Assembly (NCBI GenBank): GCA_963735925.1 | Contig: CAVTMT010000003.1 | Location: 1,767,463-1,831,462, forward strand | Direction: 5' to 3' | Origin: an uncultured bacterium | Lineage (GTDB): Bacteria > Verrucomicrobiota > Verrucomicrobiia > Limisphaerales > J093 | Length of the DNA stretch: 64,000 bases | Part shown: positions 1-64,000 of the stretch, piece by piece | How the letters are laid out: every line of letters starts with the position of its first letter | Position numbering within the stretch: position 1 is the first letter of the stretch | Position numbers and translations under genes: made by a program | The notes under the pieces: generated by a model | The model's database searches: none | Seen by the model: the letters and a program-made list of their open reading frames with translations, nothing else | Told to the model about the DNA's origin: nothing

Positions 1-2
1 GG

Positions 3-89
3 ATCGAGGCCAAGGTCCTGCTCCGGGCGGTGAAACTCTATCTTGCCAGGCGTCTGGATGTGTACTGGGGAGTAGTGAAGGAAGTCTGA
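3..89 (+). CDS. possible 3' end of a CDS entering from upstream of the window (…IEAKVLLRAVKLYLARRLDVYWGVVKEV*)
   Basis: Frame 3 is open from the window edge to TGA at 87-89. Only 29 codons are visible and no family is recognisable. Confidence 0.2.
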   Translation: MEAKVLLRAVKLYLARRLDVYWGVVKEV

Positions 90-159
90 GCCGCAGTGCC
101 GGCGGCTGCAAACCTGACGCGCCGTGCTCGAAACGCCCGGTCCGGTCCGCCGGGGGAAC

Positions 160-870
160 TCAACCCGGGCGGGCGTTGCCGCGTTGGCGCGCCCGCCAGG
201 CCACCCCTGCCCCCACCAACGCCAACACACCCAAGCTGGCACCGGGCTCCGGCACAGGGGCGTAAGTCAGATCATCGAGGTTGAACGAACTGCCGTTGGG
301 CAGGACTCCCGAGCCGATGGTGGCGGTGGAAAACGGCGTGTCGGAAATGAGCCCGGCAAAAAAGAAGGTGCCAAAATCGTAAACGGGGCCGCCGGTGGTG
401 GCCGTCCCGACCGGTGTCGCCACCCTCAGGTCGCCGGTGGTGGGCGTCAGGTTCGCGTTGAAGAACACGCCGAAGGCTCGAACGGGCGTCGCAAACGTGA
501 TCGTGAGCTGGTCGCGATCGAAGAAGTAATCCGGGGTCAGGGGATCATTGTCCCGGTCCAGGGCGAGGCTCTGGGCGTCGAGCTTGTTGTAGGTGTTATC
601 GATTCGGCCCAGCGTGCCGGCGGGGAAACTGTCGTATCGGATGCCGTTGAGCACCGTCCCGGCCACAATGGTGGAGTTCGGCCCATAGGACTCGTAATTC
701 ACGACGACCTTGGGCATTGACCCGAGATCGGTACCGAAGGCCGCCGAACTTGTGTACAGGAGAACCGCCGCAGAGGCAGGCGCCGTCGCGATCAAGAGTG
801 CCGGGAAGATTCCGGCGAGCCGGGAGAAGCCCTGGCCGGGCAGTGGCGGGGTCGTGCGGTTGCTTTTCAT
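160..870 (-). CDS. PEP-CTERM sorting-domain secreted protein
   Basis: N-terminal signal peptide (MKSNRTTPPLPGQGFSRLAGIFPALLIATAPASA). The C-terminus has VPEPGASLGVLALVGAGVAWRARQRGN, i.e. a PEP motif, a TM helix and an Arg cluster, which is the PEP-CTERM exosortase signal. The body is Gly/Thr/Asn-rich. Confidence 0.8.
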   Translation of the reverse strand: MKSNRTTPPLPGQGFSRLAGIFPALLIATAPASAAVLLYTSSAAFGTDLGSMPKVVVNYESYGPNSTIVAGTVLNGIRYDSFPAGTLGRIDNTYNKLDAQSLALDRDNDPLTPDYFFDRDQLTITFATPVRAFGVFFNANLTPTTGDLRVATPVGTATTGGPVYDFGTFFFAGLISDTPFSTATIGSGVLPNGSSFNLDDLTYAPVPEPGASLGVLALVGAGVAWRARQRGNARPG

Positions 871-1028
871 GGGAAATTCGACTTACACCATTCACCCTAC
901 GTGATGGCATTGAGTACTCCGGATGGCCCGATCTGTCAACCAGCCTGTCCGCCCTGTCCGCCCGTGTCAGCCGGTATTGGGCCGCCGGTCTGGCTCGCGT
1001 CGGGCCGAAAGCCGCGGGTACGACAGGT

Positions 1029-1049
1029 CCGGAAACGGGCCGTTTTCGG
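1029..1049. promoter_or_regulatory. 8-bp-stem inverted repeat (CCGGAAAC-GGGCC-GTTTTCGG) in the divergent promoter region between the PEP-CTERM gene and the first glycosidase
   Basis: Near-perfect palindrome read directly in the 216-bp divergent intergenic region (one G·T position). No T-tract follows it, so an operator is more likely than a terminator. Confidence 0.25.
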
Positions 1050-1086
1050 TCTTGCGAGGGGGGAAAGCGGTTTCTAAGTTGCGCAG

Positions 1087-2301
1087 ATGACGCGTCCACC
1101 GCCGCTCCTGCGTGCCGCAGCCACCAGGCGCTGGGTCGCCTTCGCCACCCTCACGCTGGGCGTTTGGGTCCTCGCGACGGGAGTTCTGGCCGGGCCGGTC
1201 GGCGGCATCAGCTACACCAACGTCCATGTGGCCAGAGTGCCATGGTCGATCCACATCGTGAGATTCGACCGCCAGGATCCGACGTTCCAGCTCCATTCGG
1301 CGCACGCGGAAGGGAAGGCCGTGGGGTTGGACTCGCTGGTGGCGCAAGTCCGGCGACTCGATCCCAGACTCGGCGTGCCAATGGCCGCGATTAACGGCGA
1401 CTTTTACCAGCGCGACCGGGCGTATGCGGGCGACCCGCGCGGACTGCAGATCGTGGACGGAGAGTTGATCAGTGCCCCCGCGGGGGGCGTCGCGTTCTGG
1501 GTCGGTCGGAACGGAAGACCCAACATCGCGAACGTCGCGCCGCGGTTCCAGATTGTCTGGCCGGACAACACGACGAGCCCCTTCGAGCTCAACCGGGAGC
1601 GGCCCGTGGACGGGGCCGTGCTCTACACGCCGGCGATCGGCGAATCCACGCGCACCGGCAGCGGACGCGAGTTGATTCTCGAATCCGTCCCCGGCGCGGT
1701 CTGGCTTCCGCTTCGCATCGGAGAAACCTACCCGGCCCGCGTCCAAGTGGTGCGGGACCAGGGCGACACGCCCCTGACGCCCGACACGCTGGTGCTCTCG
1801 ATCGGCCCCGGGCTCCTGGCGACTCTACCCCGAATTGCCGTCGGAGCCGAGCTGCAAATCCGAACCGCCTGCCTGCCGGACCTGCGCGGAGCGACCACGG
1901 CCCTGGGCGGCGGACCGGTCCTGGTCCGACACGGGCGCCGGCAGCAGATCGAACCGCCCTCGCTGGATTCGTATGCCTCCAGTTCCATGCTCGAACGCCA
2001 CCCGCGCGGCGCCCTCGGCTGGAACGACCGGCAGTTCTTTCTCGTGGAAGTGGACGGCCGTCAGCCCGGTCTGTCGGTCGGCATGACCTTGGAGGAATTG
2101 GCGGCCTATCTCACGGAACTGGGGTGCGAGGAAGCGATGAATCTCGACGGCGGCGGCTCGGCAACCCTCTGGTTCGAAGGCCAGGTGCGGAACCGGCCTT
2201 GCGACGGCCAGGACCGCCCGATCGCGAACTCGTTGATCGTGGTCCGGAATGACGGCGCGCACGCACCGACCCCGACCCGCGCCGGACAGGCGGCCAGATG
2301 A
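1087..2301 (+). CDS. phosphodiester glycosidase family protein (NAGPA / 'uncovering enzyme'-like domain), secreted
   Basis: N-terminal TM/signal (WVAFATLTLGVWVLATGVLA). Family motifs AAINGDFY and NLDGGGSATLWFEG. It is a paralog of the next gene. Confidence 0.8.
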   Translation: MTRPPPLLRAAATRRWVAFATLTLGVWVLATGVLAGPVGGISYTNVHVARVPWSIHIVRFDRQDPTFQLHSAHAEGKAVGLDSLVAQVRRLDPRLGVPMAAINGDFYQRDRAYAGDPRGLQIVDGELISAPAGGVAFWVGRNGRPNIANVAPRFQIVWPDNTTSPFELNRERPVDGAVLYTPAIGESTRTGSGRELILESVPGAVWLPLRIGETYPARVQVVRDQGDTPLTPDTLVLSIGPGLLATLPRIAVGAELQIRTACLPDLRGATTALGGGPVLVRHGRRQQIEPPSLDSYASSSMLERHPRGALGWNDRQFFLVEVDGRQPGLSVGMTLEELAAYLTELGCEEAMNLDGGGSATLWFEGQVRNRPCDGQDRPIANSLIVVRNDGAHAPTPTRAGQAAR

Positions 2302-2561
2302 GACGAGTGGCCCTCCAAGCCTCTGCCGGTGACGGAACGCGGGTTGCCGAGTGCCGGTGGATTCCGGTGACCACGTCGAAACCGCATCCGCGCCCGATCC
2401 CGGATCGCGCTCCGCGGCGGGCTGCCCATGGGCCTGACCGGGCCGAGCGGCCGCTCGACCCGGATGCCAGGCCGGCGCAGCAACGCCATCCTGCCGGGTT
2501 CAGAATAGGCGGGCACGTTCGACAGCGACGTGCGGCTTTCCTATCACCGACCGGATGCCCC

Positions 2562-3734
2562 GTGTGGACGGATGGACCCACTTCAACTCCGCGTCGCCGA
2601 GCCCGCCGGTCCAGCCGGTTTCCGGTTTGGGGCTGGTTATGGCTGTTGGTGGCGTTGACCGCCACGGCGACGGCCGCGCCGAAGCGTGGCAACGGCCGCG
2701 GGTTCGACTACCTAAACGACAAGGATCCCAGCGTTCCGTGGTCGGTTCACGTGCTCAAGGTCGATCGCTCCCGCCGCGACTTCGAACTCTGCACCACGCT
2801 GGGGCGGTCGAACACATTCGGGATGGCGCTCGTGTCCGAGCAGGTGAAGGCATTGCCACCGGACAGCGGAGAGCCGATCGCCGCTGTGAACGGCGATTTC
2901 TACGGCAACAGCGAGCATTACCAGGGCCGTCCGCGCGATCTCCAAATCTCCCGCGGCGAACTGGTCACCAACCCGGGCGGTCACACCTGTTTCTGGATCG
3001 ATGCCGCCGGGAACCCCGGCATGACCAACCTCGAATCGCGGTTCCGTGTCGTCTGGCCGGACGGCAGCGCCACCCCATTCGACCTCAACGAAGAGCGCGG
3101 CCCGGAGGCCGCCGTGCTTTACACCGGGGTGGTCGGCCCTTCGACGCGGACTGCCGGCGGTTGGGAATTCGTGCTTGAACGCGGCACGAACTCCGCCTGG
3201 TTGCCGCTTCAAGTCGGACGAACCTACTCGGCCCGCGTCCGTGCGGTTCGTCACGAAGGCGACAGCCCGCTTGGCCCGGAAGTCGTGGTGCTCTCCATCG
3301 GCAGCGGCCTGACTTCCCGGCTTCCGCCGGTGAGCGTCGGAACCCTGCTCCAGCTCGTCACCGAGACCGTTCCCGACCTTGCCGGCGCCAAGATGGCGAT
3401 CGGCGGCGGCCCCCGGTTGGTGGAGAACGGCAAGCCGATGCAGTGGTCCGGCCTGCAGTTCCGCCATCCGCGCACGGCCGTCGGCTGGAACCAGGAGACG
3501 CTCTTCCTCGTCGAAGTGGACGGGCGGCAAAGCAGTCTGTCTTTGGGCATGAGCTTTCCCGAACTGGCGGCCTACCTGGTCAAGCTCGGCTGCGACCAGG
3601 CCATGAACCTGGATGGCGGCGGTTCCTCGACCTTTTGGATGCTGGGCGGAGTGGTCAACAGTCCTTCCGAAGGCCACGAACGACCCGCCGCCAACGCGCT
3701 GGTCCTGGTGGAGAAGCGGGCGCCCAAGAACTGA
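2562..3734 (+). CDS. phosphodiester glycosidase family protein (NAGPA-like), tandem paralog
   Basis: Motifs AAVNGDFYGN and MNLDGGGSSTFWMLGG, about 50 % identical to the upstream paralog over the core. The start is set at in-frame GTG 2562, which gives a signal peptide (RRRARRSSRFPVWGWLWLLVALTATATAAP). The ORF is open from 2298, so the start is uncertain. Confidence 0.72.
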   Translation: MWTDGPTSTPRRRARRSSRFPVWGWLWLLVALTATATAAPKRGNGRGFDYLNDKDPSVPWSVHVLKVDRSRRDFELCTTLGRSNTFGMALVSEQVKALPPDSGEPIAAVNGDFYGNSEHYQGRPRDLQISRGELVTNPGGHTCFWIDAAGNPGMTNLESRFRVVWPDGSATPFDLNEERGPEAAVLYTGVVGPSTRTAGGWEFVLERGTNSAWLPLQVGRTYSARVRAVRHEGDSPLGPEVVVLSIGSGLTSRLPPVSVGTLLQLVTETVPDLAGAKMAIGGGPRLVENGKPMQWSGLQFRHPRTAVGWNQETLFLVEVDGRQSSLSLGMSFPELAAYLVKLGCDQAMNLDGGGSSTFWMLGGVVNSPSEGHERPAANALVLVEKRAPKN

Positions 3735-3754
3735 TCCGGCCGCGGCCGGTCCCG

Positions 3755-5413
3755 ATGCGGTTCCCCTTGCCAAAATGCTGCGCCGGGCCGCCATTCCGTT
3801 GCGGCGCGGCCCTGTTCGCCGCCGGCCTCCTGGTCGGCTGGACGGCCCCGCCGCCGCTCCGTTCCCCTGCCTTGCCGCTTCGTCCAAACCTGCCCGGAGC
3901 AGAACTGTTCATGGACGGGGCGGTTCAGGACATCGTCATCGAGATCGCACCGCGCGAGGTCGAGTCGCTTCGCCAAAGGCCGCGGGAATATGTGTCCGTC
4001 ACGCTCCGCAGCGGGCCGCTGACGCTGCCCCGCGTGGCGCTGCGGCTCAAAGGATCGAGCGGCAGCTTTCGCGCCGTGGACGACCAACCGGCCCTGACGG
4101 TGGACTTTTCGCGATTCAGTGCCGGCCAGCGGTTCCACGGACTGCGGCGCCTTTACCTCAACAACTCGGTCGAGGACCCGGGCTACCTCAACGAGCAGCT
4201 CGGGGCCGGACTGTTCCACGAGGCCGGATTGCCCGCGCCGCGCATCAGTCACGCGCGGGTGCACTTGAACGGGCGGAATCTGGGGCTCTACGTGCTCAAA
4301 GAAGGATTCACCGAGGACTTCCTCGGCGGCAGCTTTCAGCGGACGGATGGGAACCTTTACGACAACGACTCGGGCCATGACGTGGACCAGGTCATGCACC
4401 GCAATTTGGGCCGCCATTCCCGGGGCGACCAGTCCGATGTCATCGCTTTGGCCGAGGCCGCGCGTGAGCCTGATTTCGACCAGCGCTGGCAACGGCTGGG
4501 ACAGGTGCTCGATCGCGAGCGCTTCATCACGTTCATGGCCTTGGAAGTCCTCCTGGTTCACCGGGACGGCTACTGCCTGGCACGAAATAATTTCCGCATT
4601 TACCACGACCCGGACAGCGATCGGCTGGTCTTCCTCCCTGACGGGATGGACCAGTTGCTGGGCCTGGCGAGCTTTCCTTGGAAACCGCGCTTCGCGGGCA
4701 TCGTGGCCGCGAGCCTGATGGAAACACCCGCCGGCCGGGAACAGTACGGCGAACGTTTTGCCAGCCTGCTCCGCACGGTCTTTCGACCGGAACCCCTCGG
4801 CCATCGCGTCGATCAGTGGGTGAGCGCATTGCGCCCCAACCTGTCTGCGGACGAGTTCCGCGGCTTGAACCGCGAGGCCGGCGCGCTCAAGCAACGCATC
4901 GCCGACCGACACGCCGATCTGCAGCGGCAACTGAATGCGCCCGAACCCGGACCGCTCGAGTTCACGAACGGAGCCGCCCGGGTCACTGGTTGGTTCAAAG
5001 TGGACGAGCCGGCTGGTGGCCGGTTGGACCGCGCGAGTGCTCCGGACGGCGTGCCTTCGCTGCATTTCGTGGCCGGCCCGGTGACGCGCGCATCGTGGCG
5101 GGCGAAGGTGTGGCTCCGCCCCGGGCGGTACCGCTTCGTCGGCCGCGGCACCGCGGCCGGGGTGACCCCCCTGCCCTTCGGTCGATTCCAGGGCGCCGGC
5201 CTGCGCGTCGGCGGCCGCACCCGCACCGAAACGGGGCTGCTCGGAACTTCGCACTGGCAACCGTTGGCAACGGAGTTTGAGGTCGTCGCGGCCCATGAGG
5301 AAATCGAGTTGCTCTGCGAACTGTCCGCCAACGGCGGCGAGTTCTGGGTGGACCTGGATTCGCTTCAGGTCGTGGAAGTCCAGGCGACCGCGCCCTCGAA
5401 ACCGGCCGGGTAA
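3755..5413 (+). CDS. CotH family protein (spore-coat protein H-like atypical kinase fold), secreted
   Basis: ATG at 3755 gives a signal peptide (MRFPLPKCCAGPPFRCGAALFAAGLLVGW). CotH-like blocks are present (LRLKGSSGSFR, ALTVDF, RRLYLNNSVEDPGYLNEQLG, NLYDND…). The upstream 312 nt of the ORF are treated as non-coding. Confidence 0.78.
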   Translation: MRFPLPKCCAGPPFRCGAALFAAGLLVGWTAPPPLRSPALPLRPNLPGAELFMDGAVQDIVIEIAPREVESLRQRPREYVSVTLRSGPLTLPRVALRLKGSSGSFRAVDDQPALTVDFSRFSAGQRFHGLRRLYLNNSVEDPGYLNEQLGAGLFHEAGLPAPRISHARVHLNGRNLGLYVLKEGFTEDFLGGSFQRTDGNLYDNDSGHDVDQVMHRNLGRHSRGDQSDVIALAEAAREPDFDQRWQRLGQVLDRERFITFMALEVLLVHRDGYCLARNNFRIYHDPDSDRLVFLPDGMDQLLGLASFPWKPRFAGIVAASLMETPAGREQYGERFASLLRTVFRPEPLGHRVDQWVSALRPNLSADEFRGLNREAGALKQRIADRHADLQRQLNAPEPGPLEFTNGAARVTGWFKVDEPAGGRLDRASAPDGVPSLHFVAGPVTRASWRAKVWLRPGRYRFVGRGTAAGVTPLPFGRFQGAGLRVGGRTRTETGLLGTSHWQPLATEFEVVAAHEEIELLCELSANGGEFWVDLDSLQVVEVQATAPSKPAG

Positions 5414-5863
5414 CCAACGCGCAGAACCCGGTTGCGTTCCCCCGGCCCGGAGCGGGCTTGACCGGGCGCCCACTGGATCGAGTCTGGCGCCAGGCCGCGT
5501 TTGCCGGCACGGTGGGGTTGCGGGTGGATGCTCTTCACCGACGGAGCCGGTGCCCGTAAACCGTTGATCGTCTGTTGGCTGCTTGCGGGCCGACCGGGAG
5601 ACCCGGTTTGCAGGAGTGCGCCGCCGCCGCGGTGGCGGCGCAAGGCGGTGCGACGGCGCCGCCACCACCGATACCGGACATCACCCGACCTCGGGGGCTC
5701 GCCCGGGGTCTGCCTTGTCAGGGCGGCATGGCGCGTGCTAAGCAAAGGCTGTCGTGCAGCCAAAACGGAATTCGCTCTCCTGGTCTCCAGAACCTCATCG
5801 CCGCGCCGGGCGGGATGCCGGCGGCCCAGACCGGAGGCGGAGTGGGGGATCCAGTTGCCTGTT

Positions 5864-6526
5864 ATGAAACGAATTCGAAGGTGGTCGGCCTTTACGTTGA
5901 TCGAACTGCTGGTCGTCATCGCCATCATCGCCATTCTCGCGGGATTGCTGCTTCCCGCGCTGGCACGCGCCAAGGCGCAGGCCAAAAACGTCAACTGCAT
6001 CAACAACGTCCGGCAGACCAGCCTCGGTTTCCGCCTCTGGGCGCACGACAATGCCGACAAGTATCCCTGGAACCTGAGCGTCGCGCAGGGGGGCAGCGGC
6101 GGTTCGGCCGACTGGACCGACAACTTCCGCCTGTGCTCGAACGAGTTCGCCACGCCGCTGATCCTCCATTGCCCGGCGGACCGCGCGACCAAGCCGGGCA
6201 CCAACTGGACCTTTCTCGCAGCCGACACCAGTGTGAGCTATTTCATCAGCACGAACTCCAGCGAGAACCTCCCGGAGTCGATCCTGCTGGGCGACCGAAA
6301 CGTCATCGGCGGCGGCGGCGGGCTCGATCCGTCCTGGAGTGTGTTCCTGGGCAGTTCGATCGACGCCGCGTGGGACAAGGATATCCACGTTCGCGCGGGC
6401 AATCTGGGCATGGCCGACGGCAGCACACGCTCCTGCACGACCCCGGCCTTGCGCACGTTGATCAGCGCCGAACTGGCGGCCGGGTTGACCAACGTGGTGT
6501 TCTCCAAACCGCGCGGCATTTTTTGA
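5864..6526 (+). CDS. DUF1559 (H-X9-DG) protein with prepilin-type N-terminal cleavage/methylation domain
   Basis: [51 protein letters not shown] is the canonical PVC pseudopilin-like N-terminus. The C-terminal motif is [13 protein letters not shown]. The ATG at 5864 was confirmed in sequence. Confidence 0.85.
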
Positions 6527-6791
6527 CGACCTCACGCACCCAGGTCCGAGGCGCAAGGCCCTCAACCGACGCGTTCCCGCCCATGAACAGACGGCCAGAC
6601 GTTTGAACCGAAAACCGCAGATGCACGCCAATGAACGCAGCGAAGACCGACGCAGTAAGCATTTCGAGTGACCGGACCGGGTGCATCCCCCGGGTGAACC
6701 CACCCGCGACGGCGAACCGTTTCCTCTCTGCGTTGATCCGGGCCCATCTGCGGGCCAACTGCGCGATTTGGGTTGAACCGTTAACCCCGAC

Positions 6792-7454
6792 GTGAGGAGC
6801 AGCAAACTCATCAACGCAGTCGCCGGCCTCGCCATCGTCGGGTCCGCGGCCTGGCTCTGGGTCGCCGTGAACGGGTGGCCGCCCAGTCCTGAAGCCAGGC
6901 CGGCCGAAGCCTCCGGTTGGGGGATGGCGAAGGAAGCCCTGCGGGCGCTCAAGCCCGGCGGCCGGCTCGTCGTGATCGTCCGCGACACCGAGGCCTTCAA
7001 GCACCCCGAAACCGACCTCCAGTTGCGCAGCTTCGAGCAGGCCGTACACCAGGCCGGAGTCACCATCGGCGCCACCCGGACGCTGCAAGTCGATCCGTTG
7101 CGCGCACTGGAAGTACCCGGCGGCGATTTCTACGAGTTGATCCGCCGTGCGCCGACTGGAAGCGTGATCGTGTCGTTCATGGGACCGCCGATCTTGACCG
7201 CGGATCAGCGCGCGCGATTGAGCGATCCCAAACCTCCCATCATCGCTTTCTGCCCCGGCGCCTTGCCCCAGCAGATCGATCTCCGCGTGCTCTTCGCCGA
7301 GGGCCTGTTGCGCGCGGCTGTGATCAGCCGCGGGACGCCCGCTCGCCCCGCCACCCCGCCGAAGGACTCCAACGGCTGGTTCGACCGGTATTACCGCATC
7401 ATCACGGCCGCCGACGTCGCCAACCTGTACGAGCCGACCAGCGGCTCGCCTTGA
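6792..7454 (+). CDS. hypothetical membrane-anchored protein
   Basis: N-terminal TM (LINAVAGLAIVGSAAWLWVAV) and high GC3 coding bias. It sits 10 nt upstream of the next gene and no family is recognised. Confidence 0.55.
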   Translation: MRSSKLINAVAGLAIVGSAAWLWVAVNGWPPSPEARPAEASGWGMAKEALRALKPGGRLVVIVRDTEAFKHPETDLQLRSFEQAVHQAGVTIGATRTLQVDPLRALEVPGGDFYELIRRAPTGSVIVSFMGPPILTADQRARLSDPKPPIIAFCPGALPQQIDLRVLFAEGLLRAAVISRGTPARPATPPKDSNGWFDRYYRIITAADVANLYEPTSGSP

Positions 7455-7464
7455 ATCCGGCCCC

Positions 7465-8169
7465 ATGACCTCCCGCCACCCAGCGCGCAGTTGTCCGCCA
7501 CCCACCCGGCAGGGCGGGTTCACGTTGACCGACTTGCTGGCGACGCTCGCTGTCCTGTCGGTGGTCGGCGTGCTGATCTTCACTCCCCTGCTGGCCGCGA
7601 AGCGAAAGGCGCGGCTGGCGCAATGCACCGCCAACCTCCAACGGGTCGGCCAGGCGATCCTGACGTACGCCGCCGAGAACAACCAGACCCTGCCCGATGT
7701 CTTCCCCGATCAACGCGGCGACTTGTGGTGGTGGTACAAGGAGAAGGTCAAGGCTTACGCGGGTTTGACTGGCGCCTCCTCGGCCGCCGACCAGGTGTTT
7801 GCCTGCCCCGACGACCGCGGGTACACGGACCCCAAGCCGTTTCATGCGAACGCGCGGTTCGACTTCACGAGCTACGTGCTCAATGCCGTCAATCTGCCCG
7901 GCATGCCGAACCTCGCCGGCTGGCGGGTGTCCGCTGTGAATCAGCCGGGTCGCACGCTGCTGGTGATGGAGTGGACCGCCCACGCTCCGCTTTCCTGGCA
8001 TCGGAGCCGCACCGGCAAACGCAACCTGCCCTTCTATCGCGATGCCGAAAGCGTCGTCGGTTTCGTGGACGGACACGTGAGTTTCACCAGGATCTACTAT
8101 GACGGGTTCGACGCCGCCTTCACGCGCGACCCCATCGCCGGCTATGACTACAAGTACAGTGGAAACTAG
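7465..8169 (+). CDS. prepilin-type N-terminal methylation domain protein, DUF1559-like
   Basis: GFTLTDLLATLAVLSVVGVLI follows a cleavage-site Gly, with Asp in place of Glu at position +5. The C-terminus carries FVDGHVSF (H-X9-DG-like). Confidence 0.7.
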   Translation: MTSRHPARSCPPPTRQGGFTLTDLLATLAVLSVVGVLIFTPLLAAKRKARLAQCTANLQRVGQAILTYAAENNQTLPDVFPDQRGDLWWWYKEKVKAYAGLTGASSAADQVFACPDDRGYTDPKPFHANARFDFTSYVLNAVNLPGMPNLAGWRVSAVNQPGRTLLVMEWTAHAPLSWHRSRTGKRNLPFYRDAESVVGFVDGHVSFTRIYYDGFDAAFTRDPIAGYDYKYSGN

Positions 8170-10192
8170 ACATCCCGCCGCCACCCGGATCGGCGCCCGA
8201 TCGCTCGCCCGATGGCGGTTTGGCTCAAGCGGTCTGTCTCTGGCGCGGACCTTACCCGGTCTGGCCGCGTGTGCGCTGGGTGCGCTATCGCTGGTGGCCG
8301 GCCCGCTGCCCGGTCCGTGGGTGCCTTTGTTCAAAGGAATCGAGCATGCGGTCGGCACAAATCAACCGGGCGTGGCCGGCAATTTCCCCCGGCTGCAGGT
8401 GGCCCACTGCATCCGCGTGGACCTGACCGATCCCGACGTTCGGCTCTTCACGACTCCTGCGGCCGCCAGCTACGATGTCGAGTCACGCGAAACCCTGACG
8501 CAGGCAGTGCCGGGCTTTCTCAGGCAACACCGCCTCCAGGTGGCCTGTGACGCGAATTACTACAGCGCCAACCCAGGAGGCGCGGATCCGACCAAAGAGG
8601 GCGTGTCATGCGACGTCTTTGGCCTGCAGGTTTCCACGGGAACGGTGGTTTCGCCGCAGACGACGGCCGACATCGGTGGGGATCCCCGCTTCGCGGCCCT
8701 GCTCTTCACGACCAACAATCAGCCCGCCTTCAACTTTGTGAACCGTCCGCCGGGTACCAACCTTGCGGGCATCTACACCGCCGTCACCGGCTACTACCCG
8801 ATCGTCTCCAACGGGGTGAACATCGGCGCGGCCACCATCAAGAGCTATCCGGACAACACGATTCATCAGGTCCAGCCGCGCACCGTCTTCGGTCTCTCCC
8901 AGGACAATCACTATCTGCTCCTCATGACCGTGGATGGGCGGCAGTCCGACTACAGCGATGGCGCCTTGGACACCGAAACCGCCTACTGGATGCTGCAGTT
9001 TGGCGCCTGGAACGCGATCAACATGGACGGCGGCGGCTCCACGGCGCTTTACATGGCGGACAGCACCGGGCAGCCCGTGGCCGTGAATCATTCCAGTTAC
9101 CTGGCGGCCTATGGACGGGAACGCTATGTCGGTTCCCATTTCGGCGTGTGGGCCAAACCCCTGCCCGGCTTCATCAACGAGGTCGCGGTGGCCTCCGATG
9201 ACACCTCAGCGACGGTCACCTGGAGCACGACCGCTCCCGCCACAACCCAAGTCGCCTACGGGCCGACGCCGGACCAGGGCCTCTCAACCACGCTCCAGAC
9301 GGACTTGGTGACGAATCACATCGCCGTCCTGGCGAACCTGACCCCCGCAACCGACTACTATTTGCAGGCCGTCTCCACCCGCGGAACCGACCGGTACGCG
9401 TCTTCGAACCTCACGTTCACGACCACCAATTACGTCTCGGTGAATCCGGTGTTTGACCTCACCCATACCTGGACCTACACGACGGCGGATCTCGATGGAA
9501 CGCCGTGGACCAGCCCCGCGTACGACGATTCGGGCTGGGATGGCGCGGGCCCCGGCCTGCTCTGGGTGGATGTCCGAGCCACGGGCCCGAACCCCGAGGT
9601 CCAGCCGCGGAACACCCCGATGCCGGCGGACCCAAACAACAATGGCTATCCGTACATCACCTATTATTTCCGGACGCACTTCCAGCATACCAACGGTCTG
9701 GCGGGAGTGGTCCTGAACTTCACCAACTATCTTGACGATGGCGCCGTCTTTTACCTGAACGGGGTCGAAGTTTATCGGCTACTGATGGAACCAGCCCCGG
9801 CCGCAATTGCGAACCAGACGCTCGCCGCGGGTTACGGATGCTCCGGTGACGCCACCTGCCCGCTCGCCTTCTCCATCTCTGGGGACGCCGTCACGAATCT
9901 GGTCGCCGGCGACAACGTGCTCGCCGTCGAGGTCCACAATTACAACGCCCGCAGCCCCGACATAACGTTTGGGGTCGAGCTCTCGGTCACTGAACCGGTG
10001 GTCATCAGCCCCACGCTCCAGATCGCAGCGGCGCCGGAATCCTTCACGCTCACGTGGAACCGCAGCGGTTTCACCCTGCAGACCGCAACCGCTCCGGCCG
10101 GCCCGTGGACGGATGTGCCCGGCCCCGTGGTGACCAGTCCGTATTCGGCTGCCGCCACGGGCACGGCCCAGTTCTTCCGGCTCCGGAAGTAA
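8144..10192 (+). CDS. multidomain secreted phosphodiester glycosidase (NAGPA-like) with Fn3-like and beta-sandwich C-terminal domains
   Basis: NMDGGGSTALYMADSTG motif. There is an Fn3-like block (ATVTWSTTAPATTQVAYGPTP…DYYLQAVS) and a signal peptide (SLARWRFGSSGLSLARTLPGLAACALGALSLVAG). The start is set at ATG 8144, which overlaps the upstream gene by 26 nt; ATG 8099 is the alternative. Confidence 0.78.
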   Translation: MTTSTVETRHPAATRIGARSLARWRFGSSGLSLARTLPGLAACALGALSLVAGPLPGPWVPLFKGIEHAVGTNQPGVAGNFPRLQVAHCIRVDLTDPDVRLFTTPAAASYDVESRETLTQAVPGFLRQHRLQVACDANYYSANPGGADPTKEGVSCDVFGLQVSTGTVVSPQTTADIGGDPRFAALLFTTNNQPAFNFVNRPPGTNLAGIYTAVTGYYPIVSNGVNIGAATIKSYPDNTIHQVQPRTVFGLSQDNHYLLLMTVDGRQSDYSDGALDTETAYWMLQFGAWNAINMDGGGSTALYMADSTGQPVAVNHSSYLAAYGRERYVGSHFGVWAKPLPGFINEVAVASDDTSATVTWSTTAPATTQVAYGPTPDQGLSTTLQTDLVTNHIAVLANLTPATDYYLQAVSTRGTDRYASSNLTFTTTNYVSVNPVFDLTHTWTYTTADLDGTPWTSPAYDDSGWDGAGPGLLWVDVRATGPNPEVQPRNTPMPADPNNNGYPYITYYFRTHFQHTNGLAGVVLNFTNYLDDGAVFYLNGVEVYRLLMEPAPAAIANQTLAAGYGCSGDATCPLAFSISGDAVTNLVAGDNVLAVEVHNYNARSPDITFGVELSVTEPVVISPTLQIAAAPESFTLTWNRSGFTLQTATAPAGPWTDVPGPVVTSPYSAAATGTAQFFRLRK

Positions 10193-10600
10193 TCCGCATC
10201 GAACGGACAACCTGCCCGTTCGATGCGGCAGCCGGTCCACGCCTCGAGCAGGCTTTGAACCGCTTTGGCCCGCGGGTTCCCGCACGCCGCGCTTGTCGTC
10301 GGGGCAGTGGCCGACCTTCGGATCGGCGCCGGCACAGCGGCGCCCTACCGGGTGGAGGTCGAGCTGCGGCTCGTCCAATTGGGTGCCAAGGCAGCCGCCG
10401 GGCCAGTTGCCCGACGGCACCGACCGGCGGCCCGTGCCGTCCCGTCTCGATTTCGAGCTTCGCATCGGGAGGAGTCGGCCAGTCCGGGTGTCACCGTCAC
10501 TGACCTTCCCCGGGGCTCGCCCGTTGGCAGAGCCCTCCCAAGCAAAAGGGGCGCGCGAAATCGCGCGCCCCGTGAACGAGGATTGATGGGCCGGCTCGCC

Positions 10601-13600
10601 TCAGAGCTTGACCCGATAGAACTTGGCGCCGCCGGCGGGAGTCGCCGTGTAACTCGGCGCGCTGGCGCCGGTCACCGTGGACCATGGCCCGGTAACGGCA
10701 TCCGCCGATTCCAGCGTGCCGTTCGACCACTCGATGACCACGTTGCTACCGGACTTCTGAATCTGCATGGTCACCTGTGTCGGGGCCGTGGTGTCGAAAC
10801 TGCGCCCGTAATCCTGGCCGACGATGTAGATCGCCTGCGCGTCGTAGTCGGTGAGCACGCTGCGCCAGATGCCGAGGTCGTCGATCTGCGCCGTCCCCGG
10901 TTCGGCATAGCTTCCCCCGGCCTGGCCGATGGTCCACGTCAGCGCGGTGCGAAGATCCCAACTGACGGCGGTCGCGATCGAGGTGGCGTTCACCTTGACG
11001 CCATCCAGGTAGGTGGTGCCGTCACCCGTGCGGTCGAAGATATGCACCAGGTGATGCCAGGTGCCGTCATTGAGCGTGTTTTGCACGGGGTCGTAAAGCC
11101 CGACCCCCGGCCAAGGTTGCGAGGTGATCGAGTCGTTCAGCCCCCAGGACCAGCCGCCCTGGTTGTACGACGGCGCGAGCGTGACGCCCGGGCCGCCCAT
11201 CGAACCCGTGTTGTTGGCCAGGAAGGGCAGGTCGCCCGGGCTGCCGGTGAACTTGATCCAGAAGGCCACGGAGAAGCTCTGACCCGGCCCGAAGTCCAGG
11301 TCCGACGGCGTGCCCAGCGACACGTAATTCGCCGCGGAGACGCTTCCCCCCTCGACCACGGTGCTGTATTGCAGGGCACCGGTGCCGATCTTCCCGGTCA
11401 CGATTTGCGGCGAGCCTTCGGCCGTGCCGTTGTTATTGCGGCCCGAACTGTCCAGATAATTGCCGTCGAACTTGAGGTGCAGCACGAGGTTGTCCGCCAG
11501 GTTCAGGTAACTCGGGACCGGCTTGACCGTGAGCGTCACGGGCGTGGTCGAAACCTTGGTTGCCCCTTGGGTCACGAACAACTGGTAACTGCCCGTGTCC
11601 GCGACGGTCGCGCTCGGGAACACCAGGCTGCTGCGAATCGCCCCGGGCAGATCCTGACCATCCTTCTGCCACTGGTAGGTCAACGGCAGCGTGCCGCTCG
11701 CCTTGGCGCTCAGGGTATAGCTGGACCCGGCCAGGATGGTCTGTCCCTTCGGCTGCTGCGCGATCTGAACCGGCGTGGTCACGTAGGTCCCCTTCACGCC
11801 GGCATCGTGCAGCTTCGTGATCTCCGCCTGCGACAAGGAGCGGTCATAGATCACCACGTCGTCGATCGCGCCTTTGAAGAAGCGAGACCCATTGCCGTCG
11901 GTGCCGAAACGCAGCGTGCCATCGAACTCCTCGGCGTTGTGATTGACGGTGTTGACCCCGTACTGCATCCCGAAGCCCTGACCGTCGTCGAGGTAGATCG
12001 TGGCCTGATCGGGTTCGACCACGAGCGCAACGAAGTTCCAGTTTCCGTCCGCCGGGTAGAGCCCGGAAGCCCAGCCGTAGGTGTTGGCGGCGTCATTCCA
12101 GTGGTACCCCAACTGGCCGCCGGTCTGGTAATCCAGACCCGCGACCGTGTTGCCGCCACGGCTGAACACGATCCCGTCGTAATCGTCGGGAGTCCCGTTC
12201 GGCTTGATCCAGGCCACGATCGTCAGATTCGCCTTGTTCAGGTTCAGCGGCGGAACGTCCACCTCGCCGCCGCCGCCGTTGAAGTCATACGCGGTGTTGC
12301 CCGCGTCGAAGCCCTGGAAGGCCGTCGGCACCGGACCGGCCACCCCCAGGGTGACGCCGGCATTGGCCACGCCGTCGCGACCGCCCCAGTAATCGTAGGC
12401 CGTGGTGCCCTCGGTTTCGTCCAGGCGCCAGTACCCAATCGGCCCCAGGTCGGCCGCCGCCGCGGCCAGCTTGGTGGGCGTCTTCAGCGTCAGCGTGGCG
12501 GTCACATTCGTGCTGCCGTACTGGTTGGAGACGACCACGGTGTAATCGCCGGCGTCGGCCGGTTGCAGATCGCTCACCACCAAAGTCGGTGCGGTGGCCC
12601 CGGCGATGGCGTCGGCCCCGTGTTTCCATTGATACGCGATCGGCTGGCTGCCCAGGGCGGCTGTCACGAACTGCACCGTGCCATTCAAGAACCGGACGGC
12701 CGAGGAGGGCACCTTCGTGAGGACCGGGGGCGAGGTGACGACTTCGAGGTGGTTCGCGGCGCTGGTCAGCGTCTTTCCCCCGGTGGTGGCTTCCACCGAA
12801 TAGTCTCCGCTGTCCGCCGTGGTCACGTTCGCGAGTTGCAGCGTCGCGGCGGTCTCGCCCGCGATGGGCGTTCCGCCTTTGAGCCATCGATACGTGACCG
12901 GCGCGGGGCCGGCCACGGTCGTCTGGAAGGTGACGTTCATGCCTTCGTAAACCGGGTCCGCGGTCCGCGTGAGCGACAAGATTCCCGGGATGGCGGCGTT
13001 GTAGAGCGAAGCGATTTGGTCGTAGGTCAAGGTTTTGTCGAACATCGCGAATTCATCGATGCTGCCGCGGAAGACGCGCGTCGTCTGGTAGTTATCCCAC
13101 CCGATCTCGAGGCTGGTGCCGCTGAAGTCGTGGGGAATATTCGCGAACACGTTCGTGGCGGCCTGCAGTCCGGCGGCGCTGCCCATGAAGAGGACGCCGT
13201 TGTCCGGCGAGATGGTGACGGCCACGAACGTCCAGGCCTGGTCGGGCGGCACGAAGCCGGGGTTGAAGTTGTAGGCACTGCCCTGGTCCTCCCAGTTGTA
13301 GCTCAGGCCCAGGCCGTCGTCCTGAAAGCCGAGCCCGGTGGCCTTGACTTCCGGGGCGCTCACCTTGCGGTTGTGCATGATCGCCGCGCGCGCCGGCTGC
13401 TTGCCGTCCCGCTTGATCCAGCAGACTATCGTGGCGGTGTCGGTGTTCAGGTTGAGGCCCGGAATGCTCACCGAACCGTTGGTGCCGTTGAAGCCGGCCG
13501 CGTTGTTCGTGCTCTCGAAACCGGTAACCGCCGGGCTCTGCGGCCCCGGGATCGCCGACTGGGTCCCGGCGAGGAACAGGCCGTCCGCCGCCGTCCCGTA

Positions 13601-14530
13601 GCTGCCGCTGTTCACCGCCACCGGCAGCGCGAGCGACGGCTCGCCCAGCCGCAGGTAAACCGGCGGGTTCTTCTGCAGGATCAGGTCGGCATAGGCCGTG
13701 GTGCGCGCGGCATTGGTGCCGTTGGCGTAATGCGACTGCACCTCCGCCGGCGTCAACGCGGTGGTGTAGATGGCGACCTCATCCACCAAGCCGTTGTAGT
13801 CCCAGCCGGTGTACCCGCGGTCGCCGAGAATCAAGGGCGCACCCGTATTGCGGAGCATCGGGAATTGCGCGGGCGGGACGTCCGAGGCCACCTCGTTCCC
13901 GTTCAAATACAGCTTCACCGTTGCACCGTCATACACGGCTACCACGTGTTGCCAGACCCCGGGGGTGACCGTGGTCGCGGCGGTGAGGGTCGTGCCGTAG
14001 TAGGTCGCGCCGTCGGAATGGTCGTACCCGAGAATGAACTGCCAGTCGGTGCCATTGTGCCGCAGGAGCCAGCCGCTGCGATCGTCCCCGTTCGCGGGGT
14101 TCTGCCCGTTGACCATCGCGCTCGCGGCCGTGTGGTTGCCGGAGGCGTCGTTGGCCGGGTTGGCCCAGAGTTCGACCGTGAACGGCCCGGCCGGATTGTA
14201 GTCCGGCGAATAGGGCACCACCACCTGGGCTCCCGTGCTGCCGTCGATGAACACCGACGTGTCCGCATCGCCCGCGATGGCGCCGGGCCGACTGCGCGCG
14301 GCGGCCATCGCCTGATACTCGCCGTTGAAAGCGGCGCCCAACGTGCCGCGGTTCACCGCCGGCACTTCGGCCGGCACCGGGTTGGTATTGCTGAACCGAT
14401 AGTAGGCAACCGGGTTCAACGACTGCACCGCGGCGGCATAGTCGGCCATCGCCGGCGGCGGGCTGAACACCGCCGCGCCGAGCAGTCCGGCCAGCAGGGT
14501 CGAGGAGCCAAGGGTTTGGATTTTCATCAT
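10601..14530 (-). CDS. giant secreted protein with about 4 LamG/concanavalin-A-like (Laminin_G_3) and about 3 Ig-like domains (1309 aa)
   Basis: Signal peptide MMKIQTLGSSTLLAGLLGAAVFSPPPAMA. The start is ATGATG at 14530/14527, confirmed on the reverse strand. LamG_3 blocks recur (FTVELWANP…WQHVVAVYDGATVKLYLNGNEV; NWNFVALVVEPDQATIYLDDG; GTWHHLVHIFDRTGDGTTYLDG). Ig-like motifs are present (GDYSVEATTGG, GDYTVVVSNQYGS, GSYQLFVTQGA). The upstream 45 codons of the ORF are treated as non-coding. Confidence 0.85.
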   Translation of the reverse strand: MMKIQTLGSSTLLAGLLGAAVFSPPPAMADYAAAVQSLNPVAYYRFSNTNPVPAEVPAVNRGTLGAAFNGEYQAMAAARSRPGAIAGDADTSVFIDGSTGAQVVVPYSPDYNPAGPFTVELWANPANDASGNHTAASAMVNGQNPANGDDRSGWLLRHNGTDWQFILGYDHSDGATYYGTTLTAATTVTPGVWQHVVAVYDGATVKLYLNGNEVASDVPPAQFPMLRNTGAPLILGDRGYTGWDYNGLVDEVAIYTTALTPAEVQSHYANGTNAARTTAYADLILQKNPPVYLRLGEPSLALPVAVNSGSYGTAADGLFLAGTQSAIPGPQSPAVTGFESTNNAAGFNGTNGSVSIPGLNLNTDTATIVCWIKRDGKQPARAAIMHNRKVSAPEVKATGLGFQDDGLGLSYNWEDQGSAYNFNPGFVPPDQAWTFVAVTISPDNGVLFMGSAAGLQAATNVFANIPHDFSGTSLEIGWDNYQTTRVFRGSIDEFAMFDKTLTYDQIASLYNAAIPGILSLTRTADPVYEGMNVTFQTTVAGPAPVTYRWLKGGTPIAGETAATLQLANVTTADSGDYSVEATTGGKTLTSAANHLEVVTSPPVLTKVPSSAVRFLNGTVQFVTAALGSQPIAYQWKHGADAIAGATAPTLVVSDLQPADAGDYTVVVSNQYGSTNVTATLTLKTPTKLAAAAADLGPIGYWRLDETEGTTAYDYWGGRDGVANAGVTLGVAGPVPTAFQGFDAGNTAYDFNGGGGEVDVPPLNLNKANLTIVAWIKPNGTPDDYDGIVFSRGGNTVAGLDYQTGGQLGYHWNDAANTYGWASGLYPADGNWNFVALVVEPDQATIYLDDGQGFGMQYGVNTVNHNAEEFDGTLRFGTDGNGSRFFKGAIDDVVIYDRSLSQAEITKLHDAGVKGTYVTTPVQIAQQPKGQTILAGSSYTLSAKASGTLPLTYQWQKDGQDLPGAIRSSLVFPSATVADTGSYQLFVTQGATKVSTTPVTLTVKPVPSYLNLADNLVLHLKFDGNYLDSSGRNNNGTAEGSPQIVTGKIGTGALQYSTVVEGGSVSAANYVSLGTPSDLDFGPGQSFSVAFWIKFTGSPGDLPFLANNTGSMGGPGVTLAPSYNQGGWSWGLNDSITSQPWPGVGLYDPVQNTLNDGTWHHLVHIFDRTGDGTTYLDGVKVNATSIATAVSWDLRTALTWTIGQAGGSYAEPGTAQIDDLGIWRSVLTDYDAQAIYIVGQDYGRSFDTTAPTQVTMQIQKSGSNVVIEWSNGTLESADAVTGPWSTVTGASAPSYTATPAGGAKFYRVKL

Positions 14531-14802
14531 GGACTGTTGAGTTTCTGTTCTGGTTTGTATTCCGAGGATCACGCTGGCGTTCGCGCCGCCGGCCGCCGGC
14601 CTGCGCCCGAGAACTTCCCGAAATCCGTTGCCCGGTCTGGGCCGTCGTCGCCCCGCCACCATCATCCCGCCCGGCCGCCGAAGCCCTCGCCCCGGCGCCT
14701 CACGCAGTCAAGCTACGCTTCCCGCCAACTGTGGGGCAACCCCGAAAACCACCCGGCGTGGGACGCGGTTGCTTTGCGCGGGCGCTGCCGCCATCCTCCG
14801 GC

Positions 14803-15621
14803 ATGGCCGTTGCCGCCCCCAGCCTGCTGCTGCTCATCCCGGCCTACAATGAGGAGCAGCGGATCGGACCGGTGTTGCGCGAGTACGCGCAGCACTTTCG
14901 GCAGCATTACGCCGGCGCGGCGCGCATCGTGGTCATTCTCAATGGCTGCCGCGACAACACCCTGGGCGTCGTCCAGTCCGTCGCGCTGGATTTCCCGGAG
15001 ATTTCGCACCGCAACTTTCCCGGCCGGATCGGCAAAGGCGGCGCCTTGATCGAGGGCCTCAAGCTCGCGCCGGAGGCCGACCTGATCGGTTATGTGGATG
15101 CCGACGGCGCCACCGGGCCGGCCGCCTTGCTGGGATTGGTCAGCCAGTTGCCGGGCGCCGATTGCGTCATCGGCTCCCGGTGGCTGCCGGGGTCGGTGTT
15201 GCACCAGAGCCAGCCGTGGACACGACGCCTGTTCAGCCGCGCCTTCCACGCGATTGTCGAAGCGCTGTTCTGGATGCACATCCGCGACACGCAATGCCCG
15301 GCCAAACTGCTGCGCCGCGCCGCGGTGGAGCGGGTCCACGACGCGCTGCAAATCGCCGACCTGGCCTTCGACGTGAACCTCCTCTACGTGCTCAAGCGAC
15401 AGGGATTCACCGTGCGCGAAGTGCCGATCGAGTGGACCGACAAGCTGGGCTCGACGGTCACGCGGAGCCTCGTGCGCTCCTCGCTCGTGATGTTCCTCTC
15501 GGTGGTCCGGCTGCGATTGGTGTACTCGCCGCTCTATCAGTGGCTGGGCCCCTTGCGGCCGCTCGAACTCTGGCTCTACCGCAAACTGGGTTCCCCTCCG
15601 CCGCGAGATACGAGGAATTGA
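14803..15621 (+). CDS. family 2 glycosyltransferase, DPM1-like (polyprenyl-phosphate mannose/glucose synthase-like)
   Basis: LLLIPAYNEEQRIGPVLREYAQHF, VVILNGCRDNT, DADGATGP and GSRWLPGS. The ATG at 14803 was confirmed. Confidence 0.8.
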   Translation: MAVAAPSLLLLIPAYNEEQRIGPVLREYAQHFRQHYAGAARIVVILNGCRDNTLGVVQSVALDFPEISHRNFPGRIGKGGALIEGLKLAPEADLIGYVDADGATGPAALLGLVSQLPGADCVIGSRWLPGSVLHQSQPWTRRLFSRAFHAIVEALFWMHIRDTQCPAKLLRRAAVERVHDALQIADLAFDVNLLYVLKRQGFTVREVPIEWTDKLGSTVTRSLVRSSLVMFLSVVRLRLVYSPLYQWLGPLRPLELWLYRKLGSPPPRDTRN

Positions 15622-15645
15622 ACGCCGCCGGCCAACGACCCGCGC

Positions 15646-16715
15646 ATGACCCCGGAGAAATGGAAGCTCATCGAGCGCTGCGCACGCGGCGAAGATCCCG
15701 GCACGGTGCCGGTGGCGTTGATCATCGACAGCCCGTGGATTCCCGGTTACCTTGGCCTCTCGACGCTGGATTACCTGACCGTCCCGGAGGTCTGGCTGGA
15801 GGCGAACCTGCGCGTCGAGCGCGCCTTCCCCGACGCCATCTTCCTGCCCGGCTTCTGGGCCGAGATTGGCATGACCGCCGAGCCGAGCGCCTTCGGCTGC
15901 AAGGTGAGTTTGTTTCCCGACCGGACCCCGATCGCCCACCCGCTCATCAGCGGCATCGAGGAACTGGATCGGCTCACCGCGCCGAACCCGCTCACGGACG
16001 GCTGGCTGCCGGTGATCCTTAACCAGTATACCGCCGGCTCGAACCGCGCGTGAAGGACGGCGGCCACGCCATCAAGATGGTCGCCGCGCGCGGGCCGTTG
16101 ACCGTCGCCACGCATCTGATGGGCGTGACCCAGTTCCTGCTCGCGCTGAAGTTGAACCCGGCCGAGACGCACCGACTGCTGCGGACGACCACGACGCTGG
16201 TGCGCGACTGGCTGGCGGCGCAGGCCGGCGCGCTGAGCGAAGTGGCCGGCATCCTGATATTGGATGACATCGCGGGCATGATGTCGGCGCGGGATTACCG
16301 GGAGTTCGCCCACCCATATCTCCGCGAAATCTTCGACGCCTTTCCCGGCGCGGTGAAAGTCTTCCACAACGACACCGACAACCCGGTTTCCTATCCGTAC
16401 CTGCGCGAGTTGGGCATTCACCTTTTCAACTTCACGCACCTCCAACCGATCGCGAAGGTGCGCGCGCTGGTGGGCCCGGAATTGTGTCTGATGGGCAACG
16501 TCCCGCCGCTCGACGTGCTCGCTCAGGGCACGCCGGAATCGGTCCGGCAACACGCCTGCGAATGCCTGCGGGCGCACGGTGCCACGCGCGGGCTGCTGCT
16601 CTCCGCGGGGGGCGGAGTCTCGCCCGGCACCCCGGGCGAGAACCTGGCGGCGTTGGTCCACGCGCCGGGACGGTTCGCCGCCGCGGCGGCGGGCGATGGA
16701 GCTCCCGCAGGATGA
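15646..16715 (+). pseudogene. uroporphyrinogen decarboxylase (URO-D)/MtaA-family protein interrupted by a 1-nt frameshift (ORFs 15646..16053 and 16050..16715)
   Basis: Two adjacent ORFs in different frames form the N-terminal part (…LIIDSPWIPGYLGLS…) and the C-terminal part (…GGHAIKMVAARGPLTVATHLMG…HNDTDN…) of one URO-D family protein of about 350 aa. The frame changes between 16023 and 16050. This is either a real pseudogene or a sequence error. Confidence 0.55.
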
Positions 16716-16935
16716 TCGACCGGGCATGCGCGCGCCTCCCGGTCCCCAAAGTCACTTTCCGGGCGAGCAGGTCCGCCGCGAAACCGGCCATCGCGCACGC
16801 ATTGGCCAGGCCCGGCGCCAGTCCGTCGGCGCGACGCCGACGGGAGCGACCGTGACGGTCGCGCTCCCCTGGTCGGCTGCGAATACGCTTGGCCCAGCCG
16901 GAAATCTGGCTACAAAACGAGCCGTGAGCGAGGCC

Positions 16936-17499
16936 ATGCCCACCACTCCGCGCCGCGTTGCGGTGCTGGTCATCGATGTCCAGACGGGACTGTTTCGCGC
17001 GACGCCGCTGCCATTCGATGCGGCAGGAACACTCGCCCGCATCAATGAAACGACAGCCAAGGCGCGCGCGGCCGGCCTCCCGGTCATCTTCGTCCAACAC
17101 GACGGCGATCCGGCGGAGGACTGCTGCGTGCCCTTCAGCGAAGGCTGGCGATTCCATCCCGACCTCTGCGTGAAGCCGGGCGATGTGACGCTCCGCAAGC
17201 AGACGTGCGACGCTTTTCACGGCACGGCCCTGGAATCGGAGTTGCGCCGGCGCGCGATCAACACCGTGGTTCTGACGGGATACGCCACGGAATTCTGCGT
17301 CGATTCGACGCTGCGGGTCGCCGTGAGCAAGGGTTTCCGCGTCATCGTTGTCGCCGACGCGCACACCACCTCCGACAGTCCGGTCCTGGGAGCCGAAAAG
17401 ATCCGCGACCACCACAACTGGGCCTGGGCCAACTTGCTGCCGGTCGCCGCCGTACGGGTCATCCCCGCGGCGGACCTGGCGTTTTCCGCACCTCGCTGA
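16936..17499 (+). CDS. isochorismatase-family cysteine hydrolase
   Basis: RVAVLVIDVQTGLF, PVIFVQHDG and VVLTGYATEFCVDSTLRVA. The ATG at 16936 was confirmed, and the upstream part of ORF 16579.. is treated as non-coding. Confidence 0.75.
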   Translation: MPTTPRRVAVLVIDVQTGLFRATPLPFDAAGTLARINETTAKARAAGLPVIFVQHDGDPAEDCCVPFSEGWRFHPDLCVKPGDVTLRKQTCDAFHGTALESELRRRAINTVVLTGYATEFCVDSTLRVAVSKGFRVIVVADAHTTSDSPVLGAEKIRDHHNWAWANLLPVAAVRVIPAADLAFSAPR

Positions 17500-17582
17500 A
17501 GCCGCTCGTCGGCTCGGCCCCGATCTGCAGCGCTTATTTTTTGCTTTCCGGCGGGGCGGGGTTCCCGTTGGCTAGCCGGCCC

Positions 17583-18764
17583 ATGAACGGTCCGGAACCG
17601 TCCCCCGACTTCGTTGCCCGGCACGTGCGCGAGCTGCCGCGTTCGGGCATCCGCGCGTTTTTCGACCTGGTTCAAGGCCTGCCCGACGTGATCTCGCTGG
17701 GGGTGGGCGAACCGGATTTCGTCACCCCCTGGCACATTCGCGAGGCGGCCATCTATGCCCTGGAACGGGGCAAGACCAGTTACACCTCGAACCTGGGTTT
17801 GCTGCGGCTGCGCGAGGCCATCAGCGCGTGGGTGGGCCGCCGTTTCGGCGTGCGCTACGAGCCGGCGTGCGAAGTGTTGGTGACGGTGGGGGTAAGCGAG
17901 GCGCTGGACCTGGCCTTGCGGGCGGTGTTGAACCCGGGCGACGAGGTGCTCTATCACGAGCCTTGTTACGTGAGTTACTCGCCCAGCGTGACGCTGGCCC
18001 ACGGGGTGCCGGTGGCCGTGCCCTGTCGCGCGGCGGACGGCTTTGCAGTGCGGGCCGAGGCGATCGCCGCGCGACTGACCCCGCGTAGCAAGGTGCTCTT
18101 GCTCAATTTCCCGACCAACCCGACCGGGGGCACGATGGAGCGGGCGGAGCTGCTGCGTATCGCCGAGCTGGCGGTGCGGCACGATCTGCTGGTGATCACC
18201 GACGAGATTTACGCCGAGCTCACCTTCGAGGGCGAGCACGTGAGTGTGGCCTCGCTGCCCGGGATGCGGGCGCGGACGATCTTTCTGCACGGCTTCTCGA
18301 AGGCGTACGCGATGACGGGCTTTCGGATCGGATACGCCTGCGGGCCGGCGGCGCTGGTGGAGGCGATGATGAAAATCCACCAGTACTCGATGTTGTGCGC
18401 GAGCATCGTGAGCCAGGAGGCGGCGGTGGAGGCGCTCGTGCACGGGGACGGGGACATGGTGGAGATGCGGGAGGCGTACCGGGCGCGGCGCAACGTGATC
18501 GTGGGGGCGCTCAACGCGATGGGCTTGAGCTGCCACCGGCCGCGGGGTTCGTTCTACGCGTTTCCGAGCGTGGCGGCGACGGGTCTGAGCGCGCAGGAAT
18601 TCGCGGGGCGGCTCTTGCGGGAGGAGCGGGTGGCGTGCGTGCCCGGGGACGCGTTCGGGCCGGGGGGCGAGGGCTACGTGCGGTGTTGCTTTGCGACGGC
18701 GCTGGACCGGATCGAGGAGGCGATGGCGCGGATGGCGCGCTTTGTGGCGCGAGTGCGGGGTTGA
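17583..18764 (+). CDS. pyridoxal-phosphate-dependent aminotransferase, class I/II (aspartate/aromatic aminotransferase family)
   Basis: ISLGVGEPDF, NPTGG, SKAYAMTGFRIGY and the whole fold-type I pattern. The ATG at 17583 was confirmed. Confidence 0.9.
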   Translation: MNGPEPSPDFVARHVRELPRSGIRAFFDLVQGLPDVISLGVGEPDFVTPWHIREAAIYALERGKTSYTSNLGLLRLREAISAWVGRRFGVRYEPACEVLVTVGVSEALDLALRAVLNPGDEVLYHEPCYVSYSPSVTLAHGVPVAVPCRAADGFAVRAEAIAARLTPRSKVLLLNFPTNPTGGTMERAELLRIAELAVRHDLLVITDEIYAELTFEGEHVSVASLPGMRARTIFLHGFSKAYAMTGFRIGYACGPAALVEAMMKIHQYSMLCASIVSQEAAVEALVHGDGDMVEMREAYRARRNVIVGALNAMGLSCHRPRGSFYAFPSVAATGLSAQEFAGRLLREERVACVPGDAFGPGGEGYVRCCFATALDRIEEAMARMARFVARVRG

Positions 18765-18851
18765 GCCGGGCGAGCGGCCGCAAACCTCGCGAACCGAGCT
18801 CCGGGAGGGCCTGGCGCTCCGCCGGGGGCAATGGACTTGGGGTGGGGGAGT

Positions 18852-18883
<32 letters not shown>

Positions 18884-18979
18884 CCGGGGCTGGGGCTGAG
18901 GACGGGAGGGTTCGGCGGCGGTCCGGTTTTGGCCTTTGCGGCGGGCGGAGGGGCGGCTAGGGTACGGGCGGGGCGGGAC

Positions 18980-19053
18980 TGTCCGATGGTGTAATGGCAG
19001 CACAGGGGTCTTTGGAGCCCTTAGTCCAGGTTCGAATCCTGGTCGGACAGCCA
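18980..19053 (+). tRNA. tRNA-Gln (anticodon UUG), CCA encoded
   Basis: Cloverleaf folded by hand. The acceptor pairs TGTCCGA with TCGGACA (the U1:A72 pair typical of bacterial tRNA-Gln), with discriminator G. The anticodon stem is GGGGT/GCCCT and the loop is CTTTGGA, giving UUG. The T-arm is CCAGG-TTCGAAT-CCTGG. Confidence 0.8.
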
Positions 19054-19225
19054 ACACTTCAAGCCTGGACATCCACTTCGCCGGACGCACTCGGGAAACC
19101 GCATCCGGGATTCACGCAATTCCCAGAATCAGGAGCGGGCTTCGCGGGAGTCGGACTTCAGCGTTATGCCAAATCCGATGTCCGACCAATCCTCGCGGGC
19201 CACCGGGGACGAGTCCCCTCAATCT

Positions 19226-20248
19226 CTACCGCTGCGCTGGCAGGATGGCGGCGCGCAGTCGCAAGCCACCGGTCACAGCCAGGCACGCCATGTGGTTTGA
19301 ATCCAGGGCGTAAAGGGCCGGCCAGGTGAAGCGAAATCCAGGCAACCACGGCGGCGGGTCCGCGCGCTGCCACGACTGGCCACGGTCTTCCGAATAGGAG
19401 AGCACGTTCTGGCAGGACGTGACCCAGAGTCGGCCATCCGGCATCGCCACCACGAACGGGCCGGCGTGGTGTCCGGGAATGCGCGTTCCCAAGCCGGCCG
19501 GCCAGTTCGTGCCATCGGCGGAGGATTTGGCATAGACGTCGGCGTTCCCCGAGCCAACGACCTCGTAAATCATGAAGTAACCGCCTCCTGGCAAGGTCGT
19601 GACGACCGGCATGCCGGGACGCAGGCTGCCACCGCCCGGTTGAGCCACCGCCCTAATCTCCGGCCCCCACGTCGTCCCGGCATCAGGCGAAACGCGCACG
19701 GAGATGATCTGGCTGAATCCGGCGTGTTTCTCGTTCGCGTACGCGACTGCCACCGCGCCATTACTCAGCAGGTAAAGGTGCGGCTCCCACAATCCGCGGT
19801 TTTTCAGGCTGCCCGGCGCGCCTTCGTTGGCGTCGATGTTGCCGGTTAGCTCCCAGGTCAGCCCGCGATCGGCACTGCGATAGACGGGCAACCGGTACGA
19901 CTGCTCGTCGATCAGCGAGCGCCCGGTCAGCAGCAATGTCCCGTCGGGCAGGCGCGCCAGGTTGCCGTTGTCGAGCTTGCGGCCGGGTGCGCTGACGACG
20001 CCAACCGCCGACCAAGACGCACAGCGGTCGGTGCTCCGATACAGCCCAAGCTGACTGGGCTGACCGGCAGGAAACAACGTTGAGACGCACAGCCACTCGT
20101 CCGCGCCCAACTTCGCCATTCGCCCCCAGCCGCCCTGGCTGATTTGAACGACGGCACCCCAGTCGGGGCTCCAGCCCGCCGCAGCTACGGAGAGCGCCGC
20201 AATCGTCGGCGCAAGCCAGAGCAAGCACTCGCCCCGTCGTTTCGCCAT
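19226..20248 (-). CDS. BNR/Asp-box repeat glycoside hydrolase (sialidase/exo-alpha-sialidase-like), secreted
   Basis: Four Asp-boxes are present (STDRCASW, SADRGLTW, SPDAGTTW, SEDRGQSW). The start is set at MAKRRGECLLWLAPTIAALSVAAAG (signal peptide), with the ATG confirmed at 20248. Confidence 0.72.
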   Translation of the reverse strand: MAKRRGECLLWLAPTIAALSVAAAGWSPDWGAVVQISQGGWGRMAKLGADEWLCVSTLFPAGQPSQLGLYRSTDRCASWSAVGVVSAPGRKLDNGNLARLPDGTLLLTGRSLIDEQSYRLPVYRSADRGLTWELTGNIDANEGAPGSLKNRGLWEPHLYLLSNGAVAVAYANEKHAGFSQIISVRVSPDAGTTWGPEIRAVAQPGGGSLRPGMPVVTTLPGGGYFMIYEVVGSGNADVYAKSSADGTNWPAGLGTRIPGHHAGPFVVAMPDGRLWVTSCQNVLSYSEDRGQSWQRADPPPWLPGFRFTWPALYALDSNHMACLAVTGGLRLRAAILPAQR

Positions 20249-20274
20249 TCGGGCCACGCCACGACCGCTTGCCG

Positions 20275-23200
20275 TCACGCCGCCGGCAGGTTCGCCAGCG
20301 CGGCGAGAACTTGCTGTTCCTTCGTCTGCCATTCCACCAGACGTTTCTGGTGCTCGGCCAGCACGTGCGGCGGGACCTTCTGGGTGAACTGCGGATTATC
20401 CAGTTTGGCGCGGGCCTTCTCCACTTCGGAGCGGGCTTTGTCCAATTCCTTGCTCAACCGCGCGCGTTCGGCGGCGACATCGATCAGGCCGGCCAGCGGC
20501 AGCAGCAATTCGCCCAGCGCATTCGCGACGACCGGCGTGCCTTTTTCGGGCACGAAAGCCGGTTTGACCTCGACGGCTTCCGCGTTGAGCAAGAGCCGGA
20601 TGACTTCGACCTCGCCGGCGGCCAGGTTGCCGGCCGGTTTGAGGATGTAATGGAGCTTTTTGTTCGCCGGCAGGTTGAACTCGCGGCGCAGATTCCGCCC
20701 CAGGCCCACCAATTCGTATTTGGCGGACGCCAGTTTCTCGGCCGATTCGTCCAGGCCGTAATGCTCCTTGAAATCCGCTTCGAGCGGCTGGGGCCAGCGG
20801 GCAAACATGATCGTCTTGCCGCCCTGGCCGTCGGGCAAATCCTGGTTGAAGGCCATGCCCTGCCAAAGCTCCTCGGTGATGAACGGGAGGAACGGGTGAA
20901 AGAGCCGCAGCGTGTGGCTCAAAACAAAGTCGATCACGGCCAATTTGTTCGTCTTGAGCGCGGCGTCGCTGCCCTGCAAGGCCGCCTTGCTCGCCTCGAC
21001 GTACCAGTCGCAATACTCGCTCCAAAAAAAGCGGTAGAGCGTGGCGGTGGCGTCGCTGAACTTGTAGTCGGCGAAGGCGGTGTCGATCTCGCGAATCGCC
21101 TGGTCAAGGCGGAGGAGAATCCACTTGTCGTCGCTGGTCAGGAGCGCGGGGTCGATCTCGCCCTCCGCGGCGCCGCCCTGCATCTGGCGGAAGCGACAGG
21201 CGTTCCAGAGTTTGTTGCAGAAGTTGCGGCCCAACTCGACGTCCTTTTCGTCAAAGAGCACGTCCTGGCCGAGCGGCGCGCTGCGCATGGTGCCGAAGCG
21301 GAGAGCGTCCGCGCCGTACTGGGCGATGAGTTCGAGCGGGTCGGGCGAATTGCCGAGACTCTTGGACATCTTGCGGCCCAGCTTGTCGCGGATGATGCCG
21401 GTGAAATAGACATTGCGGAACGGCAGGGCATCCGCGAGGCCGAACTTCGGCTCGCCCATGAACTCGTAGCCCGCCATGATCATGCGCGCGACCCAGAAGA
21501 AAATGATGTCCGGACCGGTGACGAGGTCGGTGGTGGGATAAAACTTTTTAAGCGTGGGCGTCTGCTCCGGCCAACCCATCGTGGCGAATGGCCAGAGCCA
21601 GGAACTGAACCAGGTGTCGAGGACGTCGGGGTCTTGGGTGAAGTGGTGTTCCTCAAGCCACTTGGCTTCTTGGTCGGTGCAGATGGTGCAAAGCTGCAAC
21701 TCAAACTCATCGCCGGCGAGTGTTGCCGCATTTAGAGTGAAGTGCTGCGGATCGAATTCCTGCTGGTCGTCTAGACGAATAATTCGCCAAATGCCAGGAA
21801 ACTTGTCGTATGCCGGCTTAAAGACAGCGGCGGCTGACGCGGCGCCGTGTTTTGTGCGTAGATACCAGACAGGGATTCGATGTCCCCACCAAAGTTGGCG
21901 GCTGATGCACCAGTCTTTGATGTTGGTCATCCAGTGCGTGTAGGTCTTGGCCCAGCGATCCGGATGAAAACGAAGTGGGGGGAGCGCGGGCGTCTCGCCC
22001 GCCGGCTTCGGCGTCGCGCCGAAGCCTTTTCCAGACGATGCGTCGGGCGTGACGCCCGCCGCGGCGACCGCGACGGTCGCGCTCCCCGTCACACACGCGA
22101 GCGCCTGCTCCACGCTCGGATACTTCAAAAACCACTGCTCGCTCAAACGCGGCTCTATCGGCACATCTGCGCGCTGACTGAAACCGACGTTGTTTTCGTA
22201 AGGTTTTTCCTCCACGAAGGCGCCAAGTTCCTTGAGCTTCTCCACGGCGACTTTGCGAGCGGTGAAACGATCCAACCCTTTCAAATCCACACCCGCCAAT
22301 AGGTTCATAGAGCCGTCGGGGTTAAGGATTTCGATCGGTTCCATTTTGGCCAACTCGGCATTGTTTTGGGCGATACCTCTGAGAACTATAGTCTGCCAAA
22401 TGTCGAAGTCCGCCTTGTCGTGCGCCGGCGTCACCTTGAGCACGCCAGTGCCGAACTCGAAATCCACCCGCTCGTCGCCGACTATCGGGATGAGCTTTTG
22501 TTCGCGCGGCAATTCCGGAGGCAGAGGGCGTACAATGTGCTTGCCGATGAGATGCGCATAACGAGTGTCCTTCGGATTCACAGCCACGGCAGTGTCTCCG
22601 GGAATGGTTTCCGGTCGCGTTGTGGCGATCGTGAGCCACATTCCTTGCGCCTCGGCCACCTCGACTTTGAAATGATACATGAAACCCTTCTGCGGTTTCA
22701 TTTCCACTTCCTCGTCGGAGAGCGCTGTCTGCGTGGCGGGACACCAGTTCACCATTCGCTTTCCACGGTAGATATGGTGTTTGTGGTAAAGCTGGACGAA
22801 CACATGTTGCACACAGGTCGAATACTCCGGATCCATCGTGAACCGCAGGCGCGACCAATCGCACGAGCAACCGAGTTTCTTCAACTGCTGGATGATGATG
22901 CCGCCGTGCTTTTCCTTCCAGGCCCAGACATGTTCGAGGAACTTCTCGCGGCCGAGGTCGTCGCGGTGCTTCATCTTGCCCTCCTTGCGGAGCGCTTTCT
23001 CCACAACCGCCTGCGTGGCGATGCCGGCGTGGTCCGTGCCCGGCAGCCAGAGCACCTCCTTGCCGTCCATGCGCGCCTTGCGGCTGAGAATGTCCTGGAT
23101 GGTGTTGTTCAGGACGTGCCCCATGTGGAGCATTCCCGTGACGTTCGGCGGCGGGATGACGATGGAATACGCCGGTTTGGACGACGCGGGATCGGCCGTG

Positions 23201-23322
23201 AAACAGCCCTGGTCGCACCAGAACTGGTACCATCTGGCTTCCACCGCCTGGGGCTCGTAGGCTTTGGGAATCCCGCCCTGGCCGCCCGCGGAAGGCAGGT
23301 CTTTCAACGCGATTTCGCTCAT
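20275..23322 (-). CDS. valS: valine--tRNA ligase
   Basis: HMGH and KMSKS motifs (PNVTGMLHMGHVLNNT; KMSKSLGN), WCISRQLWWGHRIP, and a C-terminal coiled-coil. The start MSEIALKD… is confirmed at 23322. Confidence 0.92.
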   Translation of the reverse strand: MSEIALKDLPSAGGQGGIPKAYEPQAVEARWYQFWCDQGCFTADPASSKPAYSIVIPPPNVTGMLHMGHVLNNTIQDILSRKARMDGKEVLWLPGTDHAGIATQAVVEKALRKEGKMKHRDDLGREKFLEHVWAWKEKHGGIIIQQLKKLGCSCDWSRLRFTMDPEYSTCVQHVFVQLYHKHHIYRGKRMVNWCPATQTALSDEEVEMKPQKGFMYHFKVEVAEAQGMWLTIATTRPETIPGDTAVAVNPKDTRYAHLIGKHIVRPLPPELPREQKLIPIVGDERVDFEFGTGVLKVTPAHDKADFDIWQTIVLRGIAQNNAELAKMEPIEILNPDGSMNLLAGVDLKGLDRFTARKVAVEKLKELGAFVEEKPYENNVGFSQRADVPIEPRLSEQWFLKYPSVEQALACVTGSATVAVAAAGVTPDASSGKGFGATPKPAGETPALPPLRFHPDRWAKTYTHWMTNIKDWCISRQLWWGHRIPVWYLRTKHGAASAAAVFKPAYDKFPGIWRIIRLDDQQEFDPQHFTLNAATLAGDEFELQLCTICTDQEAKWLEEHHFTQDPDVLDTWFSSWLWPFATMGWPEQTPTLKKFYPTTDLVTGPDIIFFWVARMIMAGYEFMGEPKFGLADALPFRNVYFTGIIRDKLGRKMSKSLGNSPDPLELIAQYGADALRFGTMRSAPLGQDVLFDEKDVELGRNFCNKLWNACRFRQMQGGAAEGEIDPALLTSDDKWILLRLDQAIREIDTAFADYKFSDATATLYRFFWSEYCDWYVEASKAALQGSDAALKTNKLAVIDFVLSHTLRLFHPFLPFITEELWQGMAFNQDLPDGQGGKTIMFARWPQPLEADFKEHYGLDESAEKLASAKYELVGLGRNLRREFNLPANKKLHYILKPAGNLAAGEVEVIRLLLNAEAVEVKPAFVPEKGTPVVANALGELLLPLAGLIDVAAERARLSKELDKARSEVEKARAKLDNPQFTQKVPPHVLAEHQKRLVEWQTKEQQVLAALANLPAA

Positions 23323-23420
23323 GTCAATGGGCGCGCAGCCTAGCGAAACCGCCGCGCCTTTGGCAACAAGCGCCCGTCCGACCGAGCTTTTCCGCCCTGC
23401 CAAATCCGCCCAGGCAGGTT

Positions 23421-23448
23421 GGAACTGGTGGCTCGACCGGTCACCGTC
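23421..23448 (+). promoter_or_regulatory. candidate ECF-type promoter (GGAAC … CGTC) about 80 nt upstream of the ECF sigma gene
   Basis: GGAAC at 23421-25 and CGTC at 23445-48. The spacer is 19 nt, longer than the canonical 16-17 nt, so this is weak. Confidence 0.2.
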
Positions 23449-23526
23449 CGCGCATTCCGAGCGTGCGTTGGAGCAGATTCTTTTGTCCAATCGACCGTTG
23501 TCTTGCGACTAAATCCCAGACAGGCC

Positions 23527-24105
23527 ATGAACGCAGATGAAACCCAGCTGGTCGAGGCGGCGAAGCGCGGAGAGTTGCGCGCGGCGACGGAACTCGTGGA
23601 TCGTTTCTACGAAGCACTGTTCGCCTTCCTGCGCCGGCTCGCCGGCAACGAGAGCGACGCCGCGGACCTGACCCAAAAGACCTTCGCCCGCGTGTGGCCG
23701 GCCTTGCCGCGCTTCGCCGGGCGGTCGTCGGTCAGTTCCTGGCTGCACGGCATCGCCTACCACGTTTATCAGGACTGGCTCCGGGCGAATCATCGCCTCG
23801 AGTCGCGTTCCGACGAATGGTGGGCGGATTGCCCCGATCCGCGCCATGCCCCCGACCGGTTGGCTGCCGAGGCCGATCTGGCCGCGACGCTTTACGCCGC
23901 GGTGGACCGGCTCGAGCCCGACCTGCGGAGCACCGTACATCTGCACCATTACCAAGGCCTGACGCTGGAGGAGACTGCCGAGGCCCTCGGCATCGCCGCC
24001 AGCACCGTGAAGTACCGGTTGCGCAACGCCGTGCAGCAATTGCAGGCGCGCCTGGCCGAGAAAACCAGTCCCAGTCCCACCCTCAACCTCAGTCGCAAGC
24101 CATGA
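23527..24105 (+). CDS. RNA polymerase sigma-70 factor, ECF subfamily
   Basis: Region 2 (DLTQKTFARVWPALPRFAGRSSVSSWLHGIAYHVYQDWLR) and region 4 (LTLEETAEALGIAASTVKYRLRNA). The ATG at 23527 was confirmed. Confidence 0.88.
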   Translation: MNADETQLVEAAKRGELRAATELVDRFYEALFAFLRRLAGNESDAADLTQKTFARVWPALPRFAGRSSVSSWLHGIAYHVYQDWLRANHRLESRSDEWWADCPDPRHAPDRLAAEADLAATLYAAVDRLEPDLRSTVHLHHYQGLTLEETAEALGIAASTVKYRLRNAVQQLQARLAEKTSPSPTLNLSRKP

Positions 24106-25121
24106 ATCCTTCCGAAGAACAGATCGAGCAAACGCTCCGCCAGGCGCCGCGTCCGCGCCCCGACCCAGGTCTGCGGCGGCAGCTCGTGGATCAAATCAAC
24201 TTTCCGCCCAGCGGCCCGACCGGCGTCCGCGCCGGCGGCTTCAGCGGCGGCTGGTTCAGTCGCTGGTGGCCCGCCCTGGCCACCTGCGCCCTGGCGATTG
24301 CCGCGGCGGTCGTGTATGCGGTGCAACAGGGCGAGATCAAACAACTGCGCCAGACGGTCGAGACTCTTCGACAACAAGCCGCCGCCCAGGCCCAGGCCGT
24401 GCCGACCGCAACCACTCACGAACCTTCCCGTGTGCCCATGCCGGACGGGGCAGCCGAGCTCGCCAATCTGCGCGCCGCAGCCGGGAAATTGTCGGCCGAC
24501 GTTGCGAGCCTCGAGGCCATCCGCGATGAAAACGCCCGCTTGAAAACCCAGACCGCCGCCGCCTTGGGCGTCTCGCAAGAGGCGCTCGAACAACTGGCCA
24601 ATGCCAAGGAGAAAGCCCAGAGCATCGCGTGCGTGAACAACCTGAAGCAACTCGGCCTCGCCTCGCGTATCTGGGCCACCGATAATGGCGACGTGCTGCC
24701 GCCCAGCATCGTGGCCATGACGAACGAAATGGGATCGCCCAAGATCCTGGTCTGTCCGGCCGACACGGCGCGGCAGCCGGCGGCCGACTGGGCGTCGTTA
24801 ACGATGGCCAACGTGAGCTATGAGTTCCTCGCGCCGTCCGGCTCGGAAACGGAGCCGCAGCGCGTGCTCTTCCGCTGTCCCATCCACGGCCATGTCTGCC
24901 TCGTGGACGGCAGCGTTCAGTCGAGCGTGGCCAAGACGCACCCAGAGTGGTTTGTCCAACGAGACGGCAAGCTCATGTTGGAGCAGCCACAGCCGCCCGC
25001 CCAACCGGCGCCGACTGGAGCCGTCCAACCGGGCCGGATGGATCCGGAGATGATGAAACGCTATGGCCTGGTGCCGCCTCCAGCCCAACCCGACGCGGCA
25101 CCCGCCGAACCAGCCGAATGA
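24102..25121 (+). CDS. anti-sigma factor (single TM) fused to a C-terminal DUF1559 (H-X9-DG) pseudopilin-like extracytoplasmic domain
   Basis: Its ATG overlaps the sigma stop (ATGA at 24102-24105). TM helix WWPALATCALAIAAAVVYAV. The C-terminus has SIACVNNLKQLGLASRIWATDNGDVLPP…CPIHGHVCLVDGSVQ, the same family signature as the 5864 and 47223 genes but without the prepilin leader. Confidence 0.7.
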   Translation: MNPSEEQIEQTLRQAPRPRPDPGLRRQLVDQINFPPSGPTGVRAGGFSGGWFSRWWPALATCALAIAAAVVYAVQQGEIKQLRQTVETLRQQAAAQAQAVPTATTHEPSRVPMPDGAAELANLRAAAGKLSADVASLEAIRDENARLKTQTAAALGVSQEALEQLANAKEKAQSIACVNNLKQLGLASRIWATDNGDVLPPSIVAMTNEMGSPKILVCPADTARQPAADWASLTMANVSYEFLAPSGSETEPQRVLFRCPIHGHVCLVDGSVQSSVAKTHPEWFVQRDGKLMLEQPQPPAQPAPTGAVQPGRMDPEMMKRYGLVPPPAQPDAAPAEPAE

Positions 25122-25804
25122 ACACCCGTAACCTTGTTGCCTACATCGCCGGCGTGGCTGCCGTTTCGGGCGGCCTCGCCGCGTTTCGTCAACACTCCCA
25201 TCTCACGGAACTCGATCGTGAACACGCCGACCTCGCCCGTTCGCACGTCGTCGCCGCCACGCAGTCAGTGGCGATCGCCAGGCCAGCTTCCGCGCCGGGT
25301 CAATTGAGCGAAGCCGACAAACTCGAGCTCCTGAAGCTACGCGGTGAAGTCACCCGTTTGCGCGAGCGTCAGCGCGAACTTGCCGGCGTTAAGGCCGAGA
25401 ACCAGGCCTTGCGGGCGCGCGCCGGCGTGAAAGGCACCAACGCCGTCGGGCCGCAGGTTGCTTTGCCGCCCGGTTACGTGCGCCGCCAAGACGCGCAGTT
25501 CCTCGGACAAGCCACGCCCGAAGCGGCGCTGCAATCGTTCTTCTGGGCCATACAAAACCGCGACACCAACACGTTGGTTCGTCTGCTCCCTGACGAAGGC
25601 GTTCAGGACATGCTGCGGGAAATGGAGAAGCAGGGCGAAGCGGAGTTTTGGGAGGCCATCGGCATCATTCCTGGTTTCCGGCTGGTTGGTTCCGAGCGGC
25701 GCTCCGACACCGAAACGGTGTTGAAGGTCCAAATCATGCCGGGCGACAACGCTCAGAGCATGACTGCCCGGCTGGTTGGTAACGAGTGGAAGCTCCAGCC
25801 GTGA
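25118..25804 (+). CDS. hypothetical membrane-anchored protein, third gene of the sigma/anti-sigma operon
   Basis: Its ATG overlaps the upstream stop (ATGA at 25118-25121). N-terminal TM (LVAYIAGVAAVSGGLAAF). A coiled-coil segment is followed by an alpha/beta C-terminal part. Confidence 0.6.
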   Translation: MNTRNLVAYIAGVAAVSGGLAAFRQHSHLTELDREHADLARSHVVAATQSVAIARPASAPGQLSEADKLELLKLRGEVTRLRERQRELAGVKAENQALRARAGVKGTNAVGPQVALPPGYVRRQDAQFLGQATPEAALQSFFWAIQNRDTNTLVRLLPDEGVQDMLREMEKQGEAEFWEAIGIIPGFRLVGSERRSDTETVLKVQIMPGDNAQSMTARLVGNEWKLQP

Positions 25805-25855
25805 GCGGCCGGACCGGAGCGCCGGCGGGCGGGGACAGGCTCGATCGGGGTGTGA

Positions 25856-27697
25856 TCAAACCGCCAACTTGGCCGCTGCGTTCTGGAACTGCAGTTCGTA
25901 CAGGCGCCGGTAGTGGCCGTTGAGCTGGAGCAGTTCGTCGTGCCGGCCGACCTCCACGATCCGCCCTTCGGCCAGCACCACGATGCGATCCGCGTTCACG
26001 ATCGTGGACAGCCGGTGGGCGACGCAGATGGTGGTGCGCCCTTGCATGAGTTCATCCAGTGCCGCCTGCACGAGCCGCTCGGATTCGGTGTCGAGCGCGC
26101 TGGTCGCTTCGTCCAGGACCAAAATGGGGGCGTCCCGCAGGATCGCGCGGGCGATGGCAAGGCGCTGGCGTTGACCGCCGGACAAGTTCACGCCGCGCTC
26201 GCCGATCACGGTGTCGTAGCCGGCCGGCTTTTCCATGATGAAGCCGTGCGCGTGGGCGTGGCGGGCTGCGGCCTCGATTTCCGCCGCACTCGCGCCTGGC
26301 CGGCCCAGCTCGATGTTTCGCCGGATGGTGTCGTTGAACAGGATCGTCTCCTGCGTCACGACCGCGATCTGACGGCGCAGTTCCTTGGACGAGACTTCGC
26401 GCAAGTCCCGGCTGCCGATGCGGATGCTCCCGTTTTTCGGGTCGTAGAAGCGCAACAGCAGGTTGGTGATCGTGGTTTTGCCCGAGCCGCTGGCCCCGAC
26501 GAGGGCGACCAGTTGGCCGGCCTTCACCGTAAGGTTGATGCCGCGCAACACCGGTTTGTCGCCGTAGTCGAAGTCCAGATGCTCGAAGTGAATGTCCTGC
26601 CCGGCGGCTTGCAATGGCAGCGGCTGGGCCGGCTCGGGAATCTCAGAGACGGTGTCGAGCAGTTCGAATACGCGCAGGCTGGCCGCCCGCGCCTGCACGA
26701 GGCGGTTCGAGACGCGGATGACGGACTTGATCCGCGCGTACATGAGCATGATGGCGGACAGGAAGGCCATGAACGCCGCGGCGCTGGTGCCTTGCTTCGG
26801 GTCCATGGCGATGAAGCCGAGCAGGACCGCCGCGCCCACCATGCCGAAGAACTCGATCATCGGTCCGGGCAATTCGCTGGCGCGGCAGATGCGCATGAAC
26901 TGGCTGATGTAACGATTCGTGCTGCGCCGGTACTGCTCGGCCACCACCGGATCGAGGTTGTAAGCCTTCACGATGCGTACGCCGCTCAGCGCCTCCTGGA
27001 TGCCTTGAAACACCGCCGCGTTCTCGTTCTGGATCGCCTCGGACGATTTCCGAATCTTGCGAGCATAGACAATCACCGGCACCAGGCAGACGGGAAACAC
27101 CAGGAGCGATAGCAGGGTCAGCCGGGGCTGTTGCGTGATCTGATAAATCGCGAAGGCGACCAGCGCCACCGGGTCCTTGATCAACGACACCAGCGAATCC
27201 GCCAGCGCGCTGTGCAGCGTGGACACGTCGTTTGCGAGCCGGGACATCATCTCGCCGGTACTGGTCTTGCTGTGGAAACTCAGCGGCAGGTGGATCAGGT
27301 GTTCGAGCAATTTGCCGCGGAAATCCGCCACCGTCCGCACGGCGACCCATTGCAGCAGATAAACGTGCAGGTAGTTGACGATCCCGCGCAGTGCCATCAC
27401 GGCGGGGATGATCGACACGACCAGGACCACCGTGCCGAGCCGCGGCGTCACGGCCAGCTCATGCACGCGGTCGCCAAGGAAGCGGGCCAGGTCTGGCAGG
27501 TACGCCGCCAGACGATCGAGCGCGTGTTGGATTTCCTGGGCGCCGGTCTGCGGAAAGATGACGGCGAAAACGAAATAGACCGCGAGGACGAGCAGCGCCT
27601 CGTTCACCCCCGCCACCACCCCCAGAAGAATGCCCAGCGCGAGCCGGAGCCGGTAGGGCCGCGCCCAGTGGAGCAGTTTGAACAGGAATGAAACCAT
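25856..27697 (-). CDS. ABC transporter permease/ATP-binding protein (MsbA/lipid-A-exporter-like)
   Basis: Six-TM N-terminal domain followed by Walker A (GASGSGKTT), the ABC signature (LSGGQRQRLAIARA) and Walker B (ILVLDEATSALD). The start is set at MVSFLFKLLHWARPYR (27697); an alternative start lies at 27727. Confidence 0.88.
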   Translation of the reverse strand: MVSFLFKLLHWARPYRLRLALGILLGVVAGVNEALLVLAVYFVFAVIFPQTGAQEIQHALDRLAAYLPDLARFLGDRVHELAVTPRLGTVVLVVSIIPAVMALRGIVNYLHVYLLQWVAVRTVADFRGKLLEHLIHLPLSFHSKTSTGEMMSRLANDVSTLHSALADSLVSLIKDPVALVAFAIYQITQQPRLTLLSLLVFPVCLVPVIVYARKIRKSSEAIQNENAAVFQGIQEALSGVRIVKAYNLDPVVAEQYRRSTNRYISQFMRICRASELPGPMIEFFGMVGAAVLLGFIAMDPKQGTSAAAFMAFLSAIMLMYARIKSVIRVSNRLVQARAASLRVFELLDTVSEIPEPAQPLPLQAAGQDIHFEHLDFDYGDKPVLRGINLTVKAGQLVALVGASGSGKTTITNLLLRFYDPKNGSIRIGSRDLREVSSKELRRQIAVVTQETILFNDTIRRNIELGRPGASAAEIEAAARHAHAHGFIMEKPAGYDTVIGERGVNLSGGQRQRLAIARAILRDAPILVLDEATSALDTESERLVQAALDELMQGRTTICVAHRLSTIVNADRIVVLAEGRIVEVGRHDELLQLNGHYRRLYELQFQNAAAKLAV

Positions 27698-27766
27698 GCC
27701 GCGGGACGGAGTATGCGAAGCCGTCACCGCGGGGCGAGTGCAAACTCCACCGCGGCCGGCCGCGGC

Positions 27767-28504
27767 TCAAAGCGCGCCGAACCGCCGGTGCCGGCGCGTG
27801 TATTCCTCGAGCGCCTCGAACAGTTGCGGTTTGCGAAAGTCCGGCCAGCAGGTCGGCGTGACCACAAACTCGGCGTAAGAAATCTGCCAGAGCAGGAAGT
27901 TGCTCACGCGCAGCTCGCCGCTGGTGCGGATGAGCAGGTCGGGGTCCGGGTAAGGATGCGTGTACAAATGCTGGGCGACCGCGAGCTCGTTGATCTCCTC
28001 GGGCTCGATCAGGCCCGCCTTGACCTTCCGGGAGATGTCCCGGACCGCCTCGACGATTTCAGTGCGTCCGCCGTAACTGAGCGCCAGGATGAGGGTCAGG
28101 CCGTTGTTCTTCGCCAACGCGGCCTGGGTCTTCCGCAATTGCTCCTGCACGAATTCCGGCAGGCGGTAAATCTGGCCGATGGCCTCCAGCCGGACGTTGT
28201 TGCGGTTCAGCTCCCCGATCTCGTTTTTCAGGTACCGCGCCAGATACTTCATCAGCGTGTCCACCTCGGCCTGCGGCCGGCTCCAGTTCTCGACCGAGAA
28301 AGCATAAAGCGTCAGATACTTGATCCCCAGTTCGCCGGCGGCCCGCACGATCGCCCGCACCGATTCGGCGCCGACGCGGTGGCCTTCGACGCGCGGCAGG
28401 TGGCGCTGCTTGGCCCAGCGGCCGTTGCCATCCATGATGATGGCCACGTGCGTGGGCAGGTTCGCCAACGCGGCCGGACTCAAATGGGAACTGGAAGCGC
28501 TCAT
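27767..28504 (-). CDS. uppS: isoprenyl transferase (undecaprenyl-diphosphate synthase)
   Basis: HVAIIMDGNGRWA, LTLYAFSVENWSRP and RTSGELRVSNFLLWQ. The start MSASSSHL… is confirmed at 28504. Confidence 0.9.
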   Translation of the reverse strand: MSASSSHLSPAALANLPTHVAIIMDGNGRWAKQRHLPRVEGHRVGAESVRAIVRAAGELGIKYLTLYAFSVENWSRPQAEVDTLMKYLARYLKNEIGELNRNNVRLEAIGQIYRLPEFVQEQLRKTQAALAKNNGLTLILALSYGGRTEIVEAVRDISRKVKAGLIEPEEINELAVAQHLYTHPYPDPDLLIRTSGELRVSNFLLWQISYAEFVVTPTCWPDFRKPQLFEALEEYTRRHRRFGAL

Positions 28505-28542
28505 GACACGACCGGGTTGGCGGACACGCCGCCAGCACCGGG

Positions 28543-29895
<1,353 letters not shown>

Positions 29896-30026
29896 TCAAC
29901 GCCGCAGCCCGGACCGGGCGGGTCCCGGCTTCCAAGCGGTGGCTGCGCCGCGGCCGCCGTGCACGGCGGTGCCGCAACCGCGCAGCCGATGAATTGGGAC
30001 GCTGCCGCCCGATCGGCCGGAGGCCG

Positions 30027-30060
30027 AAAAAAAGGGGAGCGCGACCGTCGCGGTCGCCCC
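30027..30060 (-). terminator. orphan rho-independent terminator-like element on the minus strand (GC-rich 7-bp stem GCGACCG-TCG-CGGTCGC followed by U7), about 220 nt upstream of purA
   Basis: The plus strand reads aaaaaaa-ggggagcGCGACCGtcgCGGTCGCccc. On the minus strand this is a hairpin followed by TTTTTTT, and no annotated minus-strand gene lies upstream of it. Confidence 0.4.
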
Positions 30061-30341
30061 GGCGGGCGTCGCGCCGACCGACCCGCAACCGGCACTGACC
30101 AGGTGGACCGGCCGGCAGGCAAAGGCGCGGACTTTTTCGGCCGGAGGTCGCAGGCGCGCTGGGCGGAGGAGGCCGAGGTGACCGCTCCCGCAGCGGTACA
30201 ACCCAACGACGGTCCGGGACCGGACGCTGCTGGGTCCCGACCGCGGCACGCTACAAACCCATCAGGACGGTGTAATTGTCCGCCGGGGCGCATTCGCGTT
30301 TGCTGGCCGCGGTTACGAAACCGCAACGGATCAAGACGACT

Positions 30342-30578
30342 ATGAACACTGCCTGCTTTGGTTTTCTGGAACTGCTCGTCGCTCTGCCGTTCATGGCCCT
30401 GGGCCTGCTCGGCTTCGCCTTCTGGGTGTGGATGCTCGTCGATTGCGCCGTGAACGAGCCCAGCCAGGGCAGCGACAAGATCGTGTGGGTTCTCGTGGTC
30501 CTCTTCGCAAACTTCATCGGCGCGCTGATCTACTTCTTCGTGCGCCGGCCGCAACGCCGCGCCGCGCTGGGCCGGTGA
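30342..30578 (+). CDS. PLDc_N-domain small membrane protein (78 aa)
   Basis: WVWMLVDCAVNEPSQGSDKIVWVLVVLFANFIGALIYFFVRR matches the PLD-nuclease N-terminal domain mini-protein pattern (WML.D…K..W.LVI.F…G…Y). The ATG at 30342 was confirmed. Confidence 0.7.
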   Translation: MNTACFGFLELLVALPFMALGLLGFAFWVWMLVDCAVNEPSQGSDKIVWVLVVLFANFIGALIYFFVRRPQRRAALGR

Positions 30579-30647
30579 GCGGCTTTCGCGCTTCCCGGTC
30601 GGGCCCACGGATGGTACGATGCGCGGCGAAACAACCCCGGAGCTGCC

Positions 30648-31199
30648 ATGACATTTTACGCCTTCTGCCTGGTTGGTGGTCTGCTCTTCACGATCTTCAG
30701 TGTCGCGCTCAGCCATTTCCTGGGCGGCCACAACACGGACCTGGACGCGGGCAACCATCCCGATGCGGGCGCCAACGACGCCGGCCTGCCGACGATGTCG
30801 TTTTCGAGCCCCACCGTGCTGGCGTCCTTTGTGACGGCGTTTGGGGCGTTTGGCCTGATCTTCAGCAAAATCGAACTGACGAGCAGTCCCTGGATCAGCG
30901 CCCCGCTGTCGGCTTTGGGAGGTCTGGCCATCGCGCTGGCCACGCTTTGGTTCTTCACGAGGCTCTTCCAGGAAACGCAGAGTTCCAGCGAATCGCGCGT
31001 GGGCAGCCTGACCGGCATCACCGCAACGGTCATCACGCCGATCCCGGAGCAGAGCGTCGGTGAAATCGCCTACGTCCAGGCCGGCTCGCGCTACACCGCG
31101 CCGGCCCGAGCCGAGCAGAATGTCGCCCTCGCCGCGGGTGTATCGGTGATTATCACCCGCGTAGTGGGCACCCAGTTTTACGTCAAAGCGGCCCCGTGA
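30648..31199 (+). CDS. NfeD-family membrane protein (flotillin-associated, OB-fold C-terminus)
   Basis: N-terminal multi-TM segment followed by a C-terminal beta domain (GSLTGITATVITPIPEQSVGEIAYVQAGSRYTAPARAE…VIITRVVGTQFYVK). It lies immediately upstream of the flotillin gene. Confidence 0.75.
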   Translation: MTFYAFCLVGGLLFTIFSVALSHFLGGHNTDLDAGNHPDAGANDAGLPTMSFSSPTVLASFVTAFGAFGLIFSKIELTSSPWISAPLSALGGLAIALATLWFFTRLFQETQSSSESRVGSLTGITATVITPIPEQSVGEIAYVQAGSRYTAPARAEQNVALAAGVSVIITRVVGTQFYVKAAP

Positions 31200-31235
31200 C
31201 CGCATGCTCAAACCGCAGCCAAACCAATCCAATCC

Positions 31236-32765
31236 ATGAACGTCTGCTCTTCGCTGCTCGCCGCCGTGCCCTGGTCATCCGTCACCGCCAGCGCGGCCAC
31301 CGTCCTGGTCGTCTTCTTCCTTTTCGTGGTCCTCTGGGCCAGCCGCTATCGAAAGGTCGGTCCGAACGAGGTCCTGGTGATCTCCGGCCGCAAACGCCAA
31401 CTCACCGAGGCCGACGGCACGAGCCGCGACGTCGGTTACCGCATCGTCAAAGGCGGCGGTGTCTTCGTCTGGCCGGTGCTCGAGAAGGTGGACGTGCTGC
31501 GGCTCGAGTTGATGACCATCGACGTACAGACGCCAGAGGTCTATACCAGCAAAGGCGTGCCGGTGAAGGTGGACGGCGTCGCGCAGATCAAGGTCAAGGG
31601 CGACGATGTTTCCATTGCCACCGCTGCCGAGCAGTTTCTGAGCAAGGGCGTCGAGGAGATCAAGAACATCGCCATGCAGACGCTCGAAGGGCATCTGCGG
31701 GCCATTCTTGGCACCATGACCGTCGAGGAGATCTACCAGAATCGCGACGCCTTCGCCTCGAAGGTGCAGGAAGTCGCGGCGGGCGACATGGCCAACATGG
31801 GCCTGGGCATCGTCAGCTTCACCATCCGCGACATCCGCGACAGCCAGGGGTACCTCGACGCGCTGGGCAAGCCGCGCATCGCCCAGGTCAAACGCGACGC
31901 CGTCATCGCCCAGGCCGAGGCGGATCGCGATTCGACGATCCGCTCGGCCCAGGCGCAGCAGGCGGGCCAGGAAGCCAAGCTTGCCGCGGACAGCAAGATT
32001 GCCGAGGCCCAACGTGACTACCAATCGAACGTCGCCCAATACCAGGCGGTGGTGAACCAGAGGAAGGCCGAGGCCGACCTTGCTTACGACTTGCAGAAGT
32101 TCAAGACCGGCCAGCTCGTGAAGGCCGAGGAAGTCCAGGTCGCGATCGTCGAGAAGCAGAAGCAAATCGAGTTGCAGCAACAGGAAATCCTGCGCCGGCA
32201 GCGCGAGCTCGAAGCGACGGTTCAGAAGCCCGCCGACGCCGAACGGTACAAGGTCGAAACCCTTGCCAACGCGCGGAAGTTCCAGCTCGAAACTGAGGCG
32301 GCCGGCACCGCGTCCGCGGCGAAAGCGACGGGCTTCGCCAGCGCAGACGTAGCCAAGGCCACGGGCATCGCCGAGGCCGAAGCCAACCAGGCACGGGGTC
32401 TGGCCGAAGCCGCGGTCATCGAAGCGCAAGGCAAGGCCACCGCCGAAGCCATGCGCGTCAAGGCCGAATCGTTCAAGCAATACAACGAGGCGGCGGTGAT
32501 CGAGATGATTGTCCGCATCCTGCCCGAAGTGGCGGGCAAGGTGAGCGAGCCGTTGGCGAAGACCGAGAAGATGGTCATCATCAACAGCGGCAGCGGCCCG
32601 GGCGGCGGAGCGAGCAAGCTCACGGGCGACGTCATGCAGATCATTTCCCAGCTCCCGCCCGTGGTGGAAAGCCTGACCGGCATCAAGTTCGAGAAACTGC
32701 TCGAACAGGTGCCCGCCCTCCGCCAGGCTATGGGTAAATCCAACGATCAACCCCCCATTCCCTAA
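31236..32765 (+). CDS. flotillin family protein (SPFH/Band-7 domain, FloT-like)
   Basis: N-terminal membrane anchor, SPFH core (YRKVGPNEVLVISGRK…VDVQTPEVYTSKGVPVKVDGVAQIKV), then a long Ala/Glu/Gln-rich coiled-coil (the flotillin EA repeats). Confidence 0.88.
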   Translation: MNVCSSLLAAVPWSSVTASAATVLVVFFLFVVLWASRYRKVGPNEVLVISGRKRQLTEADGTSRDVGYRIVKGGGVFVWPVLEKVDVLRLELMTIDVQTPEVYTSKGVPVKVDGVAQIKVKGDDVSIATAAEQFLSKGVEEIKNIAMQTLEGHLRAILGTMTVEEIYQNRDAFASKVQEVAAGDMANMGLGIVSFTIRDIRDSQGYLDALGKPRIAQVKRDAVIAQAEADRDSTIRSAQAQQAGQEAKLAADSKIAEAQRDYQSNVAQYQAVVNQRKAEADLAYDLQKFKTGQLVKAEEVQVAIVEKQKQIELQQQEILRRQRELEATVQKPADAERYKVETLANARKFQLETEAAGTASAAKATGFASADVAKATGIAEAEANQARGLAEAAVIEAQGKATAEAMRVKAESFKQYNEAAVIEMIVRILPEVAGKVSEPLAKTEKMVIINSGSGPGGGASKLTGDVMQIISQLPPVVESLTGIKFEKLLEQVPALRQAMGKSNDQPPIP

Positions 32766-32770
32766 CCGGC

Positions 32771-33007
32771 ATGGTCCACCACATGGATACTTCCTGGGCG
32801 CTCGGCGGCCTCATTGCATCCGCCTTCGGCGCGGTGTTCGCGCTGGCCGCCTTCGCGTTCTGGCTGTGGATGCTCATCCACGCCATTCAGAATCGCGGCC
32901 TCACGGATTCGGAGCGCATCGTCTGGGTGCTGGTGATCATCTTCCTCAACCTCCTTGGCGCCTTGCTTTACCTGATCGTGGGCAAACCCAAGGCACCGGG
33001 GGGTTAG
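32771..33007 (+). CDS. PLDc_N-domain small membrane protein (78 aa)
   Basis: FAFWLWMLIHAIQNRGLTDSERIVWVLVIIFLNLLGALLYLIVGKPK. It starts 6 nt after the flotillin stop. Confidence 0.7.
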   Translation: MVHHMDTSWALGGLIASAFGAVFALAAFAFWLWMLIHAIQNRGLTDSERIVWVLVIIFLNLLGALLYLIVGKPKAPGG

Positions 33008-33032
33008 GCTCGCGATCACGGCCGAGACCCTC

Positions 33033-33299
33033 ATGATCACTACCATGACTCCACTCTTTGGATTCCTCTTCGGCGGTTTCGAACTGCTCCTGCTGCTGTT
33101 CCTCTTTCCCTTCACCCTCGCGCTCTTCGCGTTCTGGATCTGGATGCTCATCCATGCGATCCAGAACCGGGGTCTCACCGACTCCGAGCGCATCGTCTGG
33201 GTGCTCGTCATCATCTTCCTGCACGCCCTGGGTGCCCTGCTCTACCTGCTGATCGGCCGGCCCAAGGCAAACAACCTCCTGACGCCACCGAGGACTTGA
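33033..33299 (+). CDS. PLDc_N-domain small membrane protein (88 aa), recent tandem duplicate of 32771..33007
   Basis: FAFWIWMLIHAIQNRGLTDSERIVWVLVIIFLHALGALLYLLIGRPK. The 27-aa core is identical to that of the preceding gene. Confidence 0.7.
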   Translation: MITTMTPLFGFLFGGFELLLLLFLFPFTLALFAFWIWMLIHAIQNRGLTDSERIVWVLVIIFLHALGALLYLLIGRPKANNLLTPPRT

Positions 33300-33451
33300 T
33301 TCCACCCCGCCGGGCCAGCAGCCTCGTTCCACCGAAGGTGGCCAGACTCCGCTGGCCTGCAGACGCCGCACCCCGTCCCGCCTTGCGCCCGCCCTCCGCC
33401 GGCATACTGTTCGCTTGCGCCGCGCGGTCCCGCGGGACGAACGGCGCAGCC

Positions 33452-34681
33452 ATGAACGAGCGCCGCTTTTGCTATTTCGATCATAACGCCACGACTGCAG
33501 TCGCCCAGGAAGTCCTGGATGCCATGCTGCCCTTCTTCCGCGAGCACTGGGGCAACCCCTCGAGCGCGTACGCCTTCGGTCACGACGTCGCCCGCCACCT
33601 GGAGACCGCCCGCGCCCAAGTGGCGGCGCTGATCGGCGCGGAACCGCGCGAGGTTTTGTTCACCAGTTGTGGCACCGAAAGCAACAACGCCGCCTGGAAC
33701 AGCGCGTTGACGACCCAGCCGGACCGGCGCCACGTCGTCACCACGGCAGTCGAGCATTCCGCCAACCTCAAGTTCGCCCAGACCCTGCAGCGTCGGGGCT
33801 GCGAGGTGACCTCCCTGCCGGTGAACCCGGACGGCCAACTCGATCTGCACCAGCTCGAACAGGCGATCCGGCCGGATACCGCACTGGTTTCGGTGATGTG
33901 GGCGAACAACGAAACCGGGGTCCTGTTCCCGATCCCGGAGGTGGCGGCCATTTGCCGAAGCAAGGGGGTGCTGTGCCATACGGACGCCGTGCAAGTGGCC
34001 GGCAAGGTTCCCCTCGATGTCCGGGAAGCGGGGGTGGATTTCCTGTCGCTCAGCGGGCACAAGCTCCATGCCCCGAAGGGCATTGGCGCCCTATACGTGC
34101 GACGGCGAACGCGGTTCGCGCCTTACCTGGTCGGGGGCCACCAGGAGCGCGGCCGGCGTGGCGGCACCGAGAACGTACCGTACATCGTGGGTTTCGGTCG
34201 GGCGGCGGACCTGGCGGTGGCGCTTCTGGGTCCGGAAACCCATCGGGTGCGGGCGCTGCGCGACCGGCTGGAGTCCGGCCTGCTGGCAACGATTCCTCAA
34301 GCCGCCCGCAACGGCGCCCGCGAGCCGCGCCTGCCGAACACCAGCAACCTCGCCTTCCCGGCGGTGGAAGCGGAAGCGATGCTGATGCTGCTCGACCAGT
34401 TGGGCATCTGCGCTTCCGGCGGTTCGGCCTGCATGACGGGTTCGCTGGACCCCTCTCACGTGCTGACCGCAATGGGCTTCAGCGCGACGCGGGCACGGGG
34501 CAGCCTCCGCTTCAGCCTCGGTCGGGACACGCACGCGGGCGACGTGGATTACCTGCTCGCCACCCTGCCCGGCGTCGTCAGCAAGCTGCAAGCCATCGCG
34601 CCCGCGGGTCCGGCGCCACGGGCGCCACGCGCACCGGTGGGCGCAGCCGCGGAGTTGTCGGGCGTTCAGAACGTGAACTGA
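33452..34681 (+). CDS. cysteine desulfurase family aminotransferase class V (NifS/IscS-like)
   Basis: FDHNATT, SGHKLHAPKGIGALYVRR (PLP lysine) and the active-site loop ASGGSACMTGS. The ATG at 33452 was confirmed. The 3' end overlaps the convergent porin gene by 16 nt. Confidence 0.85.
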   Translation: MNERRFCYFDHNATTAVAQEVLDAMLPFFREHWGNPSSAYAFGHDVARHLETARAQVAALIGAEPREVLFTSCGTESNNAAWNSALTTQPDRRHVVTTAVEHSANLKFAQTLQRRGCEVTSLPVNPDGQLDLHQLEQAIRPDTALVSVMWANNETGVLFPIPEVAAICRSKGVLCHTDAVQVAGKVPLDVREAGVDFLSLSGHKLHAPKGIGALYVRRRTRFAPYLVGGHQERGRRGGTENVPYIVGFGRAADLAVALLGPETHRVRALRDRLESGLLATIPQAARNGAREPRLPNTSNLAFPAVEAEAMLMLLDQLGICASGGSACMTGSLDPSHVLTAMGFSATRARGSLRFSLGRDTHAGDVDYLLATLPGVVSKLQAIAPAGPAPRAPRAPVGAAAELSGVQNVN

Positions 34682-36150
34682 ACCTCGGCGCGCAGGAAAC
34701 TCTCCACGTCGCGCTGGCTGTAGTAATCTCCCTGCCAGACCCATTCGCCCCAGAGATGGCCGGCGATCTGTTTGCTGAACTGGTGCTTGAGGACCAGTTG
34801 CAGGTAGTGACCGCGGAAGTTGCCCTCGTCGGTGAACCGGGAGGCATTGAGCGTGCGGGTGGGATCGGACTGCGGTGCAAAGAGGGCGTTGTAATAGGCG
34901 CCCACCGTCATGTCCTTCATCGGGTTGAGGGTCCAGCCGGCGCCGAGGCGCTGGATATTGTTCAACTGGGCCACCTTCCCCCCCGTTTCCTGGACATAGG
35001 AGTAAATGTACAATTCACTCCACCGCGGCCACCGGCCCCAGAGGATGTCGAACATCTCGTCCTTGCCCGGCGTGCTCCCGTCGTCGCCCGAGAGGTACTC
35101 GAAGATAAGATGCGCCTGGTTGTTGAGCGGGTCGCGCAACAGATAGTTCAGGCTGGCGTTCGCGCCGAACGCGTCCATGTCCCGCATCTGGGTCGCGGCC
35201 ACCGGGTATTTCACCGTGGGGTCTTCCTTGCGTCCGAACTGATACGCTCCTTCGAGGGAGTAGCTCCAGTGCATCGCGGGCGTGCCGGTGAGTTTGCCGC
35301 CCACGGTATAAATGTCCGCATTGTCGCCATTGGCCAGTTCGCGGTCGTCGTGTTTGTAGATGAAGTAGCCGTCGAGCTGGGTGTTCTTGATGGACTTGTT
35401 CGAGGCATAGAAGATGCCCCCCTGCTCGTTCTGTTCCGTGAGGGCGACGTGCTGGTTGTTGATCGTCGGAATCCACTCGTCGGCATACGCGTTCTGATAG
35501 ATGCCGATGAAGTCGAGTTTGGTCTTCGCGGCCTTCAGATCGTAGGTCACCCGCGCACTGTCGAGGAAGTAGGTCCAGGAACCGTCCAGCGGTGTGCCGT
35601 CGGCGACGAGCCACCAGTTCCAGAAATCGCCCAGGACAATGTCTTGGCGGCCGGCGGCGACCGTCAGCGGTTGGTCCAGCACATTGGCCCACTTCACGTT
35701 CAGGCTGTCGGCCATGCCGTAGCGCCACTCCATGCCGGTTTGATTCTTGTAGGTCCCGACGAAGGCGGGCTCGAGCCATTCCCGCGGTTCGGCGGCAAGC
35801 CGGGCATTGACGGTCACATTCGTCACCGGCGTGACGGCCGTCCACAATCGCGCCCGAAAACGGATGACGTCCTGGGCGTGGTTGGGCAGGTCGTTACCCA
35901 GGGTGATGAGGTTGTCGTAGTACTCGTTGCGAATCCGCAGGTCGGCCCCCCACGAGAGCCAGGGCGTGGGATTCTTCACGTCCTTGATCCACTGCTGCGT
36001 GGCGCTGAGTTTGGGGGCGGCCGGCGCCCCCGCGGCGGGGGTTGCGGGCATTGCGGGTGAGGAAATGGAGGCCGACTGACTGTGGCCGGGAAGCAGCCCG
36101 GCGGTCAGTGCCAGGCCGGTGAGGAGCGAGCGTTGCGGAGTTTTTTTCAT
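34666..36150 (-). CDS. outer-membrane beta-barrel protein, alginate-export (AlgE-like) family
   Basis: Signal peptide MKKTPQRSLLTGLALTAGLLPGHS. There are alternating amphipathic beta-strands with aromatic girdles and a C-terminal …AEVQFTF ending in Phe. Confidence 0.7.
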   Translation of the reverse strand: MKKTPQRSLLTGLALTAGLLPGHSQSASISSPAMPATPAAGAPAAPKLSATQQWIKDVKNPTPWLSWGADLRIRNEYYDNLITLGNDLPNHAQDVIRFRARLWTAVTPVTNVTVNARLAAEPREWLEPAFVGTYKNQTGMEWRYGMADSLNVKWANVLDQPLTVAAGRQDIVLGDFWNWWLVADGTPLDGSWTYFLDSARVTYDLKAAKTKLDFIGIYQNAYADEWIPTINNQHVALTEQNEQGGIFYASNKSIKNTQLDGYFIYKHDDRELANGDNADIYTVGGKLTGTPAMHWSYSLEGAYQFGRKEDPTVKYPVAATQMRDMDAFGANASLNYLLRDPLNNQAHLIFEYLSGDDGSTPGKDEMFDILWGRWPRWSELYIYSYVQETGGKVAQLNNIQRLGAGWTLNPMKDMTVGAYYNALFAPQSDPTRTLNASRFTDEGNFRGHYLQLVLKHQFSKQIAGHLWGEWVWQGDYYSQRDVESFLRAEVQFTF

Positions 36151-36182
36151 GGAGGTTAGGGGGCTGAACCGTCACGGGAAAG

Positions 36183-38126
36183 TCAGGCCTTGCCTTCGAC
36201 TTTGGCTCGATCAAAGCAGGTCGCCAGGTGTTGCGCGTCGTTGGGGCGGGTAAAGGCGCTGACCAGCACCGCCGTGAGCAGCGAGAGCGGCAGTCCGATG
36301 AACAGCGGATCGACCACCGGCCAGTTGGGAGATTGCGCCAGCAGGCTGGCCTTGACCACGCCGATCACCGTGCACTCCGGCGTCTTCACGAACACCAACC
36401 AGACCGTGCTGGCGATGAAACCGACGAGCATCGAGGCGATGGCCGCCGGCCGGGTCATGCGACGCGTGAAGATGCCGCCGAAGAACGCCGGGAGAAACGT
36501 CGAGGCGCACAGACCAAAGAAGATGGCGGTCGCCCGGGCGATGATGCTCACGACGAACTGCTCCTTCTTGGCGTAATAGCCGATCAGCACCGCCAGGACC
36601 AAACCGATCAGGATGGCGAAGCGGACGATGTAGATGGTCCGGTCCGGGGCGCCTTTGGCTTGGGCGCCAGTGAGGGTCCCAAAGACGTCGCGCCCGGCCG
36701 CGGTGCCAAGGGTGTGGAACTGGCTGGAAAGCGTGCTCATCGCCGCGGCCAGCAGCGTGAGCAGAAAGACCAACCCGAACCATTTCGGCATCGCCGTGGT
36801 GATGTACAGCGGGATGATCTGGTCCGAAGCGCCCTTGGCATTGACGATGGCCAGCGAACGGCCTTGCGCCACCTGGTTCGGTGCCGCGACTCCGGACAGG
36901 TAGGGTTGGTTCTGGTCGAGGACGGCCGGCACGAGACTGCCTTCATGAATGACGCCCAGGCTGTTGGTTTCCTTGACCACCGGGAGCCATTTGCCGTCGG
37001 CGCCGAGCTTTACGGGTTGCGTGCCGGCCACGGTCTTGCCGTCCTTGGCCGTGTCCTTGACCAGGTCCACCCAGTTGCCGTCATCGCCCTTCCGCATCAA
37101 TTGCAGGATCGCGTGGCCTTTGTCGGCATTGACGGTCTTGAGCACGCGCCCCTGGAAGAGCGGACCGTGCTGCGTGAAGTAGGCGTTCGAGAGCGCGCCG
37201 GTGGTGAACGCCACGCCCGTCATGGCCAGGATGAACACGCCGCCCACGCCGACCGCGCGGTTCAACTCGCGCTTGCTCTTCACCGTCATGAACCGCACCG
37301 CCAGTTGCGGTTGGGCCAGCACGCCGATCCCGACGCCCATGACGATGGTCGAAACGACGATCCACCAGAGGTTGTACTTGGTCGCGCCGAAGCCGAACTC
37401 CGGCATCGCCGTCCAGCCGCGATGGCCAATCGCCGTGAGCGTGGCGGGGGTCAGATCCGCCAGGTCAGTCAGCGCTTGGTGTCCCGCCGTCACGCCGCCA
37501 ACGCTCGCGTAGGTGTACACGAGCAGGACTGCCATGCCGACGAACATGATCACGCCCTGCAAGGCGTCGGTGTACATCACACCTTTAAGGCCGCCAAAGA
37601 AGACATAGGCCGCCACGATCGTCGCGAAGAGCAGCAGCGCGGCGTTGTAGTCCATCTGGAACGTGGTGGCGATGAACTCGGTGCCGCCGATCAGCACGGC
37701 CGCGCCATACAACGGCATGAACAACACAATGACCGCACCGCAAAAGACCTGGATAAACCGGCTTTGGTACCGCCGGCCGAGCAACTCAGGGAACGTGTGC
37801 GCGTCCAGCCGGTGCCCGAGCGCGCGGGTCGGTCCGCCGATGAAGATGAACGCGATGAAGATCCCGATGAAGATGTTGCAGAACGTGAGCCAGAGCAGGC
37901 TCAGGCCGAACGTGCCGGCCACGCCGCCGAAACCCACGATGGCGCTGGTGGAGATGAAGGTCGCGCCGTAGCTGAGCGACATGACGAACGGATGCACCTT
38001 GCGCCCTGCCACCAAGTAATCCGTGGCGGTCTTCGTCCCGCGGTACCCCAGCCAGCCCAGGTACGCGGTCACGAACAGGTAGAGCAGGACGACGAGGATG
38101 TCGAGGAGCGCGACTTCGGCAAACAT
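36183..38126 (-). CDS. sodium:solute symporter (SSS) family transporter with about 130-aa hydrophilic insertion (paralog 2 of 2)
   Basis: SSS hallmarks (DYLVAGRKVHPFVMSLSYGATFISTSAIVGFGG; GLKGVMYTDALQGVIMF). A K/D/G-rich soluble insertion (HGPLFQGRVLK…SDQIIPLY) lies between TM blocks. The gene is 647 aa. Confidence 0.85.
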   Translation of the reverse strand: MFAEVALLDILVVLLYLFVTAYLGWLGYRGTKTATDYLVAGRKVHPFVMSLSYGATFISTSAIVGFGGVAGTFGLSLLWLTFCNIFIGIFIAFIFIGGPTRALGHRLDAHTFPELLGRRYQSRFIQVFCGAVIVLFMPLYGAAVLIGGTEFIATTFQMDYNAALLLFATIVAAYVFFGGLKGVMYTDALQGVIMFVGMAVLLVYTYASVGGVTAGHQALTDLADLTPATLTAIGHRGWTAMPEFGFGATKYNLWWIVVSTIVMGVGIGVLAQPQLAVRFMTVKSKRELNRAVGVGGVFILAMTGVAFTTGALSNAYFTQHGPLFQGRVLKTVNADKGHAILQLMRKGDDGNWVDLVKDTAKDGKTVAGTQPVKLGADGKWLPVVKETNSLGVIHEGSLVPAVLDQNQPYLSGVAAPNQVAQGRSLAIVNAKGASDQIIPLYITTAMPKWFGLVFLLTLLAAAMSTLSSQFHTLGTAAGRDVFGTLTGAQAKGAPDRTIYIVRFAILIGLVLAVLIGYYAKKEQFVVSIIARATAIFFGLCASTFLPAFFGGIFTRRMTRPAAIASMLVGFIASTVWLVFVKTPECTVIGVVKASLLAQSPNWPVVDPLFIGLPLSLLTAVLVSAFTRPNDAQHLATCFDRAKVEGKA

Positions 38127-38129
38127 GGT

Positions 38130-40049
38130 TCAGGAGGGTTGGGGGTTGAAGCACCGGGCCAGGTGAGCGGAAGCCGGCGGGCGAGTGGCCAGACTCACCA
38201 ACACGGCTGTCAGGGCAGAAAGCGGCAAGGCAATGAGCACCGGGTCCACGACCGGCCAGTTGGGATGCGCTTCGAGCAGGCTGGCCTTGACCAGGCCGAT
38301 GGCGCCGCACTCCGGGGTCTTGACCAGCGCGACCCACGCCAGGGTCGCGCCGAAGCCGACCAGCATCGAAACGGTCGCACCCGCCTTGGTCATCCGCGGC
38401 CAGTACAGGCCGCCGATGAGCGCCGGCAGAAACGCCGCGGCGCACATGCCGAAGAAAATGGCCGTGGCCCGGGCGATGATGTACTCGCCCCGCGCATAGT
38501 GGCCGATGCCCACCGCCACCACCAACCCGATCAGGATCGCGGTGCGCACAATGAGTATCGTCCGGTCGGGCCCGCCGCCACCACCCATCCGACCGAACAA
38601 CTGTTGGTAGATATCGCGTCCGGCCGCCGTGCCCAGGGTGTGGAACTGGCTCGACAACGTGCTCATCGCCGCCGCCAGCAGCGTCAGCAGGAAGACCAGG
38701 CCGAACCATCTGGGCATCGCCGCGCCGATGTAGGTGGGAATGATCTGGTCCGAGTTGCCCTTGGCCGCGACGATCGAAATGCTCCGGCCGCTCACGACTT
38801 CGTTCGGCCCAACGCGCACCGGAAGGCGGCCCGCGTCCAGCAACGCAGGAATTACCGCACCTTCGCGCACGACTCCCAGATGGTTGGTCTCCCTGGCCAC
38901 GGGCAGCCAATGTCCGGCGGCGTCCACCAGCGGCTCTTGGAGCACGTTGGTCGTGCTGGCGCCGACGGTTTCCTTGACAACGTCGAGCCACTCGCCGGCG
39001 GCGTTGCGGCGCATCAACTGGAGCAACGCGTGCGGGCGCTGATCGCCGAGTTTCTGCAATACCCGCCCCTCGAACACCGGGCCGTGCAGTGCGAAGAAGA
39101 CGTTCGAGAGCGCGCCGGTGGTGTACGCCACTCCCACCATCGCCAGGATGAACACCGCGCCGACGCCGACGGCTCGGTTCAGCTCGCGCCGGCTCTTCAC
39201 GGTCATGAAGCGGACGACCAGTTGCGGCTGCGCCAGCACTCCGATGCCCACGCCCAGCACGATGGTCGAAACGACGATCCACCAAAGGTTGTACTGTCGG
39301 TCGCCGAAGCCGAACTGCGGCATCGCCGTCCAGCCCCGGTGCCCGATGGCCGCCAGGTTCGCCGGCACCAGGTCGGCGAGCCCGGTCAGTTGTCGGTGGC
39401 CTTCGACCACCCCGCCGACGCGCGAGTAGGTGGTGACTAGCAGCACGGCCATTCCCGCGAACATGATGACCCCCTGCAACGCGTCGGTGTACATCACACC
39501 CTTCAGACCGCCGAAGAACACATAGGCGGCCACGATGCCGGCCAGCGTCAGGAGCGCCGCGTCGTACGGGATCTGAAGGGCGGTCGTGATGAATTCGGTG
39601 CCGCCGATCAGCACCGCGGCCCCGTACAGCGGCATGAACACGGCGATCACCAGCGCCGTGAACACCTGGAGAAACCGGCTTTGGAAGCGCCGCCCCAGCA
39701 ATTCGGGAAACGTGTGCGCGTCCAAGGCGTGCCCCAACCGACGGACGCGGGCGCCCAGAAACACGAAGGCGATAAGGATGCCGACGAAGATGTTGAACAC
39801 CACCAACCAGAGCAGGCTCATCCCGAACAGACCGGCCACGCCGCCGAACCCCACGATGGCGCTGGTGGAAATGAAGGTTGCGCCATAGCTGAGCGACATC
39901 ACGAACGGATGCGCTTTGCGTCCGGCCAGCAAATAGTCCGACGTGGTCTGTGTGCCGCGGTAGCCCAGCCAGCCGAGGTAGGCCGTTGCCGCGAGATAAA
40001 GCAGCACGACGGCGACATCGAGGAGCGGGACTTGAGCCAGGCAGGGCAT
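38130..40049 (-). CDS. sodium:solute symporter (SSS) family transporter with about 130-aa hydrophilic insertion (paralog 1 of 2)
   Basis: About 70 % identical to the downstream paralog. Only 3 nt separate its stop from the next start, and it has the same inserted domain (HGPVFEGRVLQ…SDQIIPTY). Confidence 0.85.
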   Translation of the reverse strand: MPCLAQVPLLDVAVVLLYLAATAYLGWLGYRGTQTTSDYLLAGRKAHPFVMSLSYGATFISTSAIVGFGGVAGLFGMSLLWLVVFNIFVGILIAFVFLGARVRRLGHALDAHTFPELLGRRFQSRFLQVFTALVIAVFMPLYGAAVLIGGTEFITTALQIPYDAALLTLAGIVAAYVFFGGLKGVMYTDALQGVIMFAGMAVLLVTTYSRVGGVVEGHRQLTGLADLVPANLAAIGHRGWTAMPQFGFGDRQYNLWWIVVSTIVLGVGIGVLAQPQLVVRFMTVKSRRELNRAVGVGAVFILAMVGVAYTTGALSNVFFALHGPVFEGRVLQKLGDQRPHALLQLMRRNAAGEWLDVVKETVGASTTNVLQEPLVDAAGHWLPVARETNHLGVVREGAVIPALLDAGRLPVRVGPNEVVSGRSISIVAAKGNSDQIIPTYIGAAMPRWFGLVFLLTLLAAAMSTLSSQFHTLGTAAGRDIYQQLFGRMGGGGGPDRTILIVRTAILIGLVVAVGIGHYARGEYIIARATAIFFGMCAAAFLPALIGGLYWPRMTKAGATVSMLVGFGATLAWVALVKTPECGAIGLVKASLLEAHPNWPVVDPVLIALPLSALTAVLVSLATRPPASAHLARCFNPQPS

Positions 40050-40106
40050 AATCGTGGCCGACGCCGTCGGCGAACGGAGTCGGGCGGGCCGGCGGACCGG
40101 GCCGGC

Positions 40107-40277
40107 CTAAAGTTTCTCCTCGAGTTTGTCCTCGACCTTGGCCCAGCGGACATCGTCCGCCCGGACTGAATCGTCCCCCCGGTTCCAATTGCGCCAGCTA
40201 TAAATGACGCAGGCCAGAGCGCTCACGAGGCAGAGCACGTAAGCCAGCCACACCCACGGATCAGGAATTCCCAACAT
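40107..40277 (-). CDS. small single-TM membrane protein (56 aa) preceding the SSS transporters; possible SSS accessory subunit (DUF3311/DUF4212-like)
   Basis: MLGIPDPWVWLAYVLCLVSALACVIYSWRNWNRGDD…. An AAAGGA Shine-Dalgarno-like motif lies 9 nt upstream of the ATG at 40277. The family assignment is tentative. Confidence 0.5.
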   Translation of the reverse strand: MLGIPDPWVWLAYVLCLVSALACVIYSWRNWNRGDDSVRADDVRWAKVEDKLEEKL

Positions 40278-40291
40278 CACAGAGTCCTTTC

Positions 40292-40732
40292 TCAGGCTGC
40301 CAGGCGCCGGAACAACTCGACTTCTCCCACCACGTTGACGCCGGCCTGGCGGAGCGCCTCCACCGCCGGGTCGGGCCGATCGAACCGAAAAACCAGCAGG
40401 CCTTTGTCGCCCTGCTTCAGCGTGAAGGCGTACATGTACTCGACGTTCACGCCGGCCCGCTCGAACACCTCGAGCAGTTCGGCCAGGCCGCCGGGCTTGT
40501 CCGCGACCTCCACCGCCACCACCTCGGTGACCTTGACCACGCACCCCTTCGCCTCGAGCAGTTGCTTGGCCTGCGCCCAGTCGCGCACCACCACCCGCAG
40601 GATGCCGAACTGCTGGGTGTCGGCCAGCGACAGCGTGATGAGGTTGATGCCGGCCGCGCCCAGCCAACGGCACGGCGCGCTGAGCGTGCCCGGACGGTTT
40701 TCGAGGAAGATGGAGAGTTGCTTGAGTTTCAT
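40292..40732 (-). CDS. ACT-domain protein (tandem ACT)
   Basis: MKLKQLSIFLENRPGTLSAPCRWLGAAGINLITLSLAD… and a second ACT-like half. This is the typical partner of ior/paaK gene sets. Confidence 0.75.
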   Translation of the reverse strand: MKLKQLSIFLENRPGTLSAPCRWLGAAGINLITLSLADTQQFGILRVVVRDWAQAKQLLEAKGCVVKVTEVVAVEVADKPGGLAELLEVFERAGVNVEYMYAFTLKQGDKGLLVFRFDRPDPAVEALRQAGVNVVGEVELFRRLAA

Positions 40733-40757
40733 GGCGCCGGCTCCGGGTTAACCCCGT

Positions 40758-42086
40758 TCACAGTTTCCGCTTGTCGATCACGCGCTTGGCCTTGCCCTCG
40801 CTCCGCTGGAGGGTATGCGGCTCCACCAGGCGCACCTGGGCCCGCAGGCCGGTGATGCGCTCGATGGCCTGCGAGAGCCGTTGCTGGAGTTTCTCCAAGG
40901 CGCCCACCGTGTCGCTGAAGAACTCCTCGGTGACCTCGACCTGGACCTCCATTTCGTCGAGCCCCTTCACGCGATCGACGATGATCTGGTAATGCGGCAG
41001 CGTGCCTTCCACGGCCAGCAACGCCGCCTCGATCTGCGACGGAAACACGTTCACGCCGCGGATGATCATCATGTCGTCGGTCCGGCGGGCGATGCGCTTG
41101 ATGCGGCGCAGCGTCCGGCCGCAGGCGCAGGGCTCCTCGTTCAAGGCGCTGATGTCCCGCGTGCGGTAACGGATCATCGGCATGGCGCGTTTGCAGAGCG
41201 TGGTGAGCACCAACTCGCCCTCGGTGCCGTCCGGCACCGGTTGGCCGGTTTCGGGCTCGATGACCTCCGGATAAAACATGTCTTCGAAAATGTGCGGCCC
41301 CGCCTGGTGCGGACACTCCATCGCCACGCCCGGCCCGATGATCTCGCTCAGGCCGTAGATGTCGTACGCCTTGAGGTTGGTCTCCGCCTCGATGCGCCGC
41401 CGCATCGCTTCGGTCCAGGGTTCGGCGCCGAACACGCCGGCCCGCAGCGGGAGTTGCTTCAGGTCCACGCCCAGTTCGCCGGCGCGTTCGGTGAGGTGGA
41501 TGAAATAGCTCGGCGTGCAACAGATCGCGGTCACGCCAAAATCCTTCATGATCATGATCTGGCGGTCGGTGTTGCCGCCGGAGATTGGAATCACGCTGGC
41601 GCCCAACGCCTCAGCCCCGTAATGCGCGCCCAGGCCGCCGGTAAACAAGCCGTAACCGTACGCGTTCTGGATGATGTCGCCGCGGTGCAGCCCGCAGGCC
41701 AGGAAGCTGCGCTTCATCACCGTCGCCCAGTCATCGACGTCCGCCTGCGTGTACGCCACCACGATCGGCTTCCCGGTGGTGCCGCTCGAAGCGTGGAACC
41801 GGACGATTTCCTCCGTGGGGCTGGCGAACAGCCCGAACGGGTAGGTGTCGCGCAGATCCGTCTTGGTCGTGAACGGCAGCCGCGCCAGGTCGTCCAGCGA
41901 TTGGAGATCGGCCGGCCCGAGGCCGCGCTCCTCCAGGCGCCGGCGGAACAAGGGGACGCGGTCGTACGCGCGCTGGACGATCGTCCGGAGCCGGTGCAGT
42001 TGGAGCGCGCGCAATTGCGGCAGCGGCAGAAAGTCCACCGCGCTGGCGGGATCGAACGGGCCGGTGCAATTCGTCTTCGAATTCAT
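40758..42086 (-). CDS. phenylacetate--CoA ligase family protein (PaaK-like arylacetate/acyl-CoA ligase)
   Basis: AMP-binding motif [19 protein letters not shown], and a PaaK-family C-terminus. The start MNSKTN… is confirmed at 42086. Confidence 0.88.
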
Positions 42087-42094
42087 GGCGGAAA

Positions 42095-42589
42095 TCAGGC
42101 GGGGGGCTGGCCACCGCTGCCGAGGGCGAAGGCCTTCAAGTTCGCGGCCAGGAGCGCGGGGCCGAAACTCGCCGCCAGGGCGGCACGCCAGCATTCCGCG
42201 GGGACGCCTTCCAGGTGGCGGCTCAGCAGGCCGATCATGGCGACGTTGAAACTGCGTTTGTTCTCGAGCTGGCCCACATCAATCATCGACGGTTCGAGCA
42301 ACACGCCGCCCGGCCGCAGGTAACCGCGGTTGTTCTCGAGTTGGTCCGGCGCGAGCACGACCAGGTAATCCGCTTCGCCGAAAGGCACCATCGGGCTGAA
42401 CACCTTTTCCCCGAAGCGCACGTCGCTGTTCACCGAACCGCCGCGCTGGCTCATGCCGTGGACTTCGGCCTTCTTGACGTCGAACCCGGCCCGGAACACC
42501 GCGTTGGCCAGAATGTCCGACGCTTTCAGCACGCCCTGGCCTCCCAGGCCGGCCACTACGACACTGGTAACGCTGTTTCGCATGCGCAC
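42095..42589 (-). CDS. iorB: indolepyruvate/2-oxoacid:ferredoxin oxidoreductase subunit beta (IorB, POR-gamma-like)
   Basis: [21 protein letters not shown]…, a POR gamma-domain signature. Confidence 0.85.
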
Positions 42590-44208
42590 TCGCTCTCCGC
42601 CTCGACGGCCTGGCGTTCGTACTCCTTGAGTTGTTTGGCGATCAGAATGCAGGGCCGGCGAACGATGATCACCGCCAGTTCGCCGCTGTTCAGGCAGTCG
42701 GTCAAAACCCGCCCGAATTCGTCGGAGCCCAGCCGCGGCTCCACGACCTCCACCCGGCGAATGCCCAGGCCGCGGGCCAGGTCTTCGAACCGTACGCGCC
42801 CGGTCGCCTGATGGTCCAACGTGCGGCCGGTGCCGGGATGCTCCTGGTGCCCGGTCATCGCGGTGGTCGAATTGTCTAGGATGATCAGCACGTGGCCGCC
42901 CGGCGGCGGGTTATAGACCATCTCCACCAGGCCGCTGATGCCGCTGTGCACGAACGTGCTGTCGCCGATGATGCTCACCACCCGCTTCGCCTGGTCGGGC
43001 GGCAGGACGTGCCGCAGTCCGAGTCCGACGCCGAGGCTCGCCCCCATGCACACGCAGGTGTCCATCGCCTCGAACGGGGCCAGTGCCCCCAGCGTGTAAC
43101 AGCCGATGTCGCCCGCGACAATCGCCTGCATTTCGTGCAGCGTGCTGAACACCTGGCGGTACGAGCACGCGTCACAGAGCTGCGGCGGCTTGCCCGGCGG
43201 CCGGACCGGCTCGGCCGAAGTGTCGCCCGCGAGGATGCGGCGCACCCGTGCCACGTCGAATTCGCCGTACCGGTACATCTCCGCCTTGCCTTCCACGGCG
43301 ATGCCCGCGGCGCGGATGGCGTCCAGCAGGTACGGGTCGCCTTCCTCAAGCACGAAGCAACGTTGTACGAAGCCCGCGAACGACCGGATCAACTCCAGCG
43401 GCAACGGGTGGGTCATGCCGAGCTTGAGCACGCTGGCGGCCGGGGCGGCGTCGCGGGCATGGGCGTAAGCCACGCCGGAGGCGATGATGCCCAGTTCCCG
43501 GCCCGCCTCGAAAACCCGGTTGAGCGGAGCGGTCTCGTTCCAGGCCGCGATCTCGGTCAGCTTCCGGCGTAATCGCCGGTGGGCCGCGCGCGCATAGGCG
43601 GGGATCATCACCCGGCCACGCACATCGCGCACGAACGACGCCGGTTTCAAGCCTTCCACCGGCGGTCCCGGCCGCACCACGCTTTGGCTGTGGCAAACCC
43701 GCGTCGTGACCCGGAACAGGACCGGGATCTGCCACTTCTCGGAAATCTCGACCGCCTGCAAAAAGAAATCGTACGCCTCCTGCGAATCGCCCGGCTCAAG
43801 CATCGGCACCCCCGCCGCGACCGCGTAACGGCGGTTGTCCTGTTCGTTCTGGCTCGAGGCCATGCCCGGGTCGTCCGCGGAGATCACGATCAGCGCGCCG
43901 GTCACGCCCGTGTAGGCCACGGTGAAAAACGGATCGGCGGCGACGTTGAGTCCGACGTGTTTCATCGTGGCCAGCGCCCGCGCCCCCCCGTAGGCCGCGC
44001 CAATGCAAACCTCCAAGGCAACCTTCTCGTTCGGGGACCATTGGGCGTGTCCGCCCACGCGCGCGAAGTTCTCCAGGATTTCCGTGGACGGCGTGCCGGG
44101 ATAGCCGGCGCCGAGCGCCACGCCGGCGTGTTTCGCCGCCAGGGCGATGGCCTCGTTGCCACTGAGCAAACGCCGCTCTCCGTCTTGGTCTGCCGGACTC
44201 ATGGACAT
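42556..44208 (-). CDS. iorA: indolepyruvate:ferredoxin oxidoreductase subunit alpha (IorA), apparently lacking the C-terminal 2x[4Fe-4S] ferredoxin domain
   Basis: LSGNEAIALAAKHAGVALGAGYPGTPSTEI and the TPP motif IIGDSTFVHSGISGLVEMV. The start MSMSP… is confirmed at 44208. The protein ends …[34 protein letters not shown] with no CxxCxxCxxxCP pairs. The 3' end overlaps iorB by 34 nt. Confidence 0.85.
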   Translation of the reverse strand: MSMSPADQDGERRLLSGNEAIALAAKHAGVALGAGYPGTPSTEILENFARVGGHAQWSPNEKVALEVCIGAAYGGARALATMKHVGLNVAADPFFTVAYTGVTGALIVISADDPGMASSQNEQDNRRYAVAAGVPMLEPGDSQEAYDFFLQAVEISEKWQIPVLFRVTTRVCHSQSVVRPGPPVEGLKPASFVRDVRGRVMIPAYARAAHRRLRRKLTEIAAWNETAPLNRVFEAGRELGIIASGVAYAHARDAAPAASVLKLGMTHPLPLELIRSFAGFVQRCFVLEEGDPYLLDAIRAAGIAVEGKAEMYRYGEFDVARVRRILAGDTSAEPVRPPGKPPQLCDACSYRQVFSTLHEMQAIVAGDIGCYTLGALAPFEAMDTCVCMGASLGVGLGLRHVLPPDQAKRVVSIIGDSTFVHSGISGLVEMVYNPPPGGHVLIILDNSTTAMTGHQEHPGTGRTLDHQATGRVRFEDLARGLGIRRVEVVEPRLGSDEFGRVLTDCLNSGELAVIIVRRPCILIAKQLKEYERQAVEAESECACETALPVS

Positions 44209-44221
44209 CGTTGGACTCGTA

Positions 44222-44698
44222 TCATTGCCTTGCCTTGAGCGCCCTCGGGAGCGCGGCGAACCGTTCCCGAAACCACGCCGGTGGCCGGATCGCCCGCCCG
44301 TCACGGTCGGCAAAGGCGTGAATCGTGCATCCGCGCACCACGCCCTTGCGGGTCTCGACCTGCAGAATCTCGACGTCGGTCCGCACGCGCGCCCGGCCGG
44401 CGAAACCGAGCGTCGTCGTCATCTCCAGCCAGTCGTCGTACCGCGCCCGACCGAGGTACTCGACCTTGGCTTCGACCAAAGGGAGGAACAGCCCCCGCTC
44501 CTCGAGTTGAGCGTACGGCAGATCGAGGCTGCGCAGCAGTTCAGTGCGCCCCATCTCGAACCATTCCAGCGGGCGCGAGTTGTAGAACGTCCCCATCTGA
44601 TCGGTCTCGCTGTAGCGCACCCGGAATCGGAGACTGTGCCGGGGCGACGCCACACCGGGACGCAACGCGTCGGTCGGGGCAGGCGTCGTGCTTGACAT
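44222..44698 (-). CDS. acyl-CoA thioesterase, 4HBT/YbgC-like hotdog fold
   Basis: …RFRVRYSETDQMGTFYNSRPLEWFEMGRTELLRSL… is the YbgC-type N-terminal signature. It is the first gene of the ior operon. Confidence 0.78.
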   Translation of the reverse strand: MSSTTPAPTDALRPGVASPRHSLRFRVRYSETDQMGTFYNSRPLEWFEMGRTELLRSLDLPYAQLEERGLFLPLVEAKVEYLGRARYDDWLEMTTTLGFAGRARVRTDVEILQVETRKGVVRGCTIHAFADRDGRAIRPPAWFRERFAALPRALKARQ

Positions 44699-44933
44699 GC
44701 ACGAAATTGAGCCCTCTCCAGGCGACGGCGACTACCACGGGCTTGGCCATTTCTTAGCAGATTTTGCCGTGTGAACGGCGCCGCTTGACGCCGCCGCGCA
44801 GTCCATTCCGTCGGCCAGGAGGCGGGGGGCGTTCGGCCCGGCCGGGTCCGGGCTAGGCGACGGTGGTTTTCATTTCGCGAAATCGTCATTGCAATTGCCC
44901 GGGCCCCACGGCAACGTCTGCCCCGCGAATCGT

Positions 44934-45011
44934 CGGGGCGTAGCGTAGCCTGGCTAGCGCGCTTGTTTCGGGTACAAGAGGTCGTGAGTTCGAATCTCAC
45001 CGCCCCGACCA
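44934..45011 (+). tRNA. tRNA-Pro (anticodon CGG), CCA encoded
   Basis: Hand fold: acceptor CGGGGCG/CGCCCCG with discriminator A and CCA. D-stem GCGT/GCGC. Anticodon stem CTTGT/ACAAG with loop TTCGGGT, giving CGG with G37. T-arm AGGTC? GTGAG-TTCGAAT-CTCAC. Total length 78 nt. Confidence 0.85.
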
Positions 45012-45149
45012 TTCTCCGCCGGGGCAGACCGGCAGGCCCGGCTGCAGCGGTGCATCCCACCTTTGGCGGGCGGGCGGCGACAAGAAGTTGAACCGCGACC
45101 CGGCCAGCCTGGCACACGGACGCAATGGCGATTTCCAGACGTGGCGAGC

Positions 45150-45710
45150 ATGAACAAGCTGATCCTGAATCTGTCCGTGGTGCTTTCGTTCGCGCTGTGC
45201 GGGCTGTGCCTGGTACAGTGGAAGCGGGAGGCCAATCTCACCCACGACAAATCCAAGCTCACCGAGGACGTGTACACGAACAAGGTGGTCATTCAGCAAT
45301 TGGAGATCACCCTGAAGCGCACCCAGGATGAGGTTAAGCGTCTGGAGGGGATCCGCACCGGGCTCGAACAGACCGTCGAGACCAACACGGCCAAGATCAA
45401 GGCGCTCTCGGAGGAACTCGCCGACACAATCCAGGACCGGGACGAAAAGCGTAACCAGGTGGAGCAGTTCAAGACCGCGTTCGAGCAGGCCAACGAGAAT
45501 ATCAAGACGCAGAACGAGGCGATCCTCAAACAAAACGAGATGCTGAAGACCGTCGCCGAACAACGCGACCAGCAGATCGAGGAGTACAAGAAGCTGCTCG
45601 AGAAGTACAACCAGGTGGTCGGCGAGTACAATAAACTCGTCGATGAGGTCAAGAAGGCGAACGAAGCCATCGAAGCGGCCGCGCAGAAATCGCCGGGCTC
45701 CAAGAAATGA
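45150..45710 (+). CDS. membrane-anchored coiled-coil protein (186 aa)
   Basis: N-terminal TM (LILNLSVVLSFALCGLCLV) followed by about 150 aa of K/E/Q-rich heptad-like sequence. Local GC is about 57 %, lower than the surroundings, which tracks the amino-acid bias. Confidence 0.6.
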   Translation: MNKLILNLSVVLSFALCGLCLVQWKREANLTHDKSKLTEDVYTNKVVIQQLEITLKRTQDEVKRLEGIRTGLEQTVETNTAKIKALSEELADTIQDRDEKRNQVEQFKTAFEQANENIKTQNEAILKQNEMLKTVAEQRDQQIEEYKKLLEKYNQVVGEYNKLVDEVKKANEAIEAAAQKSPGSKK

Positions 45711-45856
45711 TCCCCGGCGGCCGCCGGCGACATTGGCCATTCGCCGGGCGCCCGACCGGATGGCAAGGCATCGGGGGAGACCGCGTTGGCGGGCCGAGAA
45801 TTCGCCGGACTTCGGGTTTGACGCTCCGGTGCTTCCGGGTTAGAGATGCGGAGTCA

Positions 45857-47017
45857 ATGTTCGAACAGGCTGCATATCTTTACCGATGGGGACTCGCCGG
45901 CCTCGCGCTCGCCGGGTTGGGGAGTCAGGGCCCCGCGGCTCTCGCCGGCGAAAAGGTCACGTTCTCCGATTCCGCCAGCAAGCCGAGTTTTCGCGACGAT
46001 GCCAAGCGCAACCCCGGACGCTCGGTCAGTTTCGATAATCCGTTCGAGAGTTTTGGCGCGCGCGGCAGCAGTTCGTTGCAGGGCGTGACCGCGCGTCCCT
46101 TTGCCCCAAGCTCCGCCGCGGCGCAGCCGGAAGCCGCCCCGCTCACCAAACGCGAGCTCGACCTCTTTAACGAGCGGCGCAACTGGATCTTGCAGGCCCC
46201 GGATGGGGGCCGGTTGGGGGAAACCGACGCCAACAAGGCCTTCGGTGTGGAGGGTTTTCAAAGCCGGCCTTCAGTCGGTGCAGGTTCCGGTTTGGACAGT
46301 CGCAAGGGTGACTTGGTGAATTATTACGAGCACCTCGAATCCACCTCCGGCACCGGTTCCGCCGCGCACTCGCCCGCAGCCCAGCGCAATGAGGCGAATC
46401 GATTCTCGGATTCCAATCTGCCGGCCGGCGACTCGGGCGGGGCCCCGGCCAATCCGTTCGCCGGTTCCAGCGGATTCTCAGCCCTCACTCCGTTGGGTGA
46501 CAGTCCGTATGGAAGAAGCCCGTTTGCGATTCCTCCGACGCGTACCGGGGAGCAGCCGAACAACTGGCTGCAGAACGCACTGCGTCAGATCACCCAGTCG
46601 ATCAGCAAGAAAGCCGCCAGCCAGCAGGATGCCGGCAATCTTGGCGGCGGCGCGCAACCCACCGACCTGAGCGGCATGGCAATGGTCTTGGGCCAACAAC
46701 CCATTTCCAGTCCGATCGCGGCCTCACCCATTACCTCGTTGGATCCGGTGTCGTCCTACCCGGACTCGACGCGCGAGGCCCTGAATCCGGTGGTGGGACA
46801 AACCACGACTCCCAAAGCCTCCCCGCTGGATCCGAACTTCGCGTCAGAGAAGATGGACAAGCAATTGCAGTTTCCGACCTCGGCCGCGCTGCAAGGTCTG
46901 GGCGCCAACACCTTCCTCGCTCCATCGCCCGCGAAGACGCTGGATTCCCCGTTGGTCGAGCGCCGCTCGCTCCAGTCCATCAAGGTCCAATTCGACCTGC
47001 CCAAGCGTTCGTTCTGA
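45857..47017 (+). CDS. low-complexity Ser/Gly/Pro/Ala-rich secreted protein
   Basis: Signal peptide MFEQAAYLYRWGLAGLALAGLGSQGPAALA, with the ATG confirmed at 45857. No domain is recognisable. Confidence 0.5.
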   Translation: MFEQAAYLYRWGLAGLALAGLGSQGPAALAGEKVTFSDSASKPSFRDDAKRNPGRSVSFDNPFESFGARGSSSLQGVTARPFAPSSAAAQPEAAPLTKRELDLFNERRNWILQAPDGGRLGETDANKAFGVEGFQSRPSVGAGSGLDSRKGDLVNYYEHLESTSGTGSAAHSPAAQRNEANRFSDSNLPAGDSGGAPANPFAGSSGFSALTPLGDSPYGRSPFAIPPTRTGEQPNNWLQNALRQITQSISKKAASQQDAGNLGGGAQPTDLSGMAMVLGQQPISSPIAASPITSLDPVSSYPDSTREALNPVVGQTTTPKASPLDPNFASEKMDKQLQFPTSAALQGLGANTFLAPSPAKTLDSPLVERRSLQSIKVQFDLPKRSF

Positions 47018-47111
47018 CCCCCCCCGAGGCGTTTCGCTCTTCCGCTTTCGCCCTTCCGCGCGGATTTCGAGAAGCATCCGTTCGCCGGATTATCCGCCGC
47101 GGTCCAAATGG

Positions 47112-47148
47112 AAAACGCCCGATCCCTCTTCGGGACCGGGCGTTTCTG
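47112..47148. terminator. bidirectional rho-independent terminator between convergent genes
   Basis: aaaaCGCCCGATCCC-tctt-GGGACCGGGCGttttct: an 11-bp stem with one mismatch, flanked by an A-run and a T-run. It lies between the stops at 47017 (+) and 47223 (-). Confidence 0.55.
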
Positions 47149-47222
47149 AAACGTTGTGAAACGGTTTCCTGCTGATTGTGGAAGCGAACGGAACTGAAAC
47201 CGGGCTCAGGGCGGATCCGCAG

Positions 47223-48071
47223 CTACTTCCAGGCAACGGCATATTGGAGTTTGACCAGATCCGGCGTGGTATCCACGCCGCCAATTTTGACCGCCGCATC
47301 GAGGTCCTGGTCCTTGTTGAGGAAGCGCCAACGCCAGATCTCGGCGTGCCCGTCGGCGAAGGCAAATTCGCATGCGTTGCCGTGACGGACCGTGGGCGAG
47401 TTCTGCCAGGTCAGCACCCCGGGCGCCTTCACGGCAAAGTAACCGTCGTCAATGGTGAGATAGCTTTCCTCCAGGAAGACGAACGCCTGGGTCGGCCCCG
47501 GCGCGTTGATGTCGGTCATCTTCTTGAACATCGGATAATTGTTGCCCAGCACCCACGTGGTGGAGGAAACCCCGAACCGGGAAGCGTCGCCGTCATCCGC
47601 GCCGCCCATGCGGCCGTTCATCGAATAGCTCCGGACCCGCGCTTTGCCCTTGAGCGCGCCCCGGATCGCGGTCGGAACCTGCACATCCACCGGGCACTTG
47701 TACACGTCCAGCGACGTGTTGTACGCGAACAGTTTGCCGTTCTGGATGTAAGCCACGTTCGTGGCGTCGGGCATCGCGCTGATGTTCCCGTTGATCCAGG
47801 AACCAGCATAGCCGAGCCAGTTCTTCGTCAGGCTATCCAAGTTGTCATCCGCGTACATGTGCCAGGAAAGCGCCAGTTGCTTCATGTTGTTCATGCAACG
47901 GACAGCGTTGGCCTTCGCTTTGGCCTTTGCCAGGGCCGGCAGCAGCATCCCCGCCAGGATGGCAATAATCGCGATCACGACCAGCAGTTCGATCAACGTG
48001 AAACCGCGAACGGCCGCGGACCGCACCCTGTGGTACAATGGTGCTTCTTCAGATGTGACAGGAGTTCTCAT
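47223..48071 (-). CDS. DUF1559 (H-X9-DG) protein with prepilin-type N-terminal cleavage/methylation domain
   Basis: [45 protein letters not shown] plus the C-terminal [17 protein letters not shown]. Confidence 0.85.
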
Positions 48072-48174
48072 GGATTCGCTTGCCGCAAGGTATCCCGGAG
48101 CCGACGGGCGTCAATCATCCATTTCGCCGCACAGGGGCGCCCCCCCAGTGCGGCGGCGCAGCCGCCCCGAGGTT

Positions 48175-48474
48175 TCACTCGAAATCATAGACCACCACGC
48201 GCTCGCAGACCCGTTTGAAGACCTGCTCCACGAACTCGAGATGGAGCGGGTGCACCTGGTAGGCATCCTGCGTTTGCTTGTCCGGGAAGACGAGGTTGAG
48301 CGCCACCTGGTAGGTCTGATCCACCACCGCGCGACGGCTGCGGGTCATCCGACCCGCGTGGAAGTTGAGCACGCCGGGGATCGGCTTCAAGTAACGCTCC
48401 ATGCCGGCCAGCAAGTCGTCCGCGGCGTTCGCGAGACCCGGCTTGGTCCAGAAAATCACGATATGCGAAAACAC
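48175..48474 (-). CDS. Dabb-family stress-responsive dimeric alpha/beta-barrel protein
   Basis: MFSHIVIFWTKPG…YQVHPLHLEFVEQ. The length (99 aa) and pattern fit the Dabb family. Confidence 0.7.
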   Translation of the reverse strand: MFSHIVIFWTKPGLANAADDLLAGMERYLKPIPGVLNFHAGRMTRSRRAVVDQTYQVALNLVFPDKQTQDAYQVHPLHLEFVEQVFKRVCERVVVYDFE

Positions 48475-48562
48475 GGCCCCAGCTAAGGCGAAGGCCGGAT
48501 GGCCGGCAATGCGTTTCTCCGCGTTCCCGTGCGTTTCTACTCTCGGAACTGCTCCGCGAGGA

Positions 48563-49318
48563 TCAGCGGATCATTCGATCCAGCTGCGGATCGCCGACCG
48601 ACGGCCCACCTGCAGGCTCCGGCCCGGCTCCAACCGGCTCGGGCAAGGATGCAAGCAAGCCGCGGGCACGGTCGCGCAAGCCGGGATCGCTCTCGGCGCC
48701 GGCCAGTCCGGCCAACGTATCCCGCACCGCGGCGGCTTCCGGCGTGAACGCCTCCAAACATCGCCAGGCGAATTCGCGAACCGGCCCGCTTTCGTCGCGG
48801 AGCAGGCCGGCGCAAAGCCAGGCCAGAGCTCCAGGGTCCGTCGTTGCTTCCCGCGTCAGGCGCACAATCTCCGTCGCCGGGAGCCCGGCGTTGGCCAAAA
48901 CGCGAAACGCGAAGCCCCGGACCTCGACGGCCGGATCGGTCAACGCCCCGACCAGCACCACGGTTGCCGGGCCCAGATTCGTTCCCGCGGCGATCAGACT
49001 TTGATAAGCCTCCAGGCGCCGGCGCTCGACCGGTTCGCGTCCCGAGATCCGTTCCGCAAGTCGAGGCGACAGGTGCCCTGCCAGGTCCGCCGCGGAGGAC
49101 CGCAGGAAGGACGGCTGGGCGCGCAGTTGGCGGAGCCACCCGGCCACCTCGGACGAAACACCCGGCGGCGGCGCGGCCGGCCGGGCAAGCCAAAAGCCGA
49201 GCGCAGCCACGCCCGCCAAACCCAATGCCACCCACCGATCACGGCGCCAGGAGAAAGTCCGGCTGAGCGGGACGGGTAAAGCCGGCCTGGGCGATTCCCC
49301 GGTTCCTGGGTTGCTCAT
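48563..49318 (-). CDS. membrane-anchored HEAT/PBS-lyase-like repeat protein
   Basis: TM helix WVALGLAGVAALGFWLA followed by repeated …VR.FA.R.L… helical units. It starts 8 nt downstream of the GGT gene on the same strand. Confidence 0.55.
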   Translation of the reverse strand: MSNPGTGESPRPALPVPLSRTFSWRRDRWVALGLAGVAALGFWLARPAAPPPGVSSEVAGWLRQLRAQPSFLRSSAADLAGHLSPRLAERISGREPVERRRLEAYQSLIAAGTNLGPATVVLVGALTDPAVEVRGFAFRVLANAGLPATEIVRLTREATTDPGALAWLCAGLLRDESGPVREFAWRCLEAFTPEAAAVRDTLAGLAGAESDPGLRDRARGLLASLPEPVGAGPEPAGGPSVGDPQLDRMIR

Positions 49319-49328
49319 GGCGCGATCT

Positions 49329-51014
49329 TCACTTCACCGGTTCCGGCACGGCCGCGCCGTCCTTGCGGGGATCGGACGCGCCGAAGTTGATGCCCCGCGC
49401 GAAATCGCGCATCACCGCCTGGCCGCCGCCGACATCCTGCGCGAACGGAGCGATCACCTTCAAATCGTGTCCCTTCGCCGCCAAACCCACGCGCACGGCC
49501 GCCGGCACCCGCGACTCGATCTCCACGTCGGCGCCTTCAAAGGTCAGCTTGGTAAACCGCGGGGCTTCGAGCGCCGCCTGGAGGTTCAAGCCGAAGTCCA
49601 CCAGATCCGCCACGAATTGCGCGTGCGCCTGCGCCTGGTTCCAGCCGCCCATGATGCCGAACGCGATCCGCACGTCGCCCTTGGTCATGAAGCCGGGAAT
49701 GATGGTGTGCAACGGCCGCTTGTGCGGCGCCAAGGCATTCGGGTGGGCCGGGTCCAGGCTGAAGAGACCGCCGCGATTCTGCAGGCCGAAGCCGGTGCCG
49801 TCCGCCACCAGACCGGAGCCGAACCCGCCGTAGTTGCTTTGAATCAACGAGACCATGTTGCCCGCGCCATCCACCGCGCAGAGGTAGGTCGTGTCGGTGC
49901 CACCGGCCGGCGGTTGGCCGGGCGGCACGACACTGGCAGCCCGGTCCGGATCGATGAGCCGGGCGCGCTCGCGGGCATAGGCCTTCGACAAGATTCCGCC
50001 CACCGGCACCGCGGCAAAACGCGGGTCCGCGACGTACCGCAGCAGGTCTGCATAAGCGAGTTTCTTGGCCTCGATCAGAGTGTGCCAAGTCGCCGCCGAA
50101 TCACGACCCCAGTCAGCCAGCGGGAACCGTTCCATCAGGTTCAACATCGCCAGGGCGGCGATCCCCTGCCCTGGCGGCGGCATCTCATAAACACTCCAGC
50201 CGTGGTAAGTCGTCGAGATCGGCTCGACCCATTGCGGCCGAAAGTCGCGCAAATCAGCCGCCGTCCAGGTTCCGCCGTGCTTCCGCGAATTGGCCAGGAG
50301 CAATTGGGCGATGGCGCCTTCGTAGCAGGCCTTGCGACCGCCGCGGGCCACCTGGCGCAGGGCCCAGGCCAGGTCGCGATTGCGAAAAATCTCGCCCATC
50401 CGCGGTGCCCGACCGCCGGGCAGAAACGTCTTCGCCGCCGCGGGGTCGGCACTCATGAGCGGCTCGCTTGCCTTCCAGTATCCCGCCACGATTTCGCTCA
50501 CCGGAAACCCCTCGTCGGCGATCCGGATCGCGGGTGCCAGCAGGCGCGCGAGCGGCTTGCGACCGAACCTCGCCTGCAACGCGTCCCAGCCCGCCACCGC
50601 CCCCGGAATCGTGACCGAGTAGATCCCGCGTTGCGGCATGTTGGTCAATCCGTGACCGTGCAGGAAATCGATGGTCAGGCCGGACGGCGCCCAGCCACTC
50701 GAATTCAACCCGTACAGCTTGCCGGTCTTCGCCTCATAGACGATCGCGAACAGGTCGCCGCCCAGGCCGGAGGTCATCGGCGCCACCACCCCCATGACGG
50801 CGTTGGCCGCGATGGCCGCATCGACGGCATTGCCCCCTTCGGCCAACACCTGCGCGCCGGCCTGCGCGGCGAGCGGGTGTTCGCTCGCGACGATGCCGTG
50901 CCGGGAAATCACCATCGACCGGCCTTGAACCCGCTCGGCGGCCCGCCCCCAACCGGCGAGGCCAATCAGCAGCAGCATTCCCAGGCTCAAACGAATGGAC
51001 GGGTGGGCGTTCAT
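49329..51014 (-). CDS. ggt: gamma-glutamyltransferase
   Basis: Signal peptide, then …GGNAVDAAIAANAVMGVVAPMTSGLGGDLFA… and the catalytic TTYLCAVDGAGNMVSLIQSNYGGFGSG. The start MNAHPSIRL… is confirmed at 51014. Confidence 0.9.
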   Translation of the reverse strand: MNAHPSIRLSLGMLLLIGLAGWGRAAERVQGRSMVISRHGIVASEHPLAAQAGAQVLAEGGNAVDAAIAANAVMGVVAPMTSGLGGDLFAIVYEAKTGKLYGLNSSGWAPSGLTIDFLHGHGLTNMPQRGIYSVTIPGAVAGWDALQARFGRKPLARLLAPAIRIADEGFPVSEIVAGYWKASEPLMSADPAAAKTFLPGGRAPRMGEIFRNRDLAWALRQVARGGRKACYEGAIAQLLLANSRKHGGTWTAADLRDFRPQWVEPISTTYHGWSVYEMPPPGQGIAALAMLNLMERFPLADWGRDSAATWHTLIEAKKLAYADLLRYVADPRFAAVPVGGILSKAYARERARLIDPDRAASVVPPGQPPAGGTDTTYLCAVDGAGNMVSLIQSNYGGFGSGLVADGTGFGLQNRGGLFSLDPAHPNALAPHKRPLHTIIPGFMTKGDVRIAFGIMGGWNQAQAHAQFVADLVDFGLNLQAALEAPRFTKLTFEGADVEIESRVPAAVRVGLAAKGHDLKVIAPFAQDVGGGQAVMRDFARGINFGASDPRKDGAAVPEPVK

Positions 51015-51097
51015 GGTGCTGACAGTGTAAACCAGTCCGGCGGGTTTTTGCCAGTCTGCCGGTTGCTCGAGCGCCGGCGCCGACCGCGTGGCCGGAA

Positions 51098-51943
51098 CTA
51101 CGACGCCCGGCGATGCCAAATCCGGCCCATCTGGGCGATGCGTTCGGCCGGTGTGGGGTGGGAGCTGAAATACTGGCCGAGGGGCGTCTGGTCCTGGTGC
51201 AGGGCCTGGAGGCGCTGGAACAACCGGACACTCGCCAGCGGGTGATGCCCGGCCGCCTCGGCGAGCCGCGAGCCGAGTTCGTCCGCCTCAAATTCGCAAT
51301 CCTGCGAATAGGCGCTCGCCAGCATCTGCAGCCCGGTTCCCCGCAGCCAGGTGCCGAGCGGCCCGGCGCGGCCGGCGACTCGTGCCGCCAGATTCAATGC
51401 CGAGTCGTGCAACATCCGGTCCGCGGCGTGCCCGCGGATGACGTGCGCCATTTCGTGCCCGAGAACAAATGCCAACTCGTCCGGGTACCGATGGCACAAG
51501 TCCAGCAGCGGCAGGCTCACGAAGATGAAGCCGCCCGGTAGTGCCAGGGCCGTCGGTTCGGGCAGGACCACGACTTCCGCACTGAAGGCCAGCAGCGGGT
51601 TCCTGACCCGCGCACCCAGTTGCTGACAGAGGCCGCCGACCAACGCGGCGTCCGCCGGATTGCGGTGCGCCCCCGCCTTGGCCCGGAACTCCGTGGCGAG
51701 CGTCCGCCCCATGGATTTCTCGGCGCGAATGCGGTCGTCTTCCGAACCCAGGGCAGCGTTCCACCCCCAGCGGGCCTTTTGGACCGCGGGCATGGCGGCC
51801 CGGCCCAGGCCGCGTCCAAGATTGTAAAACCAATTGCTCACAAACGGGCGCGCTCGCAGGATCGTCCGGATCGCTCCGGCGCGTTCTGGCCTCACTATTC
51901 GGAGGCCGGCAGCGCGGGCCAAGCAAAATTCGCCACGCGCCAC
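51098..51943 (-). CDS. M48-family zinc metallopeptidase
   Basis: HEMAHVIRGH (HExxH) with …FEADELG… downstream. The start is uncertain, and an in-frame Met 50 codons downstream is an alternative. Confidence 0.7.
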   Translation of the reverse strand: MARGEFCLARAAGLRIVRPERAGAIRTILRARPFVSNWFYNLGRGLGRAAMPAVQKARWGWNAALGSEDDRIRAEKSMGRTLATEFRAKAGAHRNPADAALVGGLCQQLGARVRNPLLAFSAEVVVLPEPTALALPGGFIFVSLPLLDLCHRYPDELAFVLGHEMAHVIRGHAADRMLHDSALNLAARVAGRAGPLGTWLRGTGLQMLASAYSQDCEFEADELGSRLAEAAGHHPLASVRLFQRLQALHQDQTPLGQYFSSHPTPAERIAQMGRIWHRRAS

Positions 51944-52005
51944 TCCTCGTCGGCCGGCGCATAACGGCTTGCCTGCCCGACAAAATCCCCAGCATTCTCC
52001 CCGTC

Positions 52006-52698
52006 ATGCTTGAAGCGCTCAAACGGGAAGTCTGCGAAGCCAATCTCCAACTCGTCCGCGAAGGTCTCGTCATCCAGACCTTCGGCAACGTCAGCGGCGT
52101 GGACCGCGCGAGCGGTTGCCTGGTGATCAAACCTTCGGGCGTCGGCTACGACGGCCTGAAACCGGAGCAGATGGTGGTGCTCTCGCTCAAGACCGGCCAG
52201 GTGGTCGAGGGCACGTTCAATCCCAGCTCCGACACCCCCACGCACCTCGTGCTCTACCGAGCGTTCCCGGAGTTGGGCGGCATTGTCCACACTCACAGCG
52301 CGCAGGCCACCGCCTGGGCGCAAGCCCGCCGCGAAATCCCCCCGCTCGGCACCACGCACGCCGATTTCTTCGGCGGCGCGGTGCCCTGCACCCGCGCCTT
52401 GAAGCCGGCCGAAATCAAGGGGGAATACGAAGCCAACACCGGCAACGTGATCGTGGCCCGGTTCCGGGGCCTCGACCCGCTCACGCGGCCCGGCGTCCTG
52501 GTGGCCAGCCACGGACCGTTCGCCTGGGGACGCAGCGTCAAGGAAGCGGTGAAGCACGCCGTGGCACTGGAGTTCATCGCGCGGCTCGCGAGCGAGACGT
52601 ACCAAATCAACCCGGCGGCCAGGCCGATGCCTGCCGTCCTGCTGGAGAAACACTTTTCCCGCAAACACGGTCCGGGCGCGTACTATGGCCAACGGTGA
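52006..52698 (+). CDS. class II aldolase/adducin-family protein (L-ribulose-5-phosphate 4-epimerase-like)
   Basis: FGNVSGVDR, IKPSGVGYD, HTHS and GGAVPCT motifs. The ATG at 52006 was confirmed. Confidence 0.85.
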   Translation: MLEALKREVCEANLQLVREGLVIQTFGNVSGVDRASGCLVIKPSGVGYDGLKPEQMVVLSLKTGQVVEGTFNPSSDTPTHLVLYRAFPELGGIVHTHSAQATAWAQARREIPPLGTTHADFFGGAVPCTRALKPAEIKGEYEANTGNVIVARFRGLDPLTRPGVLVASHGPFAWGRSVKEAVKHAVALEFIARLASETYQINPAARPMPAVLLEKHFSRKHGPGAYYGQR

Positions 52699-54466
52699 TC
52701 CGATGCCGGGAACCCCGCCGCGACCAACCCCTGCGTGCCCGCCGCTCGTCGCGCGCGGCCGGCAAACCGTAAACCGCCGGGACTTTCTGCGAGCGACGGC
52801 CGCCACGCTGCCATTCCTGGCTTGCGGCGTGTCCGGGGGGAGTCCGGCCGAACCGGACGCCCGCGAACGGGCCGCCGACCTGGTCATCGTGGGCGGCGGC
52901 TTCGGGGGCTGCGCCGCGGCGCTCGCGGCCTGCCGGGCCGGACTGCGGGTCGTAATGACCGAGGAAACGGATTGGATCGGCGGCCAGGCCACCACCCAGG
53001 CGGTGCCGCCCGATGAACATCCGTGGATCGAATCCTTCGGTTGCACCCGCGCCTATCGCGCGTACCGCGACGCCATCCGCCGGTTCTACCGCGACCGCTA
53101 CCCGCTCACGCCCGAAGCGAGGGCGAATCCCCACTTCAACCCCGGCAACGGCTGGGTCTCACGCCTCTGCCACGAGCCGCGGATCAGCCTCTCGGTCTTG
53201 AACCAGTTCTTGGCGCCGCATGTCAGCGCCGGCCGATTGCGGCTGCTGCTCGAGCACAAGGTCGTGGCCGCCGAGGTTGACGGCGACCGCGTCCGGGCGG
53301 TGACGGTTCGCGATTTGAAGGGAGGGCAGAACCGCACGTTGCGGGCACCCTATTTCGTCGATGCGACCGAGCTGGGCGACTTGTTGCCGCTCACCCGGAC
53401 CGAGTACGTGGTGGGCGCTGAAGCGCAGGCGACCACCGGCGAACCGCATGCGACGGCCGAGGCGATACCGGGCGATCAGCAAGGGATCACCTTCTGCTTC
53501 GCGATGGACTACCTGCCGGACGAAGACCACACCATCCCAAAACCGGCCGGGTACGGTTTCTGGCAGGCGTATGTTCCGCGGATGACGCCGCCGTGGCCGG
53601 GCCGGCTGTTGAGTTGGCAGGTGGGCGACCCGGTTACAGAGAAGCCGCGGCGAATCGGATTCGATCCGACGTTGAAGCTTGCTGATCTCAACCTTTGGAC
53701 CTATCGCCGGATCGCCGATCCCGCCAACTACGCGCCGGGTGCGCTGCGGAGCGCGATCTCGCTGGTGAACTGGCCGCAGAACGACTACTGGGGCGGCCCC
53801 ATCGTCGAGGTGTCGGAGGCCGAGCAGTACCGCCACCTCGCCCAAGCCAAGCAACTCAGCCTCTCGTTGCTTTACTGGATGCAGACCGAGGCGCCGCGCC
53901 CGGACGGCGGTGTGGGCTGGAAAGGCCTTCGCCTGCGGCCGGATGTCGTGGGCACGGAAGATGGCCTGGCGAAATACCCGTACATCCGCGAGGCGCGACG
54001 GATTCGCGCCGAGTTCACGATGCGGGAACAGCACGTGGGCACCGACGCGCGGATGGCCCTCACCGGTCGATCGCGCGAAACGGTGACGGCCGAGCGGTTC
54101 GCCGACTCGGTGGGAGTAGGCGCCTACCGGATCGATCTTCACCCCAGTACGAGCGGGCGGAACTACGTCGATTTGAGCAGTCTCCCGTTCCAGATTCCGC
54201 TGGGCGCCTTGCTTCCCCAACGGGTCGAGAACCTCTTGCCCGCCGGCAAGAACATCGGCACCACGCACATCACCAACGGCTGCTTTCGCCTGCACCCGGT
54301 CGAATGGAACATCGGCGAAGCGGCGGGCGCGCTGGTAGCGTTCTGCAAGACGCACCAGACTCTGCCCCGCCAGGTGCGGAATGATCCCAAGCGCCTGGCC
54401 GATTTCCAAGAAGCCCTGCGCGGCCAGGGCTTCGAACTGGAATGGCCGGCAGTCCATCCGCTCTAA
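52685..54466 (+). CDS. FAD-dependent oxidoreductase (FAD_oxidored family), TAT-exported
   Basis: Twin-arginine signal NRRDFLRATAATLPFLACG and the dinucleotide-binding motif DLVIVGGGFGGCAAALAA. It overlaps the upstream gene by 14 nt, and the start could instead be Met7. Confidence 0.75.
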   Translation: MANGDPMPGTPPRPTPACPPLVARGRQTVNRRDFLRATAATLPFLACGVSGGSPAEPDARERAADLVIVGGGFGGCAAALAACRAGLRVVMTEETDWIGGQATTQAVPPDEHPWIESFGCTRAYRAYRDAIRRFYRDRYPLTPEARANPHFNPGNGWVSRLCHEPRISLSVLNQFLAPHVSAGRLRLLLEHKVVAAEVDGDRVRAVTVRDLKGGQNRTLRAPYFVDATELGDLLPLTRTEYVVGAEAQATTGEPHATAEAIPGDQQGITFCFAMDYLPDEDHTIPKPAGYGFWQAYVPRMTPPWPGRLLSWQVGDPVTEKPRRIGFDPTLKLADLNLWTYRRIADPANYAPGALRSAISLVNWPQNDYWGGPIVEVSEAEQYRHLAQAKQLSLSLLYWMQTEAPRPDGGVGWKGLRLRPDVVGTEDGLAKYPYIREARRIRAEFTMREQHVGTDARMALTGRSRETVTAERFADSVGVGAYRIDLHPSTSGRNYVDLSSLPFQIPLGALLPQRVENLLPAGKNIGTTHITNGCFRLHPVEWNIGEAAGALVAFCKTHQTLPRQVRNDPKRLADFQEALRGQGFELEWPAVHPL

Positions 54467-54505
54467 ACCGGGCACGCAACGAAGGCTGTGCGGACCGGCC
54501 GGCGG

Positions 54506-55528
54506 TCAGCGCCGGTTGCCCCCTTCGGGCACGACCGTCAGCGGTCCCAGACCCGGACTGTCCAGCAACTGGCGCCGGCTCCGCGTGGTGACGGCGTACT
54601 GGAACGACTGGCCGGCGGAGGCGGACCCGAAGCGGCCGTGCCGGTCCAAGGCCACGAAGCTCACACTCAGGGCCGTGCCTTTCGGATCCTGTCGGGCCAT
54701 TCGGCGCAAGGCCTCCATGCAAGCCGCAGCCGGATGCAAGCCCTGGCGCATCAACTCCACCACCAGAAACGAACCGCAGTAGCGCATGATGTTTTCGCCC
54801 AGACCGGTGGCCCCGGCGGCGCCGACCTCATTATCGACGTAAAGGCCGCTGCCGACGATGGGCGAATCGCCCACGCGCCCCGGCAATTTGCCCGCCCAAC
54901 CGCTGGTGGAGCAACCGCCGGCGATTTCGCCGCCCGCCGCCAGCACGAGCAGCGCGATGGTGTCGTGATTGTCCGCGGCCTTTTTGGTTTCGCCCGCCGC
55001 CTGCCTTTCCGCCATCCGCTTCCGATGCCAGGCCTCGTTGCGCGCGGCGGAATCGATCGGGACGGACTCGAGGCCCTCTTCGAGGGCGAACAACCGGGCG
55101 CCTTCGCCGGCCAGCATGACATGCGGCGTCCTTTCCATCACCCGCCTCGCGGCCGAGATCGGATGCCGGATGCCTTCGAGGGCCGCCACGCTGCCCGCCC
55201 GGTGGCCCGGACCGGCCATGATGCACGAGTCCAGTTGCACGACGCCCGCGGCGTTGGGCAGCCCGCTGAGACCGACCGACCGGTTGTCGGACGATTCCAC
55301 TGCGCGGATGCCTTGTTCGACGGCGTCGAGCGGCGACCCGCCGGCGAGGAGCGTCTTGAGCGCCTCATCGTTGGCGGCCTGGCCGAACGGCCAGGTGGAA
55401 ACGATCAGCGGTTGCTCGCCGGCGCCCGCATCCGTTGCCGATTCCGCGCCCCGGAGGGCGGTCCAGGTGGAGGTTCCGGCGGTGACGAGGGCGGTCCGCA
55501 TGACGAAGGTGCGTCGATTTGTCTTCAT
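54506..55528 (-). CDS. isoaspartyl peptidase/L-asparaginase (Ntn-hydrolase, plant-type asparaginase family), TAT/periplasmic
   Basis: NRRTFVMRTALVTAG signal, then …HDTIALLVL… and GTGLGENIMRY, the autoproteolytic Thr-nucleophile family pattern. Confidence 0.85.
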   Translation of the reverse strand: MKTNRRTFVMRTALVTAGTSTWTALRGAESATDAGAGEQPLIVSTWPFGQAANDEALKTLLAGGSPLDAVEQGIRAVESSDNRSVGLSGLPNAAGVVQLDSCIMAGPGHRAGSVAALEGIRHPISAARRVMERTPHVMLAGEGARLFALEEGLESVPIDSAARNEAWHRKRMAERQAAGETKKAADNHDTIALLVLAAGGEIAGGCSTSGWAGKLPGRVGDSPIVGSGLYVDNEVGAAGATGLGENIMRYCGSFLVVELMRQGLHPAAACMEALRRMARQDPKGTALSVSFVALDRHGRFGSASAGQSFQYAVTTRSRRQLLDSPGLGPLTVVPEGGNRR

Positions 55529-55531
55529 CGC

Positions 55532-56767
55532 CTATTTGAGGCTCCAGAGCGTCAGCGAATCCTGGTCCCGGATGAACAAGCGACGGTCGGAGACGACGGG
55601 TTGCGCATAGGTGTCGGAGTTCGCCACCTTGTAAGCCGCCAGTTTCTTGAACTCCTTTTCGTCGGGAGCGAACACGGTCAGTTCCTGCTGTGGCGTCAGG
55701 GCCATCAGCACCGGACCCGCCGCCACGATGGACCCAAAGTCGCGTCCGCCCAGCGGCGAGGTCCAGAGCGTCTTGCCGTCCTGCGCATTCAAGCAGAAGA
55801 GCGTGCCGTTCTGCGCCAGACCGTACAGCGCGCCCCCAACCCGCACCGGCGTGTTGAACTGAACGGCGTTGTCCGGATTGCTCCAGAGCTCCCGGACCGT
55901 GAAGCCATCGCCGGTCTTCTCGATCTTGATCGCCTTGGTGCCGCGACCCGAACCGGCGCAGACGATCGTGTCGCCGTCCACGATGGGCGTGGCGGCGTTG
56001 TAGGCCCGGCCGGGGGGCGCGAACGCCGACTCCCAAAGCAGCTTGCCGTCCGCGAGACCCAGCCCGACGACCTTGTTGGCGGTCAGGGCCACTACCATCT
56101 TGGTCCCGGCGATGGTGGCCGGCACCGGGGAGGCGTAAGCGGTGCCGTCATCGGTCCATTGCCACTTGGTATCGCCGGTGGCCAGATCGTAAGCGACGAC
56201 CCCGCCCTTCTTCTCTCCGCCGAGTTGCGCGATGCACCGGCCTTCGGCAACCATCGGCGAGGAGGACGTAAAGAAGCGCGGCCAGTTGTCCTTAAAGTCA
56301 TCCTTCCGCCAGACCACCTTGCCGGTGGCGGCATCCAGGCACGACAACGTCCCGCGCACGCCGTACGTCAGCACCTTGCCGTCAAGGACGGCCGGCGAAC
56401 TCCGCGGCCCCGGATGACGCCCCATGGGTTCGGCCGCGGGCAACGCGTCGTACGAGTCGCGCCAGACTTGCTTGCCCGTCGCCGCGTCGAGACAAAGCGT
56501 GATCTCGCCCGCATCGTCCCGGGAAAAGACGTAGATTCGGTCGCCTACCAGGGCGGGCGTGGCGTCGCCTCGGCCCACGGGGACCTTCCATTTCTGGGTG
56601 AGTTCCTTCGGCCAGGTGGCGGGTGCTTCAAAACCCGCGGCTTGGTCATCCCGGTTGGGGCCGCGCCACTGGGGCCAGTCGCCGGCGACCAGTTGGGTGG
56701 CAACGGACAGCAGCAGGGCGGCCGCGGACATGGCGAGCGCGCGGGGAAACAGGGCGATTCGTTTCAT
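55532..56767 (-). CDS. PQQ-like beta-propeller repeat protein (BamB/PQQ-enzyme-repeat family), secreted
   Basis: Signal peptide, then repeated …G.V.A.DA.TGK..W… blades (LCLDAATGKQVWR; SCLDAATGKVVWR; AYDLATGDTKWQW; GLGLADGKLLWE; FCLNAQDGKTLWT). Confidence 0.8.
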   Translation of the reverse strand: MKRIALFPRALAMSAAALLLSVATQLVAGDWPQWRGPNRDDQAAGFEAPATWPKELTQKWKVPVGRGDATPALVGDRIYVFSRDDAGEITLCLDAATGKQVWRDSYDALPAAEPMGRHPGPRSSPAVLDGKVLTYGVRGTLSCLDAATGKVVWRKDDFKDNWPRFFTSSSPMVAEGRCIAQLGGEKKGGVVAYDLATGDTKWQWTDDGTAYASPVPATIAGTKMVVALTANKVVGLGLADGKLLWESAFAPPGRAYNAATPIVDGDTIVCAGSGRGTKAIKIEKTGDGFTVRELWSNPDNAVQFNTPVRVGGALYGLAQNGTLFCLNAQDGKTLWTSPLGGRDFGSIVAAGPVLMALTPQQELTVFAPDEKEFKKLAAYKVANSDTYAQPVVSDRRLFIRDQDSLTLWSLK

Positions 56768-56969
56768 GGCATCAACGAGTTGGAATTCTGATCACGGTCA
56801 TGGACCCGAGTTTCGGTGACGGTGGGAAGTATGGCACGCTTGCGGGCGCGCGTCGAGCACGCCAATGCAAACCGTTTCGAGGCAGCTACTCGAGCCGCCC
56901 CGGCTGCGGACCGGGCCGGCCGCCGCCGGCGATAGTGACCGCCCGGCGCGTGGCGGCTTGAATCCCGCC

Positions 56970-57537
56970 ATGACACCAAAGCCATTCCAGATTTCGCGAC
57001 GCTCGTTCCTCCGAGACTGCACCCTCACCGCCGCGGCCACGGGCCTGCCGCTCTGGTTCGTGGAACGTGAACTCGCCGCGGCCACGCCCGCCGCCGGGCC
57101 CTCGGGGCCGAACGACCGCCCGGGCATCGGTCTCGTCGGCCGCATCGGCAGGCTGGAACAGATCACCGTCTTCCCGCCGGCGGGGTTGCACGGTGGTCCC
57201 TTTCCCAGCCGGCCGGTCCCGTATGGGCTGAACTGAGATTACTGGCTCGGCCAAGGCTCTCCGGGTCGATTACGTGAAGGAGCGCTGTCACACGTCGTTT
57301 CGCTGTTGGCTCGCTTACTCCGGCGGCACGATGACCGACTGGGGCGCGCACCATAATGACATCGCCCGCTGGGCGCTCGGTCAGGAAGGACCGACGGCCT
57401 TCGAACCCAGGGTGCTGGTCGAGCCCATCCCCGGCGGCTACACCGCGATCAGCGAATACGAAGCGACTTTCTCCTGGACCTGCGGTGTGCCGCTTGTCGC
57501 CAGAACCACCCGGGACGACAACATTTTCGGCGCGTGA
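56970..57537 (+). pseudogene. Gfo/Idh/MocA-family oxidoreductase remnant (TAT-signal N-terminus plus an internal fragment; most of the gene deleted)
   Basis: ORF 56970..57236 has MTPKPFQISRRSFLRDCTLTAAATGLP…GIGLVG (twin-arginine signal plus the start of a Rossmann fold). ORF 57274..57537 has TDWGAHHNDIARWALG (Gfo/Idh/MocA C-domain motif). Together they give about 190 aa against roughly 400 aa for an intact member. Confidence 0.5.
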
Positions 57538-57688
57538 GCCACCCGGTCGCGATGCGGTGGTTCAGGCCCTCCGCTTCCGAGCGGATTCCCACTCGTCCAA
57601 CACGGAGAAGAAGCCCGGGGCCGCCGCGTCGTTCGGGTAGGCGTGAGGCGAAGGTCTTCGCGACCTCCGCCTCACGAGTGCCGGACAA

Positions 57689-58225
57689 TCAGGCCTTGGG
57701 AATCAACACGGTGTCGATGACGTGAATGACCCCGTTCCCAGCCGTCACGTCAGTCTTCACCACTTTGGCGTTGTCCACCGTGACGCCCGCAGCCGAGACC
57801 ACCAGTTGCAGGCTCTGCCCCTGAACGGTCTTGACGTCCATCGTCTTGACATCCGCCGCCATGACTTTACCGGCCAGGACGTGGTACTTGAGGATGGCCA
57901 CCAGCTTGTCGTGGTTCTCCGGCCTGAGCAGGTCCTCCACGATGCCGGCAGGCAGCTTGGCGAAGGCCGCATCGGTAGGGGCGAACACCGTGAACGGTCC
58001 CTGGCCCTGGAGCAAATCCACCAGACCCGCCGCCTTGACGGCCGCGACGAGGGTCTTGAAGTTGTCCGCGCCGGCGGCGACGGCGACGATGTCCTTGCCC
58101 GCCGGACAGGTGGCGGCGGTGGCGTCCTGGCCGGCGCTGCACGCACCCGCGATGAGGCCGGGGGTGAGGGTGAGGGTGAGGGCCGCGGCGAGGGCGGCCA
58201 CCGGGAGGAGACGGTTCCTTTTCAT
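57689..58225 (-). CDS. fasciclin (FAS1) domain protein, secreted/lipoprotein
   Basis: Signal peptide with a Cys ([10 protein letters not shown]). FAS1 motifs [28 protein letters not shown] and [11 protein letters not shown]. Confidence 0.85.
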
Positions 58226-58418
58226 GCTCGAGTTCTTGGTTTCGGGTTTTCGTTTTCTCGCTTCAACTGCCGGTCGTCGGCGGCCGAACGTGTCGAACAG
58301 TTGTCTAAGAATCGTGCAACGTCAAATGCCGGTCGAAAATATTCCCGACCGTTGCCCCAGCGGCTCTTTGCCCGACATGCCTGGCGACTGCGATTTGGGG
58401 CTTGTGCGCCGGGTCCGA

Positions 58419-58436
58419 TTGTGTAGGACTTGTGTA
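58419..58436. promoter_or_regulatory. two 11-bp-phased direct repeats (TTGTGTA-N4-TTGTGTA) 5-22 nt upstream of the MerR/B12 regulator start; candidate operator
   Basis: gaTTGTGTAggacTTGTGTAagtaATG read directly. CarH-type regulators are known to bind tandem 11-bp direct repeats. Confidence 0.3.
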
Positions 58437-58440
58437 AGTA

Positions 58441-59385
58441 ATGCCTGACGCGCAATACCCCATTCAGTTGGTGGCCCGCTTCACCGGCTTGAGCGCCCAT
58501 GTCATCCGGATCTGGGAGCAGCGCTACCGCGCCGTCCAGCCGAGCCGGACCGCGGGCAATCGTCGCCTTTATTCGCCGCGCGACCTCGAACGGCTCAACC
58601 TGCTGCGGGACCTGACCCGCGCCGGCCACAGCATCGGCCAGGTCGCCCCGTTGCCGACCGACCGACTGCGCAGGCTCGTCACCGCAGCCCCCCACATTCC
58701 GGACGGCGCCGCGCGCTCGGCGACCGGGGCGTCGGCCACCGGCTCCCTTCTCGACGCGTGCGTGGCGGCCGTCAAATCGCTCGACGCCCCCGCCTTGGAC
58801 GGGGCACTCCAGCGCGGCGCGACCGCGCTGGGCTCCCTGGGATTGCTGCAACGCGTCGTCGCGCCACTGGCGCAAACCGTCGGCGACTTGTGGCGCGAGG
58901 GCACGCTCACGGCCGCCCACGAACACTTCGCCAGCGCGGCGATTCGGGTCTTTCTCGGGCAGGCGGCCAGACCGTTCGGTGCGGTGGACACGGCGCCCAT
59001 CCTGGTGGTGGCCACGCCGGCGGGGCAGGTGCATGAACTGGGCGCGCTGCTGGTCGGAGCCATGGCGGCGAACCTGGGCTGGCAGGTCACCTACCTGGGC
59101 GCGAGTCTGCCGGCCGCGGAAATTGCGGGGGCGGCGCGACAGGCGCGGGCGCGGGCCGTCGCCTTGAGTCTGGTGTATCCGGAAGACGACCCCCATACGG
59201 CAATCGAATTGACACGGCTGCGCGGGTTGCTGCCCGCGGAGATGGCGCTGCTGGTCGGCGGGCGCGCCATGCCGGCGTACCGCGAGGCGCTGGAGAAGTC
59301 CGGCGCGGTTCCCCTGGCCGACCTTGTGCAACTGGGCTCCACCCTGGACCATCTCCGCCGGCCCGCCGGCAAGGCCAGACGATGA
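58441..59385 (+). CDS. MerR-family transcriptional regulator with C-terminal cobalamin (B12)-binding domain (CarH/LitR-like)
   Basis: N-terminal MerR HTH (IQLVARFTGLSAHVIRIWEQRY…RLYSPRDLERLNLL). C-terminal Rossmann B12-binding region with ILVVATPAGQVHELGALLV (xHxxG) and …SLVYPED…. Confidence 0.8.
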   Translation: MPDAQYPIQLVARFTGLSAHVIRIWEQRYRAVQPSRTAGNRRLYSPRDLERLNLLRDLTRAGHSIGQVAPLPTDRLRRLVTAAPHIPDGAARSATGASATGSLLDACVAAVKSLDAPALDGALQRGATALGSLGLLQRVVAPLAQTVGDLWREGTLTAAHEHFASAAIRVFLGQAARPFGAVDTAPILVVATPAGQVHELGALLVGAMAANLGWQVTYLGASLPAAEIAGAARQARARAVALSLVYPEDDPHTAIELTRLRGLLPAEMALLVGGRAMPAYREALEKSGAVPLADLVQLGSTLDHLRRPAGKARR

Positions 59386-59591
59386 AACCTCGCTTTACGC
59401 GCAATCTGGACAACCGGGGCCGGCTCTTCCGCGGCCTGGGGGCGCTGGGACTGTTGGTGGGTGCGGGATTCGGCTTCTGCGAGTCCGTATGGCTGGGGGC
59501 GGGGTTGGCGGCGGCGGGGGGATTCGTGTTGTTCGAAGCTCTGCGCGGTTGGTGCGTGCTGCGCGCCTGCGGCATCAAGACCCGGCTCTGA
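59382..59591 (+). CDS. DUF2892 (YgaP-like) small membrane protein
   Basis: NLDNRGRLFRGLGALGLLVGAG…LFEALRGWCVLRACGIKTR fits the DUF2892 pattern (..DR..R…G…GW CP …G). Its ATG overlaps the regulator stop (ATGA at 59382-59385). Confidence 0.6.
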   Translation: MKPRFTRNLDNRGRLFRGLGALGLLVGAGFGFCESVWLGAGLAAAGGFVLFEALRGWCVLRACGIKTRL

Positions 59592-59603
59592 GCCATCTCC
59601 CCG

Positions 59604-60110
59604 ATGCGCGAATTCACATTCCAGACCGAGCTTTGGCTGCCCCGCCCCCGCGGCGACGTGTTCCCCTTCTTTGCCGAAGCGCGGAACCTCGAGACGATCA
59701 CGCCCCCCTGGTTGAATTTTGAGGTATTGACGCCCGCGCCCATTGCCCTACGCCCCGGGGCGCTCATTGACTACCGGATCCGGGTCCACGGATGGCCGCT
59801 CCGCTGGCGCACGGAAATCACCGCGTGGGAACCGCCCCATCGCTTCGTTGACGTCCAGCTTCGCGGCCCCTACACGCTGTGGCATCACGCGCACACCTTC
59901 GAGGACCGCGACGGCGGCACCCTCTGCCGGGACGACGTGCGCTATCGCCCGCGCGGTGGGGCGTTGGTCCACTGGCTCTTTGTGCGGCGCGACGTCCAAC
60001 GCATATTCGCCTATCGACAGCGGCGGCTGAGGGAGCTTTTCGGCCCCACGCCAAACGGGCGTCGCGCGCCTCCCGGAGCGGAATCTGCGGATCCCAGGAG
60101 CCGCCCTTGA
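59604..60110 (+). CDS. SRPBCC-family protein (polyketide cyclase/dehydrase / START-like ligand-binding fold)
   Basis: MREFTFQTELWLPRPRGDVFPFFAEARNLETITPPW…YRIRVHGWPLRWRTEITAWEPPHRFVDVQLRGPYTLWHHAHTFE is the typical SRPBCC pattern. Confidence 0.7.
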   Translation: MREFTFQTELWLPRPRGDVFPFFAEARNLETITPPWLNFEVLTPAPIALRPGALIDYRIRVHGWPLRWRTEITAWEPPHRFVDVQLRGPYTLWHHAHTFEDRDGGTLCRDDVRYRPRGGALVHWLFVRRDVQRIFAYRQRRLRELFGPTPNGRRAPPGAESADPRSRP

Positions 60111-60173
60111 GGGTGGCGTCGGGGCTGAATCGCGCGGGCTTCCGGGCGCTCGCAGCCGCGCCGGCATCCCCGG

Positions 60174-60884
60174 TCAGCCGGCGAAATACCCCAGCTCGCG
60201 CAACGACGCGAAGTCCTTGTCGCGGGCCTGCGTCCGGCGTCCCAGGATGACGTGGTCGAGCACGTCGATGCGGAGCAACTGCCCGGCGCGGATCAGATCG
60301 CGGGTGACCTTGATGTCGGCCTCACTGGGCGTGGGATCGCCCGAGGGGTGGTTGTGGACGAGCACGATAGCGGCGGCGTTCGCGGCGATGGCGGCTTTGA
60401 ACACCTCCCGGGGGTGGACCAGGATCGAGTCAAGTGTGCCTTGGGAAACCGGCTCCACGCGGATCAAGCGCCGGCGGGTGTTGAGCAGGATCACACGGAA
60501 CTGTTCCACCTCGTGGAAGCGGCAGTCTTCCCGCAGGTAGTTCGCCACCTGCTCGGGGGTTTCCATGGGGGGCGATTCGCCGTGGATTTCGCGGGCCATG
60601 CGCTGGGCGAGGGTGAAGGCGGCCTTGAGCATGACCGCCTTGTCCGGGCCCAGGCCCCGCACGGCGCCCAGTTCTTCCGGCTTGGCCCGGGCCAGCGCGT
60701 CGATGCTGCCGTATTGCTTCAACAACTGCCGCGCGGCGTCGAGCGCCGAGACGCCCCGGGTGCCGCTGCGCAGGAGAATGGCGATCAACTCGTCGGTCCC
60801 GAGCGCGTCGGCGCCTTTGGCCAGCAAGCGCTCGCGGGGACGATCACCGGGCGGCAGGTCCTTGATCCGAACCGTCTCGGGCAT
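60174..60884 (-). CDS. radC: RadC-family JAB/MPN-domain protein (UPF0758)
   Basis: N-terminal HhH (LLAKGADALGTDELIAILLRSGTRGVSALDAARQLL) and JAMM motif HNHPSGDPTPSEAD. The start MPETVRIK… is confirmed at 60884. The upstream 243 codons of ORF 60174..61613 are treated as non-coding. Confidence 0.88.
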   Translation of the reverse strand: MPETVRIKDLPPGDRPRERLLAKGADALGTDELIAILLRSGTRGVSALDAARQLLKQYGSIDALARAKPEELGAVRGLGPDKAVMLKAAFTLAQRMAREIHGESPPMETPEQVANYLREDCRFHEVEQFRVILLNTRRRLIRVEPVSQGTLDSILVHPREVFKAAIAANAAAIVLVHNHPSGDPTPSEADIKVTRDLIRAGQLLRIDVLDHVILGRRTQARDKDFASLRELGYFAG

Positions 60885-60996
60885 GCGGCGAGAATGCCGC
60901 AAACGGCCGCCGGATTCAAACCGAAAGACCGGCCGGGCGCCGGAGCGCGAGCGCCGGGGATTGCCGCGCGCGGTCGCGCCGCCTACCTTTCGCGCC

Positions 60997-63678
60997 ATGC
61001 ACAACTCCTCGAAGTTGCCCCGCTGGGCGACGCTGTTGACGATGGTCGCGTGGCTCGCCCTTGCGGCGCGCGGGGACAAAGCAGTGGCTGCAACCAGCCT
61101 CGGACGGCTGACCTCGCGGGCCCCGACCGACTCGCCTGAACACCGCAAGTACGCACCGGTCCGCGAGGTGGACATCCGGCACATTGCCATCGACCTCACC
61201 CCGGATTTCAAGGCCCGCAGCCTCGCGGCCACGACGGAGGTGAAGTTCAAGCCGCTCGCCGATGGACTGCGCGAATTGAAGCTCGACGCGGTGGCGCTCC
61301 GCGTCGTCTCGGTCACCGGCACCGAACCCATCCAGGCCTGGCAGAACACGGACGACCGGATCATTGTGACCTTCGCGCAAGCGCTCCCGGTGGACCGCGA
61401 GACCGCCGTCACCGTGCAGTACACGGCCGAGCCCACCGCCGGCCTGTACTTCCGCACGCCGGAGATGGGGTATCGCGACGGCGACACCCACCTGTTCACG
61501 CAGGGCGAGTCGATCACCGCACGAAACTGGTTTCCGTGCTTCGACGCGCCGAACGACAAGTTCACTTCCGAAGTCACCTGCCACGTTCCCGAGGGCATGA
61601 CGGCCATCGCCAACGGCAGACTTGCTTCCGAGTCCCAGGATGTGGCCAGCGGCCTGGTCGCCTTTCGCTGGGTCCAGGAACAGCCGCACAGCAGTTACCT
61701 GATCGCGCTGGCGGCGGGCTATTTCCGGAAGCTGGAGGACGCTTACCGGGGCATTCCGCTGACATTCTACACGCCGCCGTCGGAGTTCGCGCACGCGCAG
61801 AGTTCGTTCGCGGGCACCAAGGACATGCTGGCGTACTTCGAGGAGGAGACGGGCACGCCTTACCCGTGGGCCAAGTACGCCCAGGTCTGCGTGAACGATT
61901 TCGTGGCCGGCGGCATGGAAAACACGTCGCTCACCATCCTTACGGACAACACCCTGTTTCCGCCCGAGACGCAGAACCTGCGCAGCAGTGAAGGCCTGGT
62001 GTCGCACGAACTGGCGCACCAGTGGTTCGGCGACCTGGTCACCTGCAAGGATTGGACGCACCTTTGGCTGAACGAAGGTTTTGCCAGTTACTACGAGGCG
62101 CTTTACGACGGCCACCGGCATGGGCGCGACGCGTTCCTCTACAATTTGTGGCACAAAGCCCGGAACGTGCTCGATCAGGCCAACGACATCCGGCCCATCG
62201 CCTGGCGCGGATTCGACCAGCCCGACGAGCAGTTCAGCTATCTTGCCTATCCGAAAGGCGCCTGGGTCCTGCACATGCTCCGCTGCCAGCTCGGCGAAGC
62301 GCTGTACCGCCGCTGCATCCAGACCTACCTCGCGCGCCACGCCTACGGCAACGTGGTGACCGATGATCTGAACGCGGTCGTCTCGGAGCTCTCCGGCCGC
62401 TCGTTCGACCAGTTCTTCGACCAGTGGGTGTACCACGCGCACCACCCCGAGTTGGAGGTCGGCTACTCCTGGGACGAGCAAACCCGGCTGGCGAAACTCA
62501 ACGTCAAGCAGGTCCAATTGCTCAGCGAAAACGTCCTGCTCTTCAACTTCCCGCTGCCCGTTCGCTTCAAGACCAAGGCCGGCCTCGTGGACCGCACCTT
62601 GACCGTGAAGGCCAAGGACGAGGACTTCTACGTCGCGTTGCCCGCGGCGCCGGAAACCGTGCGGATCGACCCGGACCTGACCGTGCTGGCGAAGATCCGG
62701 TTCTCGCCGCCGCAGGACCTGCTCCTCGCGCAACTCGCGGACGCGACCGACATGCCCGGCCGCCTGCTCGCCGTGGAGGCGCTGAGCGGTCGCCAAGACA
62801 ACGAGTCCATCGCGAAGCTCAAGCAGGTTCTGAACCGGGACGCGTTTTACGGCGTACGGATCGAAGCCGCGAAGGCGCTCCGCGCCAGCCACACCGACGA
62901 AGCCCTCGACGCACTGCTGGCTTCAACCAACCAGCCCGACGCCCGCGTTCGCCAGCAAGTCTGCGCCGACGTGGCCGGCTTCTACCGAGCAACCGCGCTG
63001 GAGACCGCGCGCGCCACGCTCGCCTCGGAGAGAAACCCGGACGTGCTGGTCGAAGCGATTCGGGCGTTGGGGCCGTACGGCTCCGCCGACACCCGCGAAA
63101 CGTTGCTCCGCTTCCTCGCGACCGATTCGTTCCGCAATGTGCTCGCCGATGCCGCCATCGGGGCGATGCGCGCCCAGGACGATCCGGTCTTCATCCAGCC
63201 GTTGCTGGCGGCGCTGCAGGAGCGGGAGACCGCGTTCACCAGCGGCGACTTTGGCCAGGCCCTCGGCGCCCTCGCCTACCTGGCGCGAAACGAGGAGAAG
63301 AAGGAAACGGTGCGCGAATTCCTGGTGCGCCAGACCGGTTCGCCCCGGCGGCGCGTCCAGCGGGCGGCCATCGCCGCGCTCGGGAGCTTGGGCGATCCAA
63401 AGGCCATCGCCGTCCTCCGGACTTTCGCCAGCGCGGCCAAGGACAGCCCGGAACGCAAGGCCGCCGAGAAGGCGATCGCCGATCTTCGCGCCGACAGGAA
63501 GCCGTCCGACGACCTGCGCGATTTGCGTGACGAGGTCGCCGGACTTCAAAGGGAAAACCGCGAACTTCGCCGGAGCGTGGACGACTTGAAGAAGCAGTTC
63601 ACGGCGGTGACGGTGAACTCCAGCCCGGAGAAAGCGGCCAAAACGAAGAAGCGGGCGAAGAAGAGCCGGAAGCACTGA
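60997..63678 (+). CDS. M1-family aminopeptidase N-like protein with C-terminal HEAT repeats and Lys-rich tail (893 aa)
   Basis: GGMENT exopeptidase motif and HELAHQWFGDLVTCKDWTHLWLNEGFASY (HExxH-x18-E), with a signal/anchor (WATLLTMVAWLALAA). The C-terminal HEAT-like repeats end …KAAKTKKRAKKSRKH. The ATG at 60997 was confirmed. Confidence 0.9.
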   Translation: MHNSSKLPRWATLLTMVAWLALAARGDKAVAATSLGRLTSRAPTDSPEHRKYAPVREVDIRHIAIDLTPDFKARSLAATTEVKFKPLADGLRELKLDAVALRVVSVTGTEPIQAWQNTDDRIIVTFAQALPVDRETAVTVQYTAEPTAGLYFRTPEMGYRDGDTHLFTQGESITARNWFPCFDAPNDKFTSEVTCHVPEGMTAIANGRLASESQDVASGLVAFRWVQEQPHSSYLIALAAGYFRKLEDAYRGIPLTFYTPPSEFAHAQSSFAGTKDMLAYFEEETGTPYPWAKYAQVCVNDFVAGGMENTSLTILTDNTLFPPETQNLRSSEGLVSHELAHQWFGDLVTCKDWTHLWLNEGFASYYEALYDGHRHGRDAFLYNLWHKARNVLDQANDIRPIAWRGFDQPDEQFSYLAYPKGAWVLHMLRCQLGEALYRRCIQTYLARHAYGNVVTDDLNAVVSELSGRSFDQFFDQWVYHAHHPELEVGYSWDEQTRLAKLNVKQVQLLSENVLLFNFPLPVRFKTKAGLVDRTLTVKAKDEDFYVALPAAPETVRIDPDLTVLAKIRFSPPQDLLLAQLADATDMPGRLLAVEALSGRQDNESIAKLKQVLNRDAFYGVRIEAAKALRASHTDEALDALLASTNQPDARVRQQVCADVAGFYRATALETARATLASERNPDVLVEAIRALGPYGSADTRETLLRFLATDSFRNVLADAAIGAMRAQDDPVFIQPLLAALQERETAFTSGDFGQALGALAYLARNEEKKETVREFLVRQTGSPRRRVQRAAIAALGSLGDPKAIAVLRTFASAAKDSPERKAAEKAIADLRADRKPSDDLRDLRDEVAGLQRENRELRRSVDDLKKQFTAVTVNSSPEKAAKTKKRAKKSRKH

Positions 63679-63786
63679 CGGCGCCGCCGCCCCACTGGAC
63701 CGCCGGCGTTGGGGCTGGCGCCGCGACTCCGCCTGTGGTTGTCGCATCGGCCTGGTCGCAGCCGGGGCGAATGGGGCCAGCTTCAG

Positions 63787-64000
63787 CCGCGCGGCCAGAA
63801 GCGCATCCAGCTTGGGAGCGGCATTTGCGCCAGCAGGCTGCGCAGCAGGGACTCGACTCTTCCGGCCTGCGGTTCTTCGAGCTTCCCCGCCAGGCCGAGG
63901 GTCAAGGCCATGACCGCCGAAACCAACAGGAAGAAGAGGCTGTAACGATTGAGTTCGAAGCCGCCCAGGGCAAGGCGCCGCCGGCCAAACGCGTCGATGA
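63787..64000 (-). CDS. possible 3' end of a minus-strand CDS entering from beyond the window (…FELNRYSLFFLLVSAVMALTLGLAGKLEE…WMRFWPRG*)
   Basis: The minus-strand frame is open from the window edge to a TGA at about 63787 and contains a TM-like stretch. Only about 71 codons are visible. Confidence 0.25.

Follow-up and report, generated by a model that had tools for sequence, protein, structure and literature searches.

A putative NAGPA-CotH operon shared by an order-level clade of Verrucomicrobiota

The present data allow the delineation of a predicted seven-gene operon that spans positions 1087-10192 on the plus strand of the window (the whole 64,000-nucleotide stretch analysed) and reads in the order NAGPA1, NAGPA2, CotH, pil1, hyp220 (220 aa), pil2 and NAGPA3. 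It is conserved in an order-level clade of Verrucomicrobiota (Pedosphaerales / Limisphaerales), and its NAGPA and CotH genes share a functional link instead of encoding unrelated hydrolases. The genes present, their conserved linkage, the folds and the conservation of motifs were observed directly. It is tentatively proposed that the products form an exported, envelope-associated set acting jointly on glycans with sugar-1-phosphate (phosphodiester) linkages, probably for the scavenging of sugar and phosphate. As a sequence-only reading of the locus had supposed, no description of a NAGPA-CotH operon arrangement was found in the literature searched.

Gene content and folds

Three genes belong to the Pfam NAGPA family (gathering cut-off 25 bits), in agreement with the sequence-only reading. 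NAGPA1 (1087..2301, plus strand; 404 aa; 115 bits, E 4e-33; GC3 0.83), a putatively exported phosphodiester-glycosidase-family protein, carries an insertion of ~150 aa inside the NAGPA domain and has 6OZD and 3OHG (DUF2233) as its closest PDB entries, while its paralogue NAGPA2 (2562..3734, plus strand; 390 aa; 117 bits, E 2e-33) is 48% identical to it over the full length. NAGPA2 likely starts at the GTG at 2562; a start at the ATG at 2298 is unlikely, and extending the gene to that position lowers GC3. The larger and divergent NAGPA3 (8144..10192, plus strand, with a start at 8099 or 8144; 78 bits, E 1e-21) also has an FN3 domain of the Pur_ac_phosph_N type (28 bits, E 3e-6, slightly below the Pfam cut-off of 30), an additional beta-sandwich stretch and, at the C-terminus, a ~70-aa module that recurs in the neighbouring LamG/Ig giant. 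Among the 120 listed NAGPA3 orthologues, which are 49-69% identical, nearly all have both domains, a few carry an extra PhoD_N or fn3 domain and none has a Metallophos domain. NGDFY-like and (L/M)DGGGS motifs are present in all three proteins and at least 95% conserved within each orthologue group (the DGGGS loop at least 95% in 43 NAGPA1 orthologues, and conserved in 42 of NAGPA2); this loop is invariant in phosphodiester glycosidases, and catalysis needs it (PMC13474241). Each protein also begins with a hydrophobic, signal-like segment, signal peptides being judged by eye and hydropathy, so that both the motifs and the N-termini described earlier were recovered. No substrate was found in the literature searched for any bacterial NAGPA-family protein, and published domain analyses describe bacterial proteins in which NAGPA is fused to a cell-surface phosphoesterase or to cell-wall-targeting toxin or peptidase domains.

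The CotH kinase-fold protein (3755..5413, plus strand; 552 aa), which starts 21 bp after the end of NAGPA2 and is predicted to be exported, scores 112 bits (E 5e-32) against Pfam CotH (gathering cut-off 23.8 bits), which upholds its earlier family assignment. Its start at 3755 is favoured over the database call at M53, because a signal-like N-terminus precedes a conserved LPGADLF in nearly all orthologues. The AF2 model (pLDDT 84.8) matches 5JDA/5JD9 in Foldseek with E 1e-19 and TM 0.76-0.77, and residues ~400-545 match CBM4/16/35/61/70 modules, the C-terminus being modelled as a CBM-like beta-sandwich. The structural check suggested at the outset thus recovered the CotH fold and the catalytic-loop residues, as D271 and N278/N279 are conserved across orthologues and Asp271 is the equivalent of the catalytic-loop Asp of Bacillus subtilis, D228 (PMC7821199). 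However, the canonical metal-binding Asp column (B. subtilis D251) is Gly297 in the clade, with an invariant Asp299 two residues on, and because of this glycine CotH could be a pseudo-enzyme or binding module.

These features bear on whether the operon encodes an exported protein-kinase module, in which CotH, as a true Ser/Thr kinase, would act on the co-encoded pilin-like proteins or further proteins of the envelope, and the NAGPA enzymes would process a different glycan within the same structure. The conserved fold and catalytic-loop Asp and Asn, the proven protein kinase activity of Bacillus CotH (PMC7821199) and the constant partnership with pilin-like proteins agree with this arrangement, which is nevertheless unlikely, as the metal-binding column is glycine, the added domain is CBM-like rather than protein-docking, and the cluster encodes no substrate with CotB- or CotG-like Ser-rich repeats. 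Minimal NAGPA1-NAGPA2-CotH clusters also occur without pilin-like genes (L005, L009, L012, L021, L025, L028 and L081-L086). In addition, ATP is not known to be accessible in the periplasm or extracellularly, such that a CotH bearing a signal peptide would have no obvious supply. A protein kinase phosphorylating a surface layer is therefore doubtful in one respect for a protein that is apparently exported, joined to a CBM-like domain and devoid of Asp at the metal-binding column.

Of the remaining products, pil1 (5864..6526, plus strand; 220 aa; true start at 5864) is a prepilin-type protein (type IV pilin / pseudopilin-like) that matches Pfam N_methyl (E 4e-5) and exceeds the cut-off of NCBIfam TIGR02532; its N-terminal helix matches PilA and geopilin in the PDB (E 5e-6), its C-terminal motif is H-X9-DG, and a ten-residue stretch is at least 95% conserved (46 orthologues). 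The second, prepilin-like protein, pil2 (7465..8169, plus strand; 234 aa), bears a GFTLTDLL motif and gives sub-threshold profile matches to N_methyl (E 0.023), GspG (E 0.007) and DUF1559 (E 0.12), with a very strongly conserved C-terminal domain (CPDDRGY, EWxAHxPxSWH and VDGH at least 95% in 31 orthologues). The DUF1559 label once given to the pair was not sustained, with pil1 reaching only N_methyl. Ending 11 bp before the start of pil2, hyp220 (6792..7454, plus strand) is a membrane-anchored protein of an unnamed family with a periplasmic-binding-protein type I (sugar-binding) fold, that of monosaccharide-binding proteins; it is a seventh conserved gene, absent from the sequence-only reading.

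A non-coding spacer of 450 bp (5414..5863) splits the cluster into two halves and possibly holds an internal promoter. It has no Rfam family match and does not resemble related loci at the protein or DNA level, and it is the longest at its position, where spacers of 14 to 404 bp are seen in ~46 orthologous loci. In the gap separating NAGPA3 from the convergent giant gene, a terminator scan called on the minus strand a hairpin with T-runs (10548..10571) whose perfect 10-bp stem consists of ten G-C pairs; as the stem is palindromic it could terminate in both directions, and it is likely the terminator that closes the operon. No shared regulatory motif (e.g., a Pho box) was found in the upstream regions of the clusters.

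Linkage, variants and flanking genes

Among 45 related Verrucomicrobiota CotH-orthologue loci with enough flank, a NAGPA gene lies within 600 bp of CotH in 36, an upstream NAGPA gene, CotH, pil1 and NAGPA3 occur together in 29, and all seven families are present in 17. Viewed from NAGPA1, CotH is adjacent in 11/12 orthologue-grade loci, in 1/4 intermediate and in 1/32 distant ones. Linkage is retained through inversions, of half the cluster in L041, L053, L058, L060 and L099 and also in L055, and an in-frame NAGPA2::CotH fusion (P0090) is found in one lineage, in 7 independent assemblies. It could be supposed that independent secreted hydrolases merely adjoin in a genome rich in such genes, as NAGPA, CotH and prepilin-like paralogues are numerous in verrucomicrobial genomes and several MAGs gave two CotH loci. 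However, gene order is conserved in dozens of species whose proteins are 40-75% identical, linkage persists after the inversions, a gene fusion exists, and the link is specific to one NAGPA clade; since synteny is conserved the clustering is not chance, and coincidence, highly improbable, is already contradicted by the synteny counts.

In several loci, extra and different CotH paralogues (CotH-LTD, CHB_HEX_C-CotH) adjoin the cluster, and in one sub-clade a second CotH and a PstS-like phosphate binder are also present. The PstS-family protein lies 3' of NAGPA3 in 8 loci (132 bits against an NCBIfam cut-off of 207), and two-component regulators, closer to CusRS/CopRS types than to PhoBR, stand beside the cluster in about 6-8 loci. 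Barring a few differently labelled bins, all matches are from Verrucomicrobiota (Pedosphaera / Limisphaerales / subdivision 3), from soil, peat, groundwater, lakes and sludge; the adjacency thus recurs in one of the two phyla suggested for comparison, Planctomycetota not being part of the picture.

The flanking PEP-CTERM protein (160-870, minus strand; Pfam PEP-CTERM 22.4 bits, cut-off 20.7), LamG/Ig giant (10601-14665, minus strand; four Laminin_G_3 and three Ig domains) and GT2 (14803-15621; Glycos_transf_2 48 bits) are present at or near the positions first read, although the DPM1-like label of the GT2 finds only weak matches to NCBIfam polyprenyl-phosphate sugar synthases, far below their cut-offs. 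None of the three is conserved beside the cluster in related loci, and they are not part of the system; the coordinated system originally envisaged stands for NAGPA and CotH but not for these neighbours. No exosortase was found in the 64-kb window. A 1594-aa plus-strand ORF (10265-15049) was rejected as a high-GC shadow ORF (GC3 0.62 versus 0.87), the giant being on the minus strand.

A tentative model and its alternatives

In the model, the enzymes would attach to a phosphoglycan through the CBM-like CotH domain and the FN3/beta-sandwich regions of NAGPA3, and there the three NAGPA enzymes may cut the glycosidic C1-O bond of sugar-1-phosphodiesters, freeing the capping sugar and leaving a phosphomonoester on the polymer. 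Exported CotH, coupled genetically to NAGPA1/2, could then perform phosphoryl transfer on the same substrate, maybe without ATP. hyp220, pil1 and pil2 would hold the machinery at the envelope and may capture or sense the freed sugar, and in the sub-clade the PstS-like binder might capture phosphate or phosphorylated product. The favoured targets would be foreign or necromass polymers, used for carbon and phosphorus, with teichoic-acid linkage units, phosphomannans and sugar-phosphate capsules as candidates. Export, substrate class and chemistry, order of steps and physiological purpose are inferred here from several lines. Enzyme competence is suggested by retention of the DGGGS loop in the three NAGPA groups and of Asp271, Asn278/279 and Asp299 in CotH, and export by signal-like N-termini in the window proteins and nearly all CotH orthologues. 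The CBM-like CotH domain, the monosaccharide-binding fold of hyp220 and NAGPA3 beta-sandwiches typical of secreted phosphoesterases point toward glycans, the Pur_ac_phosph_N-type FN3 having been noted also in ShfP-like surface phosphoesterases. Scavenging over biosynthesis is favoured by the lack of conserved glycan-synthesis genes, the PstS-like gene and the two-component regulators.

However, the very different habitats are no less compatible with a housekeeping function in the envelope than with niche catabolism, the PstS-like gene is confined to 8 loci and below cut-off, the regulators are CusRS/CopRS-like, no Pho box or shared upstream motif was found, and the conserved core has neither a transporter nor a canonical phosphatase. 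The CotH step is a guess, as it invokes an exported kinase-fold enzyme with no obvious ATP supply. An alternate scenario, near the idea of the sequence-only reading, is that sugar-phosphate caps are trimmed or "uncovered" by the operon products on the cell's own surface polysaccharide, glycoprotein or pilus-like fibre, where CotH would add or move phosphate. This self-maturation is possible but doubtful. A housekeeping role predicts retention in most sampled members of the clade across many habitats, as is seen; two pilin-like core members are strongly conserved (many positions of the pil2 C-terminal domain at least 95%), NAGPA3 orthologues go by "exopolysaccharide biosynthesis protein" in some sources (a label only), and eukaryotic NAGPA, the precedent, acts in a maturation step. 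However, the conserved neighbourhood lacks a glycosyltransferase, a sugar-1-P transferase (Stealth/GNPTAB-like), a flippase and a polymerase, the GT2 and PEP-CTERM genes of the window are unlinked to the cluster elsewhere, and the sugar-binding-fold hyp220 and PstS-like add-on resemble uptake or sensing parts. Further, the secreted enzymes might attack neighbouring Gram-positive walls, e.g., at the GlcNAc-1-P linkage that joins teichoic acid to peptidoglycan, in parallel with the NAGPA-TelC-NlpC/P60 toxins proposed in Bacillota. Such antagonism or predation is quite unlikely: published domain analysis ties NAGPA to cell-wall-targeting toxin domains and the proteins seem to be exported with glycan-binding modules, but toxin, immunity, secretion-system and lytic peptidase genes are all absent from the conserved core, and its stable order and sequence lack the rapid diversification expected of conflict systems.

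Relation to known systems

The chemistry expected of the NAGPA enzymes is that of eukaryotic mannose-6-phosphate tagging (GlcNAc-1-phosphotransferase, then the NAGPA "uncovering enzyme"), namely sugar C1-O cleavage of a sugar-1-phosphodiester leaving a phosphomonoester, within the same family (PF09992) and with the same DGGGS sugar-phosphate loop. In contrast, the operon has no sugar-1-P transferase partner, has three paralogues instead of one, belongs to a bacterial envelope rather than the Golgi, and includes CotH, pilin-like and PBP-fold partners that have no counterpart there; identity to vertebrate NAGPA is low (PDB matches E 1e-5 to 1e-3). Polysaccharide-utilisation-type clusters, co-regulated sets of exported glycan degraders and binding proteins, resemble the operon in having several paralogous enzymes for export that bear carbohydrate-binding modules, together with a protein of solute-binding fold and, at times, adjacent two-component regulators, whereas the operon has no SusC/SusD pair, conserved transporter or CAZy glycoside hydrolase, and its core includes pilin-like and kinase-fold proteins. 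The bacterial radiations of cell-surface phosphoesterases, ShfP/YvnB-like calcineurin-type enzymes and PhoD, which carry fused LTD, Ig, LamG, FN3 and sometimes NAGPA domains and are predicted or shown to act on teichoic acids/surface phosphopolymers, share with the operon export, the Pur_ac_phosph_N-type FN3, PhoD_N and the NAGPA domain, and their LTD recalls the LTD-bearing CotH of related loci. However, the conserved cluster has no calcineurin-like or PhoD catalytic domain, and CotH sits where a phosphoesterase might be expected. The CotH of the Bacillus spore coat (5JD9/5JDA), which phosphorylates CotB and CotG, has in common with the window protein the Pfam family, the predicted fold (TM 0.77) and the catalytic-loop Asp and Asn. 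Unlike it, the window CotH has a signal peptide, a non-sporulating diderm host, an added CBM-like domain and a glycine in the metal-Asp column with Asp two residues later, and its conserved neighbours are glycosidase-family genes rather than CotB/CotG-like substrates. The operon thus provides a concrete lead on the role of exported CotH "kinases" outside spore-forming bacteria.

Composition and conserved linkage of the cluster

Genes were called by third-position GC, as the G+C content of the window (66%) makes long spurious ORFs plentiful. On this basis the plus strand carries NAGPA1 (1087-2301), NAGPA2 (2562-3734, an ATG at 2298 being rejected as its start on third-position GC), CotH (3755-5413), the prepilin-type gene pil1 (5864-6526), hyp220 (6792-7454), a further conserved gene that the sequence-only reading had missed, the second prepilin-like gene pil2 (7465-8169) and NAGPA3 (8099/8144-10192). 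The three NAGPA assignments and the CotH assignment made in that reading were borne out by Pfam scores well over the curated cut-offs, with 115, 117 and 78 bits for NAGPA1, NAGPA2 and NAGPA3 against NAGPA (PF09992, formerly DUF2233; cut-off 25) and 112 bits for CotH against its family (PF08757; cut-off 23.8).

A one-genome-per-species scan yielded 266 confirmed CotH relatives, and the best 80 of these 266 loci were taken with 10-kb flanks. When the window proteins were mapped on the 80 loci, the colinear order NAGPA1-NAGPA2-CotH-pil1-hyp220-pil2-NAGPA3 recurred repeatedly; the CotH of the closest locus (L001) is 75% identical to that of the window, which is evidently related to Pedosphaerales/Limisphaerales MAGs. 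The synteny counts come from MAG contigs, in which ORFs were taken from stop to stop and identified by profile match; a few of the bins are mislabelled. Among the 45 well-flanked loci (at least 3 kb upstream and at least 5 kb downstream), a NAGPA gene lies within 600 bp of CotH in 36, an upstream NAGPA gene, CotH, pil1 and NAGPA3 are found together in 29, and all seven families are present in 17. The adjacency of NAGPA and CotH, from which a coordinated system had been proposed, thus recurs among related Verrucomicrobiota, and it is kept where NAGPA1 is the starting point. In this reverse test, with the NAGPA1 profile run against metagenome contigs, CotH adjoins NAGPA1 in 11 of the 12 orthologue-grade loci with enough flank, and adjoins NAGPA in one of four intermediate and one of 32 distant loci, indicating that the CotH link belongs to this verrucomicrobial clade and not to NAGPA proteins generally. 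More than 1000 CotH relatives exist in a public protein collection; the best 120 are 49-100% identical, and the few of these 120 with source names come from Verrucomicrobia or Limisphaerales. Eight loci lack NAGPA and mostly hold lower-scoring CotH paralogues in CotH-CotH tandems. Such tandems without NAGPA, in which the CotH paralogues share about 40% identity with the window CotH, were seen in L065, L070, L074, L076 and L080.

Variants of the cluster include NAGPA1-NAGPA2-CotH alone, a single upstream NAGPA gene, and the absence of hyp220 and pil2, and in several loci (L041, L053, L055, L058, L060 and L099) the half comprising pil, hyp220 and NAGPA3 is inverted yet adjacent. These variants and the inverted but adjacent half argue for a cluster of two halves bound by more than shared descent, a structure that fits the 450-bp spacer between CotH and pil1 in the window. 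This spacer (5414-5863) exceeds in length those of about 46 orthologous loci (14-404 bp) and resembles related loci in neither protein nor DNA sequence; Rfam returned two tRNAs only across the window and no match in the spacer. In one lineage NAGPA2 and CotH form an in-frame fusion of 869 aa, independently assembled in seven samples, and other CotH paralogues (CotH-LTD and CHB_HEX_C/Fn3_assoc-CotH) adjoin the cluster in several loci. An extra CotH of about 780 aa with a Lamin Tail Domain adjoins the NAGPA cluster in L046, L052, L058 and L060; here a different CotH paralogue was recruited independently. Overall, the gene set is conserved, co-oriented and tightly spaced, and the reading by which the genes stand together by chance is excluded.

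Flanking genes and the remainder of the window

A PEP-CTERM protein, a LamG/Ig giant and a glycosyltransferase (GT2) had also been drawn into the proposed system, a membership that did not hold, as none of the three is conserved beside the cluster. Homologues of the PEP-CTERM protein (160-870, minus strand; PEP-CTERM motif, 22.4 bits) and of GT2 (14803-15621, plus strand) never lie beside the cluster in the 80 loci, no homologue of the former accompanies it in 160 related loci, and a giant-like ORF stands beside it once only among the 80, as a weak match in L011. Sorting by a PEP-CTERM/exosortase route tied to the cluster was rejected, with no exosortase in the 64-kb window and no linked homologue elsewhere. 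The giant itself is present, with four LamG and three Ig domains by Pfam, and its strand is corrected to minus (10601-14665). A 1594-aa plus-strand ORF (10265-15049) was rejected as the giant; it lies antisense to the giant gene, has a GC3 of 0.62 versus 0.87, and is a shadow ORF easily mistaken for a gene without tools. GT2, labelled 'DPM1-like' in the sequence-only reading, belongs to the Pfam family Glycos_transf_2, and its likeness to DPM1 amounts to weak matches.

All-against-all clustering of flanking ORFs revealed no further family in more than 8 of the 80 loci. In eight loci (L007, L019, L030, L033, L036, L039, L047 and L056) a homologue of PstS-family phosphate-binding proteins (PBP_like_2; TIGR02136 at 132 bits, under its cut-off) directly follows NAGPA3, and seven of these eight also carry a second CotH (CHB_HEX_C_1 plus Fn3_assoc), mostly directly downstream, L056 having it on the opposite strand. 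Two-component systems, made up of a HAMP histidine kinase and an OmpR-type response regulator, border the cluster in six to eight loci; they were rejected as clear PhoBR, since CusRS-type models score higher. In 46 regions upstream of the first NAGPA gene no k-mer was enriched beyond the level of shuffled controls, and thus there was no Pho-box-like signal, and a sigma-70 scan gave no promoter within 1-16000. Neither the scanned window genes nor the top clusters of recurrent cluster neighbours, to which the neighbour scan was confined, contained a GNPTAB/Stealth-like sugar-1-phosphate transferase.

The remainder of the window is housekeeping, including ValRS, PurA, an ABC exporter, flotillin, two SSF transporters, GGT and an M1 peptidase. 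A gene of the URO-D family (uroporphyrinogen decarboxylase-like) is split into overlapping plus-strand ORFs in different frames, 15646-16053 (profile positions 6-123) and 16050-16715 (141-342), by a frameshift, as a pseudogene or through an assembly error. A minus-strand block at 36183-44313, with two tandem sodium:solute symporters, an ACT-domain protein, a PaaK-like AMP-binding enzyme and a TPP-dependent oxidoreductase, looks like aryl-acid or 2-oxoacid utilisation. At 58441-59385 (plus strand) lies a MerR-type regulator with B12-binding domains in a CarH-like architecture, adjoined by a fasciclin-domain protein and a polyketide-cyclase/START-like protein.

Predicted activities of the cluster proteins

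Enzymes of the NAGPA family split sugar-1-phosphodiesters at the C1-O bond of the sugar, so that a phosphomonoester remains. The cluster's NAGPA proteins match 3OHG (DUF2233) and the vertebrate NAGPA structures 6PKU and 6PKY by sequence, and their sugar-phosphate loops read NLDGGGSAT, NLDGGGSST and NMDGGGSTA, with DGGGS conserved to at least 95% across 43, 42 and 33 orthologues of NAGPA1, NAGPA2 and NAGPA3, respectively. This DGGGS loop binds sugar-phosphate and is invariant and essential in phosphodiester glycosidases (2026 structural study, PMC13474241). NAGPA1 and NAGPA2, with 48% identity from end to end, represent an old duplication retained throughout the clade; for NAGPA3 the identity is only about 33%, over the catalytic core. 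Human NAGPA recognises the N-acetyl group by residues E226 and T227; identity to the human enzyme is below 20%, at which a mapping of E226/T227 is unreliable. Among the matches listed, NAGPA3 orthologues are the best conserved cluster proteins (49-69% identity). Nearly all of those listed combine NAGPA with a Pur_ac_phosph_N-type FN3 domain, a few having PhoD_N or fn3 in addition and none a metallophosphatase domain. The C-terminal region of NAGPA3 has no Pfam match even at E 0.1, and its last 70 aa or so (9968-10192) form a module that recurs in the unrelated giant (10601-10810, minus strand), at 32% identity (pairwise E 2e-9) and with F[FY]R[LV] as its end; secreted proteins of Verrucomicrobia may have it in common as a domain for sorting or anchoring.

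Members of the CotH family, many of them secreted, are widespread in bacteria that do not sporulate, and to our knowledge the sole activity tested in the family is phosphorylation of spore-coat proteins in Bacillus. The AlphaFold (AF2) model of the window CotH is confident (pLDDT 84.8) and matches the B. cereus CotH kinase structures 5JDA/5JD9 by Foldseek (E 1e-19, TM 0.76-0.77). In model comparison, residues ~400-545 resemble carbohydrate-binding modules of families 4, 16, 22, 35, 61 and 70; the C-terminal region of the protein has no Pfam match even at E 0.1. A hydrophobic signal-like segment precedes a conserved LPGADLF in nearly all orthologues, which supports both the start at 3755 and export. 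The active site was mapped by sequence alignment, in which HRD271GY...RN278N279 aligns with FDGF..HN of B. cereus and varies little or not at all within the clade. D271 is the equivalent of the catalytic-loop Asp of B. subtilis, D228, whose metal-binding counterpart is D251 (PMC7821199), and the Asn pair N278/N279 is also kept. The canonical metal Asp lies 23 residues after the catalytic Asp (D251, the 'WD' of WDxD), a position held in the clade by Gly297 (motif P-H/D-G-M-D), with an invariant Asp299 two residues on; the WD is retained in more canonical CotH paralogues from related loci or the same genomes. Either Asp299 would be a relocated metal ligand or the chemistry of this CotH would be altered. 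In the CotH of L076, one of the tandem loci without NAGPA, Asn replaces the catalytic-loop Asp, making it a likely pseudo-enzyme partner.

A Bacillus-type mother-cell spore-coat kinase was rejected in view of the signal-like N-terminus and the verrucomicrobial host, and no CotB- or CotG-like substrate genes occur in the cluster. That CotH might act as a protein kinase is very unlikely, the kinase-like fold notwithstanding, as this reading is weakened by export, by the domain resembling carbohydrate-binding modules, by the altered metal-Asp column and by cluster forms that do without the pilin genes.

The sequence-only reading had labelled both pilin-like proteins DUF1559 (PF07596, SBP_bac_10), a label with no Pfam support, as pil1 has no match even at E<=5 and pil2 reaches E 0.12 and 12.8 bits, under the cut-off of 23.3. 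The pil1 ORF opens at 5501, and its start was placed at M122 of the ORF because the prepilin motif sits there; it matches N_methyl at E 4e-5, TIGR02532 over the cut-off and pilins in the PDB at E 5e-6, and an H-X9-DG-like motif is visible by eye at its C-terminus. In pil2 the motif GFTLTDLL can be seen by eye, profile matches are sub-threshold (E 0.02; 0.2 in the PDB), and the C-terminal domain is very strongly conserved. Far from the cluster, at 47223-48071 on the minus strand, is a third prepilin-type gene, its N_methyl motif clear and its match to DUF1559 borderline, which indicates that such genes are scattered through the genome. The 220-aa hyp220 has no Pfam or NCBIfam match, and in its confident model (pLDDT 88.8) a transmembrane helix leads into an alpha/beta domain, consistent with a membrane-anchored protein with a putative sugar-binding fold (periplasmic binding protein type I). 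Its profile search returned 904 representatives; of the best 150, most are either fragments or single-domain-length proteins of about 220 aa that stand alone.

Proposed function and relation to known systems

With signal peptides judged by hydropathy, all soluble cluster proteins are predicted to be exported, and the operon most plausibly encodes a machine of the cell envelope that acts on glycans bridged by sugar-phosphate. The three NAGPA enzymes would provide breadth of specificity, CotH would add a phosphoryl-transfer step on the same polymer, and hyp220, through its putative binding fold, and the pilin-like proteins would serve in anchoring and capture. Scavenging of foreign or dead-cell polymers is tentatively favoured as the purpose of this machine, as the cluster has no linked biosynthetic gene, the accessory domains are typical of secreted phosphoesterases, a protein with a putative sugar-binding fold is a core part, and a PstS-like binder has been added in a sub-clade. 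Published domain analyses find bacterial NAGPA domains with cell-surface phosphoesterases and cell-wall-directed toxin modules. Antagonism of other cells is, for this operon, very improbable, as no toxin or immunity features were found. The main rival to scavenging, maturation of the cell's own surface, draws on the near-housekeeping distribution of the operon across habitats and on the constancy of the pilin-like partners, and is rather doubtful when set beside the absence of linked biosynthetic genes. A bolder form of the scavenging reading, which we consider unlikely, is that the exported CotH would be no protein kinase but a glycan-directed phosphoryl-transfer enzyme that needs no cytoplasmic ATP and acts on NAGPA-exposed phosphomonoesters, forming with the pilin-like proteins and the putative sugar-binding-fold protein a new 'uncover-and-harvest' pathway, working outside the cell, for polymers of the sugar-phosphodiester kind, for example phosphomannans or teichoic-acid linkages.

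The operon has its catalytic family in common with the eukaryotic mannose-6-phosphate pathway but differs in logic, because no transferase is present. With Bacillus CotH it has the fold in common but not the setting, and with surface phosphoesterases of the ShfP/PhoD type the accessory domains but not their catalytic domain, which is absent from the operon. No paper on CotH together with phosphodiester glycosidases was found in the incomplete body of literature searched, which is absence of evidence only; as far as that literature goes, the families are known and the system, a predicted exported glycan-processing cluster of unusual combination, is undescribed. For bacterial NAGPA (DUF2233) a structure has been solved, and we know of no substrate. 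The operon overturns nothing established. It joins NAGPA and CotH through conserved order, fusion and the repeated recruitment of further CotH paralogues, and the carbohydrate- and phosphate-related binding parts around them narrow the search for both activities to sugar-phosphate glycans, thus offering a small defined protein set for testing and, for two families that have long been orphans, a handle that is widely conserved. Should the scavenging reading be true, it would bear on the recycling of organic phosphorus from cell-wall polymers by abundant soil and freshwater Verrucomicrobia, and the 'uncover-and-harvest' pathway, if true, would provide a first function for the large class of CotH proteins that non-sporulating bacteria secrete.

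Follow-up and report, generated by a model that had tools for sequence, protein, structure and literature searches.

A C-terminal bias as strong as the one described below is found in very few ordinary fibronectin type III (Fn3) or Ig domains; it typifies modules that serve in sorting, anchoring or assembly, for instance T9SS CTDs and dockerins. T9SS CTDs of Bacteroidota (type A, Por_Secre_tail, TIGR04183/PF18962; type B, CHU_C, PF13585) have seven strands, are single and strictly terminal, and are cleaved off; the CTD of RgpB reportedly crystallised as a C-terminal strand-swapped dimer. Verrucomicrobiota are not known to possess a T9SS. Chaperone-usher pili, in turn, are built on incomplete Ig folds that are completed in trans.

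Two convergent genes with a common tail

The window (the whole stretch of DNA analysed, 64 kb, from an uncultured bacterium) contains two genes facing each other, a NAGPA-family gene and a gene for a LamG/Ig giant, whose products end in the same module. The features are:

8099..10192, + strand: carrier 1, NAGPA-family protein, 697 aa, or 682 aa from the ATG at 8144; ends in TGTAQFFRLRK, stop codon 10190-10192. Layout (Pfam): signal-peptide-like N-terminus, NAGPA phosphodiester glycosidase domain (147-351), Fn3-like domain (362-442), unannotated beta-rich region (~450-630), then the module as last part
9995..10189, + strand: module copy 1, the final 65 residues of the NAGPA-family protein, PVVISPTLQIAAAPESFTLTWNRSGFTLQTATAPAGPWTDVPGPVVTSPYSAAATGTAQFFRLRK; predicted Fn3 without FG loop and G strand
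10169..10189, + strand: strand F of copy 1, QFFRLRK (DSSP strand, residues 60-64), the "aromatic-basic tail" of the sequence-only reading
10194..10228, + strand: 16-nt inverted repeat directly past the NAGPA stop codon, without a T run; probably a transcript-end hairpin
10548..10571, - strand: intrinsic-terminator-like hairpin, 10 G-C pairs and a T run (TTTTGCTT), 30 nt past the LamG stop
10601..14530, - strand: carrier 2, LamG/Ig giant, 1309 aa; ends in GGAKFYRVKL, stop codon 10601-10603. Layout (Pfam): signal peptide MMKIQTLGSSTLLAGLLGAAVFSPPPAMA, 4 Laminin_G_3 domains, 3 Ig domains, then the module
10604..10786, - strand: module copy 2, the final 61 residues of the LamG/Ig giant, APTQVTMQIQKSGSNVVIEWSNGTLESADAVTGPWSTVTGASAPSYTATPAGGAKFYRVKL; HMM match of 81-110 bits, ending 0-1 residue from the stop
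10604..10624, - strand: strand F of copy 2, KFYRVKL (DSSP strand, residues 64-68)

Both ORFs and both tails lie where the sequence-only reading had placed them, with the 408 bp between the genes (10193-10600) that it had counted. The C-terminus of the LamG giant is a genuine gene end, since an all-GC hairpin with a T run stands just downstream. The tail of about 60 residues said to be common to both proteins was recovered as a 58-residue alignment with 36% identity and 57% positives (BLASTP E 2e-9), and the protein bodies outside the tails are indeed unrelated, showing no similarity (best E 1.2). A Pfam/NCBIfam scan of the two window proteins left both tails uncovered by any model, and a six-frame HMM scan of the 64-kb window found two module copies only, both at these carriers.

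When a module profile built from 12 sequences was searched against 1.84 billion proteins, the matches at E<=1e-3 comprised 9,683 cluster representatives, and those at E<=1e-10 comprised 1,176. The likeness of the two window tails is far above chance. The prospect that no other protein would carry the module is clearly dismissed, as thousands of clusters do; the family amounts to about 10,000 clusters at 50% identity. None of the Pfam, NCBIfam or PDB sequence models covers it. Evidently, this is a real recurrent domain absent from family library annotation, as had been suspected, and the C-termini of some 10,000 clusters have been left unannotated because the domain is in no family database.

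Kinship to fibronectin type III domains

Homology to Fn3 was assessed by profile-profile comparison with one fn3 subfamily and by predicted folds. The Pfam fn3 HMM gave zero matches to 53 tails at E<=1. Compared by hhalign, the same 53 tails matched 13 canonical fn3 repeats with 94.7% probability (E 6e-8), module residues 8-65 falling on fn3 columns 15-80 of 99 and the last 19 columns (TNAAGDSPNSNTANATT), which form the FG loop and G strand, remaining unmatched. QFFRLRK of copy 1 was paired with the TYYYRVRA motif of the canonical repeats, and KFYRVKL of copy 2 occupies the same profile columns. The module profile also matches each repeat of two Pfam-scored fn3 arrays, P0026 (269 bits, 9 repeats) and P0032, in alignments that pair LxLxW, GF.v.RA, GPW..v and SPY/SY, and FYRV with YYRV. 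Among the aligned tails W21 and F60 are conserved to at least 90% and R62 is invariant, all three pairing with the W, Y and R of canonical fn3 repeats. Similarity to fn3 and its core residues (strand B Trp, strand F aromatic pair) are thus both present; of the seven-stranded A-B-E / C'-C-F-G sandwich of fn3, five strands and a bridge are modelled.

These strands come from two independent AF2 models, one for each tail (pLDDT 85.6 and 87.1), both with five strands and a short bridge; the model of copy 2 (mc482129f2bac, pLDDT 87.1) has the strand order of copy 1. Their closest structural matches are Fn3 folds, with the Fn3 of CtXyl5A at the top, at weak Foldseek E values (0.02-0.2). The models depict a compact, autonomously folding beta-sandwich, and together with the alignments they identify the module, at the level of prediction, as an Fn3 domain that ends after strand F, with A, B, C, C', E and F as its remaining strands. 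The module ends 3-4 residues beyond the invariant strand F Arg. Judging from alignments and DSSP strings, the G strand would be missing.

Set against Pfam fn3 (PF00041), in its bacterial array subtype ETGF-x-[VI]-[ED]R...GPW...YYYRVRA, the module has the same strand order A-B-C-C'-E-F, the strand B Trp, GPW at C', an aromatic-aromatic-Arg-aliphatic-basic F strand and a short A-B hairpin. It differs in length (about 60 aa versus about 95 aa, with tandem periods of 63-77 aa and 94-95 aa, respectively), in lacking the FG loop and G strand, in a B-C loop 6 residues shorter, and in its strong C-terminal preference, canonical fn3 being found at any place in a protein. A distant relationship to the Ig_7 repeats (PF19081, CHU_C-associated Ig-like) in giant surface proteins of Bacteroidota is indicated by weak profile scores of 10-30 bits per repeat and a common W...GPW.DI.GAT..Y......YYR pattern; Ig_7 repeats, however, are about 93 aa long, internal, and possess extra cysteine-containing N- and C-terminal strands.

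The fixed tail F[FY]R[LV][KR], which had been taken for a terminal tag, turns out to be the canonical Fn3 F-strand motif YYYRVRA. Internal and terminal copies follow one consensus, FFRLR included, conserved equally in both, and so the motif is a folding element and not a recognition tag of the free end. The Fn3 reading gives this region a structural annotation and removes its apparent C-terminal signature as evidence for a sorting signal.

Position, carriers and gene neighbourhood

Carriers were examined individually in the best 150 of the 9,683 profile matches. Strong copies among these best 150 number 165, of which 127 are terminal, 18 tandem and 20 internal. In the same best 150, single-copy matches end at most 8 residues from the stop in 100 of 101 cases, single-copy carriers of at least 400 aa have the module at the terminus without exception (25/25), and the stop codon follows 3-4 residues beyond the strand F Arg in 108 of the 127 terminal copies. 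The module is overwhelmingly terminal, as expected from the sequence-only reading, but not always so, 38 of the 165 strong copies (23%) being tandem, internal, N-proximal or stand-alone. Doublets to quintuplets occur in P0017, P0018 and P0014, and internal copies with Ig domains directly after them in P0025, P0033 and P0038. P0146 carries the module beside the signal peptide near its N-terminus, with further sequence behind. In P0172, a 98-aa protein consisting of signal peptide and module only, the module is the whole mature protein; this form is present in two independent assemblies, inside a 102-codon stop-to-stop ORF. The objection that the tail might be an ordinary Ig/Fn3 domain found at any position is therefore half right: the module derives from ordinary Fn3, yet its C-terminal bias is strong.

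In support of the sequence-only reading, the module is joined to many secreted proteins unrelated among themselves, comprising LamG, Ig, Big_7, cadherin-like, NHL, beta-propeller and NAGPA proteins as well as some without a Pfam match. A crude test scores about 25 of 41 full-length carriers as having a signal peptide. Named records are mainly Verrucomicrobiota MAGs (Limisphaerales, Verrucomicrobiales), a few being labelled Omnitrophota, Acidobacteriia or Methylomirabilota. NAGPA orthologues with the terminal module kept were found at 12 Verrucomicrobiota MAG loci (42-67% identity; tail identity 41-82%). An orthologue of the LamG giant, 88% identical and in the same convergent position, is present at one locus only (L001), the single close relative in which the two carriers are adjacent. 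We infer that each window gene inherited its own module copy and that their convergent adjacency is without functional meaning. No further copies were found in 234 kb of the window and related loci, which means that these genomes do not carry the module at high density.

These data bear on the proposal that the tail is an unrecognised surface-anchoring or export tag. It would be a lineage-specific C-terminal sorting or anchoring domain, recognised in its folded state at the end of Sec-exported cargo by a dedicated machinery of Verrucomicrobiota/PVC, which would move the cargo through the outer membrane or fix it to that membrane, as T9SS treats its CTD. The strong C-terminal bias on unrelated carriers, the narrow spacing between Arg and stop, the predominance of one phylum among named records and the share of carriers passing the signal-peptide test all agree with this, as do T9SS CTDs in being small Ig-like sandwiches themselves; three of them (7pq4, 5hfs, 5ag8) are among the weak Foldseek matches of the LamG-tail model (TMq 0.50-0.54, E 0.4-1).

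Comparison with sorting-signal models nevertheless came out negative for all 53 tails at E<=1, and the T9SS models TIGR04183/PF18962 and TIGR04131/PF13585 matched neither these tails at that threshold nor the two window proteins. Direct reading of the two window tails revealed no PEP motif and no hydrophobic stretch, with no NCBIfam match for a PEP-CTERM/exosortase signal, and no LPXTG/sortase signal, the models being all-beta; a hydrophobic anchor is likewise absent from the tails. The aligned carriers have no conserved cleavage motif upstream of the module. Membership in the T9SS CTDs fails on their single-copy, strictly terminal occurrence, given the tandem, internal and stand-alone forms, which are unlike known cleaved sorting signals. 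The motif at the end goes back to canonical Fn3, with equal conservation in non-terminal copies, and the lack of further copies in the 234 kb speaks against a sorting system as well. What stands of the proposal is a real, recurrent, mostly C-terminal module; the tag itself gives way to an Fn3 derivative with non-terminal copies. We found nothing that points to a dedicated sorting role and consider such a role unlikely.

Gene neighbourhood also speaks against the sorting interpretation. The ten ORFs around the carriers (1087-5410, 6792-8166, 14731-23490) yielded no match to PorK/L/M/N, Sov or PorU/V and none to a chaperone or usher, and no secretion-machinery gene was seen beside either carrier save a gene with a GspG/ComGC-like (pilin-like) N-terminus, which accompanies only the NAGPA gene. 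In 11 related loci it is the gene immediately upstream of the NAGPA carrier, and it was not found in the 10 kb flanking the window's LamG gene on each side.

This pilin-like protein is one candidate partner if the module is an incomplete Fn3 completed in trans, the partner inserting a beta strand at a strand F edge that would lie open and thereby tethering or polymerising the carriers; an outer-membrane or surface protein, or another module copy, would be the other candidates. By alignment, the family as a whole consistently lacks the G strand, DSSP assigns 5-6 strands, and the module ends tightly at strand F. Against this, AF2 models the monomer confidently without a partner, the F-strand residues are those of canonical Fn3 and do not mark the edge as specialised, the carriers offer no candidate for a donor strand, for example a conserved N-terminal extension, and of the two window carriers only the NAGPA gene has the pilin-like neighbour. 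The resemblance to chaperone-usher pilins, which rely on donor-strand complementation, would lie in an Ig-like sandwich that, by alignment and DSSP, lacks the last (G) strand; the module differs in being dissimilar to them in sequence and in coming without an N-terminal donor extension, a chaperone or an usher. Completion in trans is purely hypothetical, and we regard it as very improbable.

Function and comparison with known systems

With moderate confidence, we favour the view that the module is an accessory or binding domain of secreted proteins in Verrucomicrobiota, promiscuous and folding on its own. The truncated Fn3 has been shuffled onto many unrelated multidomain proteins starting with a signal-peptide-like segment, and would stay on the mature protein as a folded accessory domain. 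Most likely it would serve as a protein- or glycan-binding or tethering module, holding secreted enzymes and adhesins at the cell surface or at their substrate, and tandem copies would raise avidity. The module is probably not a cleavable or machinery-recognised export signal; non-covalent surface tethering is plausible.

The same fold might instead act as a passive end-cap or spacer without binding function, a minimal Fn3 remnant shielding long extracellular proteins from proteolysis at their C-terminus or aiding the folding of the preceding domain. Fn3 domains of bacterial glycoside hydrolases are often linkers (the top structural match, in CtXyl5A, is of this kind of domain), and conserved cysteines and metal ligands are lacking from the module, whose loops are very small. 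However, loop residues outside the canonical fn3 core (GPW-DV, ATSPY, LQ-A) are strongly conserved across very different carriers, and a mere cap would hardly account for tandem multiplication or for a secreted form that stands alone. We hold this passive role to be quite unlikely.

The Fn3 reading leaves the question why secreted proteins of Verrucomicrobiota end so consistently in a strand-deficient Fn3. A bolder answer, which we consider rather improbable, is that the G-strand-less Fn3 is a Verrucomicrobiota/PVC surface-assembly module whose F-strand edge is recognised by a dedicated partner, possibly by beta-strand complementation, so that a secreted regulon is retained or exported. If a tethering or export partner does exist, the module would give access to the poorly known protein sorting of the PVC outer membrane. 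If there is none, it can nonetheless serve to mark the exoproteome of Verrucomicrobiota and exemplifies a minimal six-stranded Fn3 made by nature. Uncultured soil and water Verrucomicrobiota are the source of most carrier clusters, many of which are glycan-active enzymes or huge LamG, Ig or cadherin-like proteins.

Were the surface-assembly reading true, it would represent a new sorting or tethering system with a logic like that of T9SS CTDs or of dockerin and cohesin. T9SS CTDs and the module are alike as small Ig-like beta-sandwiches, C-terminal on many unrelated Sec-exported proteins and each belonging to one lineage; the module differs from the CTDs in sequence and HMM and in having tandem, internal and stand-alone copies as well. 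Dockerins, SLH domains, cell-wall-binding repeats and CBMs provide the other comparison. The dockerin and SLH folds are unrelated to the module, for which no cohesin-like partner or ligand is known, and the likeness is one of logic only: like the module, these domains are promiscuous with catalytic and adhesive bodies, usually terminal, variable in copy number and restricted in lineage.

The two carriers and their genomic setting

Both carriers of the module, a C-terminal domain of about 60 residues, were located where the sequence-only reading had placed them, in two convergent genes 408 bp apart:

8099 (or, from an ATG, 8144) to 10192, + strand: NAGPA carrier, 697 aa, with a NAGPA phosphodiester-glycosidase domain at residues 147-351 and an Fn3-like Pur_ac_phosph_N domain at 362-442 (Pfam)
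10601 to 14530, - strand: LamG giant, 1309 aa, with four Laminin_G_3 and three Ig domains (Pfam)

As that reading had also described, their tails can be aligned (58 residues, 36% identity, BLASTP E 2e-9) and their bodies are unrelated, the remaining 617 and 1248 residues being without similarity (best E 1.2). In neither protein are the last ~60 residues covered by a Pfam or NCBIfam model. Both C-termini are genuine gene ends, as follows from a strong terminator hairpin 30 nt 3' of the LamG stop codon and a 16-nt inverted repeat directly 3' of the NAGPA stop codon. No RNA element in the 408-bp gap matched Rfam at E<=0.1, and a six-frame HMM scan found no third module copy in the window. An inverted-repeat DNA element is ruled out, since DNA inverted repeats are limited to the 16-nt hairpin and one of 14 nt that matches by chance. 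Also ruled out is that one convergent gene recently gave its tail to the other by duplication or gene conversion: the two tails share only 36% identity, and both have closer counterparts elsewhere than in the neighbouring gene (82% in L001, the closest related locus; 58% to the fragment P0001).

Between its Fn3-like domain and the module, the NAGPA carrier has a beta-rich region of ~180 aa (window 9450-9990, protein residues ~450-630) with the motifs YYFRTHF, DDGAVFYLNG and AVEVHNYN. This region has no Pfam match and precedes the module also in fragments P0001 and P0168; it probably represents a jelly-roll or CBM-like domain for which there is no model.

In Verrucomicrobiota MAGs a conserved cassette (window 1087-10192, + strand) ends with the NAGPA carrier and includes, ahead of it:

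1087-2301 and 2298-3734, + strand: two tail-less NAGPA paralogues, at the cassette start
3443-5413, + strand: CotH kinase-like protein
6792-7454, + strand: 220-aa unknown protein
7465-8169, + strand: protein with a GspG/ComGC-type pilin N-terminus, directly before the NAGPA carrier

Gene order is identical in five related loci (L004, L006, L009, L011 and L012), and the last three genes (220-aa protein, pilin-like protein, NAGPA carrier) are kept in 11. NAGPA, CotH and the pseudopilin-like protein may form a functional unit. The LamG giant, in turn, adjoins the NAGPA carrier only in L001 (88% identity), and the other loci with NAGPA orthologues (L002-L012) contain no second carrier. The convergent pairing is therefore without functional meaning, and a functional connection of these genes, kept together only in L001, is ruled out. 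No further module copies occur in 234 kb comprising the window and the fetched loci.

Two side observations concern this neighbourhood. Between L001 and the window, the flanking pilin-like and LamG genes are 87-88% identical and the tail 82%, but the NAGPA body only 62%, below the 67% that it shares with L005, an indication that the enzyme body evolves faster than its neighbours or was replaced. Further on, uroporphyrinogen decarboxylase (URO-D/hemE; 15622-16715, + strand) is split across two adjacent ORFs, 15622-16053 matching profile positions 6-123 and 16050-16715 positions 141-342, which suggests that the gene is frameshifted or a pseudogene, or that the assembly is wrong here.

Relation of the module to Fn3 domains

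A word-indexed protein search yielded only short metagenome fragments, which said little about domain architecture. A module profile, made from the two window tails and ten metagenome fragments, was then run against 1.84 billion cluster representatives with no word index and gave 9,683 matches at E<=1e-3 (1,176 at E<=1e-10). With about 10,000 relatives and a pairwise E of 2e-9, chance similarity of the tails is ruled out. Among the weaker multi-repeat matches are arrays scored as fn3 by Pfam, in P0026 (269 bits, nine repeats) and P0032, and the module aligns to each of their repeats: LxLxW is paired in strand B, GF-x-V-x-RA in C, GPW-x-x-V in C', SY/SPY in E, and FYRV with YYRV in F. Comparison of 53 module tails with 13 canonical repeats by hhalign (94.7% probability, E 6e-8) matched module residues 8-65 to fn3 columns 15-80 of 99. 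The final 19 fn3 columns (TNAAGDSPNSNTANATT), corresponding to the FG loop and the G strand, were unmatched in the module, in agreement with the repeat period of 63-77 residues in tandem modules versus 94-95 in canonical fn3.

The matches to fn3 arrays, the hhalign pairing, the unmatched last columns and the shorter period, decisive evidence drawn from sequence, show that the module is an Fn3 domain that stops after strand F; alignments and DSSP strings are the basis for calling the G strand absent. That such an incomplete fold is completed in trans, at its open F-strand edge, appears very improbable. The "aromatic-basic tail", previously read as a fixed terminal tail, turns out to be the standard Fn3 F-strand motif, since the module's terminal AQFFRLRK pairs with fn3 TYYYRVRA.

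The fold and superfamily are already known; it is the truncated, terminally biased variant (~10,000 clusters) that is without a Pfam or NCBIfam model. Scanned singly at E<=1 against both collections, the 53 members revealed no recurring family, and a PDB profile search gave a best E of 0.5. That the module belongs to a named family or is one of the known sorting signals was accordingly rejected, there being no Pfam, NCBIfam or PDB sequence match. A literature search returned nothing relevant on the motif, Verrucomicrobia sorting signals, G-strand-less Fn3 or LamG proteins of Verrucomicrobiota.

Two further repeat types were observed. The giant proteins P0011, P0012 and P0015 contain arrays of 9-19 repeats, ~93 aa each, which share W...GPW.DI.GAT..Y...YYR with the module at 10-30 bits per repeat and have flanking cysteines too; P0015 matches Pfam Ig_7, and P0012 has SprB repeats and a CHU_C T9SS signal. 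A distant relationship of Ig_7-type repeats to this Fn3 subtype is thereby suggested. In P0025, P0033 and P0038, a second small module of ~50 aa (...GxPGxNxxIQxSTNxxxWVxLxTNTAPxTFxDxNA...YR, likewise with an aromatic-Arg end) follows the first in the repeating order Ig, module, second module, and may be another truncated beta-sandwich family.

Placement of the module and its proposed role

Positional counts come from local re-analysis of the best 159 proteins, inspection of the 9,683 matches having covered the best 150. In this set, 100 of 101 single-copy matches end at most 8 residues from the protein C-terminus, and every single-copy protein of 400 aa or more has the module at its end (25/25). 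Strong copies (>=35 bits, n=165) divide into 127 terminal ones, 18 directly before another copy and 20 otherwise internal, and the stop codon follows the invariant Arg by 3 or 4 residues in 108 of the 127. This bias, extreme for an Fn3-type domain, favours a dedicated sorting or anchoring domain, and so do cargo bodies that are unrelated and signal-peptide-bearing: carriers include LamG, Ig, Big_7, cadherin-like, NHL, DUF5122 propeller and NAGPA proteins, several without a Pfam match, and about 25 of 41 full-length ones passed a crude signal-peptide test.

Placement nevertheless proved strongly, but not obligately, C-terminal, which speaks against a sorting tag. There are tandem doublets to quintuplets (P0017, P0018, P0014), internal copies whose FFRLR is immediately followed by an Ig domain (P0025, P0033, P0038), and a copy beside the signal peptide with more sequence after it (P0146). 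P0172 (98 aa) consists of signal peptide and module only; two independent assemblies, one an NCBI MAG labelled Acidobacteriia and the other an ENA contig, have it inside a stop-to-stop ORF of 102 codons (L014 233-529, L015 213-509). The module family is therefore a promiscuous, truncated Fn3 fold with a strong though not absolute preference for the C-terminus, and it can stand alone. In another locus, L016, an 86-codon ORF (9878-10135) contains the module and overlaps, in another frame, the last part of a gene of 573 aa (8203-9921), a probable frameshift separating tail from carrier.

Most named module records come from one phylum, which also speaks for sorting. The taxonomic range is drawn from few named records, a few of which have the labels Omnitrophota, Acidobacteriia or Methylomirabilota. 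When genomes were scanned with a narrow peptide pattern, 13 loci emerged, twelve in MAGs labelled Verrucomicrobiota/Verrucomicrobia, Limisphaerales or Verrucomicrobiales and one (L001) labelled only "bacterium"; all except L013 are NAGPA orthologues with a C-terminal module, so the scan has little bearing on taxonomic breadth. A PVC-specific surface-assembly system reading the strand-deficient Fn3 is doubtful in our view.

Internal and terminal copies share one consensus, FFRLR included, and the end motif also occurs in canonical, non-terminal Fn3; its conservation thus reflects folding, not recognition of a free end. There is no conserved cleavage motif ahead of the module, and the tails are without a hydrophobic anchor. 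The earlier proposal of an export or anchoring tag gained nothing from Pfam and NCBIfam sorting-signal models, which matched neither window protein and none of the 53 tails. We therefore regard a dedicated sorting domain as unlikely. A passive end-cap also seems unlikely, because several residues in loops that are not part of the generic fn3 core (GPW-DV, ATSPY, LQ-A) are strongly conserved, which speaks for a surface of specific interaction and not for a simple spacer.

The reading we favour, with some confidence, is that of a retained accessory domain and not a cleavable export signal. The module would stay on its protein and most likely bind or tether, with tandem copies adding avidity. As to known systems, sorting draws a further argument from T9SS CTDs, which are also small Ig-like sandwiches and, with weak scores, figure among the structural matches to the LamG-tail model (7pq4, 5hfs and 5ag8; TMq 0.50-0.54, E 0.4-1), a weak likeness of fold.

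Follow-up and report, generated by a model that had tools for sequence, protein, structure and literature searches.

Nine genes lying on one strand form a cluster in the 64,000-nucleotide window (the whole stretch of DNA analysed), in the order thioesterase, iorA, iorB, paaK, ACT, small peptide, SSS_b, SSS_a and porin. The first encodes a hotdog-fold acyl-CoA thioesterase (44222..44698, minus strand, as for all coordinates below; PF13279, PF03061). It is followed by genes for proteins resembling the alpha subunit (42556..44208, with the start probably at the ATG at 44208; TIGR03336, 535 bits, below the cutoff of 651; PF02775, PF01855) and the beta subunit (42095..42589; NF005322, 143.8 bits, below cutoff; PF01558) of indolepyruvate:ferredoxin oxidoreductase (IOR). 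Next come genes for a PaaK-type aryl-acid (phenylacetate)-CoA ligase (40758..42086, probably starting with the ATG at 42086; TIGR02155, 569 bits, below the cutoff of 646; PF14535, PF00501), an ACT-domain-pair protein (40292..40732; PF19571 ACT_8, 98.5 bits) and a 56-aa single-TM "symporter small accessory protein" (40107..40277). The sodium:solute symporter genes SSS_b (38130..40049, 639 aa; PF00474, 176 bits), the upstream copy, and SSS_a (36183..38126, 647 aa; PF00474, 168 bits), the downstream one, are intact open reading frames separated by 3 nt (...TGA acc ATG...). The last gene of the cluster encodes a candidate outer-membrane channel (Alginate_exp or AlgE-like; 34666..36150; PF13372, 48 bits).

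The original prediction had described two adjacent symporter genes of about 640 aa, ~70% identical and 3 nt apart, and the BLASTP comparison agrees with it, 444 of 639 residues (69%) being identical. The pair had also been taken for a tandem duplication. The copies are indeed adjacent paralogs, but SSS_b has orthologues of its own (P0094, 87%; P0075, 81%; P0098, 77%), so that the duplication is not a fresh one; orthologues of SSS_a are up to 78-91% identical to it. In both proteins the PF00474 SSF match is split into two stretches by an insert. SSS_a has 13 predicted TM helices, and its AF2 model (pLDDT 83.8, pTM 0.82) has SGLT2, SiaT and NIS as Foldseek neighbours (E 1e-16 to 1e-13). The transport core is near-identical between the copies; counted on the pairwise alignment, TM2 matches at 27/28 residues, TM7 at 30/33 and TM9 at 32/39. 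Using phmmer, A461, S464 and T465 of SSS_a align to A339, S342 and S343 of the SiaT Na2 site, and S467 and S468 to S345 and S346 of the Na3 site, as these sites have been defined in SiaT (PMC5931594). All five residues, together with D187, are invariant among 82 homologues. As both SiaT sites are conserved, we infer a stoichiometry of two Na+ per substrate. SSS_a and SSS_b are paralogous Na+-coupled LeuT-fold importers of a distinct SSS subfamily; the pair gave no equivalog-level NCBIfam match to PutP, PanF, ActP, MctC or VC_2705, and our literature search found no experiment on any member of this SSS clade.

The insert comprises residues 321-432 of SSS_a (112 aa; 36831..37166) and residues 323-431 of SSS_b (109 aa; 38757..39083). 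A conserved soluble insert had been anticipated correctly, although its size is ~110 and not ~130 aa, and the proposed anchors HGP(L/V)F(Q/E)GRVL, A(I/L)LQLMR, W(V/L)D(L/V)VK(D/E)T, WLPV..ETN..GV..EG...PA.LD and SDQIIP(L/T)Y are all present in the pairwise alignment. The inner sequence has diverged as described: the inserts are 47% identical, compared with 76% for the membrane core, and that of SSS_a is K-rich (10 K, 3 R), whereas that of SSS_b is R-rich (3 K, 9 R). In the AF2 model, the SSS_a insert is all-beta, with seven strands between residues 323 and 424, and the same strands form when the insert is modelled in isolation (pLDDT 91.8, pTM 0.82). The models thus support an autonomously folding domain rather than a disordered linker. 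In the SSS_a insert, G321, G326, W352, P400 and R423 are invariant residues. An extra beta-hairpin sub-insert in SSS_a (residues ~358-399, approximately 36930..37055; recognized from alignment gaps and from AF2 strands E365-371, E393-396 and E398-403) occurs in all Verrucomicrobiota-labelled members shown and in a few others, and is missing from 73-99-aa versions of the insert, including Phycisphaerae- or Planctomycetota-labelled ones.

In the AF2 model the insert comes after helix 285-320 and before helix 448-486, placing it in the TM8-TM9 loop, which corresponds to EL4 of the LeuT fold and totals ~127 residues. This position, together with the distribution of positive charges (14 K+R in loops assigned cytoplasmic vs 3 in loops assigned periplasmic), makes the insert periplasmic in the predicted topology and thereby rules out a cytoplasmic regulatory module. 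The insert has no match in Pfam or NCBIfam and no fold neighbour in the PDB, and a profile search against 1.84 billion representatives retrieved only SSS fragments or proteins and a few repeat proteins, in line with the earlier impression that the domain is unfamiliar among characterized SSS members. Judged by sequence, the insert appears restricted to this SSS clade and matches nothing described, unlike the accompanying peptide, whose family is already catalogued and is no discovery.

Our comparison set consisted of 82 full-length SSS homologues from 79 genome loci. The same loop site is filled in 82/82 of them, by inserts of 59-145 aa. By sequence, these inserts belong to four or more types that cannot be aligned with one another. 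The first and last strands align across types; the heads between them do not (hhalign probability ≤24.5%) and carry no consistent charge signature across types. The membrane core is 57-83% identical, whereas insert identity falls as low as 11-17% between types. Inserts of one type, by contrast, show good sequence conservation; type A has invariant G, W, P and R residues, and type C a fixed length of 96-97 aa. The insertion does mark a clade, a question that the original prediction had raised, and members of this clade occur in no fewer than 583 species genomes, the majority from Planctomycetota, Verrucomicrobiota and Lentisphaerota. The same architecture is repeated in hundreds of genomes, and its features are far beyond chance. 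Downstream of clade members there is often an AlgE-like porin gene, and iorAB and paaK-ACT genes are frequent neighbours. The ior/paaK neighbourhood, which the original prediction had asked about as a constant companion, is thus frequent; types C and D seldom adjoin ior/paaK or a porin. In many related loci an ACT-pair gene comes after each paaK-like match; the thioesterase gene adjoins iorA in two loci (L027, L031) and lies near the paaK-ACT pair in another (L002).

The 56-aa peptide gene has the expected Shine-Dalgarno sequence (AAAGGA, 7 nt before its ATG). The proposal that its product is an accessory subunit agrees with its match to NF045580 (69.4 bits, cutoff 35) and with PF28215, "symporter small accessory protein", which matches an identical gene and its homologues. 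The peptide adjoins the SSS gene in 73/79 related loci, or in 73/77 informative ones, as two of the six loci without it lie at contig edges, and it is highly conserved whatever the insert type. It would act as a dedicated single-TM subunit of the symporter, and because it is near-invariant across insert types it probably makes its contacts at the cytoplasmic face or with the membrane core, which is conserved. By the positive-inside rule alone, its N-terminus is predicted to be outside and its acidic C-terminal tail inside.

What might the insert do? In PutP and LeuT, EL4 closes the outer gate. Loop identity suggests that the insert most likely serves as an enlarged cap or lid on the periplasmic side, above the substrate entrance; its first and last strands would form a conserved stem and its middle a variable head. 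Such a cap would follow the movements of EL4, adjusting access or gating, and it possibly touches a periplasmic or outer-membrane partner. We do not think that the insert is a conserved ligand sensor: unalignable inserts on a near-identical core argue against one conserved ligand-binding function, while type-specific ones are still compatible with them. Type-specific binding functions and weak constraint would fit the hypervariability of the heads equally well.

Type-specific binding could mean that the head is a built-in module for substrate capture or selectivity that does, as a fused part of the transporter, the work of a periplasmic binding protein, with the head types and the two copies specifying different acids. 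Several observations lend this unlikely, though serious, alternative some appeal: the divergence of SSS_a and SSS_b lies mostly in the insert, head types behave as paralogous lineages within one genome (the type A locus L032 and the type C locus L074 belong to the same MAG) and gene context differs between types. R423, invariant in type A and mostly R/H/K in type B, could meet a carboxylate; however, an arginine is not conserved at this position in types C and D, the charge signature is inconsistent and the insert is unlike any known ligand-binding fold or Pfam family. Moreover, types A and B share the porin/ior/paaK context despite their unalignable heads. Weak constraint, for its part, would make the insert a tolerated loop expansion with a structural role only, stabilizing the fold or an oligomer. 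The wide range of lengths, the unalignable heads beside a highly conserved core and the failure of the profile search to detect a homologue elsewhere would all fit. We nevertheless consider this improbable, as no full-length homologue lacks the insert (0/82), conservation within types is marked, the fold prediction is confident and the site is the gate loop rather than a peripheral one. Also doubtful is a role in docking a partner in the periplasm or outer membrane, which could be the AlgE-like channel or the cell wall, so that uptake would be coupled across the envelope. Head type does correlate with a porin homologue directly downstream of the SSS gene (type A 19/28, B 10/21, C 1/15 and D 0/3 loci), and a DxDxDG-like motif in type B heads (HIDTxGDGxxD) resembles those characteristic of extracytoplasmic Ca2+-binding loops. 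Yet the correlation may simply track phylogeny, the porin is absent from about one third of type A loci with enough downstream sequence, the periplasm is wide compared with a domain of ~110 aa, and the partner is a candidate only.

The best reading of the locus as a whole, to which we assign a probability of roughly 0.55, is a system for Na+-coupled arylacetate uptake in which a variable periplasmic cap sits on the gate loop of the symporters. Arylacetates would pass the outer membrane via the co-encoded AlgE-like channel and be imported with Na+ by SSS_a and SSS_b. The PaaK-type ligase would activate them, and reductive carboxylation by the IOR-type oxidoreductase would turn the activated acids into arylpyruvates, from which aromatic amino acids would be formed; alternatively, the arylacetates would enter other metabolism. 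From gene context only, the substrates are probably arylacetates, for example phenylacetate, 4-hydroxyphenylacetate or indoleacetate; IorA, IorB and PaaK all score below the NCBIfam equivalog cutoffs, and their specificity may therefore differ. In Clostridioides difficile, an AMP-forming ligase accepts phenylacetate, hydroxyphenylacetate and indoleacetate; the PFOR-family (IOR-like) oxidoreductase with which it is associated is putatively specific for arylpyruvates, and an ATP-yielding oxidative branch has a transferase and a kinase in place of this ligase (PMC13285125).

Among known systems, the Escherichia coli Na+/proline symporter PutP belongs to the same family and has the same 13-TM layout with its N-terminus outside. 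Its model TIGR02121 is the best NCBIfam match besides the generic SSS superfamily TIGR00813, but the score is far under the equivalog cutoff (172 vs 515.5 bits) and the substrate here is very probably not proline. The TM9 motif A..ST, which matches the SiaT Na2 residues, is presumably equivalent to PutP S340/T341. PutP eL4 is short (an estimated ~30 residues) and helical, whereas the loop here holds a seven-stranded beta domain, and PutP is not known to have a small subunit of its own. In PutP, the loop equivalent to the insert-bearing one serves as the gate of the periplasmic entrance, according to the works listed among the references of PMC7918813 (Raba 2014; Bracher 2016). The sialic acid:Na+ symporter SiaT of Proteus mirabilis (PDB 5NV9), the only PDB sequence match (in the C-terminal half), is a top fold match, shares the Na2 and Na3 residues and transports a carboxylate. 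It differs in its ~15% identity, 496-aa length, short EL4 and lack of an accessory peptide; an equivalent of its substrate-binding Arg135 also appears absent here, no arginine being found in residues 123-155 (LeuT TM3, read from the unaligned sequence).

The Pseudomonas putida phenylacetate uptake pair, the SSS permease PhaJ and the porin PhaK, is encoded with a phenylacetate-CoA ligase, and thus resembles, by description only, the permease and outer-membrane channel found here. PhaK is OprD-type and not AlgE-like, the downstream pathway is aerobic (paa ring epoxidation) and without IOR, and we know of no small peptide or insert in that system. SSS permeases with small companions include the VC_2705 family with DUF4212, ActP with YjcH (DUF485) and PanF with YhdT. 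In these pairs too, the gene for the small membrane protein lies ahead of that for the permease and is co-transcribed with it, and ActP and VC_2705-type transporters act on carboxylates. However, the VC_2705 model TIGR03648 scores 105 against a cutoff of 320.75, the ActP models are also far below their cutoffs, the peptide here belongs to another family (NF045580/PF28215), and to our knowledge no VC_2705-family, ActP or PanF transporter has a beta domain in EL4. Human SGLT1 and SGLT2, the closest solved structures to our model (Foldseek E 4e-16, TM ~0.65-0.72), transport sugars, and their lid consists of several loops with disulfides instead of one inserted beta domain. They nevertheless share enlarged, structured extracellular loops that serve as a lid and, like the symporters described here, are paired with a small single-pass membrane protein, MAP17; the 56-aa peptide, in which no homology to MAP17 is detectable, may well be its functional analogue.

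The paralogous transporters of the window represent sodium:solute symporters (SSS) that have a putative dedicated single-transmembrane (TM) subunit and, in the loop of the outer gate, a hypervariable beta domain of a hitherto undescribed kind, and that are widespread in Planctomycetota, Verrucomicrobiota and their relatives. Their genes, SSS_b (38130-40049, minus strand) and SSS_a (36183-38126, minus strand), are intact ORFs of 639 and 647 aa that share 69% identity over their full length, in agreement with the original prediction of two adjacent SSS genes, about 70% identical and 3 nt apart; every anchor motif that it had listed is found in both proteins. As only three bases (TGA-acc-ATG) lie between them, the junction suggests translational coupling. 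SSS_b possesses orthologues of its own at 77-87% identity, which argues for an older paralogy and not for a fresh duplication; tandem or double SSS copies also occur in Kuenenia and a few other genomes. A 1070-aa plus-strand ORF (36228-39440), antisense to both genes in this DNA of 65% GC, was not considered a gene.

Both proteins belong to the SSS family (TC 2.A.21), PF00474 being matched with 168.3 and 175.6 bits (cutoff 22.8) in two pieces that are separated by the insert, with the interruption after approximately residue 345 in each protein. TIGR00813 gives 175.6 and 181.8 bits, slightly under its cutoff of 184. The two symporters stay far under all NCBIfam equivalog cutoffs (PutP, PanF, ActP, MctC and the VC_2705 family): the PutP model TIGR02121 scores 171.8 and 172.8 bits against 515.5, the ActP and MctC models (TIGR02711, NF006903, NF058657) give partial matches of 31-69 bits against cutoffs of 670-1099, and the VC_2705-type TIGR03648 reaches 105 bits against 320.75, the neighbouring peptide being of the NF045580 family and not DUF4212. 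The AlphaFold2 model of SSS_a, built from 82 homologues, has a mean pLDDT of 83.8, a pTM of 0.82 and 13 long helices. Foldseek searches with the whole model matched SGLT2, SiaT, NIS, CHT1, SMCT1 and vSGLT (E down to 4e-16), the nearest solved structures being SGLT2-MAP17, SGLT1-MAP17, SiaT, NIS, CHT1 and SMCT1, and a LeuT-type fold of approximately 13 TM helices is predicted. In the phmmer alignment, A461, S464 and T465 fall on A339, S342 and S343 of the SiaT Na2 site, and S467 and S468 on S345 and S346 of its Na3 site (sites as defined in PMC5931594). In addition, D187 matches the Na3 site; it is part of a conserved TD motif, to which the TD motifs of SGLT1 and SMVT can be aligned. Since the Na2 and Na3 residues align to those of SiaT and all of them, D187 included, are invariant among the 82 homologues, transport is probably coupled to sodium, with two Na+ per substrate.

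The insert measures 112 aa in SSS_a (36831-37166, residues 321-432) and 109 aa in SSS_b, and is somewhat shorter than the approximately 130 aa originally estimated. In the full-length model of SSS_a it appears as an all-beta segment between the helices 285-320 and 448-486. The proposed folding of the insert by itself (AlphaFold2, 52-sequence alignment) gave a pLDDT of 91.8, a pTM of 0.82 and seven strands identical to those of the full-length model; because this isolated fold is confident and has the same strands, the insert is predicted to be an autonomous domain, and the disordered loop envisaged as the alternative was not borne out. SSS proteins have an established topology with the N-terminus outside. 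When it is applied here, cytoplasm-assigned loops contain 14 lysines and arginines vs three in periplasm-assigned loops (insert left out), and since both the helix order and this distribution fit the N-out topology, the insert is located on the periplasmic side, in the TM8-TM9 loop, which is EL4 in LeuT-fold numbering. In PutP the same loop controls the periplasmic entrance, according to the passages of PMC7918813 that cite Raba 2014 and Bracher 2016.

Neither the SSS_a-type insert nor representatives of the other insert types have a Pfam match, even at E <= 10. A profile search with the insert alone, as had been proposed (HMMER, 1.84 billion representative proteins), returned 23 proteins at E <= 0.001; about two-thirds of them seem to be SSS proteins, either fragmentary or full-length, as confirmed on the two that were read (P0127 and P0141), and the others are long or repeat proteins judged spurious. 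These long matches (P0132-P0138, P0143) were considered composition or repeat artefacts on the basis of two of them, P0132 and P0133, which are tandem-repeat proteins, P0132 being matched via a repeated hairpin-like 'KGYAVLNV..NGTW' stretch. P0132 is a protein of 1271 aa with about 20 tandem units of approximately 60 aa containing 'INEKGYAVLNVSGKQPNGTWF'; a weak similarity of this unit to strands two and three of the type A insert was likewise judged spurious.

Each of the 82 full-length SSS homologues (79 loci) has 59-145 inserted residues, at exactly the same position between TM8 and TM9. The core, i.e., the membrane part of the symporter without the insert, is 57-83% identical to that of SSS_a, yet for the inserts at least four sequence types (A-D) can be distinguished, which cannot be aligned with each other and share only 11-17% identity. 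Comparison of the types by hhalign revealed no relationship (probability at most 24.5%, this value coming from the last strand only). Type A, the type of the window (67-117 aa), is found in Verrucomicrobiota, Planctomycetota and two proteobacterial MAGs; type B (92-145 aa) mostly in Planctomycetota (Sedimentisphaerales, Pirellulales, Phycisphaerae), with a few Verrucomicrobiota and Lentisphaerota; type C, of fixed length (96-97 aa), in Lentisphaerota, Kiritimatiellia, some Verrucomicrobiota and Hydrogenedentota; and type D (69 aa) in Spirochaetota. As the first strand, which follows TM8, and the last one, which precedes the EL4 helix, can be aligned in all types, the insert may be built of a conserved two-strand stem and a variable head. 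An extra hairpin of approximately 35-40 aa is present in all Verrucomicrobiota-labelled members shown and in a few others, and is missing from the 73-99-aa versions, including those labelled Phycisphaerae or Planctomycetota. The inserts show no consistent trend in net charge. Type D inserts contain two cysteines, and type B inserts (L030, L027, L038, L046 and others) a conserved H(I/V/L)D-T-x-G-D-G-x-x-D stretch, which resembles a DxDxDG calcium-binding loop and would fit an extracytoplasmic domain. One and the same MAG carries a type A copy (L032) and a type C copy (L074), so that the insert types correspond to paralogous lineages. In a neighbour-joining tree of the core (no support values), types C and D form single clades and types A and B are partly intermixed; the types could have originated either by rapid divergence or by replacement of the head.

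SSS and LeuT-fold transporters are textbook models of alternating access, with EL4 as their outer gate. Rooted in this gate loop, the beta domain would most likely form an enlarged periplasmic cap that would move with EL4 and so tune access to the binding site. Alternatively, it may be a type-specific module for substrate capture. In their substrate-binding helices, SSS_a and SSS_b differ very little (27 of 28 residues identical in TM2, 30 of 33 in TM7 and 32 of 39 in TM9, counted by hand on the pairwise alignment); any functional difference between the two copies would first be sought in the head. The domain may also serve for docking to the porin or to some other partner in the envelope. The porin gene lies directly downstream in 19/28 cases for type A, 10/21 for type B, 1/15 for type C and 0/3 for type D, and Ior or PaaK is present in the locus in 19/29, 10/21, 3/12 and 0/3 cases, respectively, with eight sequences typed by eye included in these counts; for type C loci, spurious high-GC ORFs made inspection of the neighbourhoods uninformative. 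A weakly constrained structural decoration is a further possibility. Within type A, G321, G326, W352, P400 and R423 are invariant (82 sequences). The original interpretation is partly supported: the conserved extra domain and the accessory peptide both stand, although the latter was already catalogued, but a cytoplasmic regulatory module is excluded by topology, because the insert is periplasmic.

In a bolder proposal, the EL4 beta domain would serve as a periplasmic specificity module that can be exchanged: by means of the conserved two-strand stem, a variable head would be plugged into the outer gate of a Na+ symporter whose core is otherwise frozen, each head type capturing another substrate or docking another envelope partner, for example the co-encoded AlgE-like channel. 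We regard this as unlikely; if true, the symporter would be a secondary transporter into which an evolvable receptor domain is built and to which a single-TM subunit is dedicated. Should the domain be a plain structural cap, the gain would be a better annotation of a large group labelled merely "sodium:solute symporter family protein".

Two clade-specific peptide motifs match at least 583 species-representative genomes. Among the best 79 loci, Verrucomicrobiota, Planctomycetota (with anammox Brocadiia and Kuenenia) and Lentisphaerota/Kiritimatiellia predominate; some Hydrogenedentota, Spirochaetota/Leptospiraceae and two MAGs of Proteobacteria (Hydrogenophilales, Thiodictyon) are also represented. 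The recurrent gene order in related loci is peptide, SSS, AlgE-like porin, IorA, IorB, PaaK and ACT, often with a second PaaK-ACT pair, and in the window the genes for thioesterase, iorA, iorB, paaK, ACT, peptide, SSS_b, SSS_a and porin follow each other tightly on a single strand. Promoter- or terminator-like signals inside this cluster did not exceed shuffled expectation. A tRNA-Pro gene (CGG; 44934-45011, plus strand), located on the opposite strand just upstream, marks the upstream boundary of the thioesterase-to-porin cluster. Only one paaK-ACT pair is present in the examined cluster (34,400-45,200). Most related loci (L008, L011, L012, L017, L020 and many others) have two paaK-like matches in series downstream of the porin, approximately 52-77% and 44-54% identical to the PaaK of the window and usually each followed by an ACT gene, which suggests two acid specificities in loci of this kind. 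Elsewhere in the window, three paralogous small membrane proteins with PLDc_N (PF13396; 30276-30578, 32771-33007 and 33033-33299, plus strand; 47, 42 and 40 bits) flank a Band_7/flotillin protein (31236-32765) and an unassigned membrane protein of 183 aa (30648-31199).

Neighbours relevant to the substrate are an AMP-forming PaaK-type ligase, an IOR-type 2-oxoacid:ferredoxin oxidoreductase, ACT proteins, a hotdog thioesterase and an anion-channel-like outer-membrane protein. Uptake and activation of arylacetates by importer plus ligase would fit this gene context, because phenylacetate, 4-hydroxyphenylacetate and indoleacetate are substrates of a Clostridioides difficile ligase that is associated with an oxidoreductase of the PFOR family, putatively specific for arylpyruvates, and because the ATP-conserving oxidative direction uses a phosphotransferase and a kinase instead of such a ligase (PMC13285125). 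After activation, reductive carboxylation would lead to arylpyruvates for the synthesis of aromatic amino acids. This type of reaction is established in rumen bacteria and methanogens. The domain architectures of IorA, IorB and PaaK are correct, and the best matches are to the corresponding equivalogs, all of them under cutoff (535 vs 651, 144 vs 237 and 569 vs 646 bits, respectively), so the exact acids transported are uncertain. Literature searches for the ior/paaK/SSS cluster and for reductive carboxylation of aryl acids in these phyla returned nothing specific. In ecological terms, the conserved peptide–SSS–porin–IorAB–PaaK–ACT cluster points to a likely route for the scavenging of arylacetates in Planctomycetota, Verrucomicrobiota and relatives, phyla with many anaerobic and sediment lineages, on whose transport physiology hardly any work exists.

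The 56-aa ORF (40107-40277, minus strand) is located 57 nt upstream of SSS_b and has an AAAGGA Shine-Dalgarno-like element. Its family is already catalogued: NF045580, "symporter small accessory protein", is matched over profile positions 1-33 of 33 with 69.4 bits (cutoff 35), a name that agrees with the accessory subunit initially proposed, and PF28215 (Symport_access) is precomputed on the identical gene of a public contig and on 25 homologues. The peptide adjoins the SSS gene in 73/79 loci, two of the six exceptions having the SSS gene at a contig edge, and in most of these 73 loci it is immediately upstream, typically with a gap of 10-130 nt. No peptide was detected in L041, L042 and L053 (Sedimentisphaerales/Phycisphaerae), which group together in the core tree, or in L074 (Brocadiia), despite ample upstream sequence, and it may have been lost or relocated there. 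The homologue search with the peptide (word index) covered close relatives and has no bearing on distant partners. The peptide shares its 90% identity cluster with tetratricopeptide-repeat proteins of Parabacteroides (475 aa), which appear there both as members and as representative; we take this as a clustering artefact. A literature search found no paper, experimental or other, on the accessory peptide.

The whole 56-aa sequence is strongly conserved over the clade, its acidic tail included. Since it is near-invariant over all head types, the peptide would contact the conserved membrane core or the cytoplasmic face of the symporter, and not the head. The near-frozen core vs the hypervariable head is an unusual and testable contrast. 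This widespread bacterial subfamily, with a folded domain in its gate loop and at least 583 species genomes, would be a natural experiment on gate-loop elaboration and on the role of SSS small subunits; it is not a new principle, but a clean, testable gate-loop elaboration on a LeuT-fold transporter. To our knowledge, MAP17-SGLT2 is the sole structurally defined case of a small subunit for SSS transporters, and we propose that the 56-aa peptide may be a functional analogue of MAP17 on SGLT1/2.
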